The notes under the pieces: generated by a model | The model's input: only the letters and a program-made list of their open reading frames with translations | What the model was told of the DNA's origin: nothing | The model's database searches: none | Virus record (IMG/VR): IMGVR_UViG_3300045988_161152 | DNA from: a virus | Lineage: Duplodnaviria > Heunggongvirae > Uroviricota > Caudoviricetes | Reading direction: 5' to 3' (one strand) | DNA: 64,000 nucleotides | Shown here: one piece after another, positions 1 through 64,000 of the stretch | How the letters are laid out: each line of letters starts with the position of its first letter | How positions within the stretch are numbered: position 1 is the first letter of the stretch | Translations under genes and position numbers: made by a program

Positions 1-12546: not shown

Positions 12547-12792
12547 TTGGCAGAACGTGTTGATGATGCAGAGCTGAGCATGAATCAGTTAGAAGCTCTC
12601 AAAGACATGGCCATCGATAACATCAGAAAGCAGGCACAGGTCGTGAGCCAGGTATTTACAGGGAAGTGTCGTTACTGCAATGAATCGATTGAATCAGGCA
12701 TTTATTGTGACGCTGAATGTGCGCAATGGCACAGGGAAGAGCAGGCCGCAAAACAGCGTAAATATGGCATGCGACCGGCAGGATTTGACTGA
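12547..12792 (+). CDS. Small zinc-ribbon protein (TraR/DksA-like C4 motif)
   Basis: 81 aa from a TTG start with GAGGA RBS; CRYC...CDAEC cysteine pairs. Confidence 0.45.
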   Translation: MAERVDDAELSMNQLEALKDMAIDNIRKQAQVVSQVFTGKCRYCNESIESGIYCDAECAQWHREEQAAKQRKYGMRPAGFD

Positions 12793-12794
12793 TT

Positions 12795-13373
12795 ATGTTG
12801 CGCTTTACTGAGGAAGAGTTTCAGGCTTTTAGTGAGCGTCGAAATAAGGGGCGGTCCAGGCCAAAAACCAAAAAGGATCCATTCTTATCGCTTGCGCCGG
12901 TAAAAGAAGTTTCTCCACATGCGAAGGCACTTGCAGCACTTGCAAAGAACCCAGACCTGCGCGACGGAAATTGCGAGCACTTCGAGCAGGTTTTCATTTT
13001 TGATTACTTCGAACGCAAGCACCCTGACATCTATGAGCTGTTGCATGCAACGCCTAACGGAGGGAAGCGTTCAAAAGCAACCGCCGGGAAAATGAAGGCT
13101 GAAGGGCAGAAAAAAGGTTATCCGGACATGAGTCTCGATAAAGCATGCGGTATTTATCACGGCATGCGAATTGAGCTTAAAGAACCAAATGGTAAAGCCC
13201 CGACGAAAGAGCAGATCGCCTGGATGCGCAGGCTTAGAGAGGAAGGCTACTACGTTGTTCTTGCGTATGGTGCAGAACAAGCGATTACCGCCATCCTGGA
13301 ATACATAAGTCTTAAAAAGGGTGAGGCTATTGAGCATGTATTGAACGGCGATAAGTGGTTGCATGCTGCTTAA
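12795..13373 (+). CDS. VRR-NUC family PD-(D/E)xK nuclease-like protein
   Basis: 192 aa; GYPDMSLDKACGIYHGMRIELK (PD...ExK) followed by a Q..W...L...G block. Confidence 0.5.
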   Translation: MLRFTEEEFQAFSERRNKGRSRPKTKKDPFLSLAPVKEVSPHAKALAALAKNPDLRDGNCEHFEQVFIFDYFERKHPDIYELLHATPNGGKRSKATAGKMKAEGQKKGYPDMSLDKACGIYHGMRIELKEPNGKAPTKEQIAWMRRLREEGYYVVLAYGAEQAITAILEYISLKKGEAIEHVLNGDKWLHAA

Positions 13374-13439
13374 AATAATAAATTAATTAGTGCATGTACG
13401 CTCTTTGTGGTAGTGCACTTTAACATCGGGAGAATAATC

Positions 13440-13595
13440 GTGTCATCCAAGGTTAATTATGAGTCGCTGGCATCGGTCATGCCGCGTAATGAACAGGAAA
13501 CAGATGCTGTAGTGGACCCTGTAATCGCTGAAATGAATGCTCGCCTGGAGGCTGAATTTGCAGCTGAGAATGAACATACCACCCAGGGCGACTAG
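13440..13595 (+). CDS. Small acidic hypothetical protein
   Basis: 51 aa from a GTG start with GGGAGA RBS; ORF track gives 13407-13595; overlaps the next gene start. Confidence 0.3.
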   Translation: MSSKVNYESLASVMPRNEQETDAVVDPVIAEMNARLEAEFAAENEHTTQGD

Positions 13596-14199
13596 GACTG
13601 TTTTTTGTGTCGGTAGCGGTCCGTCACTCACTCGTGAGGACTGTGCTGCTATAGAAAAAACTGGCTGTTCAATCATCGCGGTTAACAATTCCTGGCAGAT
13701 GTTCGATGACATTTATGCCTTATACGCCGGTGATTTGTCATGGTGGAAGCAATACGGATCCACCATACCGGGAGGGAGATTCCGCAAAGTGACAGCCAAC
13801 CTGGCGGCGGCGAAATCATTTTCGTTGGAGTACAGGCGATATTGTGGACCGGCGGAAGGGGTAAATAGCGGCGCGCAGGCTATCAGTCTGGCTGCTGAAT
13901 CAGGGGCTGAAGTAGTGGTATTAGTCGGCTATGACTGTTCTCTGCAAAACGGCCTTCATTGGCATGGCGCGCACCCTCAAGCACTACGGAATCCAACGCA
14001 GGTGTCTATTTCAAAATGGCAACAGCAGTTCCTGGATACCCGCAAAAAACACGCAGATTTACATATTTTGAATGCAAGTAGGAGCAGTGCAATTCAATGT
14101 TTCCCAAGAATAAATTTAGAGGCAGTGATCGCGTTATTATCGTCGGCAGTGGCCCAAGCGCCGCAAACTTTGTTGCGCCGCGCGGAGTGCCGATTATAG
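13570..14199 (+). CDS. GxGPS-motif Rossmann-like protein, paralogue 1 (DUF115/GT42-like by motif)
   Basis: VFCVGSGPSL...IIAVNN...VVLVGYD; start set at ATG 13570 so the GSGPS motif sits at the same distance from the N-terminus as in paralogue 2. Confidence 0.5.
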   Translation: MNIPPRATRTVFCVGSGPSLTREDCAAIEKTGCSIIAVNNSWQMFDDIYALYAGDLSWWKQYGSTIPGGRFRKVTANLAAAKSFSLEYRRYCGPAEGVNSGAQAISLAAESGAEVVVLVGYDCSLQNGLHWHGAHPQALRNPTQVSISKWQQQFLDTRKKHADLHILNASRSSAIQCFPRINLEAVIALLSSAVAQAPQTLLRRAECRL

Positions 14200-14723
14200 C
14201 GGTCAATGGGGCCATCGACTGGCTTAACCGCGCTTCTTATTTTTTCACCCTTGATCCATCCCCAGACAATATGCGGCGCGTTGGTCGTGGCCGCCGTCGC
14301 CGTGGTGTTTGTTATTGCATGGCACTACCCGATGTTAAAGAACGTGAAGTCAGAGATGGCGTTCTGTGCTTCCGTCGTGTGGCTGAACGCGGCATGGAGC
14401 CAAAAAATACGAATTCTCCCGAGTGGTGGGCGTGGCGCTGGTCCGCACATTTCGGCCTTTGCGAAGATGAGAATGAAATTGCCAGCGGCAATAGTGCATA
14501 TGGTGCTCTGAACCTGGCTTTCCATATCGGATTCAAACATGTAGCTCTGGTGGGCGTTGACGCTACGCAAGAACTACGCGTTCACTCCGGCGGCACGCCA
14601 AAAAATCTAAGTCACCTGCCTTTGTTATTCCAGTCTGCGCGTGAACAGATTGACGTTGTTTCATGCGGGAAAATGGGAGGTATTCCGCAGATGACTCTTA
14701 AAGAATGGCTGAAGAATACATGA
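14097..14723 (+). CDS. GxGPS-motif Rossmann-like protein, paralogue 2
   Basis: 208 aa; [10 protein letters not shown]...IIAVNG...VALVGVD; overlaps paralogue 1 by 103 nt in another frame. Confidence 0.5.
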
Positions 14724-15397
14724 TGGCACCCACAATTTATCACCGTATCGACGGTACCAAATACAGGAATGTCTGGGTTGTTGGTGATCTGCATGGTTGC
14801 TACACCAGACTGATGTCCGAACTCCATCGTGTGGATTTTGACCCGGCGCAGGATTTACTGATATCGGTCGGCGACCTTATCGATCGCGGTACTGAAAATG
14901 TCGAATGTCTGGAACTATTGCAGATGCCCTGGTTCAGGGCAGTGATGGGGAACCATGAGCGGCTGATGATTGATGCGTTAAGTCCAGATGGCAACGTGAA
15001 TAACTGGCTAATGAATGGCGGACAATGGTTCTTCATGCTGGACACTGATCAGGAAATATTAGCCTGGGCGCTGGTGGAGCTGGTAAAGCGTCTGCCCTAT
15101 ATCATTGAGCTGAACACCGGGCAAGAAACTATCGTTATAGCCCATGCCGACTATCCGGATAATGAATACCAATTCGGTAAGGAGGTACCGCTTTTCAACG
15201 TTGTCTGGGCGCGCGAGCGTATCAGTGATTCGATGGATGATATTGGTGGCGAAATTTCGGGCGCAGATCGTTTTATCTTTGGCCACACTCCGGTGAAAAG
15301 CCCGAAGACATTCTGGAATCAGCAGTATATCGACACTGGTGCCGTATTTTGCGGAAACCTGACATTGATGAAAGTGAAAGGTGATGGTGCAGCATGA
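14705..15397 (+). CDS. ppp: Ser/Thr protein phosphatase (lambda-PP family metallophosphatase)
   Basis: GDLHG, GDLIDRG and GNHE metallophosphatase motifs; N-terminus resembles lambda PP; true start may be ATG 14723. Confidence 0.8.
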
Positions 15398-16095
15398 AGA
15401 TTGCTTTAGTTTTTCGCTCTGGTGGTGACTATAACGCTTCCGATGTGCAGTGGCTGGTTAATCAACTGCCAAAAGGCTATGAAATTATTTGCCTGACAGA
15501 CCTGAAGCGTTTACATGTACCTGGCGTCAAAGTTGTCCCATTGATCAACCAGTGGCAAAAGTGCCGTGGCTGGTGGGCGAAAATCGAGTTGTTCCGACCG
15601 GATATAACCGATGATCTGTTCTATCTGGATTTGGACACGGTTATTGCCGGTGATATACGCCCAATCCTAGAGCATCCACCAACCAGCTTCACCATGCTTA
15701 GGGATTTTTACCATCCACAATATCGTGGCAGCGGTGCCCTGTGGATACCAAATAGTGTTAAAGCGCATATCTGGAGTTCATTCTGGCAAGATCCGGAAGG
15801 TTGGATTTCTCGTTGTGTCACTACTGAGTGCTGGGGTGACCAGGGGTTCTTACGAAAGGTTATGGGCGATGATACACCAGCATTTCAGGATCTGTATCCA
15901 GGATGGTTTGTAAGTTACAAGGCCGATGTTGTGGAACCTGGTTCAAAATATGCGAGCGCGCGTTACTCCAGGGGGAATGGGGCATTACCAAAAGACTGCC
16001 GAATAATCTTTTTCCACGGCAAACCGCGACCTCGCGAAGTGTCAGAGGATTGGCTTCCCCTTATCAGCTCATTTTTTGAGCGAGAATCAGAATAA
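15394..16095 (+). CDS. Glycosyltransferase-like protein (GT-A type, DxD motif)
   Basis: 233 aa; [12 protein letters not shown] DxD signature; ATG overlaps ppp stop (ATGA). Confidence 0.45.
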
Positions 16096-16096
16096 T

Positions 16097-16113
16097 ATTG
16101 CTCTAATAATTCC
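16097..16113. promoter_or_regulatory. C1 operator
   Basis: ATTGCTCTAATAATTCC (14 of 17 consensus positions) starting 2 nt after the stop codon at 16093-16095. Confidence 0.5.
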
Positions 16114-16120
16114 ATATTTT

Positions 16121-16151
16121 TAAAACGTGATGTACACTCATCACGTTTTTT
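16121..16151. terminator. Bidirectional rho-independent terminator
   Basis: AAAACGTGATG-TACACT-CATCACGTTTTTT: 8-bp stem flanked by an A-run and a T-run. Confidence 0.55.
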
Positions 16152-16162
16152 ATTAGAGCAAT
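16146..16162. promoter_or_regulatory. C1 operator (inverted orientation)
   Basis: TTTTTTATTAGAGCAAT is the reverse complement of ATTGCTCTAATAAAAAA. Confidence 0.5.
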
Positions 16163-16176
16163 CTACAAGGTGCACT

Positions 16177-16395
16177 ATGTGGCCATTCCGACGGAAATAT
16201 CACTACTGGCTGATCGCCTTTGTTACGCCGACCGGCGGTATCAGGCATGTCATCACCAGGTATCGCAACAAGAGACTCACCTTAGCCAGAATTTTACAGG
16301 CTGCCATAGGTGAGGGACTGGATACAAATTGCGTAGTCCTTCCTCCTTCATACTTAGGAAAAATGACCGAAGCACAAGCTAATACGGAACTTTGA
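16177..16395 (+). CDS. Hypothetical small protein, first gene of a C1-controlled operon
   Basis: 72-aa ORF just after the operator; its stop abuts the next start. Confidence 0.4.
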   Translation: MWPFRRKYHYWLIAFVTPTGGIRHVITRYRNKRLTLARILQAAIGEGLDTNCVVLPPSYLGKMTEAQANTEL

Positions 16396-16396
16396 A

Positions 16397-17659
16397 ATGA
16401 GCACTTCAGCACAAAACCAATCAATCGAAAATGTATCTATCCCTGACGTCCTGAATGCCGGTATCCCGGCCATTATCCAGAACATCCGGGCCGCGCAACG
16501 CCGCGTTAGTTGTGATGACCTCACAGCGCGTTTTTTTGATAATGCGGTTCAGTCAGCGGAGATGCTTCACGCACAGCTTATTGATGTTTATAACGCAGAA
16601 GCTGATAGCCATAACTCCCTGGTAGATGCAGCTGAAAATATGCAGTTGGATCTCGGTCTGAAGGGTAAAGAAATTGAAGAGCTTCAGCTGGAAATTGAAC
16701 ATTTGAAACGCCAGCAACAGGACGCGATCGACGATGCGACGCATGACGCCAACCAGCGTGCTGATAATGCCGAACGTATAAGCATTGAGCTGGAAACAAA
16801 ACTCAATGAAATGACCGCGATGGTTGAACTGCGGAACTCACAGATTTCAACGCTAAAATCTCAATATAAAGAGATCATGAAACTTGATCCTTTTAACCTT
16901 GAGAAACGCTATAACAAAGCTAAAAGCGAGCGACAGGAACTGCGTAAGCAGGTCGCCGACCTTAACCAACAGCTCAAAAAAACTATTAAAGATGCAAGCG
17001 AAGCGCGCGTGGCATTTGCTAATAAAAAAGCAGAGGTTACCGCGCTGGTTAATGAGAATGCCAAATTTGCGACGCTCAAGAAGGAAATGTATGGCATTAC
17101 TGAGCACCGTTTCCCTGCAAGCAAACTTCATCCGACGTTAGGGCAAATCTCCTTCTTCCCGCGTCTCCTGGCTTATGGGATCTCATCGCCTAAAGAGTTC
17201 AATAACGAGCGTCCTTATATCGTTTCTAAGCTGGACTTTGCTTATCAGTTCTGCTGCGACATGGGCTATGCCATTGATATCCGAATCAACGAATGGTTGA
17301 TGCCAAACTTCCAGCCGTTGGCAATTTTCCGCGAGTTCCAGCCGGAAGGTTGGGTAGAGTTCTTCCATGAATTGATCTGTAAAGAGATGGAAAGCCGCCG
17401 CCCGGAACTGGTCCGCCGTGTCGAGTGGGCGCAAGAGGTTATGTTGGCAGATGCAGAGCTGCCGTTCGAACCGGAATTCATTGATGATCTGGCAACTAAA
17501 GGGCTGCATACCCTGTTTGATGTGGTTACCCGCCGTCATGAGCAGTTGGTTGTCGAATTGGGTTTAGAGGAAACTGCGGCAAGAAGACTTCTCGATGTTT
17601 GCTATGCACGTAGCGATGCATGGGAAAAAGAGAACGGCGGCACTATTTACGTTCGCTGA
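16397..17659 (+). CDS. Hypothetical protein with N-terminal coiled coil
   Basis: 420-aa ORF; heptad-rich region (LQLEIEHLKRQQQ...). Confidence 0.6.
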   Translation: MSTSAQNQSIENVSIPDVLNAGIPAIIQNIRAAQRRVSCDDLTARFFDNAVQSAEMLHAQLIDVYNAEADSHNSLVDAAENMQLDLGLKGKEIEELQLEIEHLKRQQQDAIDDATHDANQRADNAERISIELETKLNEMTAMVELRNSQISTLKSQYKEIMKLDPFNLEKRYNKAKSERQELRKQVADLNQQLKKTIKDASEARVAFANKKAEVTALVNENAKFATLKKEMYGITEHRFPASKLHPTLGQISFFPRLLAYGISSPKEFNNERPYIVSKLDFAYQFCCDMGYAIDIRINEWLMPNFQPLAIFREFQPEGWVEFFHELICKEMESRRPELVRRVEWAQEVMLADAELPFEPEFIDDLATKGLHTLFDVVTRRHEQLVVELGLEETAARRLLDVCYARSDAWEKENGGTIYVR

Positions 17660-17731
17660 TAGTTACAGTGTCACTTTTAATGCTGGTGGAGTGCTCCCAC
17701 CAGCATTTTTTTCGTCCAATGAGGAGGGCAT

Positions 17732-18238
17732 TTGAGTATTTTCAATAAACACGCACACCAGGAACGTCCGTACATCGTCATAGTAGATATTGATGGGACG
17801 ATATCAGAGGCAACGGAAGACAGGCTGCATTTACTTCCACCACCTGGCAAAGGTGCATTAACAGAGCACTGGAACGAGTTTAACCTTGCCTGTGACACTG
17901 ATGCTCCCATCACTCCAGTTATTGATATGGTGCGCCAGTTGTCCGGCATTTACACCCTCTGGTTTGTAACCGGGCGCTGTGAGATAGCCAGGGATAAAAC
18001 ACGAGCCTGGTTGCGTAAGCACGTAACAAATGGGGCTGAGCCTTTGCTATCTATGCGTCCTGCCACCGATGACAGAAATGACGGTCCAGCAAAGATTGAT
18101 CTCCTTAAGAAAATTGGTCTAAGTAAAATTGCGTTCGCGCTGGAAGATAAGATTGAAGTGGCGCGTGTATTCAGGAGGCACGGCGTGCTTACGTTAATGG
18201 TCAGGGAGTATGAAAACGCGCTTCTCCATCAACAATAA
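17732..18238 (+). CDS. pap: HAD-superfamily phosphatase (class B acid phosphatase-like)
   Basis: 168 aa from a TTG start with GGAGG RBS; HAD motif I VDIDGT; symbol from recalled P1 gene order. Confidence 0.55.
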   Translation: MSIFNKHAHQERPYIVIVDIDGTISEATEDRLHLLPPPGKGALTEHWNEFNLACDTDAPITPVIDMVRQLSGIYTLWFVTGRCEIARDKTRAWLRKHVTNGAEPLLSMRPATDDRNDGPAKIDLLKKIGLSKIAFALEDKIEVARVFRRHGVLTLMVREYENALLHQQ

Positions 18239-18254
18239 TTGCTCTAATAAATAT
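18238..18254. promoter_or_regulatory. C1 operator
   Basis: ATTGCTCTAATAAATAT (16 of 17 consensus positions) directly after the pap stop. Confidence 0.55.
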
Positions 18255-18332
18255 TGATTTTTAAAACAGAGAAAGTGAAAATAAAAACATGCCGCAAGGC
18301 GCGGCATGTATCCAATCACAGGAGCTGAAAAT

Positions 18333-18419
18333 ATGAACACGGCATTCAAAATCATTATGGCCGCGATCTATTTCTGGCTGTTCTCTATCACTTTTGGCGG
18401 CATCGTCGCACATGGGTAA
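18333..18419 (+). CDS. 28-aa hydrophobic micro-protein
   Basis: ATG with AGGAG RBS at 8-nt spacing; MNTAFKIIMAAIYFWLFSITFGGIVAHG; not in ORF track (under 60 aa). Confidence 0.4.
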   Translation: MNTAFKIIMAAIYFWLFSITFGGIVAHG

Positions 18420-18428
18420 GGGGGATGC

Positions 18429-19016
18429 ATGAAAGGCGAAGTGAAAGAGCGCGGCATGATTTTTAACGATGAGATGGTCCGGGCAATTCTTGGCGGGAAT
18501 AAAACACAGACTCGCAGGATTGTTGAAGAAAAATTCTATGGACGGGCAGTGGCCGCAGAGTTGCTTGCCAAGCATTGTCCATATGGTCAACCGGGCGATC
18601 GTATTTGGGTTCGCGAAACCTACCGGGTACATGGCAAAGCGACGGACGTCGCAACGCTGGTTTATCGCGCAAGCGTGCGTAACTCCTGGACAGAACAAAC
18701 GCACCGGGTTCCGGTCGAGGTTTGTAATAAACCAGTATCAGAAAAGTGGACGCCATCAATTCACATGCCGCGCTGGGCATCGCGCATTCTTCTGGAAATT
18801 ACCAACGTGCGCGTTGAGCGGTTGAACGATATCAGCGAATGCGATGCAAGGGCTGAGGGCGCACCAACAGAATCGACCCTCATTGGCGATAAGCATTACC
18901 CAAGTTTCCGTAGCCTATGGAAATCAATTTATGGCGAAGATAGTTGGAACGCTAATCCTTGGGTGTGGGTAATCGAGTTTAAGCGTATTCAGGGGGCAAC
19001 CAGTGAGCAAAATTAA
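18429..19016 (+). CDS. ASCH-domain protein (YqfB-like)
   Basis: MIFNDEMVRAILGGNKTQTRR and C-terminal WVWVIEFKRI resemble E. coli YqfB; start may be ATG 18456. Confidence 0.6.
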   Translation: MKGEVKERGMIFNDEMVRAILGGNKTQTRRIVEEKFYGRAVAAELLAKHCPYGQPGDRIWVRETYRVHGKATDVATLVYRASVRNSWTEQTHRVPVEVCNKPVSEKWTPSIHMPRWASRILLEITNVRVERLNDISECDARAEGAPTESTLIGDKHYPSFRSLWKSIYGEDSWNANPWVWVIEFKRIQGATSEQN

Positions 19017-19707
19017 CTATCAAGAACTGCGCGAGGCGGCGGAACAGGCAACGCAAGATGAATGGGTAGCATATATTTTGCCGGGTCATAACGGCATTTA
19101 TCCTGCGCGCACGTCTGAGGGTAGGCATTGCGGATACTTTATTGACTGGCCTGGCATTGATGGACAAAGGAATGCTGGTGCCAATGCCCGTTATATCGCG
19201 GCTATCCCACCAAAAGTTGCGCTGGCGCTACTGGATAAAATTAAGCACCTGGAGGACACAAATATTGATGCCACATGCCGTATTGCGGAGTTTGAGACTA
19301 ATCTCGCGGCGCTGGTGGCAGAGAACGCCGGGCTGAAACACGCAATGGCCGTAACTCTTGAGCATGTGTCGGTCACGGATGCAGGGCAGGCTGGTGTTGC
19401 TGCAATGATTATCAACGATGCCCTATACCACAGCGAAACTCCAGCTACCGATGCTTTTCTGGCTGAAATTCGTGCGGAAGCACGCAACGAGGGGATTAAC
19501 TATACCGCCAGCCGTCTTGCTGCTGCGTTCAATCACGGATTTATCAATAAGTCTTTGCGTGAAGTTTTCGACGTTACACGCATGATTTTGTCAGCGAAAG
19601 AAGAGTTGGCTAATGAAGCGCATCCGATTGATGGCCTGTCTGGTGAATATGCGGAGAAATCCCTTGAAGAATGGGCGGAACAGATTCGCAAAGGAAGCAG
19701 CCAGTGA
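19003..19707 (+). CDS. Mosaic paralogue family member A
   Basis: 234 aa; shares MSKINYQELREAAEQA with 21002 and PATDAFLAEIRA plus a ...QIRKGSSQ tail with 19991. Confidence 0.6.
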   Translation: MSKINYQELREAAEQATQDEWVAYILPGHNGIYPARTSEGRHCGYFIDWPGIDGQRNAGANARYIAAIPPKVALALLDKIKHLEDTNIDATCRIAEFETNLAALVAENAGLKHAMAVTLEHVSVTDAGQAGVAAMIINDALYHSETPATDAFLAEIRAEARNEGINYTASRLAAAFNHGFINKSLREVFDVTRMILSAKEELANEAHPIDGLSGEYAEKSLEEWAEQIRKGSSQ

Positions 19708-19994
19708 ATATCGACACGACAATAACGATCGATACGCTCCTAAATACCGGTCTGGCACTTCTCGGTTGGCTTTACATCATGTCCCGTACATGGCGATGGC
19801 TGGGTTCCATTTTCCTAAAACAGTGGAAAAAACGGCGCAAACAGGAACTACGCCAGAAGGCATTAGAAGCGTTCTATGACGCATTTGAGCTTAGCCGCAT
19901 TGAACCAGGTACAACAGCCAGGATAGCGACAAAAGGCGACCTGATGATAGTGATGTTCCGACAGGAGAGAGCAGAGAAAGGGGAATCAGCATGA
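19704..19994 (+). CDS. Small membrane protein
   Basis: GTG overlapping the upstream stop (GTGA); hydrophobic segment LLNTGLALLGWLYIM. Confidence 0.45.
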   Translation: MNIDTTITIDTLLNTGLALLGWLYIMSRTWRWLGSIFLKQWKKRRKQELRQKALEAFYDAFELSRIEPGTTARIATKGDLMIVMFRQERAEKGESA

Positions 19995-20704
19995 AATTTT
20001 CCAAATTTTCTGAGTTGGTGAATCGTATTTTGTCCAACAACCACAGCCATCGTCGCGATATGGATGTAACAATCGTTGTTCATTCGCCTGGCAGCATTGG
20101 TTCAACACCTTCAGTTGAGGTTCAGTCAATTCACGCTGGTTTTGATTGGGATTCCGGGAAAGTGCTGATTTTCCCATCACAGCCACTGACCACGCTAACA
20201 CCAGAACAGATTACTGATATCACTGATAGTGTGCGCAAAGGTCAGTCTTGGCACGCATATCAGGAATACAAGAAGCATCAAGAGCAGTTGGAAAAATTGT
20301 CGATTGAACTGGATGCCGCAAAACAGCGCATTGCAGAGCTGGATGGTAATCGCACGGCGCTGGCAGTGGAGAATGCCTCAATGAAGCTGTTTATCAGGGG
20401 CTGTTGCTACGTGTTTGATGGCCAGCAGGATGAAATATCTGATGCGTATATCTGCGCAACAGACGGAGGGATGCCGCAAATTCCAGCCACCGACGCTTTC
20501 CTGGCTGAAGTTCGGGCGCAGGGGGTGGATGCTGCTATAGAAGCTGCAAAAAATCTGGTGGCCCAAGAATATGAGTATAAGGATTTCAAAGCGGCGCAGA
20601 GTGATTGCTGTATGCACCCTGGTTCAGACCGGGTAGGGAAGGTTGAAATGACTGAGTGGTTAGTTGACTTTGCTGCCCAGCTTCGCAAAGGAGGCAACCA
20701 GTGA
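19991..20704 (+). CDS. Mosaic paralogue family member B
   Basis: 237 aa; ATGA overlap with upstream stop; shares blocks with member A. Confidence 0.6.
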   Translation: MKFSKFSELVNRILSNNHSHRRDMDVTIVVHSPGSIGSTPSVEVQSIHAGFDWDSGKVLIFPSQPLTTLTPEQITDITDSVRKGQSWHAYQEYKKHQEQLEKLSIELDAAKQRIAELDGNRTALAVENASMKLFIRGCCYVFDGQQDEISDAYICATDGGMPQIPATDAFLAEVRAQGVDAAIEAAKNLVAQEYEYKDFKAAQSDCCMHPGSDRVGKVEMTEWLVDFAAQLRKGGNQ

Positions 20705-21000
20705 CTGTATGTCTTATTGATAAACGTCGACGTGGGCAACAAATACCATCTGTTGAAATGCCGAATCACACATGGTTTTGCGTACTTGATATCGATGGTA
20801 TGGATACGTTGGTTGACACTCGTCATTACTGCGATACCGCAACAGCTACTCCGGCGAAAGCAAAGAAAATGGCTGCTCTGATAGAAAACTGGACTCCACC
20901 TGATGGTTGGTGCAATGGGAATGATCGAGATTGGCACGAAAAAATGAAGGGCTATATCTGCGATTTTTTACGTAAATGCAACGGCTTCAGGGTGATGTGA
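20701..21000 (+). CDS. Hypothetical protein
   Basis: 99-aa ORF, GTGA-coupled to the upstream gene. Confidence 0.5.
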   Translation: MTVCLIDKRRRGQQIPSVEMPNHTWFCVLDIDGMDTLVDTRHYCDTATATPAKAKKMAALIENWTPPDGWCNGNDRDWHEKMKGYICDFLRKCNGFRVM

Positions 21001-21001
21001 T

Positions 21002-21691
21002 ATGACCAAAATTAACTATCAGGCACTGCGTGAGGCGGCAGAACGTGCAATTCCGGCAATGGAACGCCTGTTAATGTTGCCAGTTGATGATGATCTGATA
21101 AGCGAACAGGAACTTAAAGATTACGGTGTGGATATTGATGCGCTCAACGCCTTCAAATTTCTGGCCGGACCAGAAACCGTGCTGGCACTGCTGGATGAAC
21201 TGGAAAGAAACCAGCAATACATCAAACGCCGTGACCAGGAGAACGAGGAAATTGCGCTAACGGTAGGGAGGCTTCGCGTTGAGCTGGAAGGCAAAGACAG
21301 CAAAATAGCCAATCTTACCGCCGAACGCGATGCTCTTCGTGAAGGTGAGATGGGCGACGCTAGGCATAGCAACACACGGGCCGCAGCTGATATCTACTTC
21401 CAACTGGTCGAGGAGTGCGAAATTCCTGCTGGCGGATCTCTGGTCGAGTACGTTGACGATATGCGCGAGAAGCTGGAAGCCGCAGAGAAGCGCATTGCAG
21501 AGTTAGAAAGTGGTTCTCAGGCACAAAAGTTAGTTGAAGCAATCATTGTTGCGATAGAAAACGAACAGGAAAGGCTTTTTGATGAAGATTACCTAATGGA
21601 TTCGAAAGAATGCATTGACGTAATTCGTGAAGAAGTAAAGCGATGGAATGATTCCCGTGCCGCTGGCATTCGCATCAACGGAGGTGAGTAG
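21002..21691 (+). CDS. Mosaic paralogue family member C (coiled-coil)
   Basis: 229 aa; N-terminus MTKINYQALREAAERA parallels member A. Confidence 0.6.
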   Translation: MTKINYQALREAAERAIPAMERLLMLPVDDDLISEQELKDYGVDIDALNAFKFLAGPETVLALLDELERNQQYIKRRDQENEEIALTVGRLRVELEGKDSKIANLTAERDALREGEMGDARHSNTRAAADIYFQLVEECEIPAGGSLVEYVDDMREKLEAAEKRIAELESGSQAQKLVEAIIVAIENEQERLFDEDYLMDSKECIDVIREEVKRWNDSRAAGIRINGGE

Positions 21692-21863
21692 TGCGTGTGG
21701 CATGTATCGGCTTGTTACCGTACCCGACTCGTTTTTGGGCTTCTGCGCTAATTGCAAAGCCACATGTCCTGATGGCTGACAACATCATCCCGGCACCAAA
21801 GCGCCGCCATACCGGTATTGCAGCGGCACGACGAGCAGCAAAGAGACGCAGGAGAGCAAAGCG

Positions 21864-22040
21864 ATGAAAAACCGTAAGGCAAAACGACTTTTTTTACAGC
21901 GTCCTGTGCGTGTGGTGGAGCTGGTTATTAGCAACCATAAGATAGCGGTACTCCATCCATTTGGTCAGGTGGCTTTTGCCGCAAAGCGTAAGCCTACTGC
22001 GTCACAGAACAGGCGGAAGAAAGGGTACGCTGTAAGATGA
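21864..22040 (+). CDS. Small basic protein, tandem copy 1
   Basis: 58 aa, GGAGAG RBS; MKNRKAKRLFLQR...; stop overlaps the next ATG (ATGA). Confidence 0.45.
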   Translation: MKNRKAKRLFLQRPVRVVELVISNHKIAVLHPFGQVAFAAKRKPTASQNRRKKGYAVR

Positions 22041-22225
22041 AAAACCGTAAAGCAAAGATTCTGTTAGTTCGTAGAAACGCTCCTGGCGTCTGGCAGTGGG
22101 TGAGACTCAGCAACCGACGGATGGGGTTGATGAAATATTACGGGATGATGGATTGTGGTTTTTGCAAAAAGCCCAGCGCGGCGCAAAACCGCTGGAAAAA
22201 CCACTTGCGCACTAAAGGAGAGTGA
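22037..22225 (+). CDS. Small basic protein, tandem copy 2 (paralogue of 21864-22040)
   Basis: 62 aa; MKNRKAKILLVRR...; shares N-terminus and a KKPSAAQNRWK block with copy 1. Confidence 0.5.
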   Translation: MKNRKAKILLVRRNAPGVWQWVRLSNRRMGLMKYYGMMDCGFCKKPSAAQNRWKNHLRTKGE

Positions 22226-22226
22226 T

Positions 22227-22742
22227 ATGGCGTTAACACACCGCGAACTCTGTCAGATTGCGTACAAGTTCCTTAAGCGCAACGGGTTCAAGGTTTGTTT
22301 TCATGACCGCTTTATAGCTGTAACCAGTACCGGAGAACAGCCAGATGCTATGGGATTCAGAAATTCAGCATCATGCCTGATAGAGGCGAAATGTTCTCGT
22401 GCTGACTTGTTGGCAGATAGAAAAAAGCGTTTTCGTAAAAATCCGTCTCTTGGAATGGGCGACTGGCGATTCTTTATTAGTGAGCCGGGAATTATTTCAA
22501 TTGAGGATTTACCACCTGGCTGGGGATTACTTCACGTTGTTAACGGAAGAGTACGGAAAGTACATGGGTGGCCCAAGGGTAATTGCTGTTGGGGTAATCC
22601 TGACGATAAGCCATTTACTGGAAATAAGCAGGTTGAATGCGATTACATGTTATCTGCATTAAGGCGTATGGAGTTGAGAGGGCACCTTAATGAAATATAT
22701 GACGGTGTAATTGTTAATAAGAAAGAAGGAAACGCGGCATGA
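22227..22742 (+). CDS. PD-(D/E)xK nuclease-fold protein
   Basis: Start set at ATG 22227 with AAGGAGAG RBS (ORF track 22155); GEQPD...LIEAKCS motif. Confidence 0.5.
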   Translation: MALTHRELCQIAYKFLKRNGFKVCFHDRFIAVTSTGEQPDAMGFRNSASCLIEAKCSRADLLADRKKRFRKNPSLGMGDWRFFISEPGIISIEDLPPGWGLLHVVNGRVRKVHGWPKGNCCWGNPDDKPFTGNKQVECDYMLSALRRMELRGHLNEIYDGVIVNKKEGNAA

Positions 22743-23749
22743 CCACTATTGCCAAAGATCGACTACTGACAATCAAGCAGTGGCGCGAAACATACGGACC
22801 GGGTAGCAACGTTGTACTGCCAGCAGAAGAAGCGGAAGAACTGGCACGAATTGCTCTGGCATCGCTGGAAGCAGAGCCTGTTCTGTATCAGTCCTGCACT
22901 CGCCCCACTTGGAATAGCGGTGTTCCGTGGACGGAATGGAAAGAACGAAGTCGTGAGTGCTACGAAGACGATTTGCGCTTTACAGACACGCCTGACCATG
23001 CCGGTTGGATATACAAATGTCGAAAATTATATACCACTCCGCCAGCGCCGATAGCGTTAGAGGCCATCGAAAACGCAATTGAATACATCCGCAGTATCGC
23101 TTTTCACATCGATGACGACGATTACCACGGCAAACATATTGCGTATTTCATGCGACAAGCATTGGCCTGGCTGGAAGGGCATTCATGCAGCGACGACAGA
23201 CTGGGTAAGGCCGACAATCAACCCGCATCTGGTAACCAGGCTGCCGAATCCAATCGCGGTAATGAGTGGACCGGCAATCCTGATATTGATAACGCCATCA
23301 TCATGCTCGACCGCATAGATACGGCGGAAAGTTGCGATGATGACCGTATTGAGGCCGTTAAGGCTGTGTTGCGTAGACTGGCAGGCAACTATCCGGATAT
23401 TCCGGATAGTTCGGTGCCAGCGCCAGGAAAGGGCGTCACCGGTGAACGTATCCGCATTAAGCCGCATGTTTATCGCGAACTGGTTAACCGTCTCCACGAT
23501 ACAGCGATCAAGTGTGCTGGCACCCAGCAATTACGAGAAAGAATTAGCCGTGTTTTGGGCGACGTTATTACGCCATATCATCATAAACAAGCCGAGAAAA
23601 GCGGTCTGGAAAGGTGTCATCTTGAGGCAGCATTAAACATTAAGCCGGGGCATACGCTTGGCATTATTGATGCACTGTTGGTTCATAAGATGGCCAGGGC
23701 TTTATTGTCGTTGGTGGACGCTGGTGATACAAGCGAGGGTGAAGTATGA
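22739..23749 (+). CDS. Hypothetical acidic protein
   Basis: 336-aa ORF, ATGA-coupled to the upstream gene. Confidence 0.6.
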   Translation: MTTIAKDRLLTIKQWRETYGPGSNVVLPAEEAEELARIALASLEAEPVLYQSCTRPTWNSGVPWTEWKERSRECYEDDLRFTDTPDHAGWIYKCRKLYTTPPAPIALEAIENAIEYIRSIAFHIDDDDYHGKHIAYFMRQALAWLEGHSCSDDRLGKADNQPASGNQAAESNRGNEWTGNPDIDNAIIMLDRIDTAESCDDDRIEAVKAVLRRLAGNYPDIPDSSVPAPGKGVTGERIRIKPHVYRELVNRLHDTAIKCAGTQQLRERISRVLGDVITPYHHKQAEKSGLERCHLEAALNIKPGHTLGIIDALLVHKMARALLSLVDAGDTSEGEV

Positions 23750-24108
23750 GAGTTGCAGATCACATCAAACACCTTGAAAGAATTATCGAAAACGGTGAAC
23801 TCTTAAGAGATCAGATGAGACGCACGGCAGAAGCCAGGGAGGCGATAATCCGCAGTCAGGCTGGTAAATTAAAGCAATTGTCAGAGATTAACACGCTATA
23901 CAAGAACAGACGTAACCGGGCGGTGATGCGGCTTCAGAAAGCACGTAATGAAATTAAATTGGTGGAGGCAAAACTGAAAAAACAGATCCAGCGTTACGAT
24001 CAGCAAGATGCTTTTTATGCCGCCATCAAGGCGGCTGCTAATGAAATAGGCATCTGGAAGTTGCTGGTGGAGAAAGCAAAGACGAAGTTAAATGCCAACG
24101 AAAGCTGA
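23746..24108 (+). CDS. Hypothetical coiled-coil protein
   Basis: 120-aa ORF, ATGA-coupled; last gene of the operon. Confidence 0.55.
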   Translation: MRVADHIKHLERIIENGELLRDQMRRTAEAREAIIRSQAGKLKQLSEINTLYKNRRNRAVMRLQKARNEIKLVEAKLKKQIQRYDQQDAFYAAIKAAANEIGIWKLLVEKAKTKLNANES

Positions 24109-24164
24109 ACTACAGGTGCCCACCAGCACATACAGAAAATGATTGTTTCCACATCAAGGAGATT

Positions 24165-24187
24165 TTAATGTTTCACTGAAACATTAA
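24165..24187. repeat. Perfect 23-bp palindrome TTAATGTTTCACTGAAACATTAA
   Basis: 11-bp arms around a central C; overlaps the stop of the small minus-strand ORF. Confidence 0.5.
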
Positions 24188-24321
24188 GTAAGCCAGTGCA
24201 TAATTCCATTTTTTACTGACCTTAAAAGCAAAATCAAAACGATGATGAGGATAATAGCCAGAATCTGGCTAATAATAGGCGCATCTAAAAATGCACTCAG
24301 GAACTGAAAAAAAGCGTTCAT
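24184..24321 (-). CDS. 45-aa single-pass membrane peptide
   Basis: MNAFFQFLSAFLDAPIISQILAIILIIVLILLLRSVKNGIMHWLT; AGGA about 10 nt upstream of the ATG; sits in an AT-rich non-coding island. Confidence 0.35.
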   Translation of the reverse strand: MNAFFQFLSAFLDAPIISQILAIILIIVLILLLRSVKNGIMHWLT

Positions 24322-25183
24322 TCAGGTGGTTCCTTGTCAAATGTAAAGGTGCACTTGCTCACGTTGACGTAGAAACCCAACCCCTATATAGTTGGATTCG
24401 GTGAATGAAAGTCGTTAACGTGAGCTTACGGCACATGTTTTCGGAAAAACATCAGGGAACGGCTAATTCCTTGATGCGGGTGGGGTCTGTAATACAGACC
24501 CTATCTATTAACGTCATGATTGCATCTCAAATTTTCTCCTTATCTTCAATTAATCTACATTCATTTCATCTGTTAGCCACCACAATATGTAGAAAATGGC
24601 CCTCTTGCAAGTGCATAACTTTGTGGATAACTCAGGAAGGAAAAAGTGGCTTTCGCGCACCTTCGGTCAGACAAGGTGTCCGGGAAAGTCAACGCAAAGA
24701 AAAAAATTGTTAAAAATAACGTTTGTTGGAATTGTATATTTTTATCCCCTTCAATGGTTAGCATTCCATTAACATCTTTTTTTAGAGACAGAAAAACATA
24801 TCGTAACAACATATATACAGTATTAAGAGGCGAGTATTATCCTGCGGTGGGAATTCTGGGCGCTGTTAGATTCGACTTTCTCAGCAGGATTACATCGTCA
24901 ACTTGCGACGTTGCCGTATGACTTTCGTGTAATAGGTGACAATGATGCGGCTAGTGAGTTACTTGTGAAGTTTTTCGGAAAAGGTTTTGTGGCCTCGGAT
25001 CTTGATGAGCTACAGCAACATGAAGTGTCTAATTTGATTTTTAGCCATAGCCAATAAGCCTCCCTCCTCCATCAAGGCCACAATTTGTGACCTTAAACAA
25101 TTTGTTTTCTGCTTTTTCTTATTTGAGAAAATAACGTTGTTGACAGCTAATAGGCTCGTTGTTGTTATACATGCCTGTATAGA

Positions 25184-25540
25184 TTATGACCGTAAATTAT
25201 TAGCGGATTTTAAGCCATATTCACCGTTGTAGAAATTACTCATGTTCCATTCATTAGGAAGTTCTTTTCTGTCCAATGTATAGTGGCGCACGATATAACG
25301 ATCTTCATCTTCTTCGATGGACAGGCGGACATAGCCAATGTGGATCACCGATACGGGCGGTGTTCGTATTGCATAGATGTCGCGGAGATATACCGGTAGC
25401 TCGACAAATGCATCAGGTGCATCTGTGATGCTCGTTTTTTCACAGTATTCATATAACGCATCGTTGATATCGTTAAGAGATTCATGATCGTATATTTCCA
25501 GGTAATTACCGCGATCGCGATGGTACTCGATTTTAGCCAT
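25184..25540 (-). CDS. Hypothetical protein, second gene of a two-gene minus-strand module
   Basis: 118-aa ORF; start abuts the stop of the upstream 194-aa gene. Confidence 0.55.
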   Translation of the reverse strand: MAKIEYHRDRGNYLEIYDHESLNDINDALYEYCEKTSITDAPDAFVELPVYLRDIYAIRTPPVSVIHIGYVRLSIEEDEDRYIVRHYTLDRKELPNEWNMSNFYNGEYGLKSANNLRS

Positions 25541-26125
25541 TCAAAATCCCCTGTTATCGTTTTGCATTTCTCTAATCCGGTTCAGAACTACTTCATGCTG
25601 GGCTTGGATAGCGGCTTTTTCGTTTTCAAGTCGGGCAATAGACATCTCTAATTCTTTGCTGTACCAGGCGAGTTGGGCCAGGTTCATCCGGTTGTGGTCG
25701 AGAGTTGGAGACACTTCGACGCGCTCCCTTTCTTCCTGCTTTAATGAGAAGAGATTCATCTCATCCCTAGAGGAAAATTCAGCAACAATTTCTTGTTGAT
25801 GATCCGGTCGCTGCGGCATCCTCGCCAGTATAAATGGCGGTTCTTTTGAAAACATGAATGTCGGTTCAGAACGTGTTTTCACCCATCTAGCCTGCTGTCT
25901 TTCGGCAAGTTCACAGGCTTCATCATAGTTATTTGCCAAACCAAGCACGGATGGGCGGTCCCACGCGCCACCATTCAGACAATAAACAACAATTTTCCCG
26001 TCATGTTCTGTAACCCCATAGGGATGGTCCCACCAGGCGTCCAGCTGAGCTTTAGAGCGTTTCTCGTTAGGAGTGCAGTCAAAATTTTTGGGCAATACAG
26101 GATCGAGAGGAATGCGATTAGGCAT
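25541..26125 (-). CDS. Hypothetical protein with C-terminal coiled coil
   Basis: 194-aa ORF transcribed divergently from humD. Confidence 0.55.
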   Translation of the reverse strand: MPNRIPLDPVLPKNFDCTPNEKRSKAQLDAWWDHPYGVTEHDGKIVVYCLNGGAWDRPSVLGLANNYDEACELAERQQARWVKTRSEPTFMFSKEPPFILARMPQRPDHQQEIVAEFSSRDEMNLFSLKQEERERVEVSPTLDHNRMNLAQLAWYSKELEMSIARLENEKAAIQAQHEVVLNRIREMQNDNRGF

Positions 26126-26260
26126 AGCTAATTCCTTATTAACTGATTGGCAACGAGGTTACGCTGATCCGTTGGTGATGAATAGTAGCAAAGAGCACAA
26201 AATCATCAGCGGTGGTTGATGTACGTAACGCGTTTGCACCAAAGGTGTCTCTTTAATGTA

Positions 26261-26280
26261 TACTGTATAAATGAACAGTA
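26261..26280. promoter_or_regulatory. LexA box (SOS operator) overlapping the humD promoter
   Basis: TACTGTATAAATGAACAGTA: perfect CTGT-N8-ACAG about 20 bp upstream of the humD ATG and overlapping a TATAAAT -10. Confidence 0.8.
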
Positions 26281-26299
26281 TTATTGAGGTGAAAACGCT

Positions 26300-26689
26300 A
26301 TGGGCTTCCCTTCTCCTGCGGCGGATTATGTTGAAAGCCGAATTTCTCTTGATCAGCAACTAATCAGGCATCCATCAGCAACCTACTTCATGCGGGCAGC
26401 TGATAGCCATCACCGTGAGGGAATATTGCAGGGTGCTTTGCTGGTGGTTGATTCCTCGCTTACTCCGGTTGATGGTTCTCTGCTTGTCTGCGCTATGGAG
26501 GGTGAATATCGCATAAAGAGATACCGAAAGTATCCGCGCCAGCACCTGGAGGATTTAAGCACCGGGAAGAAAGAGGCGTTACCAGTAGATGACGATGGTT
26601 ACACGGGTAGTAATGCTGTTTTTGGTGTGATCACTCATGTCATCAATGATGCCCGAAGTGGGGAATTTGATGATTGTCCGGTGATTTAA
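26300..26689 (+). CDS. humD: UmuD-prime homologue HumD
   Basis: 129-aa ORF with GAGGTGA RBS directly downstream of the LexA box; position before phd-doc as in P1; UmuD' relation is from recalled P1 annotation. Confidence 0.75.
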   Translation: MGFPSPAADYVESRISLDQQLIRHPSATYFMRAADSHHREGILQGALLVVDSSLTPVDGSLLVCAMEGEYRIKRYRKYPRQHLEDLSTGKKEALPVDDDGYTGSNAVFGVITHVINDARSGEFDDCPVI

Positions 26690-26730
26690 GCTGCAAAGTG
26701 CTGGTGCTTTATGCCTGTGAAGTTTATAAT

Positions 26731-26755
26731 TGTGTACACATAACGAGTACACGAG
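26731..26755. promoter_or_regulatory. phd-doc promoter with palindromic operator-like sites
   Basis: TATAAT at 26725-26730 followed by perfect palindrome TGTGTACACA and half-site AGTACAC. Confidence 0.5.
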
Positions 26756-26761
26756 GTGTTT

Positions 26762-26983
26762 ATGCAATCCATTAACTTCCGTACCGCGCGCGGCAACCTT
26801 TCTGAAGTGCTCAACAATGTTGAAGCCGGGGAAGAGGTTGAAATCACCCGCAGAGGCCGTGAGCCAGCAGTAATTGTCAGCAAGGCTACTTTCGAAGCCT
26901 ACAAAAAAGCGGCGCTGGATGCTGAATTTGCATCCCTGTTTGACACCCTGGACTCCACCAACAAGGAACTGGTTAACCGATAA
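26762..26983 (+). CDS. phd: Antitoxin Phd
   Basis: 73 aa ([16 protein letters not shown]...); ATG overlaps the doc start. Confidence 0.9.
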
Positions 26984-27363
26984 TGAGACATATATCACCG
27001 GAAGAACTTGTTGCGCTTCATGATGCGAATATAAGCCGCTACGGCGGCCTGCCGGGAATGTCTGATCCGGGTAGGGCAGAGGCCATTATCGGGAGAGTTC
27101 AGGCCAGAGTTGCCTACGAAGAGATCACCGACCTTTTCGAAGTCTCCGCCACCTACCTGGTGGCTACAGCGAGAGGGCATATATTCAATGATGCCAATAA
27201 GCGTACCGCGCTAAACAGTGCGCTGCTATTTCTACGCCGTAACGGGGTGCAGGTATTTGATTCACCTGAACTGGCAGACCTTACCGTAGGCGCTGCGACT
27301 GGCGAGATATCTGTATCTTCTGTCGCCGACACGTTACGTAGATTGTATGGTTCTGCGGAGTAG
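26983..27363 (+). CDS. doc: Toxin Doc (Fic-fold kinase)
   Basis: 126 aa; Fic-like motif [11 protein letters not shown]. Confidence 0.9.
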
Positions 27364-27367
27364 ATTA

Positions 27368-27547
27368 ATGGCACGTAAATACAACAAGTTGTCCCGTGAA
27401 GCGTTAAAGATGCTTCTTGATGGCGTGAGCCGCCGCAAGGTAAAGCAATACCTGGTCGGTAAGCAAATTGGAGTCAGGACCGCTATTGCTGTGTTATGCC
27501 GTCAGGAAATGGTTGTGCTTAAACAGAGAATGCCGGGCAGCAGATAA
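27368..27547 (+). CDS. pdcA: Small post-doc protein
   Basis: 59 aa from ATG 27368 (ORF track 27347); symbol from recalled P1 order. Confidence 0.45.
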   Translation: MARKYNKLSREALKMLLDGVSRRKVKQYLVGKQIGVRTAIAVLCRQEMVVLKQRMPGSR

Positions 27548-27574
27548 AGCCCAATCAGTGATTAAAGGTGTGAT

Positions 27575-28618
27575 GTGAAAGCCATAATTACTCCCTTTGT
27601 ACAGAAAGAGCTTGGCCTCGCCACGTTCAAAGTGGATCAGGAGGTCAGAAAGCTGGTGGAGGCTGGCCGTAAATTTATTATGGAGCCGGTGCCGCGTGAG
27701 TTAATCGAGCACATGGAAGACGGCCTCGTTGTTACCGAGCAAACCATGGCAACAAATGAGGCGTTGCAGCCGTTTTTTAACAGCGATGAACTGTTTCGCC
27801 GTATTGGTGGAATTGACTCGCTGGTGGCGTGGTTGCGTAGGAAAGAGGGTCAATGCCAGGCCGCAGATCGTAGTTGGTGTGACAACCATATTGTCCACGC
27901 TGAACGAGACAATAGCGCGGTGTTGTTGTGCTGGCATCACGATAACCATTACCGGATGCGTGGTTTTAATGAGCTGAAAGAAACGTTGCACAATAATCGC
28001 GTTAACTGGATACTGGATGTCGCCCGTCAGGAAATGGGCCTTTCAAATAGCCATGATTTAAGTATTCAGGAGCTGTGCTGGTGGGCTTTCATGCGCAACA
28101 TGATGCACCTGATGCCGGAAGAAGTCTGCCGCATATCAATAAATAAGATGAAGGCTACTCCGCAGGATAGCGGACCTCTGAAAGAGGCGGATATTCGCCC
28201 GTATGACGATCGCGCTACAGCATATGTTCAGATGATGGAAGAACGCGCCGCGCCGATGCGTGCAAAAGTATGCCCTGTGGATGTTGACTCCGACCCAGGT
28301 ATGGCGCATTTCAAAATACCAAAACTTCAATCGCTAAAATTGCCCGAGTACATGGACTTTGTGGCTTCCCGTCCATGCTGTGGCTGTGGAGCTGCGGGAG
28401 CTGGCGCTCACATTACGCCTTATATCGTTCGTCATAGTCGATTATGCGCGCATGACATTTATGCTATTCCTCTGTGCCAGTCATGCCAGCGTGATATTGA
28501 GCGTGACCGCGATAATTGGGAGAAGACGCACGGTAGGCTGGCGATGCATCAACGATTGTTCTTTGATTACGCGCTTGGAGTCGGCGCTATCACAAGTCAT
28601 TCGTCGAGCGTTAGATAA
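27575..28618 (+). CDS. pdcB: Cysteine-rich post-doc protein
   Basis: 347 aa from a GTG start; [12 protein letters not shown] and CQSCQ motifs. Confidence 0.55.
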
Positions 28619-28619
28619 A

Positions 28620-28636
28620 ATTGCTCTAATGTATTG
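28620..28636. promoter_or_regulatory. C1 operator upstream of lpa
   Basis: ATTGCTCTAATGTATTG followed by an overlapping second ATTGCTAT. Confidence 0.5.
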
Positions 28637-28706
28637 CTATTTCTTTAATCGAGGGTATTATATTCGACGTTGATTAGTTGACATGGGCTAATCAGTAGGT
28701 GACAGG

Positions 28707-29159
28707 ATGTTACTTAACTGGCAGGGACGCCACTTCATGGAAATAAATCACTCACGAATAACATCGTACGAGATTGCGGATTACATGATCCGCACTAAAT
28801 CTCTTCTATCAGCGAAAGAACTCGCAGCAATTCTTGAAAAGGAATACCCGCATCTGGATGTCGATAAGCGCGATGTTTATCTGCGCTTAAAGGCTATCGC
28901 TGTGTCTAAGTATTCGTCTGTTTTGATTGATGACAGTACACGCCCACGTAGATTTCAGATCCACTCTCTGAATCCTGAATTCTTTCGCCGCAGCCGCGCT
29001 CCGCGCCGGTTTGATGAAAAACTCCAGAACGAACTCTATATGACGCAGGACGAAAAGGAACGCCGGGAGCACCAGCCTTGGGTGATGGCGCGTCAACTTT
29101 TCAATAAGGTGGTCCGTCAGCACCGTCATTACGGTAATGCCACATCCGCACGTATCTGA
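28707..29159 (+). CDS. lpa: Late promoter activator Lpa
   Basis: 150-aa ORF between pdcB and pacA with a C1 operator upstream, as for P1 lpa. Confidence 0.6.
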   Translation: MLLNWQGRHFMEINHSRITSYEIADYMIRTKSLLSAKELAAILEKEYPHLDVDKRDVYLRLKAIAVSKYSSVLIDDSTRPRRFQIHSLNPEFFRRSRAPRRFDEKLQNELYMTQDEKERREHQPWVMARQLFNKVVRQHRHYGNATSARI

Positions 29160-29245
29160 TTGATTGCTTGCCCGTTCCGGGCCTTTTGACATGTGACTTT
29201 CGTTACCCTCGCGTCAAAAAGAGTTTTATACGAAAGGAAGCATAA

Positions 29246-30439
29246 GTGACCTGGGACGATCACAAGAAGAATTTTGCTCGCCTGGCGCGAGATGGTGGTT
29301 ACACCATCGCACAGTATGCCGCCGAGTTTAATCTTAACCCTAATACCGCACGTCGTTATCTCCGTGCCTTCAAAGAAGACACCAGGACAGCGGACAGCCG
29401 CAAGCCAAATAAGCCAGTCAGGAAGCCTCTAAAAAGCATGATCATTGATCACGCTAATGATCAACGTGCATGTGATCACATTGTGGCTGAAATGGCTGAA
29501 AAACAAAGAGTTAATGCTGTTGTCAGTGCCGCAGTCGAGAACGCTAAGCGCCAAAATAAGCGCATAAATGATCGTTCTGATGATCATGACGTGATCACCC
29601 GCGCCCACCGTACCTTACGTGATCGCCTGGAACGCGACACCCTGGATGATGATGGTGAACGCTTTGAATTCGAAGCTGGCGATTACCTGATAGATAACGT
29701 TGAAGCGCGGAAGGCCGCGCGCGCTATGTTGCGTCGGTCCGGGGCCGATGTTCTGGAAACCACTCTTCTGGAAAAGTCTCTTTCTCATCTCCTTATGCTG
29801 GAGAACGCCAGGGATACGTGTATTCGCCTGGTGCAGGAAATGCGCGATCAGCAAAAAGACGATGATGAAGGTACTCCGCCTGAATACCGTATCGCGAGCA
29901 TGCTAAACAGCTGTTCCGCGCAGATAAGCAGCCTGATCAACACCATTTACAGCATCCGGAATAACTATCGAAAAGAAAGCCGGGAGGCGGAAAAGCACGC
30001 TTTATCTATGGGGCAAGCTGGCATTGTTAAGCTGGCATACGAACGAAAGCGTGAAAATAACTGGTCAGTGCTGGAAGCGGCTGAATTCATCGAGGCGCAT
30101 GGAGGAAAAGTGCCTCCCCTGATGCTGGAGCAAATCAAAGCCGATCTGCGTGCTCCTAAGACCAATACCGATGATGAGGAAAACCAAACAGCATCTGGCG
30201 CTCCATCACTTGAAGATCTGGATAAAATCGCGCGAGAACGGGCCGCCAGCCGCCGCGCTGATGCCGCATTGTGGATTGAGCATCGTAGAGAAGAAATTGC
30301 CGATATCGTCGATACAGGTGGTTATGGTGATGTCGATGCGGAAGGCATATCAAACGAAGCATGGCTTGAACAGGATCTGGACGAAGACGAGGAGGAAGAC
30401 GAAGAAGTTACCCGCAAACTGTACGGGGATGATGATTAA
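29246..30439 (+). CDS. pacA: Terminase small / pac-recognition subunit PacA
   Basis: 397 aa from a GTG start; contains the pac site; acidic C-terminus. Confidence 0.85.
29439..29630. other. pac packaging site (two clusters of TGATCA/G hexamers)
   Basis: Four TGATCA repeats at 29439-29480 and four TGATC(A/G) repeats at 29568-29625, all with GATC Dam sites. Confidence 0.8.
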
Positions 30440-31923
30440 TGGCCAGAAGTTGCGTAACGGACCCACGTTGGCGCGAGCTTGTGGCGCTATATCGTTATGA
30501 CTGGATTGCGGCCGCTGATGTGTTGTTTGGGAAGACACCAACCTGGCAGCAGGATGAGATCATTGAGTCCACGCAGCAGGACGGCAGTTGGACAAGTGTG
30601 ACCTCCGGCCATGGTACTGGTAAATCGGATATGACGAGTATCATTGCAATACTCTTCATCATGTTTTTCCCCGGCGCTCGCGTCATTCTGGTCGCTAACA
30701 AAAGACAGCAAGTCCTTGATGGTATTTTCAAATACATAAAGAGCAATTGGGCTACTGCTGTTAGCAGATTCCCGTGGTTGTCGAAGTATTTCATTCTTAC
30801 AGAAACGTCTTTTTTTGAGGTGACTGGCAAGGGTGTTTGGACAATATTGATAAAGTCCTGTCGCCCCGGGAATGAGGAGGCGTTGGCTGGTGAACACGCC
30901 GATCATCTCTTGTATATCATCGACGAAGCGTCGGGTGTGAGTGATAAAGCATTCAGTGTGATAACAGGTGCGCTGACCGGTAAGGATAACCGTATTCTGC
31001 TTCTTTCCCAGCCTACGCGACCTTCAGGCTATTTCTACGATTCACACCACAGACTAGCTATTCGCCCGGGAAATCCTGATGGATTGTTTACTGCGATAAT
31101 ACTGAATAGTGAAGAATCTCCGCTTGTAGATGCAAAATTTATACGAGCAAAACTTGCGGAGTATGGCGGTCGTGATAACCCCATGTACATGATCAAAGTA
31201 CGTGGTGAATTTCCCAAATCTCAAGATGGCTTTCTTCTTGGTCGTGATGAGGTTGAGCGGGCGACGCGGCGAAAGGTCAAGATTGCCAAAGGATGGGGCT
31301 GGGTTGCATGTGTTGACGTTGCTGGTGGCACAGGACGAGATAAGTCCGTTATTAATATCATGATGGTGTCCGGCCAGCGAAATAAACGCCGTGTAATCAA
31401 CTATCGTATGCTGGAATACACAGACGTTACAGAAACGCAGTTAGCCGCCAAGATTTTCGCAGAATGTAACCCAGAACGGTTCCCGAACATAACCATAGCT
31501 ATTGATGGCGATGGCTTGGGGAAATCGACGGCTGATCTAATGTACGAACGCTATGGCATTACCGTCCAGCGTATCCGCTGGGGTAAAAAGATGCACAGCC
31601 GTGAAGATAAAAGCCTTTATTTCGATATGCGCGCTTTCGCGAATATTCAGGCGGCAGAAGCTGTAAAATCAGGGCGTATGAGGCTTGATAAGGGGGCTGC
31701 GACTATAGAGGAAGCATCAAAGATACCGGTAGGGATAAATTCCGCAGGTCAATGGAAGGTGATGTCAAAGGAAGATATGAAGAAAAAACTCAACCTGCAC
31801 TCACCGGACCATTGGGATACATATTGTTTCGCTATGTTGGCGAACTATGTTCCCCAGGATGAAGTGCTTAGCGTCGAAGACGAAGCGCAGGTTGATGAAG
31901 CTCTGGCATGGCTTAATGAATAA
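30439..31923 (+). CDS. pacB: Terminase large subunit PacB
   Basis: 494 aa; Walker A GHGTGKS, Walker B IIDEAS; ATG overlaps pacA stop. Confidence 0.85.
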
Positions 31924-31947
31924 CTCATTAACCATGCCGGATAGAAA

Positions 31948-32799
31948 CTATTGCGCGCTTTCGGGGTTGTCGTTTACTGGCTGCCCCTTCTTAGTTTTAC
32001 GGCTGCGCGTAACTGATGCGGCTGATTTGACCTTTTTCTCTTCGCGAGTGATGGCAATTTGTTTTTTTACATTTTCAATATCTGCCAGGCGATATATTTT
32101 TGCCTGCGGCCAGCGGTCGCAGATGATCGGTTCTATAGAGTCATAAAGGCTAAATTTTGCTTTCTCGAATTCACCGTTGATGATGATTCCATCACGGAGA
32201 GTTTCATCGCAGATAAACACACCACACAGCGGCACATGGTAACTAACTGATTTACCATCATTGTAGTTAGGGCTACTGGAAATGTAATGGACGCGCAGCA
32301 TTGTTTCGCTAAAGCCGTGTACACGCATACGGAATTTTTCATCCTCCGGGTACTGCTTCATTAGCTCTTTTGTTGCTTCCAGGTTCTCTATGTATTTCGC
32401 ACTGTGCTCATTGATCCCCGCGCTTTTCTGGATGCGAATGTCCTTATCAATCAGATGAATAATGCGGCCAGCGGTCATGTTGACGCTGTTCACAGCTTCT
32501 GTCTGATACGTTGTAACCTTACGCACACCGCGAAGGATGTTAGGCACTGGATATAAAATAGTCTTTGGGATATTGAGGTCTGGGTACTGTTCCAGTTCTC
32601 GCGCCATTAAAGTCCATTTATCAATTTCAGCCTGAATGCTGTCCGTTTCTTTGAACGGCAGAACGACAACCGGGCGTACAGGACGACCGTCGCTGGCGGC
32701 ATCAACGTGTTGGGCGCGTGCAACAGCTTTTTTTAGAAAGAGATCCCTGAAGCTGACGAACTCCTGGTACAGTTGTTCGCCGTAGACATAATTTATCAT
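31948..32799 (-). CDS. c1: Primary repressor C1
   Basis: 283 aa, convergent with pacB; matches P1 C1 length and position. Confidence 0.9.
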   Translation of the reverse strand: MINYVYGEQLYQEFVSFRDLFLKKAVARAQHVDAASDGRPVRPVVVLPFKETDSIQAEIDKWTLMARELEQYPDLNIPKTILYPVPNILRGVRKVTTYQTEAVNSVNMTAGRIIHLIDKDIRIQKSAGINEHSAKYIENLEATKELMKQYPEDEKFRMRVHGFSETMLRVHYISSSPNYNDGKSVSYHVPLCGVFICDETLRDGIIINGEFEKAKFSLYDSIEPIICDRWPQAKIYRLADIENVKKQIAITREEKKVKSAASVTRSRKTKKGQPVNDNPESAQ

Positions 32800-32893
32800 T
32801 GATCCTCCTCCAGAATTGACATGGCCAACAACTCACAGCGGATTACACTGGGAGTTGTTGGCCACCATTATAGAAGGATCCAACGAAAATAAT

Positions 32894-32910
32894 AGATTTA
32901 TTAGTGCATT
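32894..32910. promoter_or_regulatory. C1 operator-like site between coi and c1
   Basis: AGATTTATTAGTGCATT (3 mismatches to consensus). Confidence 0.35.
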
Positions 32911-33119
32911 TATTGTGAGTCTGGCTGGTTAGTGGCCATGAGATATTCGATTGTGTCAGTGAGATCATCCAGGTCGTCTTGGGTGATGCGGTACTCCTGA
33001 TTGGATATCTTTGAGTAGTGTTCAGCAATGGCGCGGGCAGCGTCGGTTTCGGCAGGGTCTACAGATAAAGCGTTAGAGCAATGTCTAACGTCGTCGATGG
33101 TTGGTGGAATGAAAGCCAT
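32910..33119 (-). CDS. coi: C1 inactivator Coi
   Basis: 69-aa acidic protein immediately upstream of c1. Confidence 0.85.
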   Translation of the reverse strand: MAFIPPTIDDVRHCSNALSVDPAETDAARAIAEHYSKISNQEYRITQDDLDDLTDTIEYLMATNQPDSQ

Positions 33120-33358
33120 AATTATGCCTCACTGTATTGACAACACAGAGCCTGAAGCTCTGACCTACTGTTTCACCCATGATCCATGCTGGGGTAATCT
33201 AACAACATTGCGCTGTGTGTAAGATGAGCAATGCATAGCTGTAATGCCGTTGTATAAGGTTTCCCTGTTTGCTCATTTCCTTCTGAGCCGCTCTACAACG
33301 CTGAAGACACATTAAATAGTGAATCCAAAGTCGTATTACGAAACGGCGGCAAAACTAT

Positions 33359-33374
33359 AATTTATTAGAGCAAT
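33359..33374. promoter_or_regulatory. C1 operator
   Basis: AATTTATTAGAGCAAT, perfect reverse complement of ATTGCTCTAATAAATT. Confidence 0.65.
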
Positions 33375-33440
33375 TGTCAAACAACAATGAAAAACAATCC
33401 AGTTTTTGGCTGGTGGAGTGGGATTTTTCTCTCAAAATTT

Positions 33441-33457
33441 ATTGCTCTAATAATTCT
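33441..33457. promoter_or_regulatory. C1 operator
   Basis: ATTGCTCTAATAATTCT with overlapping AAATTTATT. Confidence 0.55.
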
Positions 33458-33500
33458 TGATTTTTATGCGCAGCTGGACGTAAACTCCTCTTCGGACCTA

Positions 33501-33534
33501 ATAACTTCGTATAGCATACATTATACGAAGTTAT
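33501..33534. other. loxP recombination site
   Basis: Exact ATAACTTCGTATA-GCATACAT-TATACGAAGTTAT. Confidence 0.98.
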
Positions 33535-33723
33535 ATTAAGGGTTATTGAATATGATCAATTTACCTGTAAATCCATACAGTTCAATACCTTAGCAGGTCA
33601 AATAGTGACCACTTGATCATTTGATCAAGGTTGCGCTACGTAAAATCTGTGAAAAATTGGCGGTGTTAGTCCTACAGATTTCGCGTAGCGCACTTAGCAC
33701 CACCAATCAATCAGAGGTGAAAA

Positions 33724-33945
33724 ATGGGATATTCAACTGCTAAAGTGTCCACTCATCTTGAGCTTGAGAAAAACCGTGGTTACTGGCGGGCAAAAGGGTT
33801 TGATCGTGATAGTTGCCAACTGTCATTATCGCGCGGTGAAGAGAAAATAGAACGCACGCGCGGTCGCTGGCGTTTCTATGACGAGAACCATAAACAGGTA
33901 AAGGCAGAGCCGATCCTGTACACTTTACTTAAAACCATTATCTGA
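33724..33945 (+). CDS. Hypothetical basic protein between loxP and cre
   Basis: 73-aa ORF with GAGGTGA RBS; fills the loxP-cre spacer. Confidence 0.35.
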   Translation: MGYSTAKVSTHLELEKNRGYWRAKGFDRDSCQLSLSRGEEKIERTRGRWRFYDENHKQVKAEPILYTLLKTII

Positions 33946-33952
33946 GTGTTAA

Positions 33953-34984
33953 ATGTCCAATTTACTGACCGTACACCAAAATTTGCCTGCATTACCGGTC
34001 GATGCAACGAGTGATGAGGTTCGCAAGAACCTGATGGACATGTTCAGGGATCGCCAGGCGTTTTCTGAGCATACCTGGAAAATGCTTCTGTCCGTTTGCC
34101 GGTCGTGGGCGGCATGGTGCAAGTTGAATAACCGGAAATGGTTTCCCGCAGAACCTGAAGATGTTCGCGATTATCTTCTATATCTTCAGGCGCGCGGTCT
34201 GGCAGTAAAAACTATCCAGCAACATTTGGGCCAGCTAAACATGCTTCATCGTCGGTCCGGGCTGCCACGACCAAGTGACAGCAATGCTGTTTCACTGGTT
34301 ATGCGGCGGATCCGAAAAGAAAACGTTGATGCCGGTGAACGTGCAAAACAGGCTCTAGCGTTCGAACGCACTGATTTCGACCAGGTTCGTTCACTCATGG
34401 AAAATAGCGATCGCTGCCAGGATATACGTAATCTGGCATTTCTGGGGATTGCTTATAACACCCTGTTACGTATAGCCGAAATTGCCAGGATCAGGGTTAA
34501 AGATATCTCACGTACTGACGGTGGGAGAATGTTAATCCATATTGGCAGAACGAAAACGCTGGTTAGCACCGCAGGTGTAGAGAAGGCACTTAGCCTGGGG
34601 GTAACTAAACTGGTCGAGCGATGGATTTCCGTCTCTGGTGTAGCTGATGATCCGAATAACTACCTGTTTTGCCGGGTCAGAAAAAATGGTGTTGCCGCGC
34701 CATCTGCCACCAGCCAGCTATCAACTCGCGCCCTGGAAGGGATTTTTGAAGCAACTCATCGATTGATTTACGGCGCTAAGGATGACTCTGGTCAGAGATA
34801 CCTGGCCTGGTCTGGACACAGTGCCCGTGTCGGAGCCGCGCGAGATATGGCCCGCGCTGGAGTTTCAATACCGGAGATCATGCAAGCTGGTGGCTGGACC
34901 AATGTAAATATTGTCATGAACTATATCCGTAACCTGGATAGTGAAACAGGGGCAATGGTGCGCCTGCTGGAAGATGGCGATTAG
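33953..34984 (+). CDS. cre: Tyrosine recombinase Cre
   Basis: 343 aa; MSNLLTVHQNLPALPVD N-terminus and the catalytic R-H-R-Y region of Cre. Confidence 0.97.
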   Translation: MSNLLTVHQNLPALPVDATSDEVRKNLMDMFRDRQAFSEHTWKMLLSVCRSWAAWCKLNNRKWFPAEPEDVRDYLLYLQARGLAVKTIQQHLGQLNMLHRRSGLPRPSDSNAVSLVMRRIRKENVDAGERAKQALAFERTDFDQVRSLMENSDRCQDIRNLAFLGIAYNTLLRIAEIARIRVKDISRTDGGRMLIHIGRTKTLVSTAGVEKALSLGVTKLVERWISVSGVADDPNNYLFCRVRKNGVAAPSATSQLSTRALEGIFEATHRLIYGAKDDSGQRYLAWSGHSARVGAARDMARAGVSIPEIMQAGGWTNVNIVMNYIRNLDSETGAMVRLLEDGD

Positions 34985-35001
34985 CCATTAACGCGTAAAT
35001 G

Positions 35002-35018
35002 ATTGCTATAATTATTTG
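35002..35018. promoter_or_regulatory. C1 operator-like site upstream of cra
   Basis: ATTGCTATAATTATTTG (variant). Confidence 0.4.
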
Positions 35019-35034
35019 ATATTTATGGTGACAT

Positions 35035-35346
35035 ATGAGAAAGGATTTCAACATCGACGGAAAATATGTAGTGCTGTCTGTAAGCACTAATATTCAGTCG
35101 CCAGCCGTCATTGTCACTGTAAAGCTGAGCGATAGAATGCCTGATATTGACTCAATATCCGTTGCGTTTCCTGTCAAAAGTATGCGTAGTGCTGAACATT
35201 TCGTGATGAATGCCACCGAGGAAGAAGCACGGCGCGGTTTTGCTAAAGTGATGTCTGAGTTTGGCGAACTCTTGGGTAAGGTTAACAATGTCCTTTCAAT
35301 CAGTTCAGCAAGGTCCAAAGCGTTAACAGCTTCCATGATGAAATAA
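35035..35346 (+). CDS. cra: Cre-associated protein
   Basis: 103-aa ORF directly downstream of cre; symbol from recalled P1 order. Confidence 0.55.
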   Translation: MRKDFNIDGKYVVLSVSTNIQSPAVIVTVKLSDRMPDIDSISVAFPVKSMRSAEHFVMNATEEEARRGFAKVMSEFGELLGKVNNVLSISSARSKALTASMMK

Positions 35347-35351
35347 AAAAA

Positions 35352-35372
35352 AGCCTGGCAAGGAGCCAGGCT
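35352..35372 (-). terminator. Hairpin with U-tract on the minus strand only
   Basis: AGCCTGGC-AAGGA-GCCAGGCT preceded by A8 on the plus strand. Confidence 0.35.
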
Positions 35373-35478
35373 GCACAAAAGAGCGGGTTTGTATTCCGCA
35401 TCCAATCAATCAAGAAGGAGTATAGCACACAGGTACTGAAGTGAAAAAATGTGATTCGCGATAAACAAAATATCTATC

Positions 35479-35508
35479 ATTGCTCTAATTGATTGCTATA
35501 ATTGAGCC
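35479..35508. promoter_or_regulatory. Tandem C1 operators upstream of ref
   Basis: ATTGCTCTAATTGATTG overlapping ATTGCTATAATTGAGCC. Confidence 0.55.
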
Positions 35509-35562
35509 GCAGTTTTTGTCAACTACGAAGACGTTGCCATTACTTCACTCCTTGACATCATT

Positions 35563-35588
35563 GGCGGCCATTAGGCCGCCTTTTTTTT
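35563..35588 (+). terminator. Hairpin plus U8 tract ending 5 nt before the ref ATG
   Basis: GGCGGCC-ATTA-GGCCGCC followed by TTTTTTTT. Confidence 0.5.
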
Positions 35589-35593
35589 GCCAT

Positions 35594-36154
35594 ATGAAAA
35601 CAATCGAACAAAAAATTGAACAGTGCCGCAAGTGGCAGAAGGCAGCCAGAGAACGAGCGATCGCTCGGCAACGGGAGAAGTTGGCTGATCCGGTCTGGCG
35701 AGAATCTCAATATCAGAAAATGCGGGATACTCTCGACCGCCGTATCGCTAAACAGAAAGAGCGCCCACCAGCCAGCAAAACGCGGAAAAGCGCGGTAAAA
35801 ATAAAATCTCGTGGCTTGAAGGGGAGAACACCAACGGCGGAGGAACGGCGCATCGCCAATGCTCTTGGCGCTCTCCCCTGCATTGCCTGCTATATGCATG
35901 GAGTAATATCTAATGAGGTGTCTCTGCACCATATCGCCGGTCGTACCGCGCCGGGTTGTCATAAAAAGCAATTGCCACTTTGTAGATGGCACCACCAGCA
36001 TGCAGCTCCGGCTGAAGTAAGAGAAAAATACCCATGGCTGGTCCCTGTTCATGCCGATGGTGTGGTTGGAGGCAAGAAAGAATTCACCTTGCTGAACAAG
36101 TCAGAGATGGAGTTACTGGCTGACGCCTATGAGATGGCAAACATCATGCACTAA
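35594..36154 (+). CDS. ref: Recombination enhancement function Ref (HNH endonuclease)
   Basis: 186 aa from ATG 35594; cysteine/histidine-rich C-terminal half consistent with an HNH fold; the longer track ORF would span operator and terminator. Confidence 0.8.
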   Translation: MKTIEQKIEQCRKWQKAARERAIARQREKLADPVWRESQYQKMRDTLDRRIAKQKERPPASKTRKSAVKIKSRGLKGRTPTAEERRIANALGALPCIACYMHGVISNEVSLHHIAGRTAPGCHKKQLPLCRWHHQHAAPAEVREKYPWLVPVHADGVVGGKKEFTLLNKSEMELLADAYEMANIMH

Positions 36155-36343
36155 TAAATATATTATTTTTAATGATAAATGATTGACAACTGACAAGTGA
36201 CTTCAGTCAGAATCATCACACGCCCGGTACGGATGGATCCCTTTTCAAATATTCCATGGACGGCACAGTCTGAGTACCGGGCGCTACCTTCAGTTGTATT
36301 GCTAAGCCGCCGCTGGTGGCTTTTCTTTTTTGTAGGGGGCGCT

Positions 36344-36985
36344 ATGGATAAGAAAATATGCGTTGTTTCGATGAGCGTCGGCAAACCGGCGTCAATGACT
36401 GCTGCATGGATCAATAACGAGCTGATAATGGCTGAGCGGACCAGCTACCCTGAACGCCGCCGCGATATGGAACTCCAGCTGCTGCGCGAATTGCGAGAAA
36501 AAGAGGAAAAGGGTTTTATCGTGCTGGTGGAAGAGGAAAACAGCTTTATTACTGGACGAGTTGGCCAGCGTGTAAGGTTGCGTGATCCCTTCATGAACGG
36601 TAGACCGGTACTGATTGAAGCAATGCAGATTTACAAGGAATTAGAACGCCAGAAAGCGATCAAGTTACCGCGCAAGGAATCCGGCAAATACATCCTCCAC
36701 CAAAGCATCTTCGATTCCGAACATGACAAAAAAGGCGATGAATTTTTCAACATCAACTGGAGCGAAATAACGACAGAGCACGTTCTGACGTTGTTATGCT
36801 GCTTCGCAACGGAATACAACAACGTTGCAAACTCCGACTACATCAGGGCAATGGCTGGAGAAGTTGAGCCACGCCAGGAACCATCGTTACTAAGCCCACT
36901 GATTAACATAATTCGCGGCACACAGAGACTTGCGGAAAAAAGCGTTCCACATGGAATCTTAACTGGAAAGGGAAACTATTTTTAA
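36344..36985 (+). CDS. mat: Hypothetical protein in the P1 mat position
   Basis: 213 aa from ATG 36344 with AGGGGG RBS; symbol from recalled P1 order. Confidence 0.5.
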   Translation: MDKKICVVSMSVGKPASMTAAWINNELIMAERTSYPERRRDMELQLLRELREKEEKGFIVLVEEENSFITGRVGQRVRLRDPFMNGRPVLIEAMQIYKELERQKAIKLPRKESGKYILHQSIFDSEHDKKGDEFFNINWSEITTEHVLTLLCCFATEYNNVANSDYIRAMAGEVEPRQEPSLLSPLINIIRGTQRLAEKSVPHGILTGKGNYF

Positions 36986-37026
36986 CGACCTGAGCGCCAC
37001 TTCTTTCAGGTCGTGTTGGATGTCAT

Positions 37027-37051
37027 AAAAAGGAGGTTTTCACCTCCTTTT
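37027..37051. terminator. Bidirectional terminator between mat and res
   Basis: AAAAAGGAGG-TTTTCA-CCTCCTTTT. Confidence 0.55.
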
Positions 37052-37060
37052 AAACTGGAA

Positions 37061-39973
37061 TTATGGTAATGCGCTCTTGATTAACTGATAAATATCATCA
37101 TTAGCAAACTGCGTTTTGAATTCAACTTTAACAGACTGACTTATTTGATTGAAAAGCGCCTGGGCATGTTCAATTTTCTTTTTTTCTTCAAGCCGTAAAC
37201 TATCCTTACTATCTACGTTTTTTGTTTCAATGATAAAGTTAAGATAATCACCTTCTGCTGTTTTTACAACATAAGCAAAATCGGGTGAGTAAGTGTATCC
37301 ACCAGCTACCGGGATCTTAATAGAATTCTTCGGTATCTTTGAAAAAACAACAACAGACTGGATCTCTCTATCTGTTATATTACGCCTTTCAAGCTCTGAA
37401 TCATAAAAAACTTCTTCAAAAAGATAAGTATCTAATGGTGCTTTTGAATTATCCTGTAATACACCAAGATCACTTGATAATACCTCGTCTAGAGGCTTAC
37501 CATCAGCATTTGTGAACTTTGTGGGATGAATTGAACCCGAAATCAAATTATATCCGAGGCTGAATTTATTAAACGAATTGTTCAACAAATACTTACTAAA
37601 ACCAGATTTAATTTTTCTGATTGTTTGAATATTCAGGTATTCAGTGATATTAATAGTGTCTTTTATATCACAAAAAACTTTATGTAAAGTATCGTGTTTA
37701 ACAAAAATAGTCTGTGATAAGTTATCGAGAAACTCTCGATAACTCATTGTGTTTAGCTTAGCAAAGTCATCGTCATCACTAACAATGCTTTTCGACATTG
37801 CCATATCATTGTGGATGTAAATTTTATCAATGCGAGTATGAACGCCTGATTTGGTAAATCGTTCTGTTTCTTCGAGCATGAATGACTTGAAAATGGATAA
37901 AAACTCATTTTCACTGTTTATTTTGTACTCAATCACCGCTTTTTGATTGATTAATTCCCATAGTTCTTTCAGCTCACTGAACTTACCAACACGCATTTTA
38001 GTGCGTCTTTTTCCATCAGTAGCTTTTTTGATTTTACCTGGTTTCACTCCTATAGGGAATGCTGCTGGATATTTGGATTTTAAGCGGCTGTAGGCATCTG
38101 AATCTTTGAAATTATCATTGTCATCAATGATTTCATCATTGAAAAGTTCATTCATTAGTGCTCTGGATGAAAGCTCAGGATACTGAGCCCTGATTTGTTC
38201 CTTAAGCTCTTGAGTAAACTTACTTGGAACCCTTTCTTTGAAAGAACTCTCATTGACCTCTTTAACAAGTGAGTCAACAAAATCCTTTTCTGTAAAATCG
38301 ACATAATATTTAAGGGTAAAATTGCGGTCTTTCACTCGACACATGTATTCATTCACAGGAAGACGCAAACCGCGCCCTACCTCTTGAAGCTTGGATGTGG
38401 TACTACCGCTCGAACGGAGCTTACAGATCTGAAAGACATTAGGATTATCCCATCCCTCACGCAACGTCCATTTGGAGAAAATGAAACGACGTGGATTATC
38501 TAAAGACAGCAAAAGCTCTTTGTCATGAAGGATTTCGTTGATTTCCTTCTCGATTTTATCATCCTTATCACTGTTATCTTTTGAAAAATAACCGCCATGA
38601 ACGGAAGATATATCTTTAACTGTTTTTTCAAGATAGTTACTATAAAACTCATCTTTTTCTATTTTTAACAGTTCATTAGCTTCTGCCAAAACATATTCTT
38701 CGAACTTAGCTTTCAAACTTCCGGCAATATTATTACCGTCACGATAACCTTCAATATCATCAATAAAGAAAAGAGTAAGAGGCTTTATGCGTGGCCTTTG
38801 TGTCAGAAACTCTTTTTCTAACTTAAAGTGTTCTTTGATAGCTTTCCTCATCATGCTGTCAGCAAGTGTCTGATCGTAAGAATAGGGGTTTATTGAGCAA
38901 CCAATTTTTAGCTCAATACCATTACTCAACACTACTGTATTCTTGCCTAAGGCATCAAGAGTTAAATCGTGAATAGCACTATGTGTCTTAGATAGAGATT
39001 CACCTTTTGTTAACTTAAATAAAGTTTTCTTGTTATTTTCATTTAGCTCAAATGTAACTTCTTCCCCATCAGATTTAATGAACTTTAGGTTGGCGTCACC
39101 ATCACCAACAATATCCTCAATGTACGCATCAATACCTTTAACAAGGTCTTCATTAAATGCATCCACAGCTGTAAGTCGATAAACTAAATTCTTATAGCCT
39201 TCACTAAAGGTCGCACCGTAGCGGATAATATATTGAGCATTAAACTTCTCTATATTTTCCCATGTCTTTTTACCAGTAGGAAATTTATGTGGTTCATCAA
39301 TGATAATGAATGGTTTTACCGCACCAAGAGCTGAAAAGGGAGAATCAAAATGATTGTCAAGCAAGCCAACATCATAAGTGGAATTTAAATTCTTAGAGTG
39401 AATCATTCCCGTGTTAATAACAAGAACGTGTATATATTTCTTATTGAAATTACTAGCTTCAACAAAATCATGTATAGCTTGAGGCATATACGATTTTGTG
39501 CTTTTACCGGCATTTTTCTGACTTTCAACAACGTAAGTCTTTATTTCACGCTCATAATCATCTCTAAAGTGTTCTTTTAACGCATCGCTTTTCAAAAAGT
39601 TCACTGTTCCAGCTTTGATCGATAGAGTAGGAACAATAATGATAAACTTATTAATGCCAAATGATTTGTTCAGATCAAAAATTGTTTTAGTGTAGGTATA
39701 CGTTTTACCTGTACCTGTCTCCATAGAAACATCAATTACGTTGCTTCTAGCATCGTAATTATTTTTTACATGTTCAATACCATTGAGTTCCTGAACTTTT
39801 TTTATATTTTTATAGTATTGCTGTTCAGTAAGCCGTAATTCTGGATTAACTAACAGGCGAATAGAAACATTATCCTCCTGATGAGATGTCGCGGAAACAA
39901 AAACGTTCATCACCGCATCGACACCTGCTTTCTGATGCGGTAAGTTCTTTTCGAATGTGAACCCTTTTGACAT
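37061..39973 (-). CDS. res: Type III restriction enzyme Res subunit (SF2 helicase/endonuclease)
   Basis: 970 aa; helicase motifs (GTGKTYT, DEPH); AT-rich; immediately downstream of mod. Confidence 0.9.
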   Translation of the reverse strand: MSKGFTFEKNLPHQKAGVDAVMNVFVSATSHQEDNVSIRLLVNPELRLTEQQYYKNIKKVQELNGIEHVKNNYDARSNVIDVSMETGTGKTYTYTKTIFDLNKSFGINKFIIIVPTLSIKAGTVNFLKSDALKEHFRDDYEREIKTYVVESQKNAGKSTKSYMPQAIHDFVEASNFNKKYIHVLVINTGMIHSKNLNSTYDVGLLDNHFDSPFSALGAVKPFIIIDEPHKFPTGKKTWENIEKFNAQYIIRYGATFSEGYKNLVYRLTAVDAFNEDLVKGIDAYIEDIVGDGDANLKFIKSDGEEVTFELNENNKKTLFKLTKGESLSKTHSAIHDLTLDALGKNTVVLSNGIELKIGCSINPYSYDQTLADSMMRKAIKEHFKLEKEFLTQRPRIKPLTLFFIDDIEGYRDGNNIAGSLKAKFEEYVLAEANELLKIEKDEFYSNYLEKTVKDISSVHGGYFSKDNSDKDDKIEKEINEILHDKELLLSLDNPRRFIFSKWTLREGWDNPNVFQICKLRSSGSTTSKLQEVGRGLRLPVNEYMCRVKDRNFTLKYYVDFTEKDFVDSLVKEVNESSFKERVPSKFTQELKEQIRAQYPELSSRALMNELFNDEIIDDNDNFKDSDAYSRLKSKYPAAFPIGVKPGKIKKATDGKRRTKMRVGKFSELKELWELINQKAVIEYKINSENEFLSIFKSFMLEETERFTKSGVHTRIDKIYIHNDMAMSKSIVSDDDDFAKLNTMSYREFLDNLSQTIFVKHDTLHKVFCDIKDTINITEYLNIQTIRKIKSGFSKYLLNNSFNKFSLGYNLISGSIHPTKFTNADGKPLDEVLSSDLGVLQDNSKAPLDTYLFEEVFYDSELERRNITDREIQSVVVFSKIPKNSIKIPVAGGYTYSPDFAYVVKTAEGDYLNFIIETKNVDSKDSLRLEEKKKIEHAQALFNQISQSVKVEFKTQFANDDIYQLIKSALP

Positions 39974-39975
39974 GA

Positions 39976-41916
39976 TTAGTTCCTTACCACTAAATCTAAC
40001 TCAATAGATTTTTTGTTAGCATAACTTTTTAGCGCCTCATTAAGCTCCCTTTGTTTTGCACTTTCAAAGTTACAACCATAAAACACGACTTTGTTTGGGG
40101 CAAAATCTTCATCTGAATCCAGCTTTTGGAGCAACGCTTTCAATGCTTCGCTAGTAAAATTAGGTGCAATCAAATACAGACGGCCATTGCAAAAGTGTGC
40201 TGTATAGCCACTAAGATCAACATCTTCAATAGGTGTTGTTAACAAGCTACCATCATATACACACCATGTAGTCAATAGGGCATCATACTGTTCAGGCGTT
40301 AATACCGCATCATCAAAGAATGTATGATTAGTGAGCGTAAGTTCAGACTCAACTTTTGCTCTAAAGTCATCAATAGTATGAATCACTTTGAAACCTATTT
40401 TAGCCGCATTATCACTTGTGGTTGTGCTTTTTTTAAATACCTCCTGTATCCTTTTTTTTGTTATTTCAAAAATAGATCTATAGCCAAGAGAATAGGCATT
40501 CTTTGTTTTATTTATAACTTCATCTTTTTGTATGCATATAAAATTCCTACAGCCTGAATCTTTTTCATTTAAATATGCAACAGCTTCTGCTGTCGTACCA
40601 GAGCCAGCAAAAAAGTCAAGAACTAATGAATCCTTTTTTGTTCCTATTTTTACAAGATCGGTTATAAGAGGAACAGGTTTTGGTCCTTCAAATAATTTTG
40701 CACCTAAAAGATTTTTAAGCTCAGTTGTCGCCGTGCTTGTACTATATTCAGGTTTATACCAAATTGATTTTGGCTTTTTAGTTGGTAGCTCTCCAAGAGC
40801 AGGCCGCTGTTTTTTATAGATATTTTTACCATCTTTTATATCTATTACTATTAGATTATAAAACTCATCATTTATTTTTTTCTTTCCCCACGACCATGAA
40901 AGCTCTTCACCCGTAGGGCTTACTGGGTAAAGTACATAGTCATCTTCGTTAAGAGGTTTATCATCATCTGTTACATAAACCTTATTTTCTGAATTGATGA
41001 ATACCGGAAACCAACCTTTTGGTCTTGATTTTCTAGAAGCATCTTGGCCAGTACGCTTTAATGTATCAGCTCTTTTAAATAGCCCATATTCATCTTCATC
41101 CCACTCTTTTTCAACTTCACTTTCATCAATATCGAATTGCCCCAAACTACAAACATCTTTGTTTTTAGCGTATACATATATATATTCATGCGTATCTGAA
41201 AAGCCAAAGTTATCATGATTGCCTTTGAGATTCATGATTGTAGGGAGTTTTGCAACAAAATTACCTTGCCCAAATACTTCGTCGCATAATAATCCCAACT
41301 GTTTATCTTCGTTATCGTCTATGGAGATGAATATTACTCCATCCTCTTTTAAAAGTTCACGTGCAATATAAAGACGAGGATAAATGAATGTCAGCCATGC
41401 ACTATGACTGCTTGAACCCTTGGTGGTAAATTCAAGTATGCGGTTAGCCTCATCAAGCTCGATACCTGCCAGTTCAGAAAGCTGTTCTGGTGTAAACTTG
41501 CGATCATCGTTATAGACGAATCCATCTTTACCCGTATTGTATGGTGGGTCAATGTAAATCATATTCACCTTTTCAGCATAAGCATTAACCATATGCTTCA
41601 ATACTTCGAGGTTATCCCCTTTGATTAACAGGTTTTGACTGTTCTTGTTCTCTTCTTGTTGGTTATGTGTTTTATCTTCTGCCAACAACGTTTTCGGTGG
41701 TAGATTGGCCAACAAACGGGCATAAGATTTACCCAGCCAGTTTAAACTGTATGATTCTTTAGAGAGTTCAACCTCCGATGCTCTAATAATCTCAAGCAAT
41801 TTTTCTTGAATGAAGGCTCCGTTTTTATCAAAACACTGTGGGAAATTAGCTTTCAACACAGCCAGTTGCTTGCTGTTAGCCGTTTCTACTTCGGAAAAAA
41901 TCGTTTCTTTTTTCAT
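39976..41916 (-). CDS. mod: Type III N6-adenine DNA methyltransferase Mod subunit
   Basis: DPPY catalytic motif and FFAGSGTT SAM motif; start set at MKKETIF (646 aa) from recalled Mod length; track ORF extends to 41937. Confidence 0.85.
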   Translation of the reverse strand: MKKETIFSEVETANSKQLAVLKANFPQCFDKNGAFIQEKLLEIIRASEVELSKESYSLNWLGKSYARLLANLPPKTLLAEDKTHNQQEENKNSQNLLIKGDNLEVLKHMVNAYAEKVNMIYIDPPYNTGKDGFVYNDDRKFTPEQLSELAGIELDEANRILEFTTKGSSSHSAWLTFIYPRLYIARELLKEDGVIFISIDDNEDKQLGLLCDEVFGQGNFVAKLPTIMNLKGNHDNFGFSDTHEYIYVYAKNKDVCSLGQFDIDESEVEKEWDEDEYGLFKRADTLKRTGQDASRKSRPKGWFPVFINSENKVYVTDDDKPLNEDDYVLYPVSPTGEELSWSWGKKKINDEFYNLIVIDIKDGKNIYKKQRPALGELPTKKPKSIWYKPEYSTSTATTELKNLLGAKLFEGPKPVPLITDLVKIGTKKDSLVLDFFAGSGTTAEAVAYLNEKDSGCRNFICIQKDEVINKTKNAYSLGYRSIFEITKKRIQEVFKKSTTTSDNAAKIGFKVIHTIDDFRAKVESELTLTNHTFFDDAVLTPEQYDALLTTWCVYDGSLLTTPIEDVDLSGYTAHFCNGRLYLIAPNFTSEALKALLQKLDSDEDFAPNKVVFYGCNFESAKQRELNEALKSYANKKSIELDLVVRN

Positions 41917-42067
41917 ATCCATTTTAAACCAGATCATTTAGCAACAAAGCGCCGCCTCCCCAGCCCGTTAGAGCCAGAAGTTGTGGCACTATCACTATCT
42001 ATATGTTTGAAGAATCGTGCTTCTTTGAGCGATGCTCGGTGAGCAAACAGCCATAATTTGGGGAAGT

Positions 42068-42316
42068 TTAATCCGCATTGAGAAGCAATGCATTATCTAT
42101 GATGATCTGCTCCCATTCTTCGAATGCCCGATCGCGGACGCCCTGGGGAACACTGTTAGTTTTGAAATCGACCACCGTCCGCCATTTCCCGTCCGGGCGG
42201 TACATGCGCAGAGCTTTACTTCCCCCTTCCCTGCGCACCTCAACGTTATGCTTATCAGCAAACTCTTGTAATGCTCGTAGCGTCCCATGCTTTACTGTGT
42301 AGTATCGCTTTTTCAA
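42068..42316 (-). CDS. lxc: C1 co-repressor Lxc (Bof)
   Basis: 82-aa ORF between mod and ulx, as in P1. Confidence 0.6.
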   Translation of the reverse strand: MKKRYYTVKHGTLRALQEFADKHNVEVRREGGSKALRMYRPDGKWRTVVDFKTNSVPQGVRDRAFEEWEQIIIDNALLLNAD

Positions 42317-42753
42317 GTTTTCTCTCCAGCCTGTGCCAAGGCTTCAACTTCCAAATCGTAAGACTCAAACTCATAGTCCTGGTCGTCAACTTCTTCAGGC
42401 ACTGGCAGTAAATGCCAGGCTGAGTATATCTGACCATTATCAAAACGCTCCTGGCTGTAGAGCGTCGCGGCTATGAGTGTTAGCGCCGGGCGGTCATAAC
42501 GGTAAATTTTGCGAACGTCACGGTCAACGAGACGACCGAAATTACCATAACCGCGCTCCAGTAATAATTTTTTAATTTCCGGCCAGTATGGGCCATAGCT
42601 GCGGTACAGGCGGGGATTTTTCAGTAATCGCCCGCGTAGCCCTGACAGGAAGAAATCAACGTATTCGTCTTCTGTCTTTCCTAACAATGCCGTACGCAGT
42701 ACCGCCTCAAGATATGTTTTATTCGGTTTTATTGTATCAGATAGTGTGGCCAT
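42313..42753 (-). CDS. ulx: Ulx protein, downstream of darB
   Basis: 146-aa ORF between darB and lxc. Confidence 0.6.
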   Translation of the reverse strand: MATLSDTIKPNKTYLEAVLRTALLGKTEDEYVDFFLSGLRGRLLKNPRLYRSYGPYWPEIKKLLLERGYGNFGRLVDRDVRKIYRYDRPALTLIAATLYSQERFDNGQIYSAWHLLPVPEEVDDQDYEFESYDLEVEALAQAGEKT

Positions 42754-42786
42754 ATTATGCGACGCCCGGCGAACCGGGCGCTCCTG

Positions 42787-45700
42787 TTATGCGTATTGTT
42801 GGATGACGGCCAGAACGTCCGCCACGTTGTGTTTTGTCTCGATAATCCACCAGTTACCCGGGAAATCGCTGTTCTTCGCCTTCGCTGGCAGCCAGCGAGC
42901 GCCGAATTTCGCCTTGATTGCGTCTTTCGCACGGAAAAGAACGCCTTTCATGCCTGAGGCTTCCTGAAGCCCAAATACCTCGCCAGCGGCGAATTTTGGT
43001 GCGTACATCATCTTCAGGTCGGCGGTGGATACGCGATAATTCAGACCAAGAGACTGAGCTATGCTGGTGGCATCACCCTGTATTGATGATAACTCTTCTT
43101 GTTTCTCGTTTCTGGCGGCAATTTCTTCCTCCGTGATGTTGCCAAGGGCCAGGTTTATCCGATCAGCGTCGGCCTGTTTCTCTTCATCGGTGCGTCCGGC
43201 AAGAACCGTGTTAACTCTCTGCAATATCTCCACATGATTCTTGCGCATGCTGAGCAATTCCGGCGTAACCTCGTTAAGATCCACCAGCCCAAGGATGGCA
43301 AGGTCGGAAAACATTGATACCAGGTTGTAGGTCATGCGATAGCTGAGTTGACCATAGGCTGATGGCAACTTCACCGCATCCATTTGATAGGCATCCATAA
43401 ATTTAGAGCCGTCGTTTACGACATCCGCAATTGCCGGTGTGATTTTTCCTGTGGTGGCGGCCTCCCTGATTGCTGTTACCCACGATTGAGTCAGCGCGGC
43501 GACTGCATGATTCAGATTGGCTTTCCGTTCTGCTGCAATGCGCGCACTTGCTGCGTCCATTGCCTGCTTGATCTCGTCTTTATTGCTGTAAATGCCAATG
43601 GTGCCAAACTGTGCTGTGGTGATCTCATAATCTGACGCCCGGAACTCATTGGTACCGAAAATGGCATTGGTGACTTCAAGTTCAGAATCCCCGTTACGAG
43701 TAGACCCCTGGCTTGTTTTTTCCGGCATTCTGGCGATCGCATCCGCTATTTTCTCCTGAATTGCTTCAGGGGATAGCGTATCTCCGTATGACGCGATTAC
43801 ATCGCCATAATTGGAGCCAAACAATTCAACCAGGAATGTTTCTGCCGAACGGATCTGGCGGTTATTCCCTTCCGACATCATACCAAGCACCCATTTTGCA
43901 ATTGACGACTTCAGCGCGCCGTCACGGCGATCCGGGTAAACCGCATGCTTCAGTGGGTCCGTATAGGTGCCAACAAAATCAATGCTATAGCCTGACTCTG
44001 TAGTCTGAACGCCGTATGAGTCAGTGATTTTGATCATGCCGCGCTGCTGGAAACGGTAGAAATCGTCACAGGAAATGATGTCGTTAATCCCGGCGATGGA
44101 GACGCCACCACTGATTTTCTGCATAACAGCATCTTCATCGGGAGTTACATCCACCTGTTTATCCAGCGTCTTCACATCCCAGTTACCCGATTTGGTGCCT
44201 TTGAAGGTAAAGATGATCTCCACGTCTGCGCGCTGGCTGTCGAAGTCCAGCGACTTAATGCGAACGATATCACCGGCACAATCATAGTATTGGCCTACAC
44301 GCCATGAGCGATCGCCGATAACAAGGAACTCATTCGCATGGTTAACCAGATCAGGATCAACATCCAGAATGCCTTTATTTATTGCATCCTCCACCAGCGG
44401 GCGCAGGCGTTTGATATCCGTCGCGGCCTTCTGAGTACGGTTCAATAATTTCTCATAGCGGGAGATGGCCTGAGAGATATTAGCCTTGCGCTGAATGGCG
44501 CTTTTCAACGACGCGCGATACTGTGCTAACAACATACGGTCTGTGTGATGGACGCTACCCCAGCGGGCTTTCCAGTCTGCGTTATCAGCTGCTTTGGCCA
44601 TTACCGCCTGTTTGAATTTGGCGACGTCGGCGGTGGTCTTTTCAAGTTCCGCTTTGCTTCGCTCCAATTCAGCGGTAAGTACCTCCACATCCTCACCAGC
44701 TGCGTGCTGCGCCTTGATGTAGTTCTGAAGGTCGATAGTAGCCTGTTCTTTCTGGCGAGCGCGTTTCGCAGCTTTCGCCTTATCCATTTGAACCTGCATC
44801 ATTACCAGACGTTCGCCGTCATCCTTCGCGGTATACATCTGCATTTCGATCATGTCATTGGCGTCGGCGTTCTCCATTTCTGACTTATCTGAACGGAGGA
44901 TATCGGAGATCCAGCCTGCTTTACGCTTCAGCGTCTTCAGTCGGTATTCATCGAAAGACCCCTTGCCGCAGTAGTAGTGAACGCGAACGCTTGCACGGTT
45001 GGAGCCAACTCGTGCACCGCGACCGTTACGTTGTGCGATACTGGCTGGTGTCCACGGCAACGTCAGGTGGTGGATATCCGTCGTTCCTCGATGCAGGTTG
45101 ATACCCACCTCTGCCTTTTTGTTGCAGATGATGATCGGAGTCCGGCCCTCCTGGAAGTCGGCTGCAATCTTTTCCAGACCGCCCAACGACATTTCATTTT
45201 GCTGCGCGATATAGGCGTCATACAGAGCCATTTGCTCGTTGTATTTCGCTATCTGTGCATCTGTTGGTTCATCCGGTAGCTCTTTCGGCGGTTTAACCGC
45301 TTTCAGTTTCTTACCGGTTTTACCTGCCTCGGCAACCGTCTGAGCATTCAGGATCCCCACCTTTGAAGGTTCAAGGTTTAGAGCATTGCAGATAATGCGC
45401 TTGAGCTTCTGGTGCTGCGTTTTTTCATCGGTGAAGATGATTTGCTTACCTTCCGGGAAAAACTCCTTCAGCGTGGCGATCAGCTTCGCGTATTTCGGCG
45501 TAACGGGGTGAGTTACGGTCTGTTCGTCAATGCCAAACCTGGCCAGGCGATTATTCACTTCCTGCTCAAATGCTTCCGGTACCTGCAACTGAATAAACTC
45601 GCCCTTATCTATCAGGGAGTATTGCGATTGCTGCGTGATCGAATCATCACTGTCGTCGTCTTCGCTGGTGGCTTGTTTAGGCAAACTGTCCGCCAGCTGC

Positions 45701-48700
45701 TGCACCGCATCGGCGTACTCCGGCAGGAAACGATAGGTGATCCTGCGATAGTACAGGTCCATGTCAGTACATACGCGGTCCATATCCCTGATTATTGAGA
45801 AGATCGGACGGGCTTTCTCGTGCTCAATCACGCCGTCTTCATTGACCGAGGTCGTTACGCCATTGTTGGCTTTGGCTGCCGCTTCCGCCTGCTGACGCAA
45901 TTCTTCATACGCCGCCAGTTGTTCTTCCGTAAGTGGTGCATCCTGCTGGTGTTCGTCCAGTTCCGGGATCTCCACGGTATCCTTAACGTCTTCCGCCGTT
46001 TTAAGCGTTGTCCAGCGATGGAATATGCCGCGCAGCGCATCAAGGTTTTCAAAGCCCACCAGCGCCATTTTTTCTTCAACTTCACCGCTGATTTTCTGTA
46101 CCGTTTCCAGCCTGGTCTTGCCGAAGAATTTAACGAAGTCATCAGGACCGTAGATCCCCATCTTCTGCCAGTATTCCTTCGGCAGCACATGAGAAAGCAT
46201 GTTGTATGCATCGATCGGGGTGTTAACGACTGGCGTTGCAGTCAGGAGAACCGGTCCGCGCCCACCATTCTTTTTCATCAGGTACGCGTTTTTAATTGCC
46301 ATATCCCGCGCCGATTGCGCCACCGCGCTGGTGGGCAGATAGGCCAGTTGTGACGCTTCGCGACCATTTTTATAGCTATTGCGGTAGTTGTGACCTTCGT
46401 CAGCGATCACACTATCGAAGCCCATATCCTCAAAGTACGGATACTTCTCTGCTTTTTCGGTGCCGGTATCTGAATACTCCGACAATACCCGGCGACGCGC
46501 GGCCTCTTTGCGGTGGGAGTCGGAGTCCATTGCGCTGGCTACGCGCCCGGCGGCAACGAAGTCATAAAGCATATCCTGTGCATGCTCATCTACGGTGTCA
46601 TCACGTAGCGGAATGCGGGCGTATTGTTCTTTGGTAAACACGACTGCACGGTAATTTGAGTGCGGGATCGCGTTCATCCGCGCCGTGATAGTGGCTTCAT
46701 CTGCCAGTTTTAGGGCATCGCGCATAACTGGAGTGCCATCAGTACCAAGAACAGGTTTACCGTTCTCATCGAGCACCGGCACCTGGCGAATCTGATCGCC
46801 ATCCATCAGCACATCAAGACCGACGAACAGGTAGTTACTGAATGCCTCTTCACTCAGGAATTCTTTTGCTTCGTAATACCAGTTTTCCAGCACTGATTTA
46901 GGCACTACATACGCAGTACGGGTGGAGCGACCGTTCTCATAGTTGAACGCCTCAAGCGCCAGCGCGGTCGTAGTTTTACCCAGCCCGGTGCCGAAGCCCA
47001 GGATGCCGCGCCCATCTTCGGACAGTCGGCGCACTTCGCTATTCTGGTAATCAAATGGCTGGCGCTTACCGCTTAATCCCTTCAACCCAAGCGGATCGCC
47101 AGAGTGTTCATACGGGATATTGCTATTGAACACATCGTTGTATTTGGCAACCAGTTCATCGTAGCGATCGTGCGTCTTGATCCACTTATTGAACTGGTCC
47201 TCAAGCAGTGCCATCAGCTCGCGGTAGCCGTTCGCCGTCGCGCTATCTTTGCCACCGATACGCGCACCATTGAGATACTTTTCCAGCTGTGCCGGGAACC
47301 CGGTCGCGTTTTCACCTGATTTACGGTCCCACTCGTAGCGGATCTCGCCTGTTTCTTTATCCTTGCGCTGGACGACACCGTATCGGTGCCCGACGAACAG
47401 ACCATCACCACCGTGATAGGTGTCAGAAACCATTTCGTCGCCTTCCAGCTGCACTGACTGCACATAGCGAAGATCCGGATAGCCGTTTTCCTGCAAAAAT
47501 TCCAGAATGACGGAACGGTCGAACCAACGGCTATTGAGCTTAAAGCGGATATTCTCTGCTGGCGTCTTGATGCGCTTCTCTTCGATCGCTGCCAGCTGAT
47601 TAAGGACGTTGTTCTTTACTGGACCGTCGGGGAGTGTGGCAAGGAATTCCTGTTTTGGTGCCACTATCTCGTTAATGTCTCCGCTGGTGGCGCGGGCGAA
47701 CGGAACAATCCCGCCATACGGTGAAACCGCAATGCCAGGGGTGCTGGCCAATAAATTAAGCAACTCGTCATCACTGGCTGGCAGTTCGCCGGTAAACGCA
47801 AGGCGGAAATCATCGAGCTGGATTGGATCGCGAGTGAGATCACTGTAGAGATAACGCAGGGTGTCCTGATAGCTGGTGGAGTCATAACTGGCGCTGGAAT
47901 CATGCGTAACCAGTTTTCCTGTCAGCTCGTCAGAAATAGTGCCATCCAGCTTAATTGCACCACGGAAAGCAAACCAGGCGCGCGCACCGCTCCCCGATAA
48001 TTTCGCTATCGGACCGCGACCGGGGTTACCAAAACGGTCAATCTCTGCCTGCAAACGGGATACCAGAGAAAGGCGCTGCTGTTCGATTTGTTCAGCACTA
48101 TGCCCGGCGGCCTTCATGTCCTGATATTCAATTAACATCCGGCCAATCATCGCCCCGCGATACAAGCGTTCACGGTATTTTTCAGGCTGGCTGTTAATCC
48201 AGTCCACCAGCTGCACCATATCGTCGCTGATTGATGTGGTGTACTTATCGCGGACATTTGCCATCTGGGTAAATGTCATACCGAGACGGCCTTCTGTTGT
48301 AGTCAGGTTACGCTGAAGAGCCTCCCAGCTGTCCGCGCCATAACTGGCAACATCAATCTTCAGCTCCTTCCCTGCATCAGATTCAATCCAGCGACCACCA
48401 GCATATTTTTGCCATACGCCATTAATCAGGCGCATTTCCCCTTCATCAACAACGTCTGCGGTCGGTGACGGTTCAGCCATATTGAGCAAAGACCAGTCGA
48501 TACGACTTTCGAAACGATGAATCAGCTTCGCTTTAAGAGCCTGGTTATCAATCTGCCCGTCGGCACGAACCTCAATACGCCCCTGGAATCCCTTCTCCTG
48601 GGTGCCATGAACAAACCGGCGACCGTCCTTTTCAAACCACTTGCCAGAAATAAACGTTGGCCAAAGCACATTTGCCGATTCAAGAGTGCTTTCATCCACC

Positions 48701-49554
48701 AGGGGGATTTTCTCAGCCATCTCTGCCGGATGTTTGCGCATCAGCACCACATCAACGACTGTACTGGTCCCGTTTGCGTCAAAAGTACCGGTAGGCAAGC
48801 GGTGAGCACCAAGAAATTCAGCTTTCCGTGATAGGCGCAGGCGTAACCGCTTCATGTTTGAACCTGAAACAATGGACGGCGGCACAATCACGCACATGAA
48901 TCCGCCTGGCTTTATCTTGTCCAGCATGCGGAGCATGAAGTAAGAACCCATGTCCGTTTCTTCTGCGTAAGGCTTATCGATGTTGCGTGTGTTATCACGA
49001 CCACCGAACGGAACGTTACCCACAACATGGTCGAATGAATCGTTAGGCGTGCTTACAGCCAGTTGTTCGAACGGAGAAATCTGTACGCTGTCTTCCGGGT
49101 GCAACAGCTGGTTTATACGACCGGAAACACTGCTGATCTCAGTCGCGGTCATCACCGTACCAACCGGTTTTGTCTCATTAAAAACGCCGGTTCCCGCCGA
49201 TGGTTCCAGAGTGTTACCTACGTCCGCGCCGTAGAGCTTCATGATCTCCCAGACACCTTCAGCGATCGGCTTTGGTGTGTAATATTCGGAGACGGACCCG
49301 CCAATGCCGCCTTCGCCGGTGTACCCAGCCAGGATCTGGCGCTGTTCATCTGTCAGTGTCGCGCCGTCCACCAGCGAATTAAGCAAATCTATCGCCTTCT
49401 GATTCGCCTCCCGGCGTAGTCGGTCATAGCTTTTGCCTTCCACCTTTTCCACGCCGTATCTAATCGGCGCTCGGTGAGATGTTATTGCCCTAATGTATTT
49501 CAATATTTCGCTGACACTTGAACAGCGAAACACCCCTATAGATAGCTTGTTCAT
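42787..49554 (-). CDS. darB: Antirestriction protein DarB (MTase plus DExH helicase fusion)
   Basis: 2255 aa; N6-MTase-like VGNVPFG and helicase ADEGHNYRNS motifs. Confidence 0.9.
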   Translation of the reverse strand: MNKLSIGVFRCSSVSEILKYIRAITSHRAPIRYGVEKVEGKSYDRLRREANQKAIDLLNSLVDGATLTDEQRQILAGYTGEGGIGGSVSEYYTPKPIAEGVWEIMKLYGADVGNTLEPSAGTGVFNETKPVGTVMTATEISSVSGRINQLLHPEDSVQISPFEQLAVSTPNDSFDHVVGNVPFGGRDNTRNIDKPYAEETDMGSYFMLRMLDKIKPGGFMCVIVPPSIVSGSNMKRLRLRLSRKAEFLGAHRLPTGTFDANGTSTVVDVVLMRKHPAEMAEKIPLVDESTLESANVLWPTFISGKWFEKDGRRFVHGTQEKGFQGRIEVRADGQIDNQALKAKLIHRFESRIDWSLLNMAEPSPTADVVDEGEMRLINGVWQKYAGGRWIESDAGKELKIDVASYGADSWEALQRNLTTTEGRLGMTFTQMANVRDKYTTSISDDMVQLVDWINSQPEKYRERLYRGAMIGRMLIEYQDMKAAGHSAEQIEQQRLSLVSRLQAEIDRFGNPGRGPIAKLSGSGARAWFAFRGAIKLDGTISDELTGKLVTHDSSASYDSTSYQDTLRYLYSDLTRDPIQLDDFRLAFTGELPASDDELLNLLASTPGIAVSPYGGIVPFARATSGDINEIVAPKQEFLATLPDGPVKNNVLNQLAAIEEKRIKTPAENIRFKLNSRWFDRSVILEFLQENGYPDLRYVQSVQLEGDEMVSDTYHGGDGLFVGHRYGVVQRKDKETGEIRYEWDRKSGENATGFPAQLEKYLNGARIGGKDSATANGYRELMALLEDQFNKWIKTHDRYDELVAKYNDVFNSNIPYEHSGDPLGLKGLSGKRQPFDYQNSEVRRLSEDGRGILGFGTGLGKTTTALALEAFNYENGRSTRTAYVVPKSVLENWYYEAKEFLSEEAFSNYLFVGLDVLMDGDQIRQVPVLDENGKPVLGTDGTPVMRDALKLADEATITARMNAIPHSNYRAVVFTKEQYARIPLRDDTVDEHAQDMLYDFVAAGRVASAMDSDSHRKEAARRRVLSEYSDTGTEKAEKYPYFEDMGFDSVIADEGHNYRNSYKNGREASQLAYLPTSAVAQSARDMAIKNAYLMKKNGGRGPVLLTATPVVNTPIDAYNMLSHVLPKEYWQKMGIYGPDDFVKFFGKTRLETVQKISGEVEEKMALVGFENLDALRGIFHRWTTLKTAEDVKDTVEIPELDEHQQDAPLTEEQLAAYEELRQQAEAAAKANNGVTTSVNEDGVIEHEKARPIFSIIRDMDRVCTDMDLYYRRITYRFLPEYADAVQQLADSLPKQATSEDDDSDDSITQQSQYSLIDKGEFIQLQVPEAFEQEVNNRLARFGIDEQTVTHPVTPKYAKLIATLKEFFPEGKQIIFTDEKTQHQKLKRIICNALNLEPSKVGILNAQTVAEAGKTGKKLKAVKPPKELPDEPTDAQIAKYNEQMALYDAYIAQQNEMSLGGLEKIAADFQEGRTPIIICNKKAEVGINLHRGTTDIHHLTLPWTPASIAQRNGRGARVGSNRASVRVHYYCGKGSFDEYRLKTLKRKAGWISDILRSDKSEMENADANDMIEMQMYTAKDDGERLVMMQVQMDKAKAAKRARQKEQATIDLQNYIKAQHAAGEDVEVLTAELERSKAELEKTTADVAKFKQAVMAKAADNADWKARWGSVHHTDRMLLAQYRASLKSAIQRKANISQAISRYEKLLNRTQKAATDIKRLRPLVEDAINKGILDVDPDLVNHANEFLVIGDRSWRVGQYYDCAGDIVRIKSLDFDSQRADVEIIFTFKGTKSGNWDVKTLDKQVDVTPDEDAVMQKISGGVSIAGINDIISCDDFYRFQQRGMIKITDSYGVQTTESGYSIDFVGTYTDPLKHAVYPDRRDGALKSSIAKWVLGMMSEGNNRQIRSAETFLVELFGSNYGDVIASYGDTLSPEAIQEKIADAIARMPEKTSQGSTRNGDSELEVTNAIFGTNEFRASDYEITTAQFGTIGIYSNKDEIKQAMDAASARIAAERKANLNHAVAALTQSWVTAIREAATTGKITPAIADVVNDGSKFMDAYQMDAVKLPSAYGQLSYRMTYNLVSMFSDLAILGLVDLNEVTPELLSMRKNHVEILQRVNTVLAGRTDEEKQADADRINLALGNITEEEIAARNEKQEELSSIQGDATSIAQSLGLNYRVSTADLKMMYAPKFAAGEVFGLQEASGMKGVLFRAKDAIKAKFGARWLPAKAKNSDFPGNWWIIETKHNVADVLAVIQQYA

Positions 49555-49566
49555 TGGTAATCCTTA

Positions 49567-49586
49567 ACAAGTGACTAGTGTTAAAT
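49567..49586. promoter_or_regulatory. Late promoter candidate (AACAAGTGACTAGTG plus TTAAAT) in the divergent darB/prt region
   Basis: Near-palindromic ACTAGT-centred element followed by a -10-like hexamer. Confidence 0.4.
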
Positions 49587-49620
49587 TCCGTTCAAACACG
49601 ATGCGAATTATTCTAATTAA

Positions 49621-52351
<2,731 letters not shown>

Positions 52352-52364
52352 CCACCAAAAATAA

Positions 52365-52390
52365 CCCCGGCAGCTGCCGGGGTTCTCGTT
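52365..52390. terminator. Bidirectional terminator between pro and lyz operons
   Basis: Perfect 18-bp palindrome CCCCGGCAGCTGCCGGGG flanked by A- and T-rich runs. Confidence 0.55.
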
Positions 52391-52398
52391 AACTATTA

Positions 52399-52656
52399 TC
52401 ACCTTCGCCTGCGTGCCATATATTTGCGCACCGCGCGGCCTGGACAATCTGAAGCTGTTTCTTTCTGCTGCATCAATCTCGCAGCCATGCTCAAAAATGT
52501 CAGGCACAGCCGAAGCCCGGCATACAATAGCGGTTCCAGTGGCCACGTCTCATTGAGCACATATACCGCCATGAAAATCGAGTCAAAAACTATCGCCGCC
52601 AGCGATAACTTCATTGTCGAAAGTCGGCGGAGCTGCCGGAGTTTATTCATTGACAA
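52399..52656 (-). CDS. Small membrane protein downstream of lyz (possible lysis accessory)
   Basis: 85 aa with one hydrophobic helix; overlaps lyz stop by 14 nt. Confidence 0.4.
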   Translation of the reverse strand: MSMNKLRQLRRLSTMKLSLAAIVFDSIFMAVYVLNETWPLEPLLYAGLRLCLTFLSMAARLMQQKETASDCPGRAVRKYMARRRR

Positions 52657-53200
52657 GCCCCGTCAGGCAAAGCTGGCGTTCTTTTTCACGGCGAATCTTT
52701 AAACCTCGCAGGGGCACGCCGTTACTGTTCACGAAATCAGGGAGATGGTTACACATATTCACCCATTCCCCTTTCTGCGCCCACTTGTGGATGGACGTTT
52801 CTACTCGCATGCCTCGCGCTTTGCTGTAGTAGGTCCGTAAGCTATTGCATCCCATATTGAATGCCGCGCTTGTCATTGCACTGAAGGCATTATCGGGCAT
52901 GTCTTTGCCCCGGAAGTGCTGATTAATACAGCGTTCAGCGATCAGGATATTCTTTTCCCAATCAGCGGCGATTTGCTGGTCGGTTTTTCGCACACCCGGC
53001 GTTACCCCGTGTGTATTACCGATCCCGTCAGTCCATACCCCCGCCGGGCACATGTATGGATCACGTCGGCAACCTTCAGCGTTACCAATCAGCTCAAGCC
53101 CCGCCTGGTTGGTTCGCACATTGCCATTACCCATCACGATGGTAATCATCACCGCGATAGCGCAAATTGCACCGCCTCCTGCGGCTGTTTTTCCCTTCAT
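52643..53200 (-). CDS. lyz: SAR endolysin (T4-lysozyme family)
   Basis: 185 aa from MKGKTAAGGGAICAIAVMITIV (signal-arrest-release segment) then catalytic E...D...T region. Confidence 0.85.
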   Translation of the reverse strand: MKGKTAAGGGAICAIAVMITIVMGNGNVRTNQAGLELIGNAEGCRRDPYMCPAGVWTDGIGNTHGVTPGVRKTDQQIAADWEKNILIAERCINQHFRGKDMPDNAFSAMTSAAFNMGCNSLRTYYSKARGMRVETSIHKWAQKGEWVNMCNHLPDFVNSNGVPLRGLKIRREKERQLCLTGLVNE

Positions 53201-53333
53201 AAAGACCTCATAAGCGAATTTTTTACGCTCCAGGACAAACACTCATTCACAGCCAATACCGACTGACTCGATCCCTTTAGAAGGCACAGGATAATGCAAA
53301 TCACTTGTTAGCCACGTTTCAAAGATATACATT

Positions 53334-53350
53334 ATTGCTCTAATTAATTT
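53334..53350. promoter_or_regulatory. C1 operator upstream of ssb
   Basis: ATTGCTCTAATTAATTT (1 mismatch). Confidence 0.55.
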
Positions 53351-53369
53351 ATTTTATTAGGTAAGAAAA

Positions 53370-53858
53370 GTGGCACAACGCGGTGTAAACAAAGTCATCC
53401 TGATTGGTACCCTGGGGCAAGACCCGGAGATCAGGTATATACCAAATGGCGGAGCGGTCGGAAGACTCAGCATCGCAACGAATGAATCATGGCGCGACAA
53501 GCAAACGGGCCAACAGAAAGAGCAAACAGAATGGCATAAAGTAGTTTTGTTCGGAAAACTTGCTGAAATTGCGAGTGAATATTTACGAAAAGGTTCTCAG
53601 GTCTACATCGAAGGGAAACTGAAAACCCGTAAGTGGACAGATGACGCCGGTGTAGAACGTTACACGACGGAAATTATCGTCAGCCAGGGCGGCACCATGC
53701 AAATGATCGGCGCTCGCCGTGACGATTCACAGTCCTCAAATGGCTGGGGGCAATCAAACCAACCTCAAAACCACCAGCAATACAGTGGTGGCGGTAAACC
53801 TCAGAGCAACGCCAATAACGAACCTCCAATGGACTTTGACGACGATATTCCGTTTTGA
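53370..53858 (+). CDS. ssb: Single-stranded DNA-binding protein
   Basis: 162 aa; OB-fold N-terminus, G/Q-rich linker and acidic DFDDDIPF tail. Confidence 0.9.
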
Positions 53859-54055
53859 ATGTGTAAAAAACGACTGAAAGAAAAGCGGTGGTCCAGACGC
53901 CGACAAAAGCACGAACTCGCTCAAAAACGCCAAAGTTGGCAATGGCACGCGCTTTTAACGAATAGAACACCCCGAGATATTGCTTTCGCTGGTGGGAAAA
54001 CATTCCTAACCAACCTGAAGGCGCAATACATCAGTTTTTAAGCAGAGAAAAGACT

Positions 54056-54850
54056 ATGACAGCACAAAATACTAAAACCATTCAATACCGCCTACGTAAT
54101 GGCCAGAGTGTCGAAGTGACCATCAATAACGATGGAGTGCCAGGCGAAAAGGTTTCTATCTCTGATCTGGCTATCGAAAAAACCATCATGTGCCACCTTG
54201 GCTTTACTGAAGAAGTGAGCAAAAAGCATGGTGTAGCTATCTGGCGCACAATGGATACTGGAATGCGCAGATTCATTACTGCTCGTACCCCTGGTATGAC
54301 CATGATGGACCTCATGCAGATTGCGCCGCTGTTTGAGTGTGAACCTCTGGATGTATTCAGTAATCCAGTTATCTGCCAGCAGTTATATGGTGAGATGAAA
54401 CTCGCGGTTACCCCCATCGTGCTGCATGAAGGATCGCTTGCTGGCGTATGGAAAGTAGAGCGAATTTCAAGCTACATGCCCTTCCACGTCCATGTCAACG
54501 GCGTAATCACAGGTGAAAATCAACCTGTTTCAGTTACAAAGTCAGACCTCAAGCGTGCAATTCTTGAAGCAAGTTGTCGAGTTATCGGCCTGGGCAAACA
54601 GTCTTATGTTTGCTTCCCCGCAGGCCCAGAAGGCCAGGCTGAAATACTGGCGATGGATGCCGATCTGCTCTGGCAAATAGAGTTTATGATAGGGAAAAGC
54701 ATCATCCGAGCTGAAGAACTCGATCAGTACATTACCTGCACAATGACGGATGAGGTAAAAAGTGTGGCTATAGCCAAAGCCCGGAACCTGTGTCGTGCTG
54801 CATTAACAGAACTGCGAGAAAACACCACGGAAGAGGTGGAAAGTGATTAA
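54056..54850 (+). CDS. Hypothetical protein, upstream partner of the PacB paralogue
   Basis: 264-aa ORF whose stop overlaps the next start by 8 nt. Confidence 0.55.
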   Translation: MTAQNTKTIQYRLRNGQSVEVTINNDGVPGEKVSISDLAIEKTIMCHLGFTEEVSKKHGVAIWRTMDTGMRRFITARTPGMTMMDLMQIAPLFECEPLDVFSNPVICQQLYGEMKLAVTPIVLHEGSLAGVWKVERISSYMPFHVHVNGVITGENQPVSVTKSDLKRAILEASCRVIGLGKQSYVCFPAGPEGQAEILAMDADLLWQIEFMIGKSIIRAEELDQYITCTMTDEVKSVAIAKARNLCRAALTELRENTTEEVESD

Positions 54851-55937
54851 TCGTATACAGAATGAATCTGCCTGGTTAGCACTGATAGAACAGTATAAAG
54901 ACAATTGGGAACTGGCAGCGAAAGAGTTGCTTGATATTGAGTTAACACCTCATCAAGCAAAAATTATTAACGCGATAAAGAACACCGGAGCCAAAGTCAC
55001 TGCCACCACACCACATGGTATTGGGGAAACCTCTATTGTGGCAGTGATTAGCATCCTGCAAACAATACTGTATTCGTGTTCCCGTACAGTGGTTGTTTCT
55101 CCTGCTATTAACGATAGTCGAAAAACAATAATTGACTATATGTTCCGTTATTGGGAGCGAGTTACCCAAAAACACCCTTTTCTTGGCAATCATTTCAGAA
55201 TGCACCCTGACAAAGGGTTGGTGCATATCAGTGAAACATGGGGATGCGTCTATATAACCTATTGTCTGAATAACGAAGTGTCTCTGGCTGGTTTTACTGG
55301 ACCGCACGATCTTTTCATCGTTATTAACTCGGCGGAAATCAGCGATCGCGCTCATGCAGTGATAACTGGCAATTTAACCAATTATGACTCGCGCCTGCTG
55401 TTGCTGTCGAAACCATCGGAACGCGAGAAAGGGTACTTTTATGATTCGCATCACCGGTTGGCCCATAGTAAAAACAATCCTGCTGGTTTTTTCACGGCGA
55501 TAACTCTAAACACAGAGGATTCGCCTCTCGTTTCTGAAGCATATCTTGAATTCAAAGCCAAAGAGTTTGGTGGGCGCAATAGCGATGAATATCGCCGATT
55601 GATCTTGGGGAAATTTCCCGGGATTCGGGAGTTGATGGAAAAGTCATCTGTTCCCCGTAATATGCACTTCACAATGACTGACGGTAGTAAATGGGTAGTG
55701 CCTACGATCGTGATCGCCAAACACCATGCGAAACATCACGCTCAAAAACACAACTCCAGCACATTAGACTGGCTGAAGGCCTATACAATACCGTTATTCT
55801 CGGCAAACCATAACGCTATAGCTGAATGGGCTAAACAAATCCCCTGGCAGGATGTGGCTGAAGAGGCATTTGTCGAAAAACCTCCGAGAGATTTGCACGA
55901 GCACTGTTGGCTGACATCAGAAAAGAGCTTCTCGTGA
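54843..55937 (+). CDS. Terminase large-subunit (PacB) paralogue with degenerate Walker A/B motifs
   Basis: 364 aa; aligns to PacB N-terminal ATPase half ([21 protein letters not shown]) but has PHGIGETS for GHGTGKS and VINSAE for IIDEAS. Confidence 0.6.
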   Translation: MINRIQNESAWLALIEQYKDNWELAAKELLDIELTPHQAKIINAIKNTGAKVTATTPHGIGETSIVAVISILQTILYSCSRTVVVSPAINDSRKTIIDYMFRYWERVTQKHPFLGNHFRMHPDKGLVHISETWGCVYITYCLNNEVSLAGFTGPHDLFIVINSAEISDRAHAVITGNLTNYDSRLLLLSKPSEREKGYFYDSHHRLAHSKNNPAGFFTAITLNTEDSPLVSEAYLEFKAKEFGGRNSDEYRRLILGKFPGIRELMEKSSVPRNMHFTMTDGSKWVVPTIVIAKHHAKHHAQKHNSSTLDWLKAYTIPLFSANHNAIAEWAKQIPWQDVAEEAFVEKPPRDLHEHCWLTSEKSFS

Positions 55938-55968
55938 GGTAAAAATCCCGCCGATTGGCGGGATTTCT

Positions 55969-56277
55969 TTAATATATGATCTGGTCTATATGATCACCAA
56001 AATCATCGTCGTCGTCCTCATCGCCACCATCTACTGCTGGCCAATCAACAAACCAGCCAGCGTAAAGATACAGCGTTCGGAGAACATCACTTGCGGGAGC
56101 ATCAAGGGTGTTAACGAATCCCATATAGCTATTGGGATTTGCTCCAGCTATGGCTTCAGCGATCATGTCCTCGGTAATGTCACCGGAGATAATGCTTAAA
56201 CGCCCGGAAACTTCTTCATTATCATCAAATTCGATAATGGCATCTCCGCCTAATGGCGCTGCGATTTTAATCTGCAT
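55969..56277 (-). CDS. Small acidic protein downstream of ddrB
   Basis: 102 aa; GGDEDDDDDFGD tract; start overlaps ddrB stop. Confidence 0.45.
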   Translation of the reverse strand: MQIKIAAPLGGDAIIEFDDNEEVSGRLSIISGDITEDMIAEAIAGANPNSYMGFVNTLDAPASDVLRTLYLYAGWFVDWPAVDGGDEDDDDDFGDHIDQIIY

Positions 56278-59254
56278 TATTTAGCTCCTTTGCCACACCT
56301 AATAACAGTTCCAGCAATCCGTCACCATTCATCAGTGATGCGGCAGCGGCCTCTTTGTCATGATACAACTGAAGAGCCATAGAGAATACTTCCGTTGCTG
56401 ACGTTTTGGAAATGGTCGGTGATTTCTGCCGAATTTTCCCGGAGTTACTCACTGAGACTGGCGGGTATACCTTCGCCATATAAATATTACTCAATCGAGA
56501 TCTGAAGCACCATTCAGGCTTGCCACGCCCACCGATATTAACGAAAGATGGCTTATCCCCTTCAACATTGGCCTTCAGGAATGACCGGGCTTTCTCTAAC
56601 AAACCAGGGTTACTGTACTCAAGATGATGACCCAGCTCGTGCCACAGTGCACTTGCATTTTCATCGTTCAAATTGACAGCAACAACACCATTAAGATTTG
56701 CATATGCCCTTCCCTTGTGGTGAACCACCTTTGATAAGGTCGAAATTTTACCGCCGGTCAGGCGATAAATATCAGCAAGTTCCTTGCGCAGGTCTATCCC
56801 ACCATTCTGTCCAGCGCGGGCTTCTTCCACTTCTTCCGTGATAAAAGAGTCGGCCCACTCAAGAGCTTTTTCTTCAGATACGGATGAGTTTGCGATCGCA
56901 CTGTTCATGGCAGATAACACTTTCTCGTGGACCGAACCCATACTTCGCTGATTCATTTGCCAGCGTGTCTGCGGGTTGTATGAGAATCGCTTAAGTAGTT
57001 GGTCAAGCTGCTCAAGTTCTTCTTCACTGACATACTTTTTAGCCTCACCAATAATGCCAGGGAGAATATTGCCGTTAGGATTAAACGCTCGCGAAAGGAA
57101 GAGTTTCAGCGCCCCCATGCCCTCCGATGCTTCAATATCACCAATAACCCGGTTAACAATGGCCGCACTCTTCGGATTAGCATCCGCCAACGCCCTGGCT
57201 ACAATTTGCAGGGACGATACGACCTCACGCTGCATATCAGTCCTGATCTCATCAATAAACTCTGGCGTTATGCCGTGCTCTTTAAGGATATCCCTGCCTT
57301 CCGCCGTTACCCCATCGATATCACCGACATGTTTATTAACCTGACTTTGCAATGCCTTAAATGCCTTCAGAATTCCACGGGCATCATCAGCTTTACTAAC
57401 GGCCTTCCTGAATGCTGGCAAGAAGTCTGAGTTAACCTCATTTTGTTGATCGGCCCACTGAATGGAGGCTTCTTTCATCTCGTCCAGAGTCAGATCACCC
57501 AACGCGGTATGGTCTGTGAATATGAGCGACAACCTCTGAACCATTTCTGCCAATGGTGATGCCGAATGCGCCGCGCTAAGGAATGCTTTCACCCTGGTTG
57601 GGCGAATGGAAAACCAGTCAATAGCTGGTGGCATATCTCCGTTTTTTATCGCCTGCGCTATCTCGTCAAAGCCATCGCGCCCAAGGGAGGATGCGTGATT
57701 TAACAATCCGCGAAGTAACGAATTGCTGATACCGAATAATCGGCACCATTTTTTCACGTCGGCAACAGGCATTCGAACAAAATGCGCAAGCACTTGTACA
57801 AGCTGTTCATCCTGGGGATCTGTGCGGGAAAGCAGCCTGATCAGATGAATAATGTCTTTGATGCCGGATGCCCGATGTAATAGCAAACTGGTATACGGAG
57901 CAACACCGTTGTAACTACCGCCGGAAACGGACTCGAAAAGACCGCCGGATATCCCTTGCATGCCTTCGTATTCCAGTTCCTGAGACACCTGGCGAAGGAT
58001 ATCCTGTAACGACACATCGCCGCCGCCAAACATATCCCCGAGCGCCTGGCCCTGGTGCTGTAACTCATCATTGATACGTTGCGCCATCAACTTAAAGGCG
58101 GTGGCCATACGCTTCGCGCTACGGTTATTCGCGACGATGAACAACGCGAGTGCTTTCACTTCCGGGGCCGTTTCGCTGAACATATCCCCCTGAGCAATAA
58201 CATCGGTAATATGCTGGCCTGACTCCTTCGATTGCCTTACCAGGTCTACCGCATCTTTCAATGCCGCCAGCGCCTTTTTATCGAGGCTATCCGCTGTCTC
58301 AATGCCATCAACAATAGTTGTCACAGCCTGCTTGTGCGCTTCTCCTGATAAAGCCTGCATCTGGACAAAATCATTGGCTGCCGCATTAAGCGCCGTCAGA
58401 ACATTACGCATATCCGGATCAGGTTCTTCTGCAACCATCCTTACCAGGCGCGCATCCTTATATGCCTTGGCAAAGATCGCGTTTTGTATACGGTCAACAA
58501 GTTGCCGTGTTGGTCGCCCATCTTCAGTTACAAGGCCAGCCGCCTGTGTGGCACCAACTTGCGTCATGAATCCGCGAATAAACGCGTCATTACTGCGGCT
58601 AAGCAGATCTCCGCTTTCTGACGGGTTAAACAACGCCATCATCGCCGGTGTTATGCTGTCGGCATCAACAAAAGCCTTTTCACTGGCTGCCATTTCCTGG
58701 AGATCAGAAATATTTGAGTCCTTGGCAAACTGAACACGGTCAACCTTCGTTAACCGGCGGCGCACCAGTACCGGAGCCGTCATTGATTCAACCTTTTCAG
58801 GCCGTATGCCGAATTCGGTCGCATGTTCAATCAGGTACTCCCGATACCGATCCGCATTACCGTCCTGATAGGCTTTGATGATCCCCATGGTCCGTCCATT
58901 ACCTGACTCAACGGCATTGTCCTCACCAATTATCGGCGCGCCATGGCTGGATAAACCGGAATCAGTAAGCTGAGCAGGCCGCAAATCTTTGGATATCTGG
59001 TTAACCTGAAGAAGGCTGGATGCGCGGGTCCGGTCGCGCGGCTGAAGTTCCTGGGGATAGTCAGGATTAATTTTCCCATCCAGAGTATTGGATACCAAAA
59101 GAGCTGAGGCATCGACGATATCAAACGCTGTTTTTACCTCGTCTCCCTTCGCTGTCACCACATACGAAACCCGCCCATAATCGGGCAGGTTCTTTAGCAG
59201 CTCGATCAGCGTTTCTATGCTGGTGGCCATTACCACCTGATCGCTTAAGCTCAT
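56267..59254 (-). CDS. ddrB: Dar-operon protein DdrB
   Basis: 995-aa ORF downstream of ddrA/darA. Confidence 0.75.
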   Translation of the reverse strand: MSLSDQVVMATSIETLIELLKNLPDYGRVSYVVTAKGDEVKTAFDIVDASALLVSNTLDGKINPDYPQELQPRDRTRASSLLQVNQISKDLRPAQLTDSGLSSHGAPIIGEDNAVESGNGRTMGIIKAYQDGNADRYREYLIEHATEFGIRPEKVESMTAPVLVRRRLTKVDRVQFAKDSNISDLQEMAASEKAFVDADSITPAMMALFNPSESGDLLSRSNDAFIRGFMTQVGATQAAGLVTEDGRPTRQLVDRIQNAIFAKAYKDARLVRMVAEEPDPDMRNVLTALNAAANDFVQMQALSGEAHKQAVTTIVDGIETADSLDKKALAALKDAVDLVRQSKESGQHITDVIAQGDMFSETAPEVKALALFIVANNRSAKRMATAFKLMAQRINDELQHQGQALGDMFGGGDVSLQDILRQVSQELEYEGMQGISGGLFESVSGGSYNGVAPYTSLLLHRASGIKDIIHLIRLLSRTDPQDEQLVQVLAHFVRMPVADVKKWCRLFGISNSLLRGLLNHASSLGRDGFDEIAQAIKNGDMPPAIDWFSIRPTRVKAFLSAAHSASPLAEMVQRLSLIFTDHTALGDLTLDEMKEASIQWADQQNEVNSDFLPAFRKAVSKADDARGILKAFKALQSQVNKHVGDIDGVTAEGRDILKEHGITPEFIDEIRTDMQREVVSSLQIVARALADANPKSAAIVNRVIGDIEASEGMGALKLFLSRAFNPNGNILPGIIGEAKKYVSEEELEQLDQLLKRFSYNPQTRWQMNQRSMGSVHEKVLSAMNSAIANSSVSEEKALEWADSFITEEVEEARAGQNGGIDLRKELADIYRLTGGKISTLSKVVHHKGRAYANLNGVVAVNLNDENASALWHELGHHLEYSNPGLLEKARSFLKANVEGDKPSFVNIGGRGKPEWCFRSRLSNIYMAKVYPPVSVSNSGKIRQKSPTISKTSATEVFSMALQLYHDKEAAAASLMNGDGLLELLLGVAKELNNAD

Positions 59255-59266
59255 CCCTGTTACGCC

Positions 59267-59632
59267 TTATGCTGCCTCTTTAATGTTGGCGGCTATCCAT
59301 GCCGCCGTGTGCTGTTTAACCTGGTCCAGGTCGATGTATGTGCCAACATATTGACTCAAGTCCTGCAAGGTACCGATAAATGCATCTGTGCTCTGATCGA
59401 CGAATTTATCAGCCAGGAAATCAGCAACCAGTTTTGGCACACCATCATGTTCCGAAGGTTGTTTTTCATCGCCACTACCACCGCCGGACGCGCCGTACCC
59501 CATCTGTTGCATGATCTGGTCAATTTCATCGCTGATATCCAGCAACTCCATGCCACTCGCGGTGGCCGCTTTGGACATCAGAGCATCCAACTTATCGCTG
59601 AGATCCATTAACTCAATAGCTGATAGTGTCAT
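59267..59632 (-). CDS. ddrA: Dar-operon protein DdrA
   Basis: 121 aa; overlaps darA stop (ATGA). Confidence 0.7.
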   Translation of the reverse strand: MTLSAIELMDLSDKLDALMSKAATASGMELLDISDEIDQIMQQMGYGASGGGSGDEKQPSEHDGVPKLVADFLADKFVDQSTDAFIGTLQDLSQYVGTYIDLDQVKQHTAAWIAANIKEAA

Positions 59633-61548
59633 GCCGCTACCCCCGCTTTCTGGATTGCTACCAACAGATCAGCCAGGTGGCGAGCTGCGCCGTTAACCAG
59701 CTCTTCGTTTTCCTCAAAACGTCCGGCAGCCTGAAGGGCTGCAATCGCTTCCCGGATATTGCCCCGGGCGTTACGGATCTCCGCCATGTCAGTGCTTTGC
59801 ATATCCATTACGTTATTGAGATATTCAATGGCTTTATTAGCCTCTGCATCTGCTTCGCTAACCGTTTCATCAGGCTGTGCCGGGGCCGGTTCTGGCTGAG
59901 TAATCTCACCGACTTCGGCCTGCAATGCATTGATCATGCTCTGCACCATTTTCTCGGTGCCAGCGCCCCCAGGAAACGCAATATTGGGGAAAGTTTTTTG
60001 AAACTGAGTTTTCAGCATTACGCGGAACTCGTCTGGTGAGCTGGTGGCCAGCTCCAGAGCTTTTTGTGCATATTTGCCAAACGGACCATTAGTAAGTGTC
60101 TTCGCCAGGAAGTCGAAAGAATCCTCGCGAGGCAATAACTTCAGGTCGTACTCACTCATTTGCTGATCAGAAAGCGGGGTATCGTAAGTAGCAATGCCGT
60201 AGCGTGCATATTCATAATACGGGTCACCTTCATCAGGGCGCGGCAGAATCGCTTTGTTACCTTCAGGTATTGCGCCAGGGGCCGCCGGACGCATTTGCAG
60301 GGCATATCGATATGCACCTACAGAGACTTCTGGTTCAGGCGAAGAGCTACCGGTATCCTCCGCTGGTTCAGGTTCGACGTTTTCCGGTTTATGTTCTTCT
60401 GGTTGGACCAGATATTCCGATACATTACCCGCTTTATAGGCTTTAAACAGCTTGCCGATCGCATCTGCCATGTCCACACCCTGTATGGATTTAGCCTTGA
60501 TCATGTATACGCTGCCATCCGGATCGGTTAACTGGATATACCCTTCACCATCCCCAATGAATTGCTTCATTGATGCACCATTACTGAGCGTCGCTTCCCC
60601 GTCCATATGCATACGATTTTTGATACTGGCAAGGCGATCCGTCAGCGCGCGAGAGTGCCCACCAGTCATCCCCGCTGGAGCAATGGTATCGCGCCCACCA
60701 GTGCGATTGAGCTGATCAATCTCCGTCTGCAAACGCTCATTCTCTTCATAAAGAGAATCCGCTTCCGATGCAACAGCGTTAATTTTCTGCTCCAGATCTG
60801 CCTTCTGCCCTTCTACCGCTGCCACCTGATCCGCGAGGTCGCTCATGGCATCCTCTTTCTGGTCACTGTCAGCCTGTAGTTGGGTTATTTCATCAACAAG
60901 GGCTTTTTTCTTCTTCTGCGCACGCTGGAATTTTGCCGAGTTTTTCTCTGCAAGGTTGGCAAGTTTCATGGTGACCTGCGCCAGCGTCATATCACGTCCA
61001 CTCATCGGAGCAACGGTGTGAGTAACGTCTTTTTTATTCAGTAAGAACTGGAAAGCAACCAGCGTATCGCTATTGGTGATCCGGTTTTCCGCTGTCGGGC
61101 TATGAAACAGAATGCTGATAGTCTGACCATCACTGAGCGGAATAATGGCTGGCAAGACCGGCAGCCCGTTAACGTTACGTGCCCGGCCAATTTCAGCGCC
61201 GCCGATCGCGCGCGCGCCGCTCTGGGCCACATCCCCCGTTTTATCACTCCCCGCAGAGATTCCGGTACCATTCAGCTTCTGGTTCAATGCCCGGACAAAT
61301 GCCTGCATGGTCCGGTGTAACTGCAAACGAGTAGAACTAATCGCCTCCAGTAAATCCGTAGCACACCAGTGGATCGGCGTGTCATAGAAGAACGTAGCCT
61401 CGATTTCCTCCAGGGTGTTGGATTCCGTCATCAGATAGCGGTCCTCACCGGCCATTAATGCGCGATATTCATCATCAGTCACTGGCGGGGGAAGCACGTC
61501 AAGCCCAGGCTTGAGCGTCACCCCTTTATTGATATTGAACTGTTCCAT
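59629..61548 (-). CDS. darA: Antirestriction protein DarA
   Basis: 639 aa; shares a KNSAKFQ block with the upstream hdf product. Confidence 0.85.
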   Translation of the reverse strand: MEQFNINKGVTLKPGLDVLPPPVTDDEYRALMAGEDRYLMTESNTLEEIEATFFYDTPIHWCATDLLEAISSTRLQLHRTMQAFVRALNQKLNGTGISAGSDKTGDVAQSGARAIGGAEIGRARNVNGLPVLPAIIPLSDGQTISILFHSPTAENRITNSDTLVAFQFLLNKKDVTHTVAPMSGRDMTLAQVTMKLANLAEKNSAKFQRAQKKKKALVDEITQLQADSDQKEDAMSDLADQVAAVEGQKADLEQKINAVASEADSLYEENERLQTEIDQLNRTGGRDTIAPAGMTGGHSRALTDRLASIKNRMHMDGEATLSNGASMKQFIGDGEGYIQLTDPDGSVYMIKAKSIQGVDMADAIGKLFKAYKAGNVSEYLVQPEEHKPENVEPEPAEDTGSSSPEPEVSVGAYRYALQMRPAAPGAIPEGNKAILPRPDEGDPYYEYARYGIATYDTPLSDQQMSEYDLKLLPREDSFDFLAKTLTNGPFGKYAQKALELATSSPDEFRVMLKTQFQKTFPNIAFPGGAGTEKMVQSMINALQAEVGEITQPEPAPAQPDETVSEADAEANKAIEYLNNVMDMQSTDMAEIRNARGNIREAIAALQAAGRFEENEELVNGAARHLADLLVAIQKAGVAA

Positions 61549-61549
61549 G

Positions 61550-62161
61550 TTAATTTCCTGCTTTCAGTTGCTTAAGACGGCGTTTGAGTTCGCCATTTCG
61601 GGCCTTTTCGTTATTGAGTCGGCCTGTCTCCTTATCCAGCTTCGCCCGCAAATCAGTGATCTGCTGTTGATTGAAAGACACCGAGTTCTGAGCTGATTTA
61701 TAAGCGGCAACCACCTGAGCATTCCGCTGTTTTGCTTCTTGCAGGCGCTGAAAGTTGGATTTAACTGCCGGTTTCTTGTCTACCGGATTGGCAACACGCT
61801 TCGCTTTGGCGATCAGTGATTTCTGGAATTTTGCGGAGTTTTTGCGAGCCGCCTGTCCCATGACGGTACCAAGCGTCTTGATATCCGGCGACTGAGCGTT
61901 AGGAATAGCTTTTCCATTCAGTTTCACAGACGATATATCGCCAGTATCGTTTACCTGTATGGCAAGAATTTGTCCGTCGTTAAGAACCAGCTTTGCGGTT
62001 TTAACTTTAACGCCATCTTTCGTTGTTGCGCGGTTGCTGGAGTCAACCTCAATTACCGTAACCCCGGTTTTATTGATCGCCGCGATAAGGGATTTCAGCC
62101 CCTTTTCATTAACCTGGTCAAAATCGACCGTTGCATACTTATTTTTCGTCATCTGACACAT
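61550..62161 (-). CDS. hdf: Hdf (homologue of a DarA fragment)
   Basis: 203 aa with internal similarity to DarA residues around KNSAKFQ. Confidence 0.7.
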   Translation of the reverse strand: MCQMTKNKYATVDFDQVNEKGLKSLIAAINKTGVTVIEVDSSNRATTKDGVKVKTAKLVLNDGQILAIQVNDTGDISSVKLNGKAIPNAQSPDIKTLGTVMGQAARKNSAKFQKSLIAKAKRVANPVDKKPAVKSNFQRLQEAKQRNAQVVAAYKSAQNSVSFNQQQITDLRAKLDKETGRLNNEKARNGELKRRLKQLKAGN

Positions 62162-62582
62162 CCTGTGCGAGATTTATTACGTAACTTCTGCGGATTTGCT
62201 GAGTAACAGGGAAAATCCGATACAACGGGTTAATGAACGAGTCGCCATGCGTAACCATGACGTTGAAATGCCACAGTCGCTCTCCTTTACCCATATATTC
62301 AGTGGGTATGTACAACCATTCACTGTTTTCGCCCTGTTCAGCCGACGTCAGACAACGTTGTTCGCCTTCAATCACTGTCGTCGGCTTCTGAACATCGCGG
62401 ATCCAATATCTGACCGTTGCGCCGCGCAAAAACGGGAATTTAGACCGGTATTTGAACGGCACCCGGATGAAACCCGGTTTAATTTCCACATCACCAAGTT
62501 CTAAATGCGTGATGTCCTTGCGTTTTAGCAAATAGCGATCGGCTAAGGCTAACGCAAGAACGCATACACCCCAGCCAATCAT
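62139..62582 (-). CDS. lydB: Antiholin LydB
   Basis: 147-aa ORF overlapping lydA stop; position as in P1. Confidence 0.65.
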   Translation of the reverse strand: MIGWGVCVLALALADRYLLKRKDITHLELGDVEIKPGFIRVPFKYRSKFPFLRGATVRYWIRDVQKPTTVIEGEQRCLTSAEQGENSEWLYIPTEYMGKGERLWHFNVMVTHGDSFINPLYRIFPVTQQIRRSYVINLAQDVSDDEK

Positions 62583-62908
62583 TTCCCGCCTCCCTTTTTC
62601 ACCAAACTTGTAAGAACATTCAGAATGCTATCGATATTCACTCGTTTCATCCCTGAAATCACCTCATGACCGTTATTGCTGGCTATCGTTACCATTAAGT
62701 ACGTAATTGATAACTCCCAGCCCTCGTGTTGCCCCAATAGGTACGCCACCGCGCCAGCTGTCACTGCAACAAAGATCTCCGTAACCAATCCCAACAAATT
62801 GCCAGACTGGCGACCGTCTCGGACATCCATCAGGAACGTGCCTATCCCACCAATTACTGAAAGCAGGAGCGCAATAGCAACTGGAGCTAATTCCTGTGTG
62901 TCAAGCAC
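62579..62908 (-). CDS. lydA: Holin LydA
   Basis: 109 aa with hydrophobic helices (VAIALLLSVIGGIGTFL, IFVAVTAGAVAYLL). Confidence 0.7.
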   Translation of the reverse strand: MLDTQELAPVAIALLLSVIGGIGTFLMDVRDGRQSGNLLGLVTEIFVAVTAGAVAYLLGQHEGWELSITYLMVTIASNNGHEVISGMKRVNIDSILNVLTSLVKKGGGK

Positions 62909-62975
62909 AAGTTCCCTCCTACGTTGTCAGGAGGTAATGGTATGCAAAGTAACTTCTCAACCGGTCATTTGTTGC

Positions 62976-63257
62976 TTAAGAGGCATTTCTATTGAGGTGC
63001 GAATCGATAATCCTTTGTAACTTTTCAAGAATGAGCCTGTTATTGATGCTGCAAATAATAGTCACGCAATTCTGAAGACTTTCATCCATACCCTTATATT
63101 CCGCGAAATACATGCCTATAAAGCCTGCAAGTACGGCAGCAATACACTCGGCCATCAATTGCCTGCATGACGCTTCGTAACGTTTTTCACGAACCCCATT
63201 CAGAAACGAATGCACCCCGCCAAGGATGGAGAGGAGCATTATTGTGAAATCACACAT
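62976..63257 (-). CDS. Holin-like membrane protein (LydC-like)
   Basis: 93 aa with two hydrophobic segments; upstream of lydA. Confidence 0.5.
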   Translation of the reverse strand: MCDFTIMLLSILGGVHSFLNGVREKRYEASCRQLMAECIAAVLAGFIGMYFAEYKGMDESLQNCVTIICSINNRLILEKLQRIIDSHLNRNAS

Positions 63258-63384
63258 AACTATTTCCTTAATAGTGAATTAAATATCATTGGGAAACGGT
63301 ATGTACTTTGTGATTTCCACACATACTGGTTTTTGTTAATTAAAATCCGCAGCTTGCTATAAATAACGATAGTGAGCAGAAAAT

Positions 63385-63945
63385 ATGCTAATAGGCTATG
63401 TACGCGTATCAACAAATGAACAAAACACTGCTTTACAACGAAACGCTCTTGAAAGCGCAGGATGTGAGCTAATTTTTGAGGACAAGGCGAGCGGCAAAAA
63501 GGCTGAACGCCCTGGGTTAAAAAAGGTTCTCCGTATGCTTTCCAGAGGTGACACCCTAGTCGTATGGAAGTTAGATCGTCTTGGGCGCAGCATGCGTCAC
63601 TTAGTTGTGCTGGTGGAAGAGCTGCGTGACAGAGGCATTAACTTCCGGAGTCTCACTGACTCCATCGACACCAGTACACCAATGGGGCGCTTTTTCTTTC
63701 ACGTAATGGGGGCGCTGGCAGAAATGGAACGTGAGCTTATCGTTGAACGTACACGCGCTGGACTTGATGCAGCTCGCGCAGAAGGTCGTATAGGTGGACG
63801 TCGGCCTAAATACCAAGAAGAAACATGGCAGCAAATGCGGCGATTGCTCGAGAAGGGCATCCCCCGTAAGCAGGTTGCAATCATCTATGATGTGGCTGTT
63901 TCCACGCTTTATAAGAAGTTTCCGGCGTCATCATTTCAATCCTAA
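63385..63945 (+). CDS. cin: Serine DNA invertase Cin
   Basis: 186 aa; MLIGYVRVSTNEQ catalytic-serine N-terminus typical of Hin/Gin/Cin resolvase-invertases. Confidence 0.95.
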   Translation: MLIGYVRVSTNEQNTALQRNALESAGCELIFEDKASGKKAERPGLKKVLRMLSRGDTLVVWKLDRLGRSMRHLVVLVEELRDRGINFRSLTDSIDTSTPMGRFFFHVMGALAEMERELIVERTRAGLDAARAEGRIGGRRPKYQEETWQQMRRLLEKGIPRKQVAIIYDVAVSTLYKKFPASSFQS

Positions 63946-63962
63946 ACCTTGGTTTAAGAGAA
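63935..63962. other. cix inversion crossover site
   Basis: TTCAATCCTAAACCTTGGTTTAAGAGAA: imperfect dyad overlapping the cin stop codon. Confidence 0.6.
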
Positions 63963-64000
63963 CTCGGTACCAGCGGTGAAAAGATCCCCCTGTTGAGCAC

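What the first reader, a model, noticed from the sequence alone, without database searches (positions are those of the whole stretch)
24109..25183. AT-rich 1.1-kb non-coding island with a 45-aa membrane ORF, a 23-bp palindrome and an antisense promoter
Between convergent operons lies an unusually long gene-free, AT-rich interval. It contains a perfect 23-bp palindrome (24165-24187), a minus-strand 45-aa ORF with one strongly hydrophobic helix (24184-24321), and near its right edge a sigma70-like promoter with an extended -10 (TTGACA at 25140, TGTTATAC about 19 nt downstream) pointing into the 3' end of the convergent 118/194-aa operon. This layout is compatible with a type I toxin-antitoxin-like or sRNA-regulated locus, or an H-NS-silenced acquired segment.
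Basis: seen in the sequence. Interest (0 to 1): 0.5.

Follow-up and report, generated by a model that had tools for sequence, protein, structure and literature searches.

The report
Candidate small toxin–antisense RNA module in P1
The "empty" AT-rich gap in this P1/P7-type phage-plasmid has two halves: a conserved unit encoding a 45-residue membrane peptide, driven by a stolen copy of the host nrdA promoter and opposed by a predicted antisense RNA (built like a type I toxin–antitoxin), and a stretch of decayed gene fragments.

Summary
The stated sequence features are all present, but the interval is a mosaic rather than an inert island.

**Right half (24590–25183):**
- A ~130-bp copy of the E. 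coli nrdA promoter, 97–99% identical to the host, with two DnaA boxes, on the minus strand.
- A scarred humD 5′ end with half a LexA box.
- The last ~215 nt of a truncated toprim gene.

**Left half (24120–24590):**
- This is a conserved module: nrdA-type promoter, ~254-nt structured leader, 45-aa single-TM ORF, then a 3′ stem-loop (the "palindrome").
- Inside the leader, on the + strand, lies an almost invariant σ70 promoter (24364–24392). It would give a ~110-nt, three-hairpin antisense RNA (z = −5.6; 14 kcal/mol more stable than its complement).
- Against an anciently diverged allele (synonymous sites 40% different), this block is 87–97% identical (P ≈ 1e-19).
- The ORF keeps 45 codons with no indels, dN/dS ≈ 0.41.

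The architecture parallels ldr/rdl and hok/sok. There is no homology to any known toxin or antitoxin family, and no expression or toxicity data exist.

Verdict: a plausible new type I TA-like module, so far supported only in silico.

The parts
24165..24187 (-). It overlaps the TAA stop codon and has no U-tract.
   Evidence: Perfect 11+1+11 palindrome. The hairpin is retained in all three lineages, with a T-A to C-G compensatory change in the divergent allele and a 1-nt deletion in a common P1-type allele. In the divergent lineage it folds only on the ORF strand, -5.6 against -2.0 kcal/mol.
24184..24321 (-). 45-aa ORF (MNAFFQFLSAFLDAPIISQILAIILIIVLILLLRSVKNGIMHWLT), one TM helix and a polar/basic C-terminal tail. 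An AAGGAA Shine-Dalgarno lies at 24330-24335, 8 nt before the ATG. Candidate toxin.
   Evidence: All three lineages have 45 codons and no indels. Amino-acid identity to the window is 95.6% (P1-type) and 57.8% (divergent). dN/dS is 0.41. It is the only frame open in both alleles; joint P(no stop and BLOSUM score at least as high) is 0.04. Annotated as a hypothetical protein by PGAP and in SJ46.
24322..24575 (-). 5' leader of about 254 nt of the ORF45 mRNA. It contains a strong AAGGAG (24536-24541) followed by mini-ORFs: a 9-codon TTG ORF (24530 down to 24501) and a 21-codon ATG ORF (24518 down to 24453). It is the target of the antisense RNA.
   Evidence: The mRNA fold is unusually stable, z = -4.2. 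The SD/mini-ORF block is 33/36 identical and the sRNA-complementary block 98/113 identical to the divergent lineage, against a neutral expectation of about 60%.
24364..24392 (+). Sigma-70 promoter TTGACG-17-TATAGT for the antisense RNA. The P1 record predicts it as 'PupfN'.
   Evidence: 10/12 match to consensus. Annotated as a predicted promoter in NC_005856. 38/39 identical in the divergent lineage, P = 7e-8 against neutral.
24399..24509 (+). Predicted cis-antisense RNA of about 110 nt with three hairpins. The last (core 24483-24501) is terminator-like and followed by UAUCUAUU. Candidate antitoxin.
   Evidence: MFE -42.9 kcal/mol, z = -5.5. The complementary strand gives only -28.8, z = -3.4. 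7-8 of the 35 pairs are G-U, so the helices are specific to the + strand; there is one compensatory pair in hairpin 3. No Rfam family matches.
24582..24722 (-). Captured copy of the E. coli nrdA promoter: -10 TATTGT (24582-24587), -35 TTGCAA (24605-24610), DnaA boxes TTATGCACT (24610-24618) and TTATCCACA (24622-24630), and the upstream AT-rich region. The NrdR operator is absent.
   Evidence: 96.6-98.9% identical over 89 bp to the ypaB/nrdA upstream region in all 5,426 E. coli genomes, in the same orientation as nrdA. The alignment extends the homology to about 130 bp and shows it ends at the -10. The old P1 record annotates a 'nrdA-like promoter' and a DnaA box here. NrdR boxes 1+2 lie downstream of the nrdA TSS (PMC12176259).
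24726..24845 (-). Scar of a humD (umuD-like) 5' end and LexA box. A 13-bp deletion removes the start codon and an 11-bp deletion removes half the LexA box.
   Evidence: Alignment to the intact arrangement in an SSU5-like phage-plasmid, 86% identity; blastn.
24846..25138 (+). 3' remnant (last ~215 nt of 525) of a toprim-domain/primase gene, with its downstream degenerate terminator hairpin (25074-25094).
   Evidence: phrog_17952 'DNA primase', E = 2.4e-26, for the 48-aa ORF at 24911-25057. About 90% nucleotide identity to intact toprim genes in P1-like and SSU5-like plasmids. P7 carries IS903 inside this stretch.
25140..25171 (+). TGTTATACA), at the junction where toprim-downstream homology ends.
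   Evidence: The sequence is present but the scan does not call it. Homology to other elements stops at 25138. It is found only in the P7-type lineage.

Best explanation

1. A minus-strand mRNA starts at a captured host nrdA promoter. The promoter keeps the two DnaA boxes, the -35 and the upstream region, but has lost the NrdR operator.
2. The mRNA runs through a structured leader of about 254 nt and encodes a 45-residue single-pass membrane peptide. It ends in a stem-loop that includes the stop codon.
3. From a conserved sigma-70 promoter inside the leader, the + strand yields a three-hairpin RNA of about 110 nt. This RNA is perfectly complementary to leader positions -76 to -189 relative to the ATG.
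4. Inferred mechanism: as with Rdl/ldr and Sok/hok, the antisense RNA pairs with the leader rather than the toxin RBS. It blocks a leader translation element (the AAGGAG plus mini-ORF region, or a standby site) and/or triggers RNase III cleavage, keeping peptide synthesis off while the phage-plasmid is present.
5. DnaA, acting through the pirated boxes, would tie mRNA synthesis to the host's replication-initiation state.

The right half (24726-25183) is non-functional debris from recombination: a humD/LexA scar, a truncated toprim gene, and a junction.

Shown: the homologies, the conservation pattern, the coding signal and the in-silico folding. Inferred: both transcripts, the toxicity, and the regulatory logic.
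For: - Conservation. Backbone genes of the window and of the plasmid carrying the divergent allele are 97.6-100% identical, yet the module is an old allele: synonymous sites are 40% different and non-functional flanks are 50-63% identical.
- Within the module, the SD/mini-ORF, sRNA and sRNA-promoter block is 169/188 identical, P = 9e-20 against neutral. The DnaA-box/-35 region is 33/39 identical, P = 9e-4.
- The ORF keeps 45 codons with no indels while its flanks carry indels. dN/dS is 0.41, replacements are conservative within the TM segment, and it is the only open frame in both alleles.
- The + strand RNA has z = -5.5 and is 14 kcal/mol more stable than its complement because of 7-8 G-U pairs.
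- The mRNA has z = -4.2.
- The 3' hairpin is conserved on the mRNA strand only.
- nrdA promoter identity and orientation. The native nrdA promoter has the same hexamer quality and is DnaA-regulated (PMC8203912).
- No C1 operator lies in the interval, so expression in the lysogen is possible.
- The architecture matches published ldr/rdl and hok/sok logic (PMC4147584).
- The annotated + strand ORFs upfM/N/O are not conserved as ORFs in the divergent lineage.
- The module is accessory: about 229 plasmids carry it out of about 573 with the P1 pac region.
Against: - There is no expression, toxicity or stability evidence. The only RNA-seq found (P1vir infection) shows reads over upfN, and I do not know whether it is strand-specific.
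- Only three lineages exist, so covariation is not significant: one compensatory pair, with 115/500 shuffles reaching the observed score. Substitutions avoid stems only weakly (7/70 against 8/39, P = 0.15).
- The terminator-like hairpin has a poor U-tract, and the scan did not call it.
- Promoter-like sites in the interval are not enriched over shuffles (3 found, 3.8 expected).
- Sequestration of the ORF's SD is not clearly predicted or conserved.
- The leader mini-ORFs do not overlap ORF45, unlike mok/hok.
- The protein-level constraint is modest (P about 0.04).
- There is no homology to any known type I toxin or antitoxin RNA.
- upfN and upfO knock-downs, and deletions cited in that paper, are non-essential for lytic growth. 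This is uninformative for a TA but shows no strong phenotype.
Confidence: 0.45

Rival explanations
1. ORF45 is an ordinary, non-toxic small membrane protein of the phage-plasmid, for example a modulator of a host membrane protein or an exclusion or lysis-timing factor. The conserved leader is a cis-acting mRNA element (leader-peptide or structure-based translational control) with no functional antisense RNA.
For: The ORF is conserved and has a Shine-Dalgarno. The leader contains a strong AAGGAG plus mini-ORFs conserved in all lineages. The mRNA is highly structured. The + strand promoter overlaps a 13-bp mRNA stem (24357-24369 with 24413-24425) that could by itself explain the conservation there. 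In that stem a C-to-U change in the divergent lineage keeps a G-U pair only on the mRNA strand.
Against: The three helices of the 24399-24512 segment are much more stable on the + strand (-42.9 against -28.8 kcal/mol) because of G-U pairs that become A-C mismatches in the mRNA. The -35 and -10 hexamers with a 17-bp spacer are invariant.
Confidence: 0.25
2. The functional product is a stand-alone + strand small RNA acting in trans on host or phage targets. ORF45 is a fortuitous or decaying ORF downstream of a fossil promoter.
For: The sRNA and its promoter are the best-conserved part, while the ORF is only 76% identical at the nucleotide level. The protein-level constraint is only modest.
Against: The ORF keeps its exact length, start, stop, SD and TM character across about 40% synonymous divergence while its flanks accumulate indels. 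The DnaA boxes and -35 that would drive it are also conserved. No chromosomal region similar to the sRNA was found.
Confidence: 0.1
3. The whole interval is inert, AT-rich recombination debris, possibly H-NS-bound, in a hypervariable region of P1-like genomes, with no functional element.
For: The region is one of eight hypervariable regions of P1-like phage-plasmids (PMC9603915). The right half demonstrably consists of remnants. P7 tolerates an IS903 insertion here. About 60% of P1-like plasmids lack the module.
Against: The left half shows strong purifying selection, P about 1e-19 for the leader block. The ORF is maintained, as is a strand-specific 3' hairpin. The AT bias is modest.
Confidence: 0.1
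4. One reading: the promoter at 25140 produces an antisense RNA into the 3' end of the 118/194-aa operon and is the regulatory heart of the locus.
For: A perfect TTGACA and a TGn-type extended -10-like motif are present.
Against: The -10 is poor: TGTTAT lacks A2, and TATACA lacks T6 with a 20-nt spacer. The scan does not call it. It sits exactly at a homology breakpoint and exists only in the P7-type lineage. It is about 800 bp from ORF45 and has no comparative support.
Confidence: 0.08

Closest known systems
ldr/rdl type I toxin-antitoxin (E. coli LDR repeats)
   Same: A small single-TM peptide is encoded at the 3' part of an mRNA with a long 5' UTR. The cis-antisense RNA is encoded opposite the 5' UTR, not over the RBS or start codon, and a leader ORF (ldrX) is the proposed real target (PMC4147584). 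There is a weak shared motif, QF..F..L.API, at the start of the TM helix.
   Different: The peptide is 45 aa rather than 35. Sequence similarity is not significant (z = 1.4-3.1; no Pfam or NCBIfam hit). The Ldr/Fst signature of a Trp directly after the TM helix followed by a charged cluster is not met. The antisense RNA is about 110 nt rather than about 60. The toxin promoter is a pirated nrdA promoter. The module is single-copy on a phage-plasmid rather than tandem chromosomal repeats.
hok/sok (plasmid R1) and homologues
   Same: A module on a plasmid-type replicon, with an mRNA of about 400 nt, a highly structured leader, and an antisense RNA promoter inside the leader. There is a possible 5'-3' fold-back: a 12-nt complementarity between 24149-24160 and 24468-24479.
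   Different: There is no Hok-family similarity. The leader ORFs do not overlap the toxin ORF, so there is no mok-type coupling. The fold-back is only partly retained in the divergent lineage and is within chance for a region of this size.
tisB/istR-1, dinQ/agrB, zorO/orzO, shoB/ohsC
   Same: The antitoxin RNA pairs within a long 5' UTR far from the RBS, in a standby-site type of control. Toxin transcription is wired to a stress or DNA-status regulator (LexA in tisB and dinQ).
   Different: Here the RNA is fully cis-encoded (perfect complementarity of about 110 nt) rather than divergent with a short match. The regulator sites are DnaA boxes, not LexA boxes. There is no sequence homology.
E. 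coli nrdAB promoter
   Same: About 130 bp are 97-99% identical, including both high-affinity DnaA boxes, the -35 and the upstream AT-rich region, with the same hexamer quality and spacing.
   Different: Homology stops at the -10. The true NrdR operator (boxes 1+2, downstream of the TSS) and the nrdA leader are replaced by the phage leader. The promoter drives a 45-aa ORF instead of ribonucleotide reductase.
P1 upfM/upfN/upfO and P7 Upf91.3-91.7 annotations
   Same: They occupy the same DNA. The predicted promoter 'PupfN' is the antisense promoter proposed here.
   Different: Those ORFs are on the + strand and are not conserved in length or reading frame in the divergent lineage. The conserved coding frame is on the minus strand and is absent from the P1 and P7 reference annotations.

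Membership tests
Type I toxin-antitoxin system (generic) | Small (<60 aa) hydrophobic protein with a predicted TM helix and a polar or bulky C-terminus | tested here: met
   45 aa; residues 16-33 have mean KD 3.4; the C-terminus is RSVKNGIMHWLT. This matches the search criteria of PMC2887945.
Type I toxin-antitoxin system (generic) | An antisense RNA gene overlapping or adjacent to the toxin mRNA, and expressed | tested here: inconclusive
   There is a conserved sigma-70 promoter and a strongly folding, strand-specific RNA of about 110 nt. There are no strand-resolved expression data, and the covariation is not significant.
Type I toxin-antitoxin system (generic) | The toxin is toxic on overexpression and is neutralised by the RNA | not testable with these tools
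   Requires wet-lab induction and co-expression assays.
Type I toxin-antitoxin system (generic) | Long, highly structured toxin mRNA leader | tested here: met
   The leader from the nrdA-type promoter is about 254 nt, and the mRNA has z = -4.2. Sequestration of the SD is not clearly predicted.
Ldr/Fst toxin superfamily | Sequence or profile similarity to Ldr or Fst | tested here: not met
   No Pfam or NCBIfam hit at E <= 1. Pairwise score against the K-12 Ldr peptides gives z = 1.4-3.1, p = 0.01-0.11.
Ldr/Fst toxin superfamily | Conserved Trp immediately after the TM helix, followed by a charged cluster (PMC2887945) | tested here: not met
   The invariant W43 lies about 10 residues after the TM end and is followed only by LT or LI.
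Hok/Gef family with Sok-type control | Hok-family protein, with an overlapping mok-like leader ORF coupled to the toxin ORF | tested here: not met
   No Hok Pfam hit. The leader ORFs end at least 132 nt upstream of the ORF45 ATG.
Known antitoxin sRNA families (Sok, Rdl, IstR, Sib, OhsC, OrzO, SymR and others in Rfam) | Match to an Rfam covariance model | tested here: not met
   The only hit is a sub-threshold BsrG terminator-hairpin match (16.7 bits against a gathering score of 55, E = 0.43).
nrdA-type DnaA-regulated promoter | Two DnaA boxes upstream of and overlapping the -35, with the nrdA hexamers | tested here: met
   TTATCCACA and TTATGCACT, TTGCAA-17-TATTGT; 97-99% identical to the chromosome.
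nrdA-type DnaA-regulated promoter | NrdR operator (boxes 1+2) | tested here: not met
   Homology ends at the -10, and no paired NrdR boxes lie downstream.
Toprim-domain/primase gene | Intact 174-aa ORF | tested here: not met
   Only the last ~215 nt remain, with a 1-nt deletion near the breakpoint. It is a pseudogene remnant.
C1-repressed P1 operon | C1 operator (ATTGCTCTAATAAATTT) near the promoter | tested here: not met
   14 operator-like sites occur in the window, none between 18254 and 28620.

The most novel reading that the evidence does not exclude
A phage-plasmid has pirated the host nrdA promoter, keeping DnaA control but shedding NrdR control, to gate a previously unrecognised membrane toxin held in check by a cis-antisense RNA. 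On this reading, killing or growth arrest by P1-family elements is coupled to the host's DnaA-ATP/replication-initiation status, giving a second, RNA-based addiction or abortive module beside phd/doc. The hairpin-2 loop differs between lineages (GGCUA against UGUGA) while its stem is invariant, which would create lineage-specific antitoxin specificity.
Probability: 0.15. Interest if true: 0.7.

Novelty: new variant of a known kind. Interest (0 to 1): 0.45.

Why it matters
- **Annotation.** P1 is a reference phage, yet its standard annotation places three or four probably spurious ORFs (upfM/N/O) on the wrong strand here. It misses the only conserved coding frame and the conserved non-coding block.
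- **A second addiction-type element.** If the module is a type I toxin-antitoxin, P1-family phage-plasmids would carry one a few kb from phd/doc. It is present in about 40% of P1-like plasmids that spread resistance genes, which bears on plasmid stability, curing strategies and phage-plasmid incompatibility.
- **Host promoter capture.** The near-identical copy of the nrdA promoter shows concretely how a mobile element can wire cargo to a host cell-cycle regulator (DnaA). It also provides a homology patch for recombination with the chromosome.

Tried and rejected
- **Rfam.** An E-value-mode scan of 23500-25800 gave nothing usable.
- **Protein family libraries.** Pfam, NCBIfam, PHROGs and PADLOC gave no family for ORF45.
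- **Protein homology searches.** Word-indexed and exhaustive HMMER searches found only the same two alleles, with frameshifted tails.
- **More lineages for covariation.** I searched viral contigs by DNA motif and by protein, GTDB genomes by protein, and metagenomes with a loop-free stem pattern. All returned the same three lineages and the same two loop variants.
- **Ldr homology.** Not significant.
- **Conserved SD sequestration in the mRNA.** Not supported.
- **C1 operator in the interval.** None found.
- **NrdR site at the + strand -10.** CCCCTATATAGTTGG resembles nrdAB box 1, but it lacks one AT step and has no partner box, so I rejected it as chance.
- **phd-doc as a marker of P1-like plasmids.** Too widespread (1,246 records), so I replaced it with the pac region.
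- **Literature.** I found no paper describing this ORF, RNA or module. The 2004 P1 genome paper is not held.
Full report
**Identity of the window.** The window is a P7-type member of the P1 family of phage-plasmids.
- The query 24000-25300 is 99.8% identical to P7, apart from an IS903 that P7 carries at about 24930. It is 99.6-99.7% identical to SJ46 and other P1-like records.
- Only the left part (24000-24660) aligns to P1 itself, at 96.2%.
- In P1 this DNA is annotated as pmgV-upfM-upfN-upfO, all on the + strand.
- The old P1 record M95666 annotates a minus-strand 'nrdA-like promoter' and a DnaA box.
- The region is one of eight hypervariable regions of P1-like phage-plasmids (PMC9603915).

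**Check of the observation.**
- The palindrome (arms 24165-24175 and 24177-24187), the 45-aa minus-strand ORF (24184-24321) and the TTGACA at 25140 are all present.
- Perfect palindromes with arms of 11 nt or more occur five times in the 64 kb. None occurred in 40 Markov simulations.
- The interval's GC is 39.3% against 47.9% for the window, the 7th percentile of same-length windows. That is moderately AT-rich.

**Right half: debris plus a host promoter.**
- The 48-aa ORF at 24911-25057 matches the C-terminus of a phage primase family (phrog_17952, E = 2.4e-26).
- Positions 24846-25138 are about 90% identical to the last ~215 nt, plus the downstream terminator region, of an intact 525-nt toprim-domain gene. 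That gene is found in some P1-like and in SSU5-like phage-plasmids.
[quoted passage not shown] A 13-bp deletion removes the start codon and an 11-bp deletion removes half the LexA box.
The site therefore lies on a junction, and it exists only in the P7-type lineage.
- P7 tolerates an IS903 inside the toprim remnant.

**The captured nrdA promoter.**
- Positions 24592-24680 are 96.6-98.9% identical to a site present in all 5,426 complete E. coli genomes: the ypaB/nrdA upstream region, in the orientation of nrdA.
- Alignment extends the homology to about 130 bp (up to about 24722) and shows that it ends at the -10.
- The copy keeps both DnaA boxes (TTATCCACA at 24622-24630; TTATGCACT at 24610-24618), the -35 TTGCAA, and a 17-bp spacer to TATTGT. 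Its hexamer quality equals that of the native nrdA promoter.
- It lacks the true NrdR operator, boxes 1+2, which lie downstream of the nrdA transcription start (PMC12176259).
- At nrdAB, high DnaA-ATP represses transcription and DnaA-ADP or low DnaA-ATP activates it (PMC8203912).
- The promoter points along the minus strand toward the 45-aa ORF. The predicted start is near 24575, giving a leader of about 254 nt.

**The ORF.**
- tblastn finds the ORF in 216 plasmids and 13 phage records, in three lineages: P7-type, P1-type (95.6% amino-acid identity) and a divergent type (57.8%). All have exactly 45 codons.
- PGAP and the SJ46 record already call it a hypothetical protein. The P1 and P7 reference records do not.
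- Between the window and the divergent allele, 33 of 138 nt differ with no indel, while the flanks do contain indels.
- pS = 0.40, pN = 0.20 and dN/dS = 0.41.
- It is the only frame open in both alleles.
- In simulations of 33 random substitutions, 42% left the frame free of stops. The joint probability of no stop plus a BLOSUM score at least as high as observed was 0.04.
- No family library, word-indexed search or exhaustive HMMER search finds relatives outside these alleles.

**The leader is the most constrained part.**
- Backbone genes of the window and of the plasmid with the divergent allele are 97.6-100% identical. The module is therefore an old allele brought in by recombination.
- The yardstick is 40% divergence at synonymous sites. 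The 5'-most leader, the pre-ATG stretch and the 3' flank (51-63% identity) look neutral against it.
- The SD/mini-ORF block (33/36), the region complementary to the proposed sRNA (98/113) and the + strand promoter (38/39) are far more conserved. Combined they are 169/188 identical, P = 9e-20.
- The DnaA-box/-35 region is 33/39 identical, P = 9e-4.

**The candidate antisense RNA.**
- The + strand promoter TTGACG-17-TATAGT (24364-24392) matches consensus at 10 of 12 positions. The P1 record predicts it as 'PupfN'.
- It would start an RNA near 24399. The stretch 24399-24512 folds into three hairpins at -42.9 kcal/mol, z = -5.5.
- The complementary strand reaches only -28.8 kcal/mol, z = -3.4. The reason is that 7-8 of the 35 pairs are G-U on the + strand, which would be A-C mismatches on the other strand.
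- Hairpin 3 (core 24483-24501) is terminator-like and is followed by UAUCUAUU. It carries one compensatory U-A to C-G change in the divergent lineage.
- The loop of hairpin 2 differs between lineages (GGCUA against UGUGA) while its 10-bp stem is almost invariant (9 of 10 pairs).
- Formal covariation is not significant: 115 of 500 shuffles reach the observed score. Substitutions avoid stems only weakly (7/70 against 8/39, P = 0.15).
- Viral, GTDB and metagenome searches yielded no further lineages. Comparative power is exhausted.

**The mRNA.**
- The modelled transcript (24585 down to 24150, slightly longer than the predicted mRNA starting near 24575) is unusually stable, z = -4.2.
- It contains a strong AAGGAG (24536-24541), followed by a 9-codon TTG ORF that ends at the foot of hairpin 3, and a 21-codon ATG ORF that lies inside the antisense-target region. 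Both are retained in all three lineages, without evidence of peptide-level selection.
- A 12-nt complementarity between the leader (24468-24479) and the 3' end (24149-24160) recalls the fold-back of hok mRNA. It is within chance for a region of this size and is only partly retained in the divergent allele.
- Sequestration of the ORF's SD is neither clearly predicted nor conserved.
- The palindrome overlaps the stop codon and lacks a U-tract. In the divergent lineage it folds only on the mRNA strand, -5.6 against -2.0 kcal/mol. It is best read as the 3' stem-loop of this mRNA.
- There is no C1 operator between 18254 and 28620, so the module need not be silent in the lysogen.

**Interpretation.**
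- The layout has four parts: a small TM peptide, a long structured leader, a cis-antisense RNA opposite the leader rather than the RBS, and a leader translation element. This is the published logic of ldr/rdl and hok/sok (PMC4147584; PMC2887945).
- Membership in those families fails. There is no Hok, Ldr or Fst profile hit, and pairwise similarity to Ldr is marginal (z = 1.4-3.1).
- The Ldr/Fst signature (Trp plus a charged cluster) is not met, no leader ORF overlaps the toxin ORF, and no Rfam antitoxin family matches.
- I therefore treat it as a candidate new toxin/antisense pair that works like a type I TA, with a DnaA-box promoter pirated from the host.
- Transcripts, translation, toxicity and regulation are all inferred.
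- The only expression data found are from P1vir infection RNA-seq. Log2 values for the four sample columns are pmgV 8.4-10.8, upfN 4.8-8.2 and upfO 1.5-5.3. I do not know what the columns are or whether the libraries were stranded.
- CRISPRi knock-downs of upfN and upfO had no effect on lytic growth, and the deletion survey cited in that paper also lists upfM, upfN and upfO as non-essential.
- The module is accessory: about 229 plasmids carry it out of about 573 with the P1 pac region.

**Verdict.** Its TA/sRNA interpretation is partly supported, by features other than the promoter it pointed to. The finding is a moderately interesting, experimentally tractable candidate, not an established system.

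Noticed in passing
L009 (NZ_CP027358.1) about 2470-2700: SSU5-like phage-plasmids also carry a copy of the nrdA promoter (both DnaA boxes, -35 TTGCAC, -10 TATCTT), next to an intact LexA box and humD. About 55 nt downstream it is followed by a strong intrinsic terminator (AAAAAGCCCAG...CTGGGCTTTTT). This suggests a short RNA of about 75 nt under nrdA-type control.
   Followed up: partly
window 24381-24395 (+): The -10 region of the + strand promoter (CCCCTATATAGTTGG) resembles NrdR box 1 of nrdAB (CCCCCTATATATAGTGTT). It lacks one AT step and has no partner box about 31 bp away, so the resemblance is probably chance.
   Followed up: partly
L004 2501-4733; L005 2501-4733: The divergent ORF45 allele lies about 540 bp upstream of, and co-oriented with, a type I restriction-modification hsdM-hsdS pair that replaces the pmgT-V genes. 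In L004 it is also adjacent to a hot (theta-subunit) gene.
   Followed up: no
window 24291-24404, 24405-24713, 24596-24772, 24646-24921 (+): The P1/P7 annotations upfM/N/O (Upf91.3, 91.4, 91.6, 91.7) are not conserved as ORFs in the divergent lineage and are probably spurious. Upf91.7 runs into the toprim remnant in another frame.
   Followed up: partly
window 24592-24722 against the E. coli chromosome: The P7-type lineage is 97-99% identical to the host nrdA promoter over about 130 bp. P1 itself is more diverged upstream of the DnaA boxes: the P1 record notes a 56-bp stretch 94% identical to E. coli DNA, and my alignment gives 64% identity to the window in the upstream region. This suggests repeated or recent gene conversion with the host chromosome.
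   Followed up: no
window 24156-24182 (+): On the + strand, downstream of pmgV, a strong AAGGAG is followed 6 nt later by a 3-codon ORF (ATG TTT CAC TGA) lying inside the palindrome. Its significance is unknown.
   Followed up: no
proteins P0001-P0004: A few assemblies carry ORF45 alleles with frameshifted or fused C-termini. They may be sequencing errors or occasional inactivation.
   Followed up: no
window 25184-26125 (-) and about 26260-26280: The 194/118-aa operon (Upf94.2/Upf93.6; PHROGs of unknown function) replaces P1's lxr/hot. It shares the LexA site that the P7 record annotates in front of humD. I found no clear minus-strand terminator after the 118-aa gene, so SOS-induced read-through toward the module is conceivable.
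   Followed up: no

Follow-up and report, generated by a model that had tools for sequence, protein, structure and literature searches.

The window (the whole 64,000-nt stretch of DNA analysed here) represents a P7/SJ46-type P1-like phage-plasmid, showing 98% DNA identity to the P7, SJ46, and P1 records that carry lxr, upf94.2, and upf93.6. As proposed in the first-pass annotation, two minus-strand ORFs encoding proteins of 194 aa and 118 aa lie divergent from humD, and the locus comprises the following genes and signals:

25184–25540, minus strand: 118-aa gene, homologue of P7 Upf93.6 (ORF; P7 annotation; phrog_5797)
25541–26125, minus strand: lxr, 194-aa ORF, homologue of P1 Lxr and P7 Upf94.2 (annotated matches in P7, SJ46, and P1)
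25547–25552, minus strand: Shine-Dalgarno sequence AGGGGA of the 118-aa gene, within the end of lxr (read from the sequence)
26300–26689, plus strand: humD, encoding a UmuD'-like protein of 129 aa, the divergent neighbour (Peptidase_S24, E = 5.7e-9; annotated as humD in P1, P7, and SJ46)
26756–27363: phd-doc, after humD

Based on sequence comparison, the 194-aa gene can be identified as lxr of P1 ("LexA regulated function", YP_006568; upf94.2 in P7), and the 118-aa gene as upf93.6 of P7. The lxr and upf93.6 locus is already catalogued, with both genes uncharacterised, and is not new as a locus. Synteny with the P1, P7, and SJ46 records places lxr divergent from humD in a P1-like genome, and the pair occupies the margin of a previously described variable region (pap-lxr, termed "RD-5" [PMC6906374]); hot, lxr, and humD are also listed among variable regions (PMC9603915). 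The region is present in 264 of 5426 complete E. coli genomes (about 5%), with 280 of 283 matching places located on plasmids. The lxr stop codon TGA (25543–25541) directly abuts the ATG of the 118-aa gene (25540–25538), forming TGAATG, and this junction, together with the internal Shine-Dalgarno sequence, makes the co-transcription and translational coupling suggested for this co-directional pair plausible.

The 194-aa protein shows full-length homology to the P1 Lxr family (PHROGs phrog_6164: residues 1–194, E = 1.7e-134) and, apart from its C-terminal tail, is near-identical to P1 Lxr (through residue ~178). Compared to P1 Lxr and P7 Upf94.2, the gene, its position, the divergent humD, and the LexA box are the same (~98% DNA identity), whereas the last ~14 residues differ from those of P1 Lxr, and homology between P1 and the window breaks at about 25591, inside the 3' end of the gene. 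In P1, lxr is followed by a convergent hot gene with a late promoter, whereas the window contains the co-directional 118-aa gene instead. The conservation of Lxr as a protein in diverged elements (58–79% identity) shows that lxr is a real gene, and it was scored as non-essential for lytic growth in P1 CRISPRi (PMC10695390). The protein consists of a conserved N-terminal domain (about aa 1–130; hereafter, N-domain) and a lineage-specific C-terminal coiled-coil helix (aa 149–192), and its AF2 model has a pLDDT of 89.6. PDB searches with single sequences and profiles returned no match, Foldseek found none for the Lxr fold, and the comparison of 95 Lxr family members to Pfam produced only scattered coiled-coil noise. 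A reading of conserved Lxr residues as a Cys-His-Asp enzyme was dropped because a supporting fold match was absent. The first-pass annotation had found no assignable motifs in either product; in agreement, Pfam, NCBIfam, and PADLOC gave no significant match for the two proteins, and PHROGs returned families of unknown function only.

The 118-aa protein matches phrog_5797 over residues 1–118 (PHROGs, E = 3.8e-77), the same gene being found at the same position as P7 upf93.6, with nothing substantive different; P7 carries a copy of IS903 about 260 bp past the 3' end of the gene. The protein is small and acidic (pI 4.8, which is also the median pI of its family), and its conservation in diverged elements (54–58% identity) again supports a real gene. 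Many P1-like plasmids of E. coli and Salmonella carry a 100% identical copy. The AF2 model has a pLDDT of 67.7 and gave no convincing fold match. Members of this family are also encoded on IncN conjugative plasmids, adjoining ssb and a TrfB/KorA-like regulator gene, and on Salmonella ccdAB plasmids; on both, the homologue stands behind unrelated genes, and the 320-aa gene upstream of the Salmonella homologue shows no relationship to Lxr. A family profile search recovered about 20 small relatives as well as long BspA-type LRR proteins, the latter being taken as compositional or repeat artefacts, and the similarity of the 118-aa protein to an Ead/Ea22-like ORF in the window (19003–19707; E = 0.015) is probably due to chance. 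The 118-aa protein is a member of a second family of small acidic proteins, separate from Lxr.

Comparison of the window with a locus that carries lxr alone (L043) delimited an optional segment, which includes a promoter pointing toward the pair:

25111–25553, no strand assigned: optional 443-bp cassette (blastn of the window against L043)
25140–25168, plus strand: convergent sigma-70-like promoter TTGACA-17-TGTTAT with an upstream TG (PWM score 14.3)

The cassette spans the 118-aa gene in full, together with the final 4 codons of lxr on one side and, on the other, 73 bp of 3' flank in which the convergent promoter is located; in P1-like elements with lxr alone, 18 bp occupy this position. Among 50 close relatives, the region downstream of lxr is occupied by the 118-aa gene in 33, by a convergent hot gene in 6, and by neither in 11. 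Judging from these alignments, the 118-aa gene represents an optional cassette whose insertion point is the extreme 3' end of lxr. Its co-occurrence with lxr is not obligate: P1 and numerous further elements carry lxr but not the 118-aa gene (17 of the 50 close relatives and nearly all distant ones), and the 118-aa family also exists without lxr. Linkage of the two genes is seen in both the E. coli P7-type and the Salmonella-type lineage, which have diverged, and this could reflect functional interplay rather than independence.

The first-pass annotation had also noted an antisense promoter facing the 3' end of the pair, and a strong consensus match was confirmed there. The PWM score of the convergent promoter equals the maximum of 300 random 231-nt background windows, and transcription is predicted to start near 25175, which is 9 nt outside the stop codon of the 118-aa gene. 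This promoter lies inside the 443-bp cassette and travels with it, and no equivalent was found beside homologues elsewhere. The predicted antisense RNA (25175–25445) is no more structured than shuffled sequences (z = 0.52) and has no match in Rfam. Antisense control of the pair, although possible, is thus not indicated by the comparison. A terminator-like hairpin with a T-run (25419–25431) would be a possible end point for an antisense RNA of about 260 nt.

At the other end of the pair, the 174-bp intergenic region between lxr and humD contains a single good LexA box and promoter candidates on both strands:

26261–26280, no strand assigned: LexA (SOS) box TACTGTATAAATGAACAGTA, assigned to humD (pattern match; annotated in P1 and P7)
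26234–26264, plus strand: candidate humD promoter TTGCAC-19-TATACT (PWM score 8.4; both hexamers conserved in intergenic variants)
26182–26209, minus strand: best candidate lxr promoter CTGATG-16-TACTAT with an extended -10 TG (TGcTACTAT, 26190–26182; based on conservation)

The box had been described as a perfect 20-bp site about 140 bp from the pair. Its distance (136 bp from the lxr ATG at 26125) and its arms (both pentamers of TACTGTATAAATGAACAGTA are perfect) agree with this description; the full site matches the consensus TACTG(TA)5CAGTA at 17 of 20 bases. The box lies 20 bp from the humD ATG (26300) and, as had been stated, overlaps the humD -10 (TATACT of the candidate promoter). About 0.06 exact 10-base-arm matches are expected per 64 kb, and the looser pattern CTGT-N8-ACAG was observed three times in 64 kb (0.66 expected); the P1 and P7 GenBank records annotate the same position as a LexA site.

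One explanation, which we consider unlikely, is an SOS-regulated damage-response module, the reading of the first-pass annotation and the reasoning behind the P1 gene name: humD and the divergent lxr operon would both be repressed by LexA at this shared box, and the two proteins would act after DNA damage, e.g., with HumD and host UmuC, RecA, or the replisome. The P1 record labels the box "regulatory region of lxr and humD", and a minus-strand promoter-like site (TTCACC-18-TATACA) with a PWM score equal to that of the other lxr candidate overlaps it. The gene neighborhoods fit such a role, with DNA-metabolism accessory genes adjoining lxr both here (humD) and in P1 (hot, a theta homologue). 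Furthermore, the Lxr homologue of SSU5-like phage-plasmids is divergent from an operon encoding a gp32-like SSB, an exonuclease, and RecA, and a Citrobacter plasmid carries its homologue 4 kb from umuDC. The conservation of the box, however, follows humD: in a comparison set of 64 related viral contigs, it was found in all 52 in which humD is adjacent and in none of the 12 without humD, always at 21–22 nt from the humD start, with conserved arms and a variable centre. Salmonella-type elements lacking both humD and the LexA box have a different promoter in front of lxr (TTGTCA-17-AATTAT), and no LexA box was detected near homologues in Klebsiella, Pseudomonas, Salmonella-type, or alpha-proteobacterial elements, nor was an alpha-proteobacterial LexA box found upstream of the Rhodopseudomonas-type homologue. 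A LexA-like CTG-N10-CAG motif (CTGATGCATCTACCAG) in front of the Klebsiella homologue matches poorly and is probably due to chance.

The lxr promoter candidate overlapping the box is broken in natural variants, with an indel in the -35 and loss of the -10 (TGTACA, TGCACA, CGTACA), whereas TTTGTGCnCTTTGCTACTATTCATCACC is unchanged across 23 intergenic variants, and no promoter-like element on the lxr side other than TGcTACTAT is invariant. The PWM score of this distal candidate (7.3) is below the background median (8.0), and its predicted start near 26175 would place the centre of the LexA box near -95. The box appears, on comparative grounds, to belong to humD rather than to the lxr pair, and because it tracks humD and the invariant extended -10 lies about 50 bp past it, SOS control of the pair is not supported. 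It is possible that LexA affects lxr from about -95 or via the divergent humD promoter. The same arrangement is known from umuDC, mucAB, and P1 humD, in which a canonical LexA box covers the promoter of a UmuD'-like gene; this fits humD in the window, whereas the pair shares only the intergenic region. Of the general proposal of a damage-responsive or antisense-controlled accessory function, the accessory pair beside SOS-controlled humD and the consensus promoter facing its 3' end were retained, but neither mode of control is indicated by the comparison of relatives. No published expression or function of lxr was found in the searchable literature (the P1 genome and HumD papers lie outside it).

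The N-domain is far more widespread than the P1-like elements. It was identified in at least 871 protein clusters from plasmids, ICE-like elements, and phage-plasmids across alpha-, beta-, and gamma-Proteobacteria, and the family occurs on 900 plasmids, 564 of which are conjugative. Homologues share 50–65% identity from Enterobacteria to Bradyrhizobium, and the domain (about 125 aa) is marked by invariant WWD-P, CLNGG-WDR, and QRPD patches. Acidity is a uniform feature of the family (median pI 4.9, net charge about -6, as bulk rather than surface charge), for which there is neither a Pfam family nor a solved relative. Several gene contexts are of an establishment type: in alpha-proteobacterial elements, the homologue lies between traA/traCDG/SNase and ArdC/ParB_N; in broad-host-range plasmids, it is near ArdC, SNase, and RepA; and it also occurs as the last gene of a long co-directional series of small genes. 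Neither a constant neighbour nor a conserved small partner gene was found beside the N-domain homologues when these were looked for. The N-domain is a stand-alone, highly conserved acidic domain of mobile elements.

That Lxr is a DNA-binding regulator or plasmid-maintenance factor with an AP2/integrase-arm-like beta3-alpha fold and a coiled-coil dimer, the 118-aa protein being unrelated cargo, seems improbable to us. NCBI labels homologues as "DNA-binding protein", the homologue and the beginning of a serine resolvase gene overlap in broad-host-range Pseudomonas-type plasmids, and an H-NS gene adjoins the homologue in one plasmid. Against this, no NCBIfam or Pfam model stands behind the label, the resolvase adjacency is limited to one plasmid group within a family without a constant neighbour, and the acidity of the family described above is at odds with binding to DNA. 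AP2/ERF and integrase arm-type domains, which consist of a three-stranded sheet and a helix, matched with marginal scores, and Lxr has an extra hairpin and helix, is acidic, has no basic residues noted on the sheet strands, and gave no Foldseek match.

We regard it as highly improbable that an antisense RNA controls the pair, or the 118-aa cassette with its convergent promoter, as a toxin-antitoxin or abortive-infection module adding an addiction or defence function to phd-doc. In favour of such a module, two small abutting genes lie beside phd-doc, a very strong convergent promoter and a potential RNA end accompany the cassette, and a 118-aa homologue is near ccdAB on Salmonella plasmids. Against it, each gene is widespread without the other, and PADLOC, Pfam, and NCBIfam gave no toxin, antitoxin, or defence match. 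Type I toxins differ from the two products, which are soluble and acidic. Moreover, the promoter has no counterpart beside homologues elsewhere, the RNA is no more structured than shuffled sequences and is without an Rfam match, and CRISPRi knock-down of P1 lxr had no effect.

The explanation that we tentatively prefer, at somewhat less than an even chance, is that lxr and upf93.6 form a LexA-independent accessory operon encoding protein-binding factors for host interaction or establishment. In this operon, transcription of lxr would start, without involvement of LexA, at the weak and conserved extended -10 promoter of this gene, and the 118-aa gene would be translated by coupling to lxr. Both products would bind proteins rather than DNA, their targets presumably being conserved host components or defence factors, and would provide the mobile element with non-essential functions in host interaction or establishment. 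The coiled-coil tail of Lxr in the P1 group may serve oligomerisation, and the convergent promoter of the cassette may dampen or time expression by transcriptional interference or antisense RNA.

We infer the protein-binding establishment role from gene context and composition. In these respects, the pair resembles the class of PsiB, ArdA/ArdB/ArdC, and SSB (PMC11541004): the proteins are small, acidic, and stand-alone, are found only on mobile elements, and, like leading-region proteins, are dispensable for the core functions of the element. Homologues of Lxr or of the 118-aa protein adjoin ssb and an ArdK-like gene on IncN plasmids or are flanked by traG/SNase and ArdC/ParB_N, contexts that, given their gene content, would represent leading regions; elsewhere, Lxr homologues stand in contexts unrelated to leading-region genes. 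In contrast to this likeness, leading-region proteins have no sequence or fold similarity to the pair, and P1-like elements are not conjugative; the analogy to conjugative establishment genes is indirect because P1 enters by injection and not by conjugation. Neither protein matched a known anti-defence or SOS-inhibitor family in Pfam, NCBIfam, or PADLOC, and the families of the pair were not found in the supplements of PMC11541004. A more specific version of the preferred explanation, which is doubtful at present, is that the N-domain represents an undescribed Proteobacteria-wide family of stand-alone acidic effectors that bind a highly conserved host protein (e.g., RecA, SSB, or a further component of DNA metabolism or defence) and so promote establishment or persistence of the element, as a functional PsiB/Ard analogue with a new fold, with the 118-aa protein as a second such factor.

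These results bear on how the two genes are annotated. The name "LexA regulated function", which has been copied into many annotations, goes back to the shared intergenic region alone, and the comparison of relatives argues against it. The Lxr N-domain constitutes a large conserved family restricted to mobile elements, and its label "DNA-binding protein" is doubtful because both families are uniformly acidic. Because anti-defence and anti-SOS functions have lately been traced to families of this type from plasmid establishment regions, it would be reasonable to include the Lxr N-domain in screens.

The 194-aa and 118-aa ORFs abut on the minus strand, divergent from humD, which encodes a Peptidase_S24 protein (domain match). 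The first-pass annotation described this arrangement correctly, including a LexA box about 140 bp from the start of the pair and over the humD -10, and an antisense promoter facing its 3' end:

25111-25553: cassette comprising the 3'-terminal four codons of lxr, the 118-aa gene, and 73 bp of flanking sequence with the convergent promoter
25140 (start of TTGACA), plus strand: convergent promoter, TTGACA, 17-nt spacer, TGTTAT preceded by TG, facing the 3' end of the pair
25184..25540, minus strand: 118-aa ORF, abutting the 194-aa ORF
25541..26125, minus strand: 194-aa ORF (lxr)
26261-26280: LexA box TACTGTATAAATGAACAGTA, with 20 bp between it and the start codon of humD (26300) and 136 bp to that of the 194-aa ORF

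The 194-aa stop is fused to the 118-aa start (TGAATG), and the Shine-Dalgarno sequence of the 118-aa gene (AGGGGA) lies inside the 194-aa gene, six bases upstream of this junction, so co-transcription and translational coupling of the pair are plausible. The convergent promoter is a strong consensus site, with the PWM score of the best of 300 random background windows.

The locus itself has been described and annotated before, and its identity is near-certain. Phage P7, Salmonella phage SJ46, and several P1 isolates match the region at 98% identity (megablast). The genes are named upf94.2 (194-aa) and upf93.6 (118-aa) in P7, and both encode hypothetical proteins in SJ46. For P1, the reference record names the 194-aa gene lxr ("LexA regulated function") and labels the box "LexA binding site in the regulatory region of lxr and humD". 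The first-pass annotation had independently arrived at the reasoning behind the name. P1 Lxr is near-identical to the window protein up to residue ~178, whereas the C-terminal tail differs: P1 homology ends at ~25591 (window coordinates), within the 3' end of lxr, and beyond it the place of the 118-aa gene is taken in P1 by hot, a convergent gene (theta homologue) that has a late promoter. Published work treats pap-lxr as a hot-spot for recombination in P1-like plasmids ("RD-5", PMC6906374; variable region 8, PMC9603915). No function is recorded for lxr in the literature on this variable region, and the gene was scored non-essential in a P1 CRISPRi screen (PMC10695390). Among 5426 complete E. 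coli genomes, 264 carry the region, nearly always on plasmids, and 99 of these contain ≥80% of the 1189-bp region including the 118-aa gene.

The arrangement had suggested a damage-responsive pair, and a true SOS-regulated function together with humD is one rival reading. In 64 viral contigs with a gene for an Lxr relative, we recorded humD, the downstream gene, and the box (CTGT-N8-ACAG ≤400 bp upstream of lxr). The box was found in all 52 loci with humD divergently adjacent, but in none of the 12 without adjacent humD (Salmonella-type P1-like elements [Lxr 65–68% identical] and SSU5-like phage-plasmids among them). Likewise, no LexA-type box was found upstream of the Klebsiella, Pseudomonas-type, Citrobacter, Enterobacter, and alpha-proteobacterial homologues. 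The box-to-humD-start distance is constant (21–22 nt), and the arms are kept with a variable centre (TTCATTTATA, TTTATCTGTA, TTTATCCGTA, and others), as would be expected for an operator under selection. In an alignment of 23 distinct variants of the humD-lxr intergenic region, the humD promoter (TTGCAC ... TATACT), which the box overlaps, is conserved. Given this co-occurrence and promoter conservation, the box is assigned to humD as its predicted operator; the comparison lends no support to LexA control of lxr, and we regard a shared SOS function as unlikely.

On the lxr side, the block TTTGTGCnCTTTGCTACTATTCATCACC was invariant in all 23 variants and contains an extended -10 (TGcTACTAT, 26190-26182) pointing towards lxr. 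This is the predicted lxr promoter, which would place the box centre at about -95 relative to the lxr start. Just one promoter-like site directed towards lxr overlaps the box (TTCACC-18-TATACA), and in natural variants its -35 carries a 1-nt indel and its -10 is lost. Neither candidate scored above background (PWM 7.3 vs. background median 8.0), so the assignment rests on conservation. Salmonella-type elements have a different lxr promoter of their own (TTGTCA-17-AATTAT), without the box.

The P1 record NC_005856 places a predicted "PhumD" inside the lxr CDS, ~480 bp upstream of humD (87080-87106; 3206-3232 in our P1 locus, L001); its sequence is a poor promoter, and the conserved TTGCAC...TATACT under the LexA box is the better humD candidate. 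The motif CTGT-N8-ACAG occurs three times in the window (0.66 expected). The second good box (CTGTAAATCCATACAG, 33565-33580) lies just upstream of 73-aa and 343-aa ORFs, the latter matching Cre in length. A LexA site overlapping the P1 coi promoter has been reported (PMC4713147), and the box at 33565-33580 is probably this site. The third match (CTGTTAGCCGCGACAG, 2479-2494) has a GC-rich centre and probably arose by chance.

Lxr consists of a conserved N-terminal domain of ~125–130 residues (Lxr-N) and a long C-terminal helix, the latter limited to the P1 group and some Klebsiella plasmids. Lxr-N is 50–65% identical from Enterobacteria to Pseudomonas, Burkholderia, Xanthomonas, Sphingobium, Bradyrhizobium, and Mesorhizobium, with invariant positions including W31, W32, D33, P35, C49, L50, N51, G52, G53, D56, R57, Q78, R85, and P107. 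A profile search recovered at least 871 clusters, all without a Pfam domain, and relatives occur on 900 plasmids, 564 of them conjugative (tblastn). The AF2 model of Lxr is confident (pLDDT 89.6; helix, three strands, long helix, hairpin, helix, 44-residue helix). The 118-aa protein belongs to a shallow family (~20 clusters of 100–120-aa proteins), and its low-confidence model (pLDDT 67.7) had no convincing fold match. NCBI labels Lxr homologues "DNA-binding protein", which would suit a DNA-binding regulator or maintenance factor. However, no NCBIfam or Pfam model backs this label and the members of both families are acidic throughout (Lxr-N: median pI 4.9, net charge ~-6; 118-aa family: median pI 4.8, net charge ~-8), which speaks against it; we consider such a factor improbable.

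Elsewhere in the window, 234-aa and 237-aa ORFs (19003-19707 and 19991-20704, plus strand) look like paralogues with a common PATDAFLAE(I/V)RA motif, the first being Ead/Ea22-like (PF13935). The weak similarity of the 118-aa protein to this ORF (E=0.015) is probably due to chance. A strongly hydrophobic 45-aa ORF (MNAFFQFLSAFLDAPIISQILAIILIIVLILLLRSVKNGIMHWLT, 24184-24321, minus strand; SJ46 hypothetical protein J46_0085) without a Pfam match looks like a small membrane peptide, possibly similar to a type I toxin.

Of 50 close relatives (Lxr ≥90% identical), 33 carry the 118-aa gene behind lxr, six a convergent hot gene, and 11 neither. Pairwise alignment with an lxr-only element showed a clean indel, with 25111-25553 (443 bp) replaced by 18 bp. 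The 118-aa gene (58% identical) also follows lxr in three Salmonella-type loci, indicating that the linkage is old. On Salmonella ccdAB plasmids, members of its family follow unrelated genes of 81 and 320 aa; on IncN conjugative plasmids (38% identity), they come directly after ssb and the gene for a TrfB/KorA-like regulator. This stretch lies between repA and stbC, which we take to be the IncN leading/CUP region. Relatives of lxr mostly stand alone, with no shared gene neighbour found; each gene is widespread without its partner. Antisense control, proposed earlier, has the strong convergent promoter in its favor, but no comparable promoter was found beside 118-aa homologues elsewhere, and the predicted antisense RNA was no more structured than shuffles and had no Rfam match; a toxin-antitoxin or abortive-infection module under such control is very unlikely. 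Downstream of the cassette lies an imperfect hairpin (GGTCACAAATTGTGGCC, 25060-25110, minus strand) without a clear T-run, which is perfect (GGCCACTAATTGTGGCC) in elements lacking the 118-aa gene behind lxr and may be the operon terminator.

The common denominator of Lxr-N relatives is a stand-alone gene in accessory/establishment regions of mobile elements. In alpha-proteobacterial conjugative elements, it lies between traA/traC-traD-traG/SNase genes and those for ArdC, DUF736, DUF4326, WGR, and ParB_N. Broad-host-range plasmids of ~47 kb (hosts: Pseudomonas, E. coli, Salmonella, Burkholderia, Brucella) contain a tight string in which Lxr-N is preceded by a 66-aa gene and followed by a serine resolvase (L003 7790-9040; L004-L006), the resolvase start overlapping the Lxr-N stop, with ArdC-like, SNase, RepA, and Fic/VbhA genes nearby; this string is the only context hinting at an operon partner. 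Elsewhere, Lxr-N closes a long array of small co-directional genes (one element), lies amid hypothetical genes (IncHI/IncFIB plasmids of Klebsiella, Citrobacter, and Enterobacter), or is a lone gene with a gp32/exonuclease/RecA operon on one side and a HEPN-Toprim gene on the other (SSU5-like Klebsiella phage-plasmids). The latter gene (HEPN_Toprim_N/HEPN_RiboL-PSP; L007-L010 8498-9763) is a candidate defence nuclease, split in two in one isolate. Accessory/establishment regions of this kind are enriched in anti-defence and anti-SOS genes (PMC11541004); the Lxr-N family is not listed in the supplements of that study. In a P1-like metagenome contig with P1-type humD-lxr-hot order (L023), Tad2-like (anti-Thoeris, PF11195) and dUTPase genes (68-745) are located ~1 kb beyond doc, showing that the lxr neighbourhood does take up anti-defence cargo.

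Our tentative explanation is that the products of the known lxr and 118-aa genes are dispensable factors that would bind proteins rather than DNA, with a role in host interaction or establishment, although we hold this functional part to be rather doubtful. The gene lxr would be expressed from its own weak promoter with the 118-aa gene coupled to it, the C-terminal coiled coil would oligomerise Lxr, and the convergent promoter may modulate expression. The analysis is of corrective value in that the LexA link and the "DNA-binding" label of lxr are both weakly founded, and it draws attention to the Lxr N-domain, a large, uncharacterised family confined to mobile elements.

Follow-up and report, generated by a model that had tools for sequence, protein, structure and literature searches.

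The closest described system is the ref leader of bacteriophage P1 itself. That an attenuator precedes ref was proposed by Windle, Laufer & Hays (J Bacteriol 170:4881, 1988), and GenBank carries part of the arrangement as annotation (AF234172/NC_005856; Lobocka et al. 2004). Going by its title, the 1988 paper, taken together with the P1 annotation, describes the same locus and the same C1 operator-promoter followed by an attenuator, with nothing essential that differs from the arrangement analysed here. On that account the ref leader attenuator is already known since 1988 and in itself adds little. The modest additions of this study are compensatory base changes across clades, a link between the presence of the terminator and the absence of a Shine-Dalgarno (SD) sequence, and the finding that neither an RNA antiterminator nor a leader peptide is conserved.

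A comparable arrangement is found in lambdoid phages, where the PR' promoter is closely followed by the strong intrinsic terminator tR' (6S/StxS, Q antitermination; PMC7547250). There, as would be the case at ref, transcription by default yields a short RNA, and the genes beyond the terminator depend on read-through. Unlike PR', which is constitutive, the ref promoter is controlled by a repressor. No Q-like antiterminator or qut site was found at ref, and we know of no antitermination factor in P1. In the trp, pyrBI and bgl/sac attenuators, a terminator likewise separates the promoter from the first codon. These systems differ from ref, whose leader has no conserved leader ORF and no RAT-like element that we could identify, and whose candidate antiterminator helix is without covariation.

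Ref is a RecA-dependent HNH nuclease which raises the lethality of ciprofloxacin in P1 lysogens and has also been used as a programmable nuclease, so a limitation of its dose is worth knowing. The DNA analysed here, called the window below, is a stretch of 64,000 nucleotides from an IMG/VR virus record (IMGVR_UViG_3300045988_161152). It is DNA of phage P1: positions 34950-36250 are 100% identical to it (AF234172, AF234173, NC_005856), and a window coordinate equals the coordinate in the NC_005856/AF234172 record plus 33517. According to the deposited P1 annotation, cre is located at 33953-34984, c8 at 35035-35346 with its stop codon at 35344-35346, and mat is annotated from 36233. The ref coding sequence lies on the plus strand at 35594-36154, encodes 186 amino acids from an ATG at 35594 and is preceded by the 5-nt spacer GCCAT, which begins at 35589. 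The gene upstream of ref was called cra in the preliminary description of this DNA; in the record that gene is c8, and cra, the 'cre-associated function' ORF, is found upstream of cre at 33724-33945.

In front of ref, the plus strand carries the hairpin GGCGGCC-ATTA-GGCCGCC (35563-35580), with seven G:C pairs, a 4-nt loop and a folding energy of -15.0 kcal/mol. The stem is followed by eight Ts (35581-35588) and then by the spacer, so that 5 nt separate the end of the U8 tract from the ref ATG. We scanned both strands of the window for perfect 7-bp stems with at least six G:C pairs followed by at least seven Ts in the next eight positions. This strict scan returned three sites, two of which are the ref leader hairpin and the hairpin at 35352-35372 discussed below, and no such site occurred in 30 first-order Markov resamples. 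The hairpin and U8 tract are thus present as first described and go well beyond chance expectation. A G+C-rich stem-loop directly followed by a U run is what characterises an intrinsic terminator, and its place between the -10 hexamer of the P2ref promoter (35497-35502) and the ref ATG is that of an attenuator. We consider it likely that 35563-35588 is a Rho-independent terminator in the ref 5' leader and acts as an attenuator. Termination at 35581-35588 would be efficient, with read-through as the main route to ref mRNA.

The C1-controlled promoter P2ref is annotated in GenBank at 35474-35502 on the plus strand, with the -35 hexamer at 35474-35479, a TGc extension in front of the TATAAT -10 hexamer and a predicted +1 at about 35509. 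The TATAAT is invariant in the related loci. P2ref overlaps the C1 operator Oref (35479-35495, plus strand; GenBank), whose sequence ATTGCTCTAATTGATTG matches the C1 consensus at 14 of 17 positions and which is monovalent. Tandem C1 operators had been proposed for 35479-35508. The supposed second copy (ATTGCTATAATTGAGCC, 35493-35509) matches at 11 of 17 positions only, while matches of at least 12/17 are already common in shuffled sequence, and it has another base in place of the C in the CTAAT core, a C kept by every site with at least 14/17. This second copy is the TGcTATAAT extended -10 of P2ref. A bivalent operator would have two sites matching the 17-bp C1 consensus (ATTGCTCTAATAAATTT), and ref has one of them.

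Published data agree with the control of ref by C1. The repressor occludes 'one of the ref promoters', and inactivating C1.100 by heat increases ref mRNA 73-fold; H-NS also binds the ref 5' region, and the reported H-NS site CGATAAA is present in the window at 35459-35465 on the plus strand (Ronayne et al. 2016, PMC4713147). RNA-seq of P1vir at 10 min gave a log fold change of 8.3 for ref, 7.6 for c8 and 7.5 for ssb (PMC8201110, Table S1). Transcription thus reaches ref early in lytic growth. Since ref transcripts early in infection match the level of other early genes, the terminator must be either leaky or overridden.

Besides Oref, the sequence ATTGCTATAATTATTTG at 35002-35018, 17 nt upstream of the c8 ATG, matches the C1 operator consensus at 13 of 17 positions. 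It contains TGcTATAAT and nearly duplicates the -10 segment of P2ref; GenBank instead places Pc8 at 34911-34942, within cre. In two related loci, one of them L033 (IMG/VR UViG_2645727673_000011), the left part of Oref is swapped for unrelated sequence (…GAGACGACCCCTAATTGGTTGCTATAAT), and the TATAAT, the leader and the terminator are retained. Judged from this replacement, ref may escape C1 control in loci of this type.

The absence of a conventional ribosome binding site, noted earlier for ref, was confirmed. The best duplex with the anti-SD sequence reaches just -1.5 kcal/mol and is found only at -18, with none at -15 to -5. Between -25 and +25 the folding energy is -3.4 kcal/mol, compared with a median of -7.0 kcal/mol for 57 ORFs of the window, which places the ref start close to the least-structured tenth of these ORFs. 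This weakly structured initiation region is A/U-rich, with the U8 tract at -13 to -6 and A-rich early codons. The suggestion that the hairpin context itself harbours the start of translation is imprecise: the stem ends 14 nt before the AUG, and the U8 tract, not the stem, takes the usual position of the SD. In E. coli, SD-independent initiation assisted by ribosomal protein S1 occurs on A/U-rich leaders. The ref start resembles such starts in the missing SD, the U8 tract, the A-rich early codons and the low degree of structure, but differs from them in having a stable hairpin that ends at -14, inside the usual footprint of the 30S subunit.

Two other readings of the start were rejected. An N-terminal extension of Ref from a TTG at 35489, within a 221-aa in-frame ORF, has its frame broken in relatives by 1-nt indels and by T-tract lengths between T7 and T10. 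As these leader indels break the upstream ORF, ATG 35594 is the ref start, and this ATG is kept across clades, including Cronobacter phage JK004. A helix that would sequester the start codon (35585-35593/35632-40) occurs in the minimum-energy fold of P1 only, and its 5' strand changes in variants with ACCTT or GACCAT.

To assess conservation we took 81 ref loci from collections of viruses and of genomes, which correspond to 50 distinct upstream variants of the P1 clade. All 81 have the hairpin, a tract of T7 to T10 and an SD-less spacer of 5-6 nt (GCCAT, GACCAT or ACCTT). The loop varies between ATTA, ATCA and TAAA in the P1 clade, the only changes in the stem are from G:C to G:U, and 99.2% of the stem cells are paired among 19 distinct P1-clade leaders. 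More distant loci are those of Cronobacter phage JK004 and Salmonella plasmid p21-SA00706-0, with a Ref about 65% identical to that of P1. They have an operator-like sequence ATTGCTCTAATAATTAT overlapping a TATAAT, then a leader of about 55 nt which is partly homologous to the one of P1, the terminator GACGGTC-TTCG-GACCGTC followed by T8, and ref after another 10-13 nt without a good SD. In JK004 and L093 of this clade the order of promoter, terminator and ATG is the same as in P1, and two of the seven stem pairs are changed on both sides (G:C to A:U and C:G to U:A) in a compensatory manner. The conserved pairing, including these compensatory changes, shows that the leader terminator is under selection.

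Ref of the D6 type (56% identical) has no leader terminator and is preceded by the SD sequence GUAAGAGGC. In the three clades, the presence of the terminator thus goes along with the absence of an SD, and its loss in the D6 type coincides with the gain of an SD. No counterpart of the predicted P1ref promoter, nor any alternative downstream promoter, was found in the JK004 clade, so there ref must be expressed by read-through.

If P2ref transcripts stop at the terminator, the leader RNA is expected to be about 80 nt long (35509-35588, plus strand). Its 5' end forms a hairpin (35509-35537), one pair of which has changed in a compensatory manner from C:G to U:A in three sequences; a CU-rich single-stranded stretch (CACUCCUUGAC) and the terminator follow. 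The CU-rich motif directly 5' of the terminator is kept in both the P1 and the JK004 clade. A potential antiterminator helix of 7 bp in P1 (35533-35539/35562-35568) shows no covariation and loses three pairs in diverged classes. RNAalifold returned the terminator alone and no alternative consensus structure across clades. There is no ATG or GTG in the leaders of P1 and L093 and no conserved leader peptide; a 9-codon ORF (MTKSLYSPP) occurs in JK004 only, and control by a leader peptide was therefore discarded. A search of both strands against Rfam gave nothing that reached the gathering threshold. The leader further contains an anti-SD-like CUCCUU at 35549-35554, just 5' of the terminator, which is CCUCCC in the JK004 clade. 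Two plus-strand AAGGAG motifs are located in the c8 3' region (35360-35365 and 35415-35420). The hairpin at 35352-35372 carries one of these in its loop, and RNA-RNA complementarity between CUCCUU and these motifs is possible.

We propose the following model for the expression of ref. Rightward transcripts would start at the C1-repressed P2ref, and c8, whose own hairpin is not followed by a U-tract on the plus strand, probably adds further ones. Most of these transcripts would stop at 35581-35588 and yield the leader RNA, and the ref ORF would be carried only by the fraction that reads through, be it by constitutive leak or under regulation. As the U-tract occupies the place of the SD, the read-through mRNA would be translated from the SD-less, A/U-rich and weakly structured start, probably inefficiently and, as we infer, with the help of S1. 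Together with repression by C1 (and Lxc/Bof) and the binding of H-NS, the terminator would keep the level of a host-damaging nuclease low, and Ref could still be expressed early in lytic growth. The idea that ref needs read-through or antitermination had already been put forward in the preliminary description and is supported in part. The conserved terminator, its compensatory changes and the JK004 clade without a downstream promoter speak for it; the annotated, predicted P1ref and the lack of a conserved antiterminator helix or leader peptide in the leaders compared speak against it.

The main rival to this attenuator model is that the terminator is an insulator, which shields ref from c8 and P2ref transcription, and that ref mRNA comes mainly from P1ref. 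This promoter is annotated in the P1 record and was also found by our promoter scan, as TTGCCA (35534-35539), a 16-nt spacer and TGa-CATCAT with the -10 at 35556-35561 (35534-35561 overall, plus strand). Its expected start at about 35567-35569 is located inside the 5' arm of the leader hairpin, so that the hairpin would be unable to form in P1ref transcripts. With such a start, the predicted P1ref comes close to what the preliminary description had named as evidence against its own reading, namely ref transcripts that begin downstream of the hairpin at an unrecognised promoter. The statement that C1 occludes just one of the ref promoters would fit a second, bypassing one. The P1ref hexamers persist in the P1 clade, but they do so in plasmids without ref as well, and nothing equivalent to this promoter exists in the JK004/L093 clade, where the terminator is conserved. 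Moreover, the match to the promoter consensus is weak (9/12) and at chance level, with seven such matches in the scanned region against 3.5 expected, and an unrepressed P1ref leaves the 73-fold dependence of ref mRNA on C1 (PMC4713147) unexplained. We therefore regard a bypass through P1ref as unlikely.

Two further explanations draw on relatives without ref, which make up about 8% of some 700 matching plasmid records, a share estimated by sampling the rows at even intervals. These plasmids retain the arrangement from c8 through operator/promoter and leader up to the hairpin. Exactly at the end of the T-tract their sequence changes to a KilAC antirepressor gene in convergent orientation, with its stop codon at a distance of 3-6 nt. 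Examples are L002 (NZ_CP058750, 1531-1840) and L003 (NZ_CP099870, 1531-1850), with a convergent icd-like/KilAC antirepressor operon in place of ref. The unit from promoter to terminator can thus exist without ref, which keeps a function of the leader RNA of its own possible: P2ref to the terminator would be a C1-controlled gene for a regulatory RNA of about 80 nt and ref a by-product of leaky termination, similar to StxS, which arises from early termination of the PR' transcript of Shiga-toxin phages. In the ref-less P1-like plasmids promoter, leader and terminator are about 91% identical, with homology stopping at the T-tract, and the CU-rich motif kept in both clades would also suit an RNA gene. 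Close plasmids may, however, have retained the unit simply because it hitch-hiked at a junction of the mosaic; the stem of one ref-less variant contains a mismatch, and the leader RNA has no Rfam match. An RNA gene of this kind would be compatible with the attenuator model, and we give it a rather low probability. The junction exactly at the T-tract also makes the terminator a mosaic boundary, and the homology breakpoints of relatives at or near it, together with the hairpin of L002 and L003 that abuts the 3' end of the convergent gene, could mean that it is a generic stop at a recombination junction, with no regulatory role and only incidentally close to the ref ATG. This is very improbable, given that the layout of operator, leader, terminator and SD-less start is kept at 65% Ref identity with compensatory changes in the stem, and that the loss of the terminator in the D6 type coincides with the gain of an SD. 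As a further observation on these plasmids, a 13-bp deletion in L002 merges the direct repeat ATTGCTCTAATTG/ATTGCTATAATTG into a single copy.

The second hairpin, AGCCTGGC-AAGGA-GCCAGGCT at 35352-35372, is situated directly 3' of the c8 stop codon. The plus strand has no T-tract after it, and the eight As on its 5' side (35345-35352) are eight Ts on the minus strand, in agreement with the earlier observation that the U-tract exists on the minus strand only. Read on the minus strand, the stem-loop (35372-35352) and U8 (35352-35345) form an intrinsic terminator with -15.6 kcal/mol, and 35345-35372 is predicted to be a strong terminator for leftward transcription only. Its stems are invariant among 68 distinct related sequences, where only loop bases and the length of the A/T-tract vary.

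To the right of this hairpin, at a distance of 50 nt, we predicted a minus-strand sigma-70 promoter (35447-35419) with TTTTCA, a 17-nt spacer and the extended -10 TGc-TATACT. The -10 and its TG do not vary, unlike the spacer. Most of the spacer variation comes from one small clade, and a mosaic or recombination boundary would be an alternative explanation for it. A hypothetical RNA of about 68 nt from this promoter (35345-35412, minus strand) folds with -23.2 kcal/mol (z = -3.1). Its 5' end (UGAUUGAUU) would be single-stranded and followed by an internal hairpin, a linker rich in U and the terminator with U8. The terminator at 35345-35372 may therefore close a minus-strand RNA with the typical architecture of a small RNA. 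The block 35315-35454 is the most conserved one in the c8-ref region, with 0.4-2% of the cells differing, compared with 4-19% in the flanking coding sequence. The candidate RNA is absent from the annotation of the P1 record and matches no Rfam family at threshold. Its best non-self duplex in P1, as a measure of trans targets, has -33 kcal/mol, compared with -31 to -40 kcal/mol for 20 shuffled seeds, so no target within P1 exceeded these controls.

Terminator-like hairpins are also present near other C1 operators. At the 5' end of mat (36233-36346), a hairpin at 36304-36322 (AAGCCGCC-GCT-GGTGGCTT, followed by TTCTTTTTTG) lies inside the annotated coding sequence. Of 80 related loci, 45 have the annotated ATG at 36233 in a different frame from a downstream ATG at 36344, which is preceded by GGGGG. 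These frame breaks indicate that mat probably starts at 36344, which would make the hairpin a leader terminator located 3' of Omat/Pmat/LPmat. As judged from the sequence, mat probably has the same layout as ref, with a leader terminator 3' of a C1-controlled promoter. Just after dmt (2414-2631), a bivalent C1 operator at 2414-2441 is followed by about 165 nt without a credible ORF and by a strong plus-strand terminator (2604-2623 and T8), and the genes for tRNA-Asn and tRNA-Thr start only at 3097. A C1 operator followed by a terminator was found in three cases among about 11 operator loci, compared with about 1.5 expected under loose criteria, which is not statistically compelling. That promoter-proximal terminators are a shared design of several C1-controlled P1 units (ref, mat and post-dmt), and that the c8-ref spacer encodes two divergent, terminator-bounded regulatory RNAs (the ~80-nt leader and the ~68-nt minus-strand RNA), seems to us a fairly improbable combination. 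If true, the shared design would imply an unrecognised mechanism of read-through or antitermination in early P1 transcription.

Outside the ref region the window is no longer colinear with NC_005856. Window position 50000 is unmatched in positions 1-61500 of that record, and position 63900 maps about 1.8 kb further along NC_005856 than the offset predicts. Both are consistent with a P1 variant without IS5 in mod and with another indel.

Follow-up and report, generated by a model that had tools for sequence, protein, structure and literature searches.

An AT-rich block between mat and lxc of a P1-like element corresponds to the EcoP1I type III restriction-modification operon

How does a block of markedly AT-rich DNA come to lie between the genes mat and lxc, and what does it specify? 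The question was addressed in a window of 64,000 nt (the whole stretch of DNA that was analysed), for which a sequence-only reading had proposed a horizontally acquired type III mod–res cassette whose specificity was treated as open. The features of the locus are collected in Table 1.

Composition and identity of the block

The G+C content of the block (positions 36986–42021) is 35.6%, compared with 48.9% for the remaining window, which bears out the earlier claim that it is AT-richer than the flanking genes; the values for the individual genes are 34.7% (res) and 36.0% (mod). In the 195 5-kb windows that do not overlap the block, the mean G+C is 48.9% (sd 1.9%) and the minimum 45.3%, the block thus lying ∼7 sd under them. 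At third codon positions the G+C fraction is 0.31 in res and 0.29 in mod, versus 0.58 in darB and 0.54 in mat. As a general point, low G+C is by itself no proof of foreign origin.

The DNA sequence of the block was compared with X06287, which contains the EcoP1I res and mod genes of phage P1; the two were 100% identical over 5,119 nt (window positions 36983–42101). Over 6.3 kb, identity was 99.8% to P1 and 99.6% to P7, and the backbone on both sides of the block showed 98.2–99.3% identity to the best phage records, with 80–100% of each flank covered. We consider it nearly certain (probability about 0.96) that the block represents phage P1's EcoP1I type III restriction-modification operon, here residing in a P1-like plasmid prophage; no evidence contradicting the identification was found. 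The DNA of the operon and its immediate flanks, the gene order, the sizes of the products (Mod 646, Res 970 aa), the motifs and the annotated promoters are the same in both, with no difference inside the operon, although the carrier backbone differs from that of reference P1. The enzyme and the locus are already known, X06287 being a sequence from 1988, and there is nothing new in the operon: EcoP1I and one other enzyme founded the type III class, and publications already cover the sequence, promoters, target site and mechanism of EcoP1I.

Copies inactivated by insertion sequences exist elsewhere. In the sequenced P1 c1-100 mod749::IS5, the reference P1, IS5 interrupts mod at the point equivalent to that between window positions 41168 and 41169, whereas the window has no IS5 there; a Klebsiella plasmid copy bears an IS630-family element in res. 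That the cassette in the window might likewise be an inactive remnant is barely credible, however, given that neither ORF is truncated or interrupted, that no catalytic motif is missing, that there is no IS, and that the DNA, including the annotated promoters, is identical to that of the functional published operon.

Table 1. Features of the mat–lxc region, in window positions
Feature	Position	Strand	Description	Basis
mat	36233..36985	+	left-flank backbone gene	P1 record
Second hairpin	36985..37014		stem about 10 bp, no T-run, directly 3′ of mat stop	folding
AT-rich inserted block	36986..42025		~5.04 kb, mat stop to short spacer before lxc stop	
Hairpin	37028..37051		AAAAGGAGGT-TTTC-ACCTCCTTTT, perfect 10 bp, 4-nt loop	folding
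res	37061..39973	-	EcoP1I restriction subunit, SF2 helicase/ATPase + C-terminal PD-(D/E)xK nuclease, 970 aa	Pfam, 4ZCF chain C, PADLOC
Res nuclease motif	37220..37285	-	PD…ETK, aa 897-918	translation; inside RE_endonuc match
Res motif VI	38363-38386	-	QEVGRGLR, aa 530	translation
Res motif II	39287-39298	-	DEPH, aa 226	translation
Res helicase motif I (Walker A)	39701..39715	-	GTGKT, aa 87-91	translation
mod	39976..41916	-	M.EcoP1I N6-adenine methyltransferase + specificity subunit, 646 aa	X06287 identity, Pfam, 4ZCF chain A
P1res promoter	40075-40103	-		P1 record annotation, offset +33517
P2res promoter	40408..40436	-	within mod	P1 record annotation, offset +33517
P3res promoter	40443-40469	-		P1 record annotation, offset +33517
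Mod AdoMet-binding motif I	40591..40614	-	FFAGSGTT, aa 435-442	translation of coordinates
Mod target-recognition region	40717..41316	-	central variable part, aa 201-400	allele comparison
Mod catalytic motif IV	41539..41550	-	DPPY, aa 123-126	translation of coordinates
P1mod promoter	41967..41995	-	inside the block	NC_005856 feature table, offset +32318 checked on lxc
P2mod promoter	42065-42093	-	in backbone, overlaps lxc stop	NC_005856 annotation mapped
lxc	42068..42316	-	right-flank backbone gene	P1 record

The two proteins and their target

As in other type III systems, mod directly precedes res on the same strand, and only 2 nt separate the mod stop from the res ATG. The first-ATG mod ORF extends over 39976–41937 (minus strand, 653 aa), with in-frame ATGs at 41922 and 41937 upstream of that at 41916; the latter, which renders a product of 646 aa, was the start chosen in the sequence-only reading and is also that of the P1 and P7 records and of the EcoP15I crystal sequence.

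Mod matched the Pfam families N6_N4_Mtase (PF01555, 1e-42) and T3RM_EcoP15I_C (PF18273, 4e-34), the latter being a type III-specific C-terminal domain, and chain A of the EcoP15I structure 4ZCF (E = 4e-233). For Res, the matches were ResIII (4e-18) and RE_endonuc (4e-25, aa 849–954), and residues 1–970 aligned with chain C of 4ZCF (2008 bits). The PADLOC models MTase_III and REase_III covered the full length of Mod and Res, respectively. The Pfam and PADLOC matches to both proteins agree with the type III pair proposed earlier, and the DPPY, FFAGSGTT and SF2 helicase motifs cited in its support were all located by translating the exact coordinates. In Mod, DPPY lies N-terminal to FFAGSGTT with the variable recognition region in between, the arrangement expected of a type III Mod; a motif I placed C-terminal to DPPY is the order typical of beta-class methyltransferases. 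Res has SF2 helicase/ATPase motifs and, at its C-terminal end, a PD-(D/E)xK nuclease, as is characteristic of a type III Res.

The target-recognition region had been described as the variable part of Mod in the P1 family, and the comparison of alleles agrees with this. Relative to the allele of the P1-like plasmid NZ_CP027443, Mod is 12–42% identical over aa 201–520 and 82–100% identical at both ends, the divergence from this allele reaching about aa 520 (position 40357); this divergent allele displays the mosaic long familiar from Mod proteins, in which conserved ends enclose a variable centre. EcoP15I (plasmid p15B; 4ZCF) belongs to the same mechanism class, and its Res aligns over all 970 residues. 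The N- and C-terminal thirds of its Mod are nearly identical to those in the window, whereas its centre (about aa 255–395) could not be aligned, the alignment being limited to aa 8–262 and 402–653 of the 653-aa ORF; the published targets are CAGCAG for EcoP15I and AGACC for EcoP1I (PMC3874151), AGACC also being given in PMC2962900. EcoP7 (phage P7, NC_050152) occupies the same site with the same layout and shows a few substitutions: its Mod has a single residue change, T560I, which lies outside the variable centre, and its Res is 99.6% identical.

The specificity of the enzyme in the window, in contrast to its earlier treatment as an open matter, is that of a known system. The whole of mod, recognition domain included, is 100.0% identical in DNA sequence to that of the characterised M.EcoP1I (X06287), and because of this identity to the published operon the recognition domain is that of EcoP1I. 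The sequence-only reading had held that it would fail if the recognition domain proved identical to that of a known enzyme and no compositional shift appeared; the identity was found, and so was the shift.

Counting both strands, the window contains 62 copies of AGACC, compared with ∼119 expected from base composition, and AGACC is the rarest of the 30 five-mers of equal composition. Under a maximal-order Markov expectation the observed/expected ratio is 0.98 (rank 444 of 1024), and the idea that the element avoids its own target was rejected, this ratio providing no evidence of specific avoidance. A tandem-repeat scan for a phase-variation (phasevarion) tract found none in mod or its promoter; the sole tandem repeat, a 16–23-nt AT-rich array at 39797–39819, lies within res.

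Expression signals and expected activity

The biochemistry and transcription of EcoP1I have been reviewed (PMC3874151) and are also treated in PMC2962900. In the window, mod would be transcribed from two tandem upstream promoters and res from promoters within mod, the amount of Res depending on that of Mod; a consensus promoter scan independently recovered P2res, as TTAAAA-17-GATAAT at 40436–40408. Res would work as an ATPase-nuclease that associates with Mod, so that unmodified incoming DNA containing two inversely oriented sites would be cleaved 25–27 bp from one of them after ATP-dependent communication between the sites. This is how the literature describes the identical enzyme, with an asymmetric site, a need for two inverted unmethylated copies, and ATP-dependent cleavage at 25–27 bp (PMC3874151). 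We infer from the intactness of its genes and from the sequence identity that EcoP1I would be active in this element, where its role would be to shield the lysogen, and hence the prophage, against other phages and foreign DNA.

A bidirectional terminator had been placed on the res side. A hairpin bordered by an A-run and, on its opposite side, a T-run was indeed found there (37028–37051), between the converging stops of mat (36985) and res (37061). Its folding energies are −13.1 kcal/mol (plus strand) and −15.3 kcal/mol (minus strand), with z = −4.2 and −4.5, and no shuffled sequence folded as well. This hairpin is missing from the corresponding position in RCS47 and SJ46, and the P1 record contains no annotation for it. 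It is plausibly a bidirectional intrinsic terminator carried by the block, and is considered here as a candidate. A simple terminator scanner passed over this hairpin, the T-run probably being taken up into the extended stem; its weak points are a core stem of 6 bp (4 of them G-C) and a T-run of just 4–5 nt.

The mat–lxc site in P1-like elements

The locus has already been named RD-1, a low-G+C hot-spot in which res-mod can be replaced by other genes (Venturini et al. 2019, PMC6906374). It was defined as P1 coordinates 3469–9749, and res-mod was described as a recent acquisition (PMC6906374); mapped onto the window, RD-1 corresponds to 36986–42067, which matches the block. The proposal of an acquired cassette is upheld by the existence of an empty site and by the different cargo of other P1-like elements. 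In RCS47, the mat–lxc gap measures 39 bp; similarity to the window stops at the mat stop codon and, in the empty-site alignment, picks up again near 42022–42028. On the right, lxc is followed by ulx and then darB (anti-restriction genes). The flanks are common to 747 P1-like plasmid records; only 62 of these contain res-mod (at least 80% query coverage), and 685 are without most of it.

To the published description of RD-1 the present survey adds seven types of replacement cargo (RelA/SpoT, SIR2, DUF4935, DUF2971, a YaaC pair, EAL and GNAT). Four of the seven (the RelA/SpoT of SJ46, SIR2, DUF4935 and DUF2971) matched PADLOC models of defence or candidate-defence systems, and the YaaC pair, EAL and GNAT cargos matched none; the RelA/SpoT protein at the site in phage SJ46 is probably CapRel. 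The final 80–160 nt of mat co-vary with the cargo type. An 86%-identical res-mod cassette was also found on unrelated AT-rich plasmids of Klebsiella and Salmonella (42–51 kb), in a backbone of 33% G+C.

The 8 cargo blocks examined where the site is occupied, the seven replacement types among them, all have a low G+C content of 32–40%. This could mean site-specific selection rather than a shared donor pool, low G+C being a functional property of the site (related, for instance, to the binding of a silencing protein or to a regulatory need) and the genes being long resident in the P1 lineage. We regard this as very unlikely in view of the third-position G+C of res and mod relative to their neighbours, the empty site in RCS47, the unrelated genes found at the same place, the 86%-identical cassette in a different plasmid backbone, and the 100% identity of the cassette across backbones that are 1–2% apart.

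The comparisons point instead to acquisition, in which the cassette would be one of several AT-rich cargo blocks that can occupy the mat–lxc junction, and would come with a promoter (P1mod) and a predicted terminator hairpin of its own. The block has the deviant composition of an island, and in close relatives the junction is either empty or filled by another insert, but the block has none of the terminal repeats, integrase or transposase of a mobile one. Repeat searches and inspection of the alignments revealed only chance-length direct or inverted matches at its borders (e.g. 14 nt at 36933 and 41892, both within genes), and there is no recombinase gene among its ORFs. A transposon-like or integrase-mediated origin was rejected, the borders showing chance-length repeats only. 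As terminal repeats are absent, gain and exchange probably occurred by recombination in the conserved flanks and not via a transposase or integrase, a mechanism proposed from these absent repeats and from the patterns of flank divergence.

The cassette might owe its retention mainly to plasmid stabilisation, acting as an addiction module: cells losing the plasmid prophage would lose methylation, and residual Res would cut their chromosome. Indeed, res-mod has been counted with the 'plasmid addiction systems' of P1, to which importance for stable maintenance is ascribed (PMC6906374), and restriction-modification systems can spread selfishly in a poison–antidote fashion (PMC10879196); a direct test of post-segregational killing by EcoP1I was not found in the literature. 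The 685 flank-sharing plasmids that are without most of res-mod indicate, however, that it is not needed for maintenance; Mod-dependent Res levels should limit killing after loss, and what was originally and directly observed for this system was that P1 lysogens restrict incoming lambda (PMC3874151). An addiction role as the main reason for its retention therefore appears improbable.

It is possible, if rather doubtful, that the mat–lxc junction is a dedicated exchange slot holding one anti-phage module at a time, drawn from an AT-rich pool (∼35% G+C). These modules would be the type III restriction-modification, CapRel-like, SIR2, DUF4935 and DUF2971 systems and the uncharacterised YaaC-pair, EAL and GNAT genes; the unit swapped would include the last 80–160 nt of mat, recombination taking place inside mat and lxc with no dedicated recombinase. 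If this were true, the uncharacterised cargos (YaaC pair, EAL, GNAT) would qualify as candidates for new defence genes. Since RD-1 has already been described as a hot-spot, and P1-like elements as carriers of defence systems, novelty would be confined to the generalisation 'one slot, one defence module' and to these candidates.

With EcoP1I and its AT-rich variable locus both published, the discovery value is small, and the only part possibly worth further work is the occupation of this slot by other small, AT-rich genes of defence or candidate-defence type. The value for annotation is that EcoP1I is intact here, unlike in reference P1 with IS5 in mod. Lysogens of this element would therefore be expected to methylate AGACC and to restrict DNA that lacks the modification, which would be relevant to the use of such strains in transduction and transformation and to the reading of their methylomes.

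Gene content of the island and its identity with EcoP1I

The mod gene was found upstream of res on the minus strand, with the mod stop codon 2 nt from the res start; an ORF scan of the opposite strand of 37061-41916 returned no reading frame of comparable size. Translation of the exact coordinates recovered the DPPY and FFAGSGTT motifs of Mod and the helicase motifs of Res that the sequence-only reading had claimed, and its assignment of the pair to type III restriction-modification was shared by Pfam (Mod, N6_N4_Mtase at 1e-42 plus the type III-specific C-terminal domain at 4e-34; Res, ResIII at 4e-18 plus RE_endonuc at 4e-25) and by PADLOC (MTase_III for Mod and REase_III for Res, both matched full-length). 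Three in-frame ATGs, at 41937, 41922 and 41916, are candidate mod starts, and no ribosome-binding site was clear enough to separate them. The ATG at 41916 is the start used by both the P7 record and the crystal sequence of EcoP15I; a MDMKKE start was chosen by automated annotation for related mod alleles.

Features of the mod-res island (promoter positions are P1 record annotations mapped onto the window)
Feature	Position	Strand	Remarks
P2mod	42065-42093		in backbone, overlaps lxc stop; P1 record annotation
P1mod	41967-41995		within island; P1 record annotation
mod ORF	39976-41937	-	653 aa counted from first ATG
mod, alternative start	ATG 41916	-	646 aa, N-terminus MKKETIF
Mod DPPY	aa 123-126	-	translation of exact coordinates
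Mod FFAGSGTT	aa 435-442	-	translation of exact coordinates
P3res	40443-40469		P1 record annotation
P2res	40408-40436		P1 record annotation; independent consensus-scan match
P1res	40075-40103		P1 record annotation
res ORF	37061-39973	-	970 aa
Res helicase GTGKT	aa 87	-	translation
Res helicase DEPH	aa 226	-	translation
Res helicase QEVGRGLR	aa 530	-	translation
Res nuclease PD…ETK	aa 897-918	-	translation
Second hairpin, AAAAGGAGGT-TTTC-ACCTCCTTTT	37028-37051	both	perfect 10-bp inverted repeat

When 6.3 kb around the locus was used as a query, it was 100.0% identical to GenBank X06287, the phage P1 EcoP1I res and mod operon, across all 5,119 nt of that record (window 36983-42101), so that, judged by its sequence, the window Mod is M.EcoP1I itself. 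Identity of the whole query was 99.8% with the genome records of P1 and 99.6% with P7. The match to the P1 reference (P1 c1-100 mod749::IS5) was split in two because IS5 sits in its mod; in contrast to that sequenced reference, IS5 is absent from the equivalent point of the window (41168|41169), and mod is intact in the window, X06287, P7 and phi456. The P7 Mod differs from that of the window by one residue (T560I), and its Res is 99.6% identical.

The EcoP1I Mod recognises and methylates its site, and Res and Mod together cut unmodified DNA 25-27 bp from the site, given two inversely oriented sites whose communication requires ATP hydrolysis; two tandem promoters drive mod, one located inside mod drives res, and Res abundance depends on Mod (PMC3874151). 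The target of M.EcoP1I is given as 5'-AGACC-3', methylated at the internal adenine, in two papers (PMC2962900, PMC3874151). AGACC occurs 62 times on both strands of the whole window, about half the expectation from base composition, and is the rarest among 30 five-mers of identical composition. There is nonetheless no sign of specific avoidance, since the observed/expected ratio is 0.98 under a Markov expectation and shorter words thus account for the deficit. Three sites, all in the same orientation, lie within the island.

The sequence-only reading had placed the variation among P1-family elements in the target-recognition region, and the alignments agreed. In NZ_CP027443, a P1-like plasmid of E. 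coli, the same site is occupied by a type III pair whose Res is 94% identical to that of the window and whose Mod shows 82-100% identity over aa 1-200 and 521-646, versus 12-42% over aa 201-520. Relative to the solved EcoP15I structures, the window Res aligned end to end (2008 bits), and alignment of Mod was limited to its first ∼255 and last ∼250 residues. By these comparisons, the middle of Mod is the variable part.

Base composition and the mat-res boundary

The marked AT-richness reported from the sequence was borne out by a G+C scan. The block 36986-42021 has 35.6% G+C against 48.9% for the remainder of the window, and the five 1-kb bins of 37001-42000 range from 33 to 39%, compared with 42-54% in all other bins. 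The 5-kb windows clear of the block (n = 195) averaged 48.9% (sd 1.9%, minimum 45.3%); the shift is thus far beyond chance. Third-position G+C was 0.31 in res and 0.29 in mod versus 0.58 in darB and 0.54 in mat. Resolved to 200 nt, the fall in G+C starts at ∼36,950-37,000 and ends at ∼42,000-42,050. Milder dips at 24001-26000 (0.40-0.43) and 33001-34000 (0.42) may match further variable regions already published for P1-like elements.

The mat and res genes stop at 36985 and 37061, and two hairpins occupy the gap between them. The second has a G+C core between an A-run and a T-run, giving a stem plus U-tract when read from either strand, and has folding energies of -13.1 and -15.3 kcal/mol (z-scores -4.2 and -4.5; 0/200 shuffles folded as well). 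It was not among the calls of a terminator pattern scanner, probably because the extended stem uses up the T-run, and no terminator is annotated there in the P1 reference record. Of the bidirectional terminator proposed on the res side, the hairpin with its flanking runs therefore stands, while its function as a terminator is a reasonable prediction rather than an established element. Both hairpins are missing from relatives without res-mod, and are therefore part of the inserted block.

Alternative cargo at the mat-lxc junction

That the block is a horizontally acquired cassette, as had been proposed, is strongly supported by comparison of the junction across relatives. In phage RCS47 the site is empty, mat and lxc being 39 bp apart, and in SJ46 it holds one RelA/SpoT-family gene; similarity of the window to both ends at the mat stop codon and returns near 42022-42028, just ahead of the lxc stop. 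Among plasmids, the flanks were common to 747 records, but coverage of the query reached 80% or more in only 62 of them. Plasmid matches taken at even intervals along the ranking showed SIR2, YaaC (plus a second gene), RelA/SpoT, DUF4935, DUF2971, EAL, GNAT or KilAC genes in the slot, or nothing annotated. One example for each of six sampled types was compared together with SJ46; all the cargo blocks retrieved are AT-rich (32-40% G+C). PADLOC defence or candidate-defence models were matched by four cargos of this set: the SJ46 RelA/SpoT protein (PDC-S33, 7e-87), SIR2 (PDC-S25 and ThsA-like), DUF4935 (PDC-S34) and DUF2971 (PDC-S31). The SJ46 gene is probably CapRel^SJ46, an anti-phage toxin-antitoxin fusion encoded by that Salmonella phage (PMC9712102). 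No PADLOC model matched the YaaC pair or the EAL and GNAT proteins, which are possible, as yet uncharacterised, defence candidates.

Over the final 80-160 nt of mat (3' end, 36825-36985), the window, P1, P7 and NZ_CP027443, all type III carriers, are 99-100% identical to one another, but identity to elements whose site is empty or holds other cargo is just 53-74%; further upstream in mat, identity is mostly 89-100%. The end of mat thus seems to be part of the exchanged unit, and the pattern suggests that cargo is swapped by recombination inside mat and inside or close to lxc. No terminal repeats were found at the block, nor recombinase genes within it. Against its best phage matches, the window backbone reaches only 98.2-99.3% identity, with coverage of 80-100% for each flank, while the island is 100% identical to P1, in keeping with a cassette that backbones have recently shared.

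Unrelated plasmids of 42-51 kb from Klebsiella and Salmonella also carry a cassette, ∼86% identical in DNA. A single example was compared in detail, K. pneumoniae NZ_CP102554 (43 kb; cassette at 2992-7059 of the retrieved segment), in which Mod is 91% identical, recognition region included, and the surrounding backbone has 33% G+C, a hint that the composition of the cassette suits AT-rich plasmids better than P1. Its res is broken by an IS630-family element (ISEc33), the second case, after the P1 IS5, of insertion-sequence inactivation of the system.

The slot (36986-42067) adjoins two anti-restriction genes, ulx (42313-42753) and darB (42787-49554, 2255 aa), which puts defence next to counter-defence on the element. 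In NZ_CP027443 (6419-7171 of the retrieved segment), a portal gene follows lxc in place of ulx and darB, which appear to have been deleted or rearranged.

Relation to described P1 variation

The system is the already known EcoP1I, and the island as originally described brings nothing new. Venturini et al. 2019 (PMC6906374) defined five hot-spots of variation at loci of low G+C, among them RD-1, which spans P1 3,469-9,749 and holds res-mod together with IS5; they cite the P1 genome paper for res-mod as a recent acquisition. Type III restriction-modification, CapRel, dGTPase and PrrC are listed among the defences of P1-like phage-plasmids in a 2025 preprint (10.1101/2025.09.12.675607), and phage-plasmids often swap defence systems, restriction-modification above all (Pfeifer et al. 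2024; PMC10879196). Added here is only a sharper picture of the slot, through its borders, the uniformly AT-rich cargo, the co-varying mat end and the PADLOC matches; of further interest are the uncharacterised cargos in the same slot, as candidate new defence genes.

Follow-up and report, generated by a model that had tools for sequence, protein, structure and literature searches.

Does the 19.8-kb segment at positions 42313-62161 of this DNA encode a complete Dar (defense against restriction) system, and how might its largest product, DarB, act on the DNA that a virion delivers? We examined both questions in the window (the whole 64-kb stretch analyzed, part of a genome estimated at some 90-100 kb), and completeness was judged within the window only. 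The Dar proteins of phage P1 are packaged into the head and protect DNA from type I restriction (Iida 1987 and Piya 2017, as cited in PMC9024508, PMC12810830, and PMC12707154). The system dates from a first description in 1987, with genetic dissection following in 2017 and a partial cryo-EM solution in 2026.

In P1, the dar genes are expressed late, the Dar proteins exit the head with the DNA, and only co-packaged DNA is protected, i.e., the proteins act in cis (PMC9024508, PMC12810830, PMC12707154). Assembly is ordered: the first to enter the procapsid are Hdf and DarA, without which none of the other Dar proteins is incorporated (PMC12810830); DdrA, DdrB, and Ulx follow, and DarB comes last, via a signal in its N-terminal 30 residues (PMC9024508). 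Virion proteomics of the P1 Dar proteins detected Ulx, which is said to aid DarB localization (PMC9024508). Protection against EcoA and StySA depends on DarA and DdrA, and that against EcoK and EcoB on DarB together with Ulx and DdrB (PMC9024508, PMC12810830, PMC12707154); DdrA is listed as an EcoA antagonist (PMC9024508). The preliminary description of the window had presented these proteins as packaged in the capsid and shielding DNA from type I enzymes. This is established for the near-identical P1 proteins, but the target range is broader than type I alone, since StySA, which Dar also counters, is now classed as a BREX system (PMC9009780, PMC12707154).

To identify the genes, we compared the predicted proteins of the window with those of reference P1 (NC_005856). 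All six dar genes were found at the positions first proposed, each on the minus strand and full length: ulx (42313-42753; 146 aa; 98.6% identical to P1 Ulx, gap-free) and darB (42787-49554; 2255 aa, the largest Dar protein; 98.8% identical, gap-free) at one end of the segment, and ddrB (56267-59254; 995 aa; 98.5%), ddrA (59267-59632; 121 aa; 97.5%), darA, which encodes an internal head protein (59629-61548; 639 aa; 98.7%), and the DarA homologue hdf (61550-62161; 203 aa; 99.0%) at the other. Position 42313 falls at the ulx stop codon and position 62161 at the hdf start codon. Global alignment matched every protein to its P1 counterpart end to end, at equal length and 97.5-99.0% identity with no gaps and no internal stops, so that none failed to align over most of its length. 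Gene order, orientation, and overlaps are those of NC_005856. From this agreement, we are almost certain that the locus is the complete Dar system of a P1-type phage-plasmid, and no feature of the sequence speaks against that identification. The segment as a whole is nevertheless not Dar throughout, because about 6.7 kb of the 19.8 kb (49555-56266) contains prt, pro, lydE/lydD, lyz, ssb, isaA, a 364-aa ORF, and hxr, and no Dar gene.

Changes relative to P1 are predominantly synonymous, with synonymous versus replacement counts of 106 versus 26 in darB, 37 versus 15 in ddrB, 18 versus 8 in darA, and 14 versus 2 in hdf. Because synonymous changes greatly outnumber replacements, the codon comparison indicates that the six Dar genes are under purifying selection, and the Dar system of this element is very probably functional. 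These data bear directly on the notion that the dar genes are relics, lying idle in a plasmid-prophage that is defective or no longer makes virions. Some P1-like plasmids, such as pJIE250-3, have indeed lost lytic functions (PMC6906374), and the window covers only 64 kb of the genome, yet all Dar ORFs are intact with a strong synonymous excess, the neighboring head, lysis, and control genes (prt, pro, lyz, lydA-E, ssb, and cin) are likewise intact and 93-100% identical to those of P1, and the promoter sequences are conserved relative to P1. We regard a relic as highly improbable.

The six genes lie in two transcription units. In the first, a gap of 33 bp separates darB from the downstream ulx, which shares 4 bp with the start of lxc, and darB-ulx lies upstream of lxc as in P1. 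A divergent control region separates darB from prt (49569-49640), differing from the annotated P1 region by 1 mismatch in 111 bp; it contains equivalents of the P1 late promoter LPpro (49569-49587, plus strand) and of PdarB, a predicted sigma-70 promoter (49610-49640, minus strand), both positioned from the P1 annotation and of predicted function. A scan for terminators and promoters around ulx and lxc returned no excess over shuffled controls. Beyond prt lies pro, a non-Dar gene encoding the prohead protease (51332-52351, plus strand; 339 aa; 99.4% identical to P1 Pro), whose product reportedly trims DarA at its N-terminus as the head matures (PMC12810830, citing Streiff 1987).

The second unit had been described as an hdf-darA-ddrA-ddrB operon. 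These four genes are co-oriented in the P1 order, but the unit starts upstream, at lydA, and continues into hxr. Specifically, the holin gene lydA (62579-62908, minus strand; product 100% identical to P1 LydA) overlaps the antiholin gene lydB (62139-62582, minus strand; product 98.6% identical) by 4 bp, lydB in turn overlaps hdf by 23 bp, and the equivalent of the P1 late promoter LPdar precedes lydA (62937-62955, minus strand), its annotated 19 bp being identical to P1, its surroundings carrying 1 mismatch in 121 aligned bp, and its activity being predicted. At the other end, the last gene, hxr, a non-Dar gene encoding an Xre-like protein (55969-56277, minus strand; 102 aa; 95.1% identical to P1 Hxr), shares 11 bp with ddrB, indicating that the unit extends to hxr. 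By the P1 annotation and the conserved LPdar, the unit is thus lydA-lydB-hdf-darA-ddrA-ddrB-hxr. A palindromic hairpin of 10 pairs (55943-55966) starts 3 nt past the hxr stop codon and is a putative bidirectional terminator.

Between the two dar units, reference P1 carries IS1 and isaB, whereas the window has in their place the 364-aa ORF (54843-55937). A diverged IsaB was considered for its product and rejected (E 0.084); it is probably an ATPase-dead paralogue of the terminase protein PacB. Pfam, NCBIfam, and PADLOC returned no matches for this ORF, IsaA, Hxr, Ulx, or DdrA. For the last two, assignment was obtained from protein families of phages, Ulx matching phrog_1629 ("Ulx-like anti-restriction", E 4.5e-66) and DdrA matching phrog_1855 ("DdrA-like anti-restriction", E 2e-57).

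The window is a P1-like phage-plasmid (Punavirus), and we compared its Dar region with those of MH422554, MH445380, P7, SJ46, RCS47, JL22, and NZ_CP117715. The best match is the E. coli plasmid NZ_CP117715 (99.8% identity) and the best phage match is MH422554 (99.3%), both collinear over the whole 19.8-kb region, while reference P1 is 98.2% identical at the nucleotide level, the divergence of about 2% being mostly synonymous. Matches to the region occur in 718 plasmid records, 380 of which cover at least 80% of it. The Dar genes described here are a known system re-identified, in one of hundreds of near-identical P1-like phage-plasmids. Rfam, searched at the gathering threshold, returned three tRNAs and no other match.

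The EcoP1I restriction-modification genes of the window have a different distribution. Both res (37061-39973, minus strand; 970 aa; Pfam ResIII and RE_endonuc) and mod (39976-41937, minus strand; a 653-aa ORF; Pfam N6_N4_Mtase and T3RM_EcoP15I_C) are intact and 100% identical in DNA sequence to EcoP1I of P1 and to X06287, and mod is free of the IS5 that disrupts it in the sequenced P1 strain. Near-identical copies (99% identity or more) are limited, however, to about 50 plasmid records and 8 phage records, and res-mod is missing from most Dar-carrying P1-like relatives; in MH422554, for example, mat and lxc are only about 1.2 kb apart, and neither res nor mod is annotated. Consistent with this, res-mod is one of eight hypervariable regions in P1-like elements (PMC9603915). 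By this comparison of records, Dar is conserved backbone and EcoP1I res-mod is variable, swappable cargo. It had been suggested that an intact Dar system beside the phage's own type III restriction-modification system reflects a layered offense and defense. Both systems are intact, but the layering is a gloss: since Dar is backbone (the 718 plasmid records) and near-identical res-mod is found in about 50, their pairing is not a general feature. What the comparison does provide is confirmation that the window is a P1-type element whose anti-restriction backbone is intact, and a distinction between that backbone and its type III cargo.

We then asked what domain architecture suggests about each component. 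DarA comprises the Pfam domains DarA_N (residues 66-204, E 1.4e-42) and DarA_C linked by a coiled-coil segment, scores 1094 bits against the NCBIfam equivalog anti_RE_DarA (cutoff 350), and matches chain I of the P1 virion structure (PDB 9ukm) over its full length (residues 1-639). Hdf consists of a DarA_N domain (residues 13-109, E 1.1e-21) and a C-terminal helix that pairs with DarA, and matches chain H of the same structure, also over its full length (residues 1-203). The KNSAKFQ block said to be common to the two proteins is indeed present in both (DarA 202-208, Hdf 107-113), at the C-terminal edge of the DarA_N domain. A chance 7-mer was rejected, as Hdf and DarA are also related by BLASTP (E 0.001); because the block sits at the edge of a domain found in both proteins, it reflects true homology. 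DdrB carries a Pfam ddrB-ParB match (residues 36-167, E 1.8e-39) and the motif HELGH at residue 872, and, following PMC5512222, is read as having a ParB/Srx domain of the DdrB type at its N-terminus and, at its C-terminus, a metallopeptidase-like region of the zincin (HExxH) class.

The position of Hdf and DarA in the virion raises the possibility that their role is mainly structural, in head size, capsid stability, or DNA organization, and that they contribute to anti-restriction indirectly by loading the true effectors DdrA and DarB. Cryo-EM places 55 DarA-Hdf pairs at the penton-hexon junctions, where they brace the capsid and touch the DNA, and capsids without the pairs rupture (PMC12810830). 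Virions that lose either protein lose all the remaining Dar proteins too, and head morphogenesis has been linked to both (PMC12810830, citing Piya 2017), which complicates the reading of dar phenotypes (PMC12707154). Against this reading, the DarA-Hdf pair presents a positively charged face to the DNA and exits the head with it (PMC12810830), leaving room for direct shielding, and DarA_N domains recur among injected polyvalent proteins of unrelated phages (PMC5512222). On balance, we consider a mainly structural role a credible minority view; it is compatible with the main explanation of the locus and does not replace it.

DarB had been described as a 2255-aa protein with N6-methyltransferase-like and DExH helicase motifs, and Pfam bears this out with matches to N6_Mtase (residues 145-291), SNF2-rel/ResIII (833-911), and Helicase_C (1455-1517), all above cutoffs. 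These matches correspond to a gamma-class N6-adenine methyltransferase-like domain at the N-terminus and, after it, an SF2/SNF2-like DExH helicase core. Strict searches of DarB for a motif IV of the NPPY type and for DE[AVCSH]H gave no match, but looser patterns and inspection located the methylase motifs LEPSAGTGVF (SAM motif I) and GNVPFG (motif IV), the latter reading NVPF rather than NPPY, and helicase motifs I, II, and VI, all intact: GTGLGKT at residue 855 (Walker A), DEGH at 1052 (DExH box), and QRNGRGAR at 1508 (arginine finger). Among proteins of solved structure, the methylase domain is closest in sequence to type I HsdM subunits, M.EcoKI among them, and the PADLOC model it matches is MTase_I. 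The first 30 residues of P1 DarB are sufficient for capsid targeting, with residues 6-10 implicated (PMC9024508); in the window 29 of these 30 are identical, and the sole change, the conservative M6I, lies within residues 6-10 and is probably tolerated.

Is DarB then an enzyme, or does it merely occupy DNA? A bulky DNA-bound coat or decoy, whose methylase and helicase folds bind DNA or the restriction enzyme without catalysis, would fit the physical-occlusion hypothesis that arose from the cis-only action of Dar (PMC12707154). The noncanonical motif IV (NVPF in place of NPPY/F) could be taken in its favor, as could the packaging of about 40 copies of DarB per virion (PMC9024508) and the fact that the cited Dar literature reports no methyltransferase, ATPase, or other enzymatic activity for DarB. 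In an alignment of nine DarB homologues from Escherichia, Xanthomonas, Thermus, Leptospira, Burkholderia, Streptococcus, Bacteroides, and Bacillus phages, however, NVPF and NPP[YF] interchange while N and P remain constant, and both the G-x-G of motif I and the N-x-P of motif IV are invariant, although some homologues are only 28-34% identical. A degenerate methylase was accordingly rejected, NVPF being an accepted alternative to NPP[YF]. DarB also retains intact Walker A, DEGH, and arginine-finger motifs; this conservation is the pattern that selection on catalysis would give, and forty copies are too few to coat 94 kb of DNA. We therefore view a passive DarB as unlikely. With its SAM-binding and catalytic methylase motifs and its helicase motifs I, II, and VI undamaged, and with the methylase motifs retained at 28-34% identity in homologues of unrelated phages, DarB is most likely an enzyme that works on entering DNA.

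If DarB is an enzyme, it could ride the incoming DNA as an ATP-driven SNF2-like translocase, blocking or displacing translocating type I enzymes, with its HsdM-like methylase domain either modifying that DNA or engaging the restriction complex. This specific combination is the model we prefer, at somewhat less than an even chance. Conservation of the catalytic motifs across phyla also permits the broader proposal that DarB, in P1 and here, is a catalytically active cis enzyme that would neutralize both type I and BREX systems by displacement, by relaxed-specificity methylation, or by both, a proposal we hold only tentatively and consider doubtful in this full form. Sequence-specific protective methylation is unlikely, because EcoK and EcoB recognize different sequences. 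Work with DarB expressed from a plasmid also counts against the enzymatic model: the anti-restriction observed was a protein-independent DNA artifact of Chi and an EcoKI site, and catalytic-residue mutants were equal in that assay (PMC11109961). The darB gene of the window contains 11 Chi sites, the number published for P1 darB (PMC11109961). Motif conservation argues that catalytic mutants in the phage context would be informative on mechanism. An active enzyme, if true, would concern P1 biology generally and is not special to this window.

Comparison with other systems places these observations in context. DarB-like polyvalent virion proteins, including phage D6 orf15, Bcep22 gp75, and Thermus phage Lalka8 gp2, among others, have in common the DarB-type N6-methylase domain with motifs I and IV conserved, and in annotated examples this domain lies within very large proteins that also bear SNF2-type helicase regions. 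Compared as single proteins, they differ from DarB in methylase-domain identity (28-60%), in size, and in extra domains, Bcep22 gp75 reaching about 4600 aa. T4 IPI* and T7 Ocr, both of them small and direct binders of the restriction enzyme, with Ocr acting in trans (PMC5512222), have no sequence relationship to Dar. Functional parallels exist, in that IPI* is packaged into the head via a capsid-targeting sequence and injected with DNA (PMC9024508), and Ocr counters both type I and BREX systems (PMC9009780). Dar differs from both in requiring six proteins and in being limited to cis action.

Alignment to the P1 Dar proteins (reference NC_005856), the check proposed in the preliminary description, bore out its claim of a complete Dar antirestriction system at window 42313-62161: all six components align end to end with their P1 counterparts, with equal lengths, no gaps and no internal stops (Ulx 98.6%, DarB 98.8%, DdrB 98.5%, DdrA 97.5%, DarA 98.7%, and Hdf 99.0% identity). 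Nucleotide divergence from P1 is 0.7–3.0% per Dar gene and mostly synonymous (106 synonymous codon changes and 26 replacements in darB), so the genes are under purifying selection. The KNSAKFQ block said to be shared by DarA and Hdf was found in both, at residues 202 and 107, where it closes the Pfam DarA_N domain common to the two proteins, which align at 29% identity over about 100 residues. DarA also passes the NCBIfam equivalog model for DarA, and both proteins match chains of the P1 virion cryo-EM structure (9ukm_I and 9ukm_H, respectively) over their full length.

The element is a P1-type phage-plasmid (Punavirus). The 19,849 bases of the Dar region have full-length matches in Punavirus records, with 99.3% identity to MH422554 and MH445380, while NC_005856 covers 94% at 98.2% identity, the remaining 6% corresponding to its IS1-isaB segment. 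Matches to the region were found in 718 plasmid records, 380 of which cover at least 80% of it (top match, E. coli NZ_CP117715, 99.8%), and in 23 phage records.

Combining the window's ORF list with the P1 annotation, we mapped the Dar genes to two minus-strand groups, ulx (42313-42753) with darB (42787-49554; 2255 aa), and ddrB (56267-59254), ddrA (59267-59632), darA (59629-61548) and hdf (61550-62161). The non-Dar middle of about 6.7 kb carries the portal gene prt (49630-51339, +), the prohead protease gene pro (51332-52351, +), whose product is reported to trim DarA (PMC12810830), the lysis genes lydE, lydD and lyz (about 52331-53242, −), ssb (53370-53858, +), an isaA-like ORF (54056-54850, +), a 364-aa ORF (54843-55937, +) and hxr (55969-56277, −). 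The two operons of the preliminary description thus hold in outline but not in extent. At the position annotated in P1 as the late promoter LPdar (62937-62955, −), upstream of lydA, the sequence is identical to P1; lydA (62579-62908), lydB (62139-62582), lydC and cin extend beyond the Dar region. Because this promoter sequence is conserved and the genes downstream are tightly packed (overlaps of 4 bp for lydA/lydB, 23 bp for lydB/hdf, 4 bp for darA/ddrA and 11 bp for ddrB/hxr; spacers of 1 bp for hdf-darA and 12 bp for ddrA-ddrB), the predicted transcription unit is lydA-lydB-hdf-darA-ddrA-ddrB-hxr, which Iida et al. 1998 (cited in PMC9009780) called the "darA operon". A perfect 10-pair palindromic hairpin, AAATCCCGCCGATTGGCGGGATTT, at 55943-55966, where the 364-aa ORF and hxr converge, starts 3 nt past the hxr stop and has T-runs on both strands, and is likely a bidirectional terminator. 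In the other group, ulx lies 33 bp downstream of darB and overlaps lxc by 4 bp, and the divergent darB-prt control region differs from P1 by 1 mismatch in 111 bp.

The preliminary description also regarded Dar and the phage's own type III restriction-modification system as a layered arrangement. Both are indeed intact, with res (37061-39973, −; 970 aa) and mod (39976-41937, −; 653 aa) 100% identical to EcoP1I and mod free of the IS5 insertion found in the sequenced laboratory strain of P1. However, the two systems are not paired by design, because P1-like phage-plasmids have eight hypervariable regions, which include res-mod but not the dar genes (PMC9603915), because EcoP1I at at least 99% identity occurs in only about 50 plasmid and 8 phage records, compared with 718 and 23 for the Dar region, and because in the closest phage relative, MH422554, neither res nor mod is annotated and mat and lxc are only about 1.2 kb apart. 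The window is visibly mosaic at this point: the res-mod-lxc segment (36900-42130) shows zero differences from reference P1 apart from the absent IS5, whereas from 42131 to 64000 divergence is 1.5–2.5%. This junction at about 42131 fits a swappable res-mod region (PMC9603915).

At the start of the window, a 754-aa ORF (159-2423, +) falls where the closest phage records annotate the DNA methyltransferase gene dmt; if it is dmt, it represents a further anti-restriction layer that the preliminary description did not mention. Nearby, at 3097-3250 (+) and 4878-4953 (+), are genes for three tRNAs, namely Asn-GTT, Thr-TGT and one with a CAT anticodon (Met per ARAGORN), which P1 annotates as an Ile tRNA.

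The most interesting item within these coordinates lies outside the Dar finding. The 364-aa ORF takes the slot of IS1 plus isaB in reference P1, whose homology picks up again just past the hairpin, at the hxr stop codon (55969). Its residues 11-285 share 34% identity (E 2e-50) with the ATPase (N-terminal) half of PacB, the large terminase subunit (30439-31923), marking it as a paralogue of that half; it is unrelated to IsaB, and searches of Pfam, NCBIfam and PADLOC gave no match. The Walker A lysine is lost (GHGTGKS in PacB, PHGIGET here), as is the Walker B acidic pair (IIDEA to VINSA), and about 80 aa of unrelated sequence stand in place of the C-terminal nuclease half; the product is probably an ATPase-dead terminase-like protein. 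The cassette occurs in 120 plasmid and three phage records.

What is known of Dar function comes from the P1 proteins, which differ by 1–2.5% from those encoded here. The six proteins are built into the P1 head (PMC9024508, PMC12707154); according to Piya 2017 as cited in PMC12810830, both Hdf and DarA affect head morphogenesis, and deletion of either yields particles without all other Dar proteins. Penton-hexon junctions hold 55 DarA-Hdf pairs, whose DNA-facing side is positively charged; emptied heads lack these pairs (PMC12810830). DarB, present at about 40 copies per virion, is the last to be added, and its first 30 residues suffice to bring a reporter protein into the capsid, with truncations implicating residues 6-10 (PMC9024508); the M6I replacement seen here is conservative and lies inside that segment. 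Protection acts strictly in cis (PMC12707154), requiring DarA against EcoA and StySA, the latter now known to be a BREX system (PMC9009780), and DarB, Ulx and DdrB against EcoK and EcoB (PMC12810830). According to PMC11109961 the mechanism in biochemical terms "has not been defined"; as a caution, the same paper attributes the anti-restriction seen with darB on a plasmid to Chi and EcoKI sites in the DNA rather than to the protein. The 64-kb window contains 48 Chi sites (GCTGGTGG; 31 plus strand, 17 minus strand), whereas base composition predicts about 1.8; darB holds 11, the same number as P1 darB, and the dar operon only three, all plus strand, indicating that the known P1 Chi enrichment is retained (PMC11109961).

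The N6-methyltransferase-like and DExH helicase motifs attributed to DarB were recovered as Pfam domains above cutoffs, N6_Mtase (145-291), SNF2-rel/ResIII (833-911) and Helicase_C (1455-1517), with the motifs LEPSAGTGVF, GNVPFG, GTGLGKT (855), DEGH (1052) and QRNGRGAR (1508). For methylase motif IV, DarB has the variant form NVPF. The methylase domain was aligned with homologues that tblastn identified in Escherichia (D6), Xanthomonas, Thermus, Leptospira, Burkholderia, Streptococcus, Bacteroides and Bacillus phages, and among these NVPF alternates with NPP[YF]. Because the SAM-binding G-x-G and, in motif IV, N and P do not vary in this alignment at 28–34% identity, and DarB retains intact helicase motifs I, II and VI, we infer that it acts catalytically. 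The favoured model, held with somewhat less than even confidence, is that DarB would be a translocase moving on the incoming DNA and blocking or displacing type I enzymes. Among solved structures, its methylase domain is closest in sequence to HsdM subunits of type I systems, M.EcoKI included, a weak similarity (E about 1e-4 to 6e-4). DdrB combines a Pfam ddrB-ParB domain with a HELGH zincin motif at 872, the make-up described by Iyer et al. (PMC5512222). By every sequence-level criterion tested, apart from the DarB capsid-targeting segment with its M6I change, the element's system is a member of P1 Dar; the Dar finding is correct and already known.

Follow-up and report, generated by a model that had tools for sequence, protein, structure and literature searches.

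The 364-aa protein encoded in the window (the whole 64,000-nucleotide stretch of viral DNA that was analyzed, IMG/VR record IMGVR_UViG_3300045988_161152, a P1-like phage-plasmid) is a pseudo-enzyme: it is anciently paralogous to the ATPase domain found in large terminases (TerL) of the PacB type. As it should neither hydrolyze ATP nor cut DNA, our best guess is that it acts by binding, and probably not by catalysis. We tentatively propose that it mimics the structure of PacB's ATPase domain, occupies a terminase-recognizing factor and in this way shields PacB or blunts the response (probability roughly 0.3). For the coordinates of the features see Table 1.

Table 1. Features of the isaA/364-aa gene locus and of the pac genes used for comparison.
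Feature	Position	Strand	Description
pacA	29246-30439	+	genuine small terminase/pac-recognition subunit; phrog_1711 terminase
pacB	30439-31923	+	genuine active large terminase, 494 aa; paralogue used as comparison
C1 repressor operator (Ossb/Op21)	53334-53350	+	5' of ssb; ATTGCTCTAATTAATTT
ssb	53370-53858	+	P1 single-stranded DNA-binding protein; ORF annotated ssb in P1 and relatives
isaA	54056-54850	+	264 aa, ATG start; orphan protein family of P1-like elements, upstream coupled partner
364-aa gene	54843-55937	+	GTG start; dead PacB (TerL) ATPase-domain paralogue fused to ~100-aa domain
TerL ATPase-like domain	54843-55628	+	aa 1-262
Degenerate Walker A	55008-55034	+	TPHGIGETS, aa 56-64; lysine gone, one residue inserted relative to SGHGTGKS
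Degenerate Walker B	55308-55340	+	DLFIVINSAEI; Asp-Glu pair gone
C-terminal ~100-aa domain	55650-55934	+	in place of nuclease, includes HHAKHHAQKH helix
Intrinsic-terminator-like hairpin	55943-55966		10-bp stem; between convergent 364-aa gene and hxr

The ATPase-like domain

The N-terminal domain folds as a TerL-type ASCE P-loop ATPase, and its predicted fold is that of PacB. The model of the whole protein is compact and confident (pLDDT 88.9). A BLASTP comparison with PacB of the window gave 34% identity over 284 aa (E = 2e-50), which bears out the alignment with the ATPase half of PacB proposed in a preliminary description of this DNA; the two shared blocks named there, LLLS.P.... and FTAI.LN.E.SPLV, are contained in the alignment. 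The protein also matches phrog_5902, the PacB-like terminase family and PacB's own PHROG, at E = 5e-184. The 364-aa protein shares with active PacB-like proteins a helical region at the N-terminus (DPRW.EL...Y..NW..AA..LFG) as well as many positions of the core, and in a neighbor-joining tree the dead clade is nested among PacB-like TerLs. The identification as a PacB paralogue failed neither at the alignment nor at the fold assignment.

PacB possesses an intact Walker A motif (SGHGTGKS), an intact Walker B motif (IIDEAS) and the nuclease half. The first motif pairs with TPHGIGETS in the 364-aa protein, and LYIIDEAS pairs with LFIVINSAE (aa 157-165); the loss of both motifs had been read correctly from the letters. 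The lysine of the Walker A signature GK[ST] is invariant in 33 active relatives and missing in the 364-aa protein as well as in the whole dead clade. Of the Walker B acidic pair, conserved in the active relatives to 94% (Asp) and 100% (Glu), neither residue is left, and further active-site residues that are invariant in active relatives are also lost. The RNaseH-like nuclease domain is missing, the alignment with PacB stopping near aa 285. Sequencing errors do not account for the Walker substitutions: the gene is present in 120 PLSDB plasmids, its protein cluster has 851 members, and the motifs are missing in all five independent copies that were translated.

The homologue set was obtained by an exhaustive HMMER search; a word-indexed search returned 3 proteins only and missed PacB. 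Pfam and NCBIfam gave zero matches for the 364-aa protein, and even PacB reached only a sub-threshold AAA match there. A PDB sequence-profile search resulted in a single marginal terminase match, in the nuclease region, and none of the 364-aa protein, Hxr and IsaA matched a PADLOC-DB profile at E ≤ 0.01. With a pI of 7.1 and a net charge of about 0 for the 364-aa protein, the charge and pI analysis gave neither a DNA-mimic nor a DNA-binding signal for this protein or for IsaA. Public records label the gene either 'terminase large subunit', which is misleading, or 'hypothetical protein'.

The C-terminal domain

The nuclease half had been described as replaced by a histidine-rich tail. The nuclease is indeed missing; the supposed tail, however, is a folded, conserved domain of about 100 residues. 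Its pLDDT is 84-90 at aa 261-330 and about 80 at aa 331-350, and the HHAKHHAQKH stretch lies within aa 293-304. The domain (aa ~270-364) matches the C-terminus of phrog_17928 (E = 1.7e-13; local HMM E = 4e-47). A profile search for its family yielded at least 1409 clusters, mostly of 95-115 aa and 0 of them with a Pfam domain, at E-values down to 1e-42. The match to the family covers its full length including the conserved W/P/F/W residues, 21 columns are invariant among 5 distant members, and the common motif is MPDGS.W.VP..VIA...A..YA...T.PLF....I.DWA.NNM.W.DV...GW.NGEK. Of the 120 members listed, nearly all are encoded by a gene of their own; in the 364-aa protein the domain is fused to the dead TerL ATPase domain. 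The family, to which the domain is assigned by sequence similarity, is unnamed and widespread and consists of stand-alone proteins of phage early regions. The histidines are not conserved across the family, and a metal-binding or low-complexity feature was therefore rejected. An HMM search for tail-like ORFs 3' of the ATPase-only members of the dead clade found none.

Locus organization and expression

Both reading frames, the GTG start and the overlap of 8 nt (GTGATTAA) lie exactly where the preliminary description had placed them. An AGAGGTG Shine-Dalgarno sequence is located just 5' of the overlap. The C1 operator upstream of ssb has one mismatch to the operator consensus and matches the Ossb annotated in P1 at every position. 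The hairpin downstream of the 364-aa gene is the sole terminator-like site on the + strand found from ssb to hxr. We infer that ssb, isaA and the 364-aa gene likely form a single transcription unit with ssb as its first gene, co-transcribed from a C1-controlled promoter. Given the C1 operator in front of ssb, the three genes would be off in lysogens and switched on early in the lytic cycle, ahead of the late PacB. A simple sigma-70 scan detected no + strand promoter but missed the annotated Pssb promoters too, and is uninformative on a promoter before isaA.

Situated between ssb/isaA and hxr, the 364-aa gene is 24 kb away from pacA-pacB and thus outside the packaging module with TerS and portal. 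The ssb-hxr interval that holds it is a variable hotspot adjoined by the Dar/Ddr anti-restriction operon, and sister elements have a Tad2-like anti-Thoeris gene directly 5' of isaA.

Distribution and conservation

The 364-aa gene is accessory: about 20% of the P1-like plasmids of E. coli type carry it, and reference P1 and P7 do not. Homology to P1 extends as far as the stop codon of isaA; beyond it, P1 has approximately 90 bp, IS1 and the unrelated isaB in place of the gene. The statement that canonical P1 has an IS1 copy here was therefore right, but the window does not show the intact form of an IS1-disrupted gene: the alignment indicates complete replacement from the isaA stop codon, and an interruption of the gene by IS1 was rejected.

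The copies in the 120 PLSDB plasmids are identical or nearly identical, and 119 of them are full length with an intact frame. The dN/dS ratio of 0.11-0.40 (about 0.3) is well below 1 and above that of isaA (0.11-0.13). The gene is under purifying selection, although a value of about 0.3 indicates no more than moderate constraint. Homologues at 29-53% identity retain the fold-determining residues, and those at 48-53% also retain the two-domain architecture. On the basis of frame integrity, dN/dS and retained fold residues, a sequencing error or pseudogene was rejected.

The dead clade was found solely in P1-like elements encoding PacAB. Coupling to isaA is retained in 32 out of 32 two-domain viral-contig loci assessable for isaA; a 33rd locus (L053) starts too near the gene to be judged and was left out of the count, and the contexts of P0009, P0040 and P0042 were uninformative owing to short contigs. 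In three sub-lineages the dead paralogue is always translationally coupled to isaA. Other members of the dead clade are coupled to different genes, including Ref (a RecA-dependent nuclease) and a radical-SAM gene.

IsaA

The preliminary description saw an echo of pacA-pacB in the gene pair. This does not hold: a BLASTP comparison of IsaA with PacA finds nothing, so that IsaA was rejected as a PacA analogue, and the partner is the known IsaA of P1 (97% identity, full-length homology). It belongs to phrog_2326 (E = 3e-149), a family without assigned function, and gave zero matches to Pfam, NCBIfam, PADLOC and PDB profiles. Diverse P1-like contigs encode homologues at 22-50% identity; an alignment of diverse members has no conserved stretch, and the AF2 model is unusable (pLDDT 45, pTM 0.30). 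The isaA gene is present in 336 plasmids, compared with 120 for the dead paralogue, and P1-like viral contigs commonly have it without a dead paralogue in the vicinity. In P1, IsaA was non-essential by CRISPRi (PMC10695390).

Comparison with known systems

The closest known system is PacB of the same phage lineage, to which the 364-aa protein is homologous across the whole N-terminal ATPase domain. In contrast to pacB, which is part of the lpa-pacA-pacB module, the 364-aa gene resides in an early accessory hotspot, is not essential, and carries an unrelated C-terminal domain. Ppi of SaPIs and Rpp of PICIs are satellite packaging hijackers that bind helper terminase subunits. They are likewise non-catalytic proteins and act via this binding, but they are satellite-encoded, target TerS and are not derived from TerL, whereas the 364-aa gene is in the phage's own genome.

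The only described precedent for a TerL-ATPase paralogue that we found in the literature is vs.8 of T4, an uncharacterized homologue of the ATPase domain in gp17, the terminase of T4 (bioRxiv 10.64898/2026.04.30.721860). It, too, duplicates the TerL ATPase domain of its own phage without the nuclease and is encoded outside the packaging module. However, vs.8 retains Walker A and B and is toxic together with EcAvs2, i.e. it is a trigger (bioRxiv 10.64898/2026.04.30.721860), whereas the 364-aa protein has lost both motifs and has an extra domain. When 50,697 phage records were searched by tblastn with the 364-aa protein, none that was T4-like came up at E ≤ 1e-3, so that the two may have arisen independently; vs.8 was compared by description.

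TERi of Listeria comK prophages, consisting of TerI and anti-TerI1/2, targets the terminase complex and is expressed in lysogeny to block invaders (bioRxiv 10.1101/2025.02.27.640495). This accessory module of temperate phages is aimed at the terminase and shows that such interference modules exist. TerI differs in being a small protein (set beside the 364-aa protein by description only), and TERi is lysogeny-expressed whereas the 364-aa gene appears to be C1-repressed in lysogeny.

Proposed function

The packaging-regulator, decoy and interference roles suggested in the preliminary description are kept here as candidates. We propose the following role for the 364-aa protein. Made early, before PacB, it would imitate the PacB ATPase domain and occupy a factor that recognizes this domain. 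The most likely target would be a terminase-directed protein of the host or of a rival element, such as Avs1-3 or Upx-type sensors or TerI-like inhibitors. With this target occupied, the real PacB would be protected or the response blunted, and additional surfaces for binding would come from IsaA and the C-terminal domain. It is a good deal less probable, and in our view improbable, that the protein is specifically a pseudo-terminase decoy that binds Avs1-3 or Upx-type receptors or terminase-directed inhibitors without activating them, with IsaA and the ~100-aa domain as co-factors.

Several points stand against a PacB mimic. Avs-type sensors are activated by target binding, and a binding mimic might trigger them unless oligomerization were blocked. 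EcAvs2 contacts terminase-bound ATP (bioRxiv 10.64898/2026.04.30.721860), which the 364-aa protein probably cannot hold; it may therefore escape recognition altogether. With the clade confined to P1-like elements, a role at the P1 pacase is no worse a fit than a general sensor decoy. The protein matches no PADLOC profile, its link to anti-defence is the adjacency to the Tad2-like and Dar/Ddr genes, and association within a hotspot is weak evidence. Coupling of other clade members to DNA-metabolism genes such as Ref, and the moderate constraint, also speak against it.

Alternatively, and possible though doubtful, the protein could modulate packaging. With PacB's surfaces for protein contacts retained, it would bind PacA in competition with PacB or co-assemble with PacB in the pentameric motor or the pacase, so that pac cutting and the phage's own headful packaging are delayed or tuned, or the pacase of a co-resident or superinfecting P1-like rival is poisoned in a dominant-negative manner. 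The nesting of the dead clade among PacB-type terminases of the same lineage, its closest active relatives, and its restriction to elements with PacAB are in line with this. So are the common N-terminal helical region and core positions. In other phages the TerL N-terminus contacts TerS (gpA-gpNu1 in lambda). Terminase interference by prophages, moreover, has a precedent in TERi/TerI (bioRxiv 10.1101/2025.02.27.640495). On the other hand, the gene is dispensable: reference P1, P7 and about 80% of P1-like plasmids package normally without it. It is sited away from the packaging module, its product is just 34% identical to its own PacB, and it is apparently early and C1-controlled whereas PacAB would be late. 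If the gene is silent in lysogens, it cannot exclude superinfecting phages.

A replication or recombination accessory is unlikely. Here the ATPase remnant and the C-terminal domain would form a non-catalytic adaptor that binds DNA or protein and acts alongside SSB, Ref, RecA or the replicative helicase early in lytic growth. The association with the early region is weak, because in the early regions of temperate phages replication genes are interspersed with numerous accessory genes unrelated to them. The near-zero net charge and neutral pI give no basic surface signal, a replication phenotype is not known, and IsaA is non-essential in P1 (PMC10695390).

A functionless relic, i.e. a decaying terminase fragment, duplicated or captured, that hitch-hikes in a recombination hotspot, is already disfavored and very improbable. 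The loss of all catalytic motifs and of the nuclease half, the patchy distribution and a dN/dS above that of isaA would suit it; the intact frames, a dN/dS of 0.11-0.40, the fold residues and two domains kept in divergent homologues, the confident model and the invariable isaA coupling at assessable two-domain loci would not. A second terminase-type holoenzyme composed of IsaA and the 364-aa protein, as their PacA/PacB-like gene order and translational coupling might suggest, has next to no likelihood and is already contradicted at the sequence level, since IsaA is unlike PacA or any small-terminase family, the 364-aa protein is without ATPase motifs or nuclease, isaA is widespread without the dead paralogue, and dead paralogues have other upstream partners.

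Significance

The large terminase is among the most conserved phage proteins and is the main molecular pattern for several bacterial immune receptors. One phage lineage has long kept a dead copy of its own terminase's ATPase domain that is devoid of the nuclease, and its location is always an accessory or anti-defence region; the 364-aa protein is therefore a rare viral pseudo-enzyme. Two uncharacterized families, IsaA and the very widespread ~100-aa early-region domain without a Pfam model, are defined here and both can be curated. If the protein is a decoy, target mimicry would join the known phage escapes from pattern-recognition immunity, and would do so as the first case in which a phage evades immunity by imitating the very protein that is sensed. 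As a modulator of the pacase, it would provide a natural dominant-negative tool for studies of P1 packaging and generalized transduction. The 364-aa protein would also bear on the competition among P1-like phage-plasmids that spread resistance genes in Enterobacteriaceae.

Locus and gene organization

Over 53300-56400 the window matches MH422554 and MH445380, "P1" records of natural isolates, at 100% identity, and reference P1 at ~97% in the alignable parts. The genes run lyz(-), ssb, isaA, the 364-aa ORF, hxr(-) and ddrB(-). As proposed in the preliminary description, the 264-aa and 364-aa ORFs are coupled: they overlap by 8 nt and a good Shine-Dalgarno sequence lies upstream of the GTG start.

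Positions of the genes and sites in the window
Feature	Position	Remark
pacA	29246-30439	small terminase subunit
pacB	30439-31923	large terminase subunit
C1 operator Ossb	53334-53350	conserved
isaA (264-aa ORF)	54056-54850
364-aa ORF	54843-55937	GTG start
Hairpin	55943-55966	strong
hxr	55969-56277	- strand

The ATPase half

By BLASTP the 364-aa protein and PacB share 34% identity across 284 aa (E=2e-50); this alignment includes the sequence blocks quoted earlier for the similarity. TPHGIGETS lines up with SGHGTGKS of PacB and LFIVINSAE with LYIIDEAS, so that the reported losses of Walker A and Walker B both stand. The PacB positions Q91, H153 and T193, (nearly) invariant in 33 active relatives, are also lost. 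Fold-determining positions are retained (Q38, G59, G61, W134, G151, G197, F199, S227-P228, Y250 and F258), and this combination reads as the signature of a fold-retaining pseudo-enzyme. Since the alignment stops near residue 285, the protein has no nuclease half. Judged by its sequence, it is homologous to the large terminase subunit (TerL) yet fails four of the five defining TerL features, which makes the label "terminase large subunit", as in MH422554, unsuitable.

The C-terminal domain

The nuclease half had been thought to be replaced by a histidine-rich tail. The motif HHAKHHAQKH is there, but the tail belongs to a domain of ~100 aa that is predicted to be folded and across whose family these histidines are not conserved. 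In the predicted structure residues ~270-364 form a β-hairpin followed by helices, with pLDDT values of 84-90 up to ~residue 330 and ~80 from there to residue 350, and the final ~11 residues are disordered. The region (window 55650-55934) matches the C-terminus of phrog_17928, and a profile from five distant members retrieved at least 1409 protein clusters (90% identity). The conserved pattern of the family, which includes proteins P0172-P0290, is MPDGS.W.VP..VIA...A..YA...T.PLF....I.DWA.NNM.W.DV...GW.NGEK. Among 120 listed members nearly all are stand-alone proteins of 95-115 aa, and no Pfam domain was found in them; as no Pfam model covers the family, it could be curated as a new one. Its members typically lie in early or nin-type regions of phages and prophages. 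They occur between the replication genes and ninB in lambdoid prophages; in Cronobacter phage JK004, which is P1-like, one follows a ban-like helicase. In Xanthomonas phage Tenjo the domain forms the C-terminal part of a protein of 471 aa, whose gene lies next to those for a recombinase, an exonuclease and SSB.

Distribution and phylogeny

The 364-aa gene is present in 120 PLSDB plasmids, at full length in 119 and with 92.6-100% identity. The carriers are mostly non-mobilizable Escherichia plasmids of ~90-100 kb; some come from Salmonella, Klebsiella and Shigella. The protein cluster at 90% identity has 851 members; together with the plasmid data this rules out sequencing errors as the cause of the Walker substitutions. 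Pairwise Nei-Gojobori dN/dS was 0.11-0.40 for five alleles of the gene and 0.11-0.13 for isaA. In an exhaustive HMMER search across 1.8 billion representatives, relatives of full length showed 48% identity, and several shorter relatives, with lengths of ~250-265 aa or 444 aa, showed 29-42%; one at 53% came from an earlier indexed search. We rejected a pseudogene in view of the full-length copies, the dN/dS values and these distant relatives, and a functionless relic is very unlikely.

Both Walker motifs are kept in 118 of 141 representatives (>=200 aa) and absent in 14, all of 230-444 aa and devoid of a nuclease domain. Thirteen of these 14 form a single clade nested among PacB-like terminases (NJ bootstrap 78/100). 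The other, P0040 (L031 644-1450, on a short contig), is a 268-aa TerL ATPase homologue placed in a different terminase clade, which suggests that a dead paralogue arose there independently, by convergence. Several PacB-related large terminases (P0032, P0039, P0053, P0093, P0101, P0104 and P0137) carry long Walker A-loop insertions (SGHGC...HNTGKS) that look like inteins; a BFVD entry lists a terminase with an "intein C-terminal splicing region".

The partner gene isaA

The 264-aa protein is P1 IsaA (97% identity), which is non-essential in P1 (PMC10695390). It showed no similarity to PacA and no match in Pfam, NCBIfam, PADLOC or the PDB, and its structure prediction has a low pLDDT of 45. With 336 PLSDB records (pacB, 594), isaA is more widespread than the dead paralogue. 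Homologues with 22-50% identity are common in diverse P1-like IMG/VR contigs (L063-L122), usually past c1 and cre, at a distance of ~5 kb downstream from pacB; one group of 14 such contigs has no dead paralogue within 6.5 kb. The name "IS1-associated" thus masks what, from its homologues, is a widespread conserved family.

Among viral contigs with the upstream region available, isaA lies directly upstream of and overlaps the two-domain dead paralogue in 32/32 loci (three sub-lineages of ~100%, 52% and 48% identity), and likewise in locus L007. ATPase-only members of the clade are coupled to other genes. In another P1-like lineage (L010 7336-8792, also L011-L013) a gene for a Ref-type RecA-dependent nuclease has a 4-nt overlap with that of a 263-aa dead homologue, which suggests a different coupled pair; an IsaA-like gene lies 3 kb away. 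One member directly follows a radical-SAM gene on a phage-like contig; the radical-SAM gene (L008 7027-7983) weakly resembles prokaryotic viperins (PADLOC pVip, E=3e-11). Another member follows a 102-aa ORF. The supposed echo of pacA-pacB is therefore superficial: IsaA is not PacA-like, occurs without the dead paralogue, and shorter dead paralogues have other partners.

In reference P1 (L001 2089-3051) isaA is annotated with 320 aa, starting just after ssb. In-frame stops (~53957-53966) in the window's spacer 53859-54055 confine it to 264 aa, and distant homologues all begin with the corresponding Met (MTAQNTK/MENTK); isaA as annotated in P1 probably reaches too far at its N-terminal end. In SJ46 the Tad2-like ORF takes its N-terminus from this spacer.

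Expression

Because Ossb is conserved and no terminator-like site was found on the + strand between ssb and the hairpin, ssb, isaA and the 364-aa gene probably form one C1-repressed early transcription unit; a simple promoter scan, which found none on the + strand but also missed the annotated Pssb promoters, leaves room for an internal promoter. The whole window holds 14 C1-operator-like sites (<=3 mismatches; 0.24 expected by chance), including Ossb, 2414-2430, 18238-18254, 33358-33374 and a weak one inside pacB (31135-31151, - strand), in keeping with P1's dispersed C1 regulon.

The ssb-hxr hotspot

Homology with reference P1 (NC_005856) spans isaA, ends exactly at its stop codon and restarts at the hxr 3' end; the P1 sequence in between is ~90 bp of unrelated sequence, IS1 and the unrelated isaB gene. 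Reference P1 therefore lacks the 364-aa gene entirely. The preliminary description rightly placed an IS1 copy here in P1, but the gene is not interrupted by it: unrelated sequence replaces it.

The interval has been published as variable among P1-like phage-plasmids ("region 2", PMC9603915; "RD-2", PMC6906374). Alternative cargo includes Tad2-like + isaA in SJ46, the same with a 95-aa ORF in Ro157c2 or with the dead paralogue in an E. albertii plasmid, and nmpC in P7. In a divergent P1-like contig the trio of Tad2-like gene, isaA (47%) and dead paralogue (48%) is found together elsewhere in the genome, between cre and phd/doc. A Tad2-like gene (DUF2829, anti-Thoeris) immediately precedes isaA in L004 (1012-1713), L007 (6515-7201), L024 (1089-1934) and L025 (1257-1934), including a distant element with the cassette elsewhere in its genome; it is absent at this site in the window.

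Hxr, annotated in P1 as "possible repressor; homolog of Xre", heads the ddrB-ddrA-darA anti-restriction operon. With 102 aa, a pI of 4.05, 23 D/E against 3 K/R, a DEDDDDD run and no Pfam HTH match even at E<=1, it resembles an acidic protein of the DNA-mimic type more than a repressor.

Possible function

Having neither ATPase site nor nuclease, the 364-aa protein probably acts by binding. Our best guess, tentative at a probability of roughly 0.3, is that it would mimic the PacB ATPase domain in counter-defence or inter-element conflict. The gene is patchily distributed, limited to a hotspot and probably expressed early. It is flanked by the Dar/Ddr operon and, in sister elements, by a Tad2-like gene on the other side, both established as anti-defence systems in P1/D6 phage-plasmids. 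The immune systems Avs2, Avs3 and Upx sense precisely the TerL ATPase domain, which on its own is enough for Upx, and T4 vs.8, a TerL-ATPase-like paralogue, engages EcAvs2 (bioRxiv 10.64898/2026.04.30.721860). However, EcAvs2 contacts terminase-bound ATP (same source), which the 364-aa protein probably cannot hold, Avs/Upx-type sensors are normally activated by binding, and the family is restricted to P1-like elements.

That restriction to PacAB-encoding elements, the nesting among PacB-like terminases and the kept PacB-like N-terminal region fit a close rival, in which the protein would modulate or poison the PacA/PacB pacase, and terminase-directed interference modules do exist (TERi, bioRxiv 10.1101/2025.02.27.640495). 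Against this reading, the gene is dispensable, probably early-expressed and would be silent in lysogens. More doubtful is a role as an adaptor during early replication or recombination of DNA, to which the inferred ssb operon, the coupling of a clade member to Ref and the gene contexts of the C-terminal domain family point.

A literature search found no paper on the gene or its clade, and none on the C-terminal domain family. Among described analogues vs.8 comes closest; by its description it keeps the Walker motifs, whereas the 364-aa protein lacks both; a search of phage records detected no sequence relationship between them. By its motifs, the 364-aa protein is a catalytically dead TerL-ATPase paralogue with another domain fused to it. 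This observation is solid, and through its putative function it may link to terminase-sensing immunity or to the control of P1 packaging.
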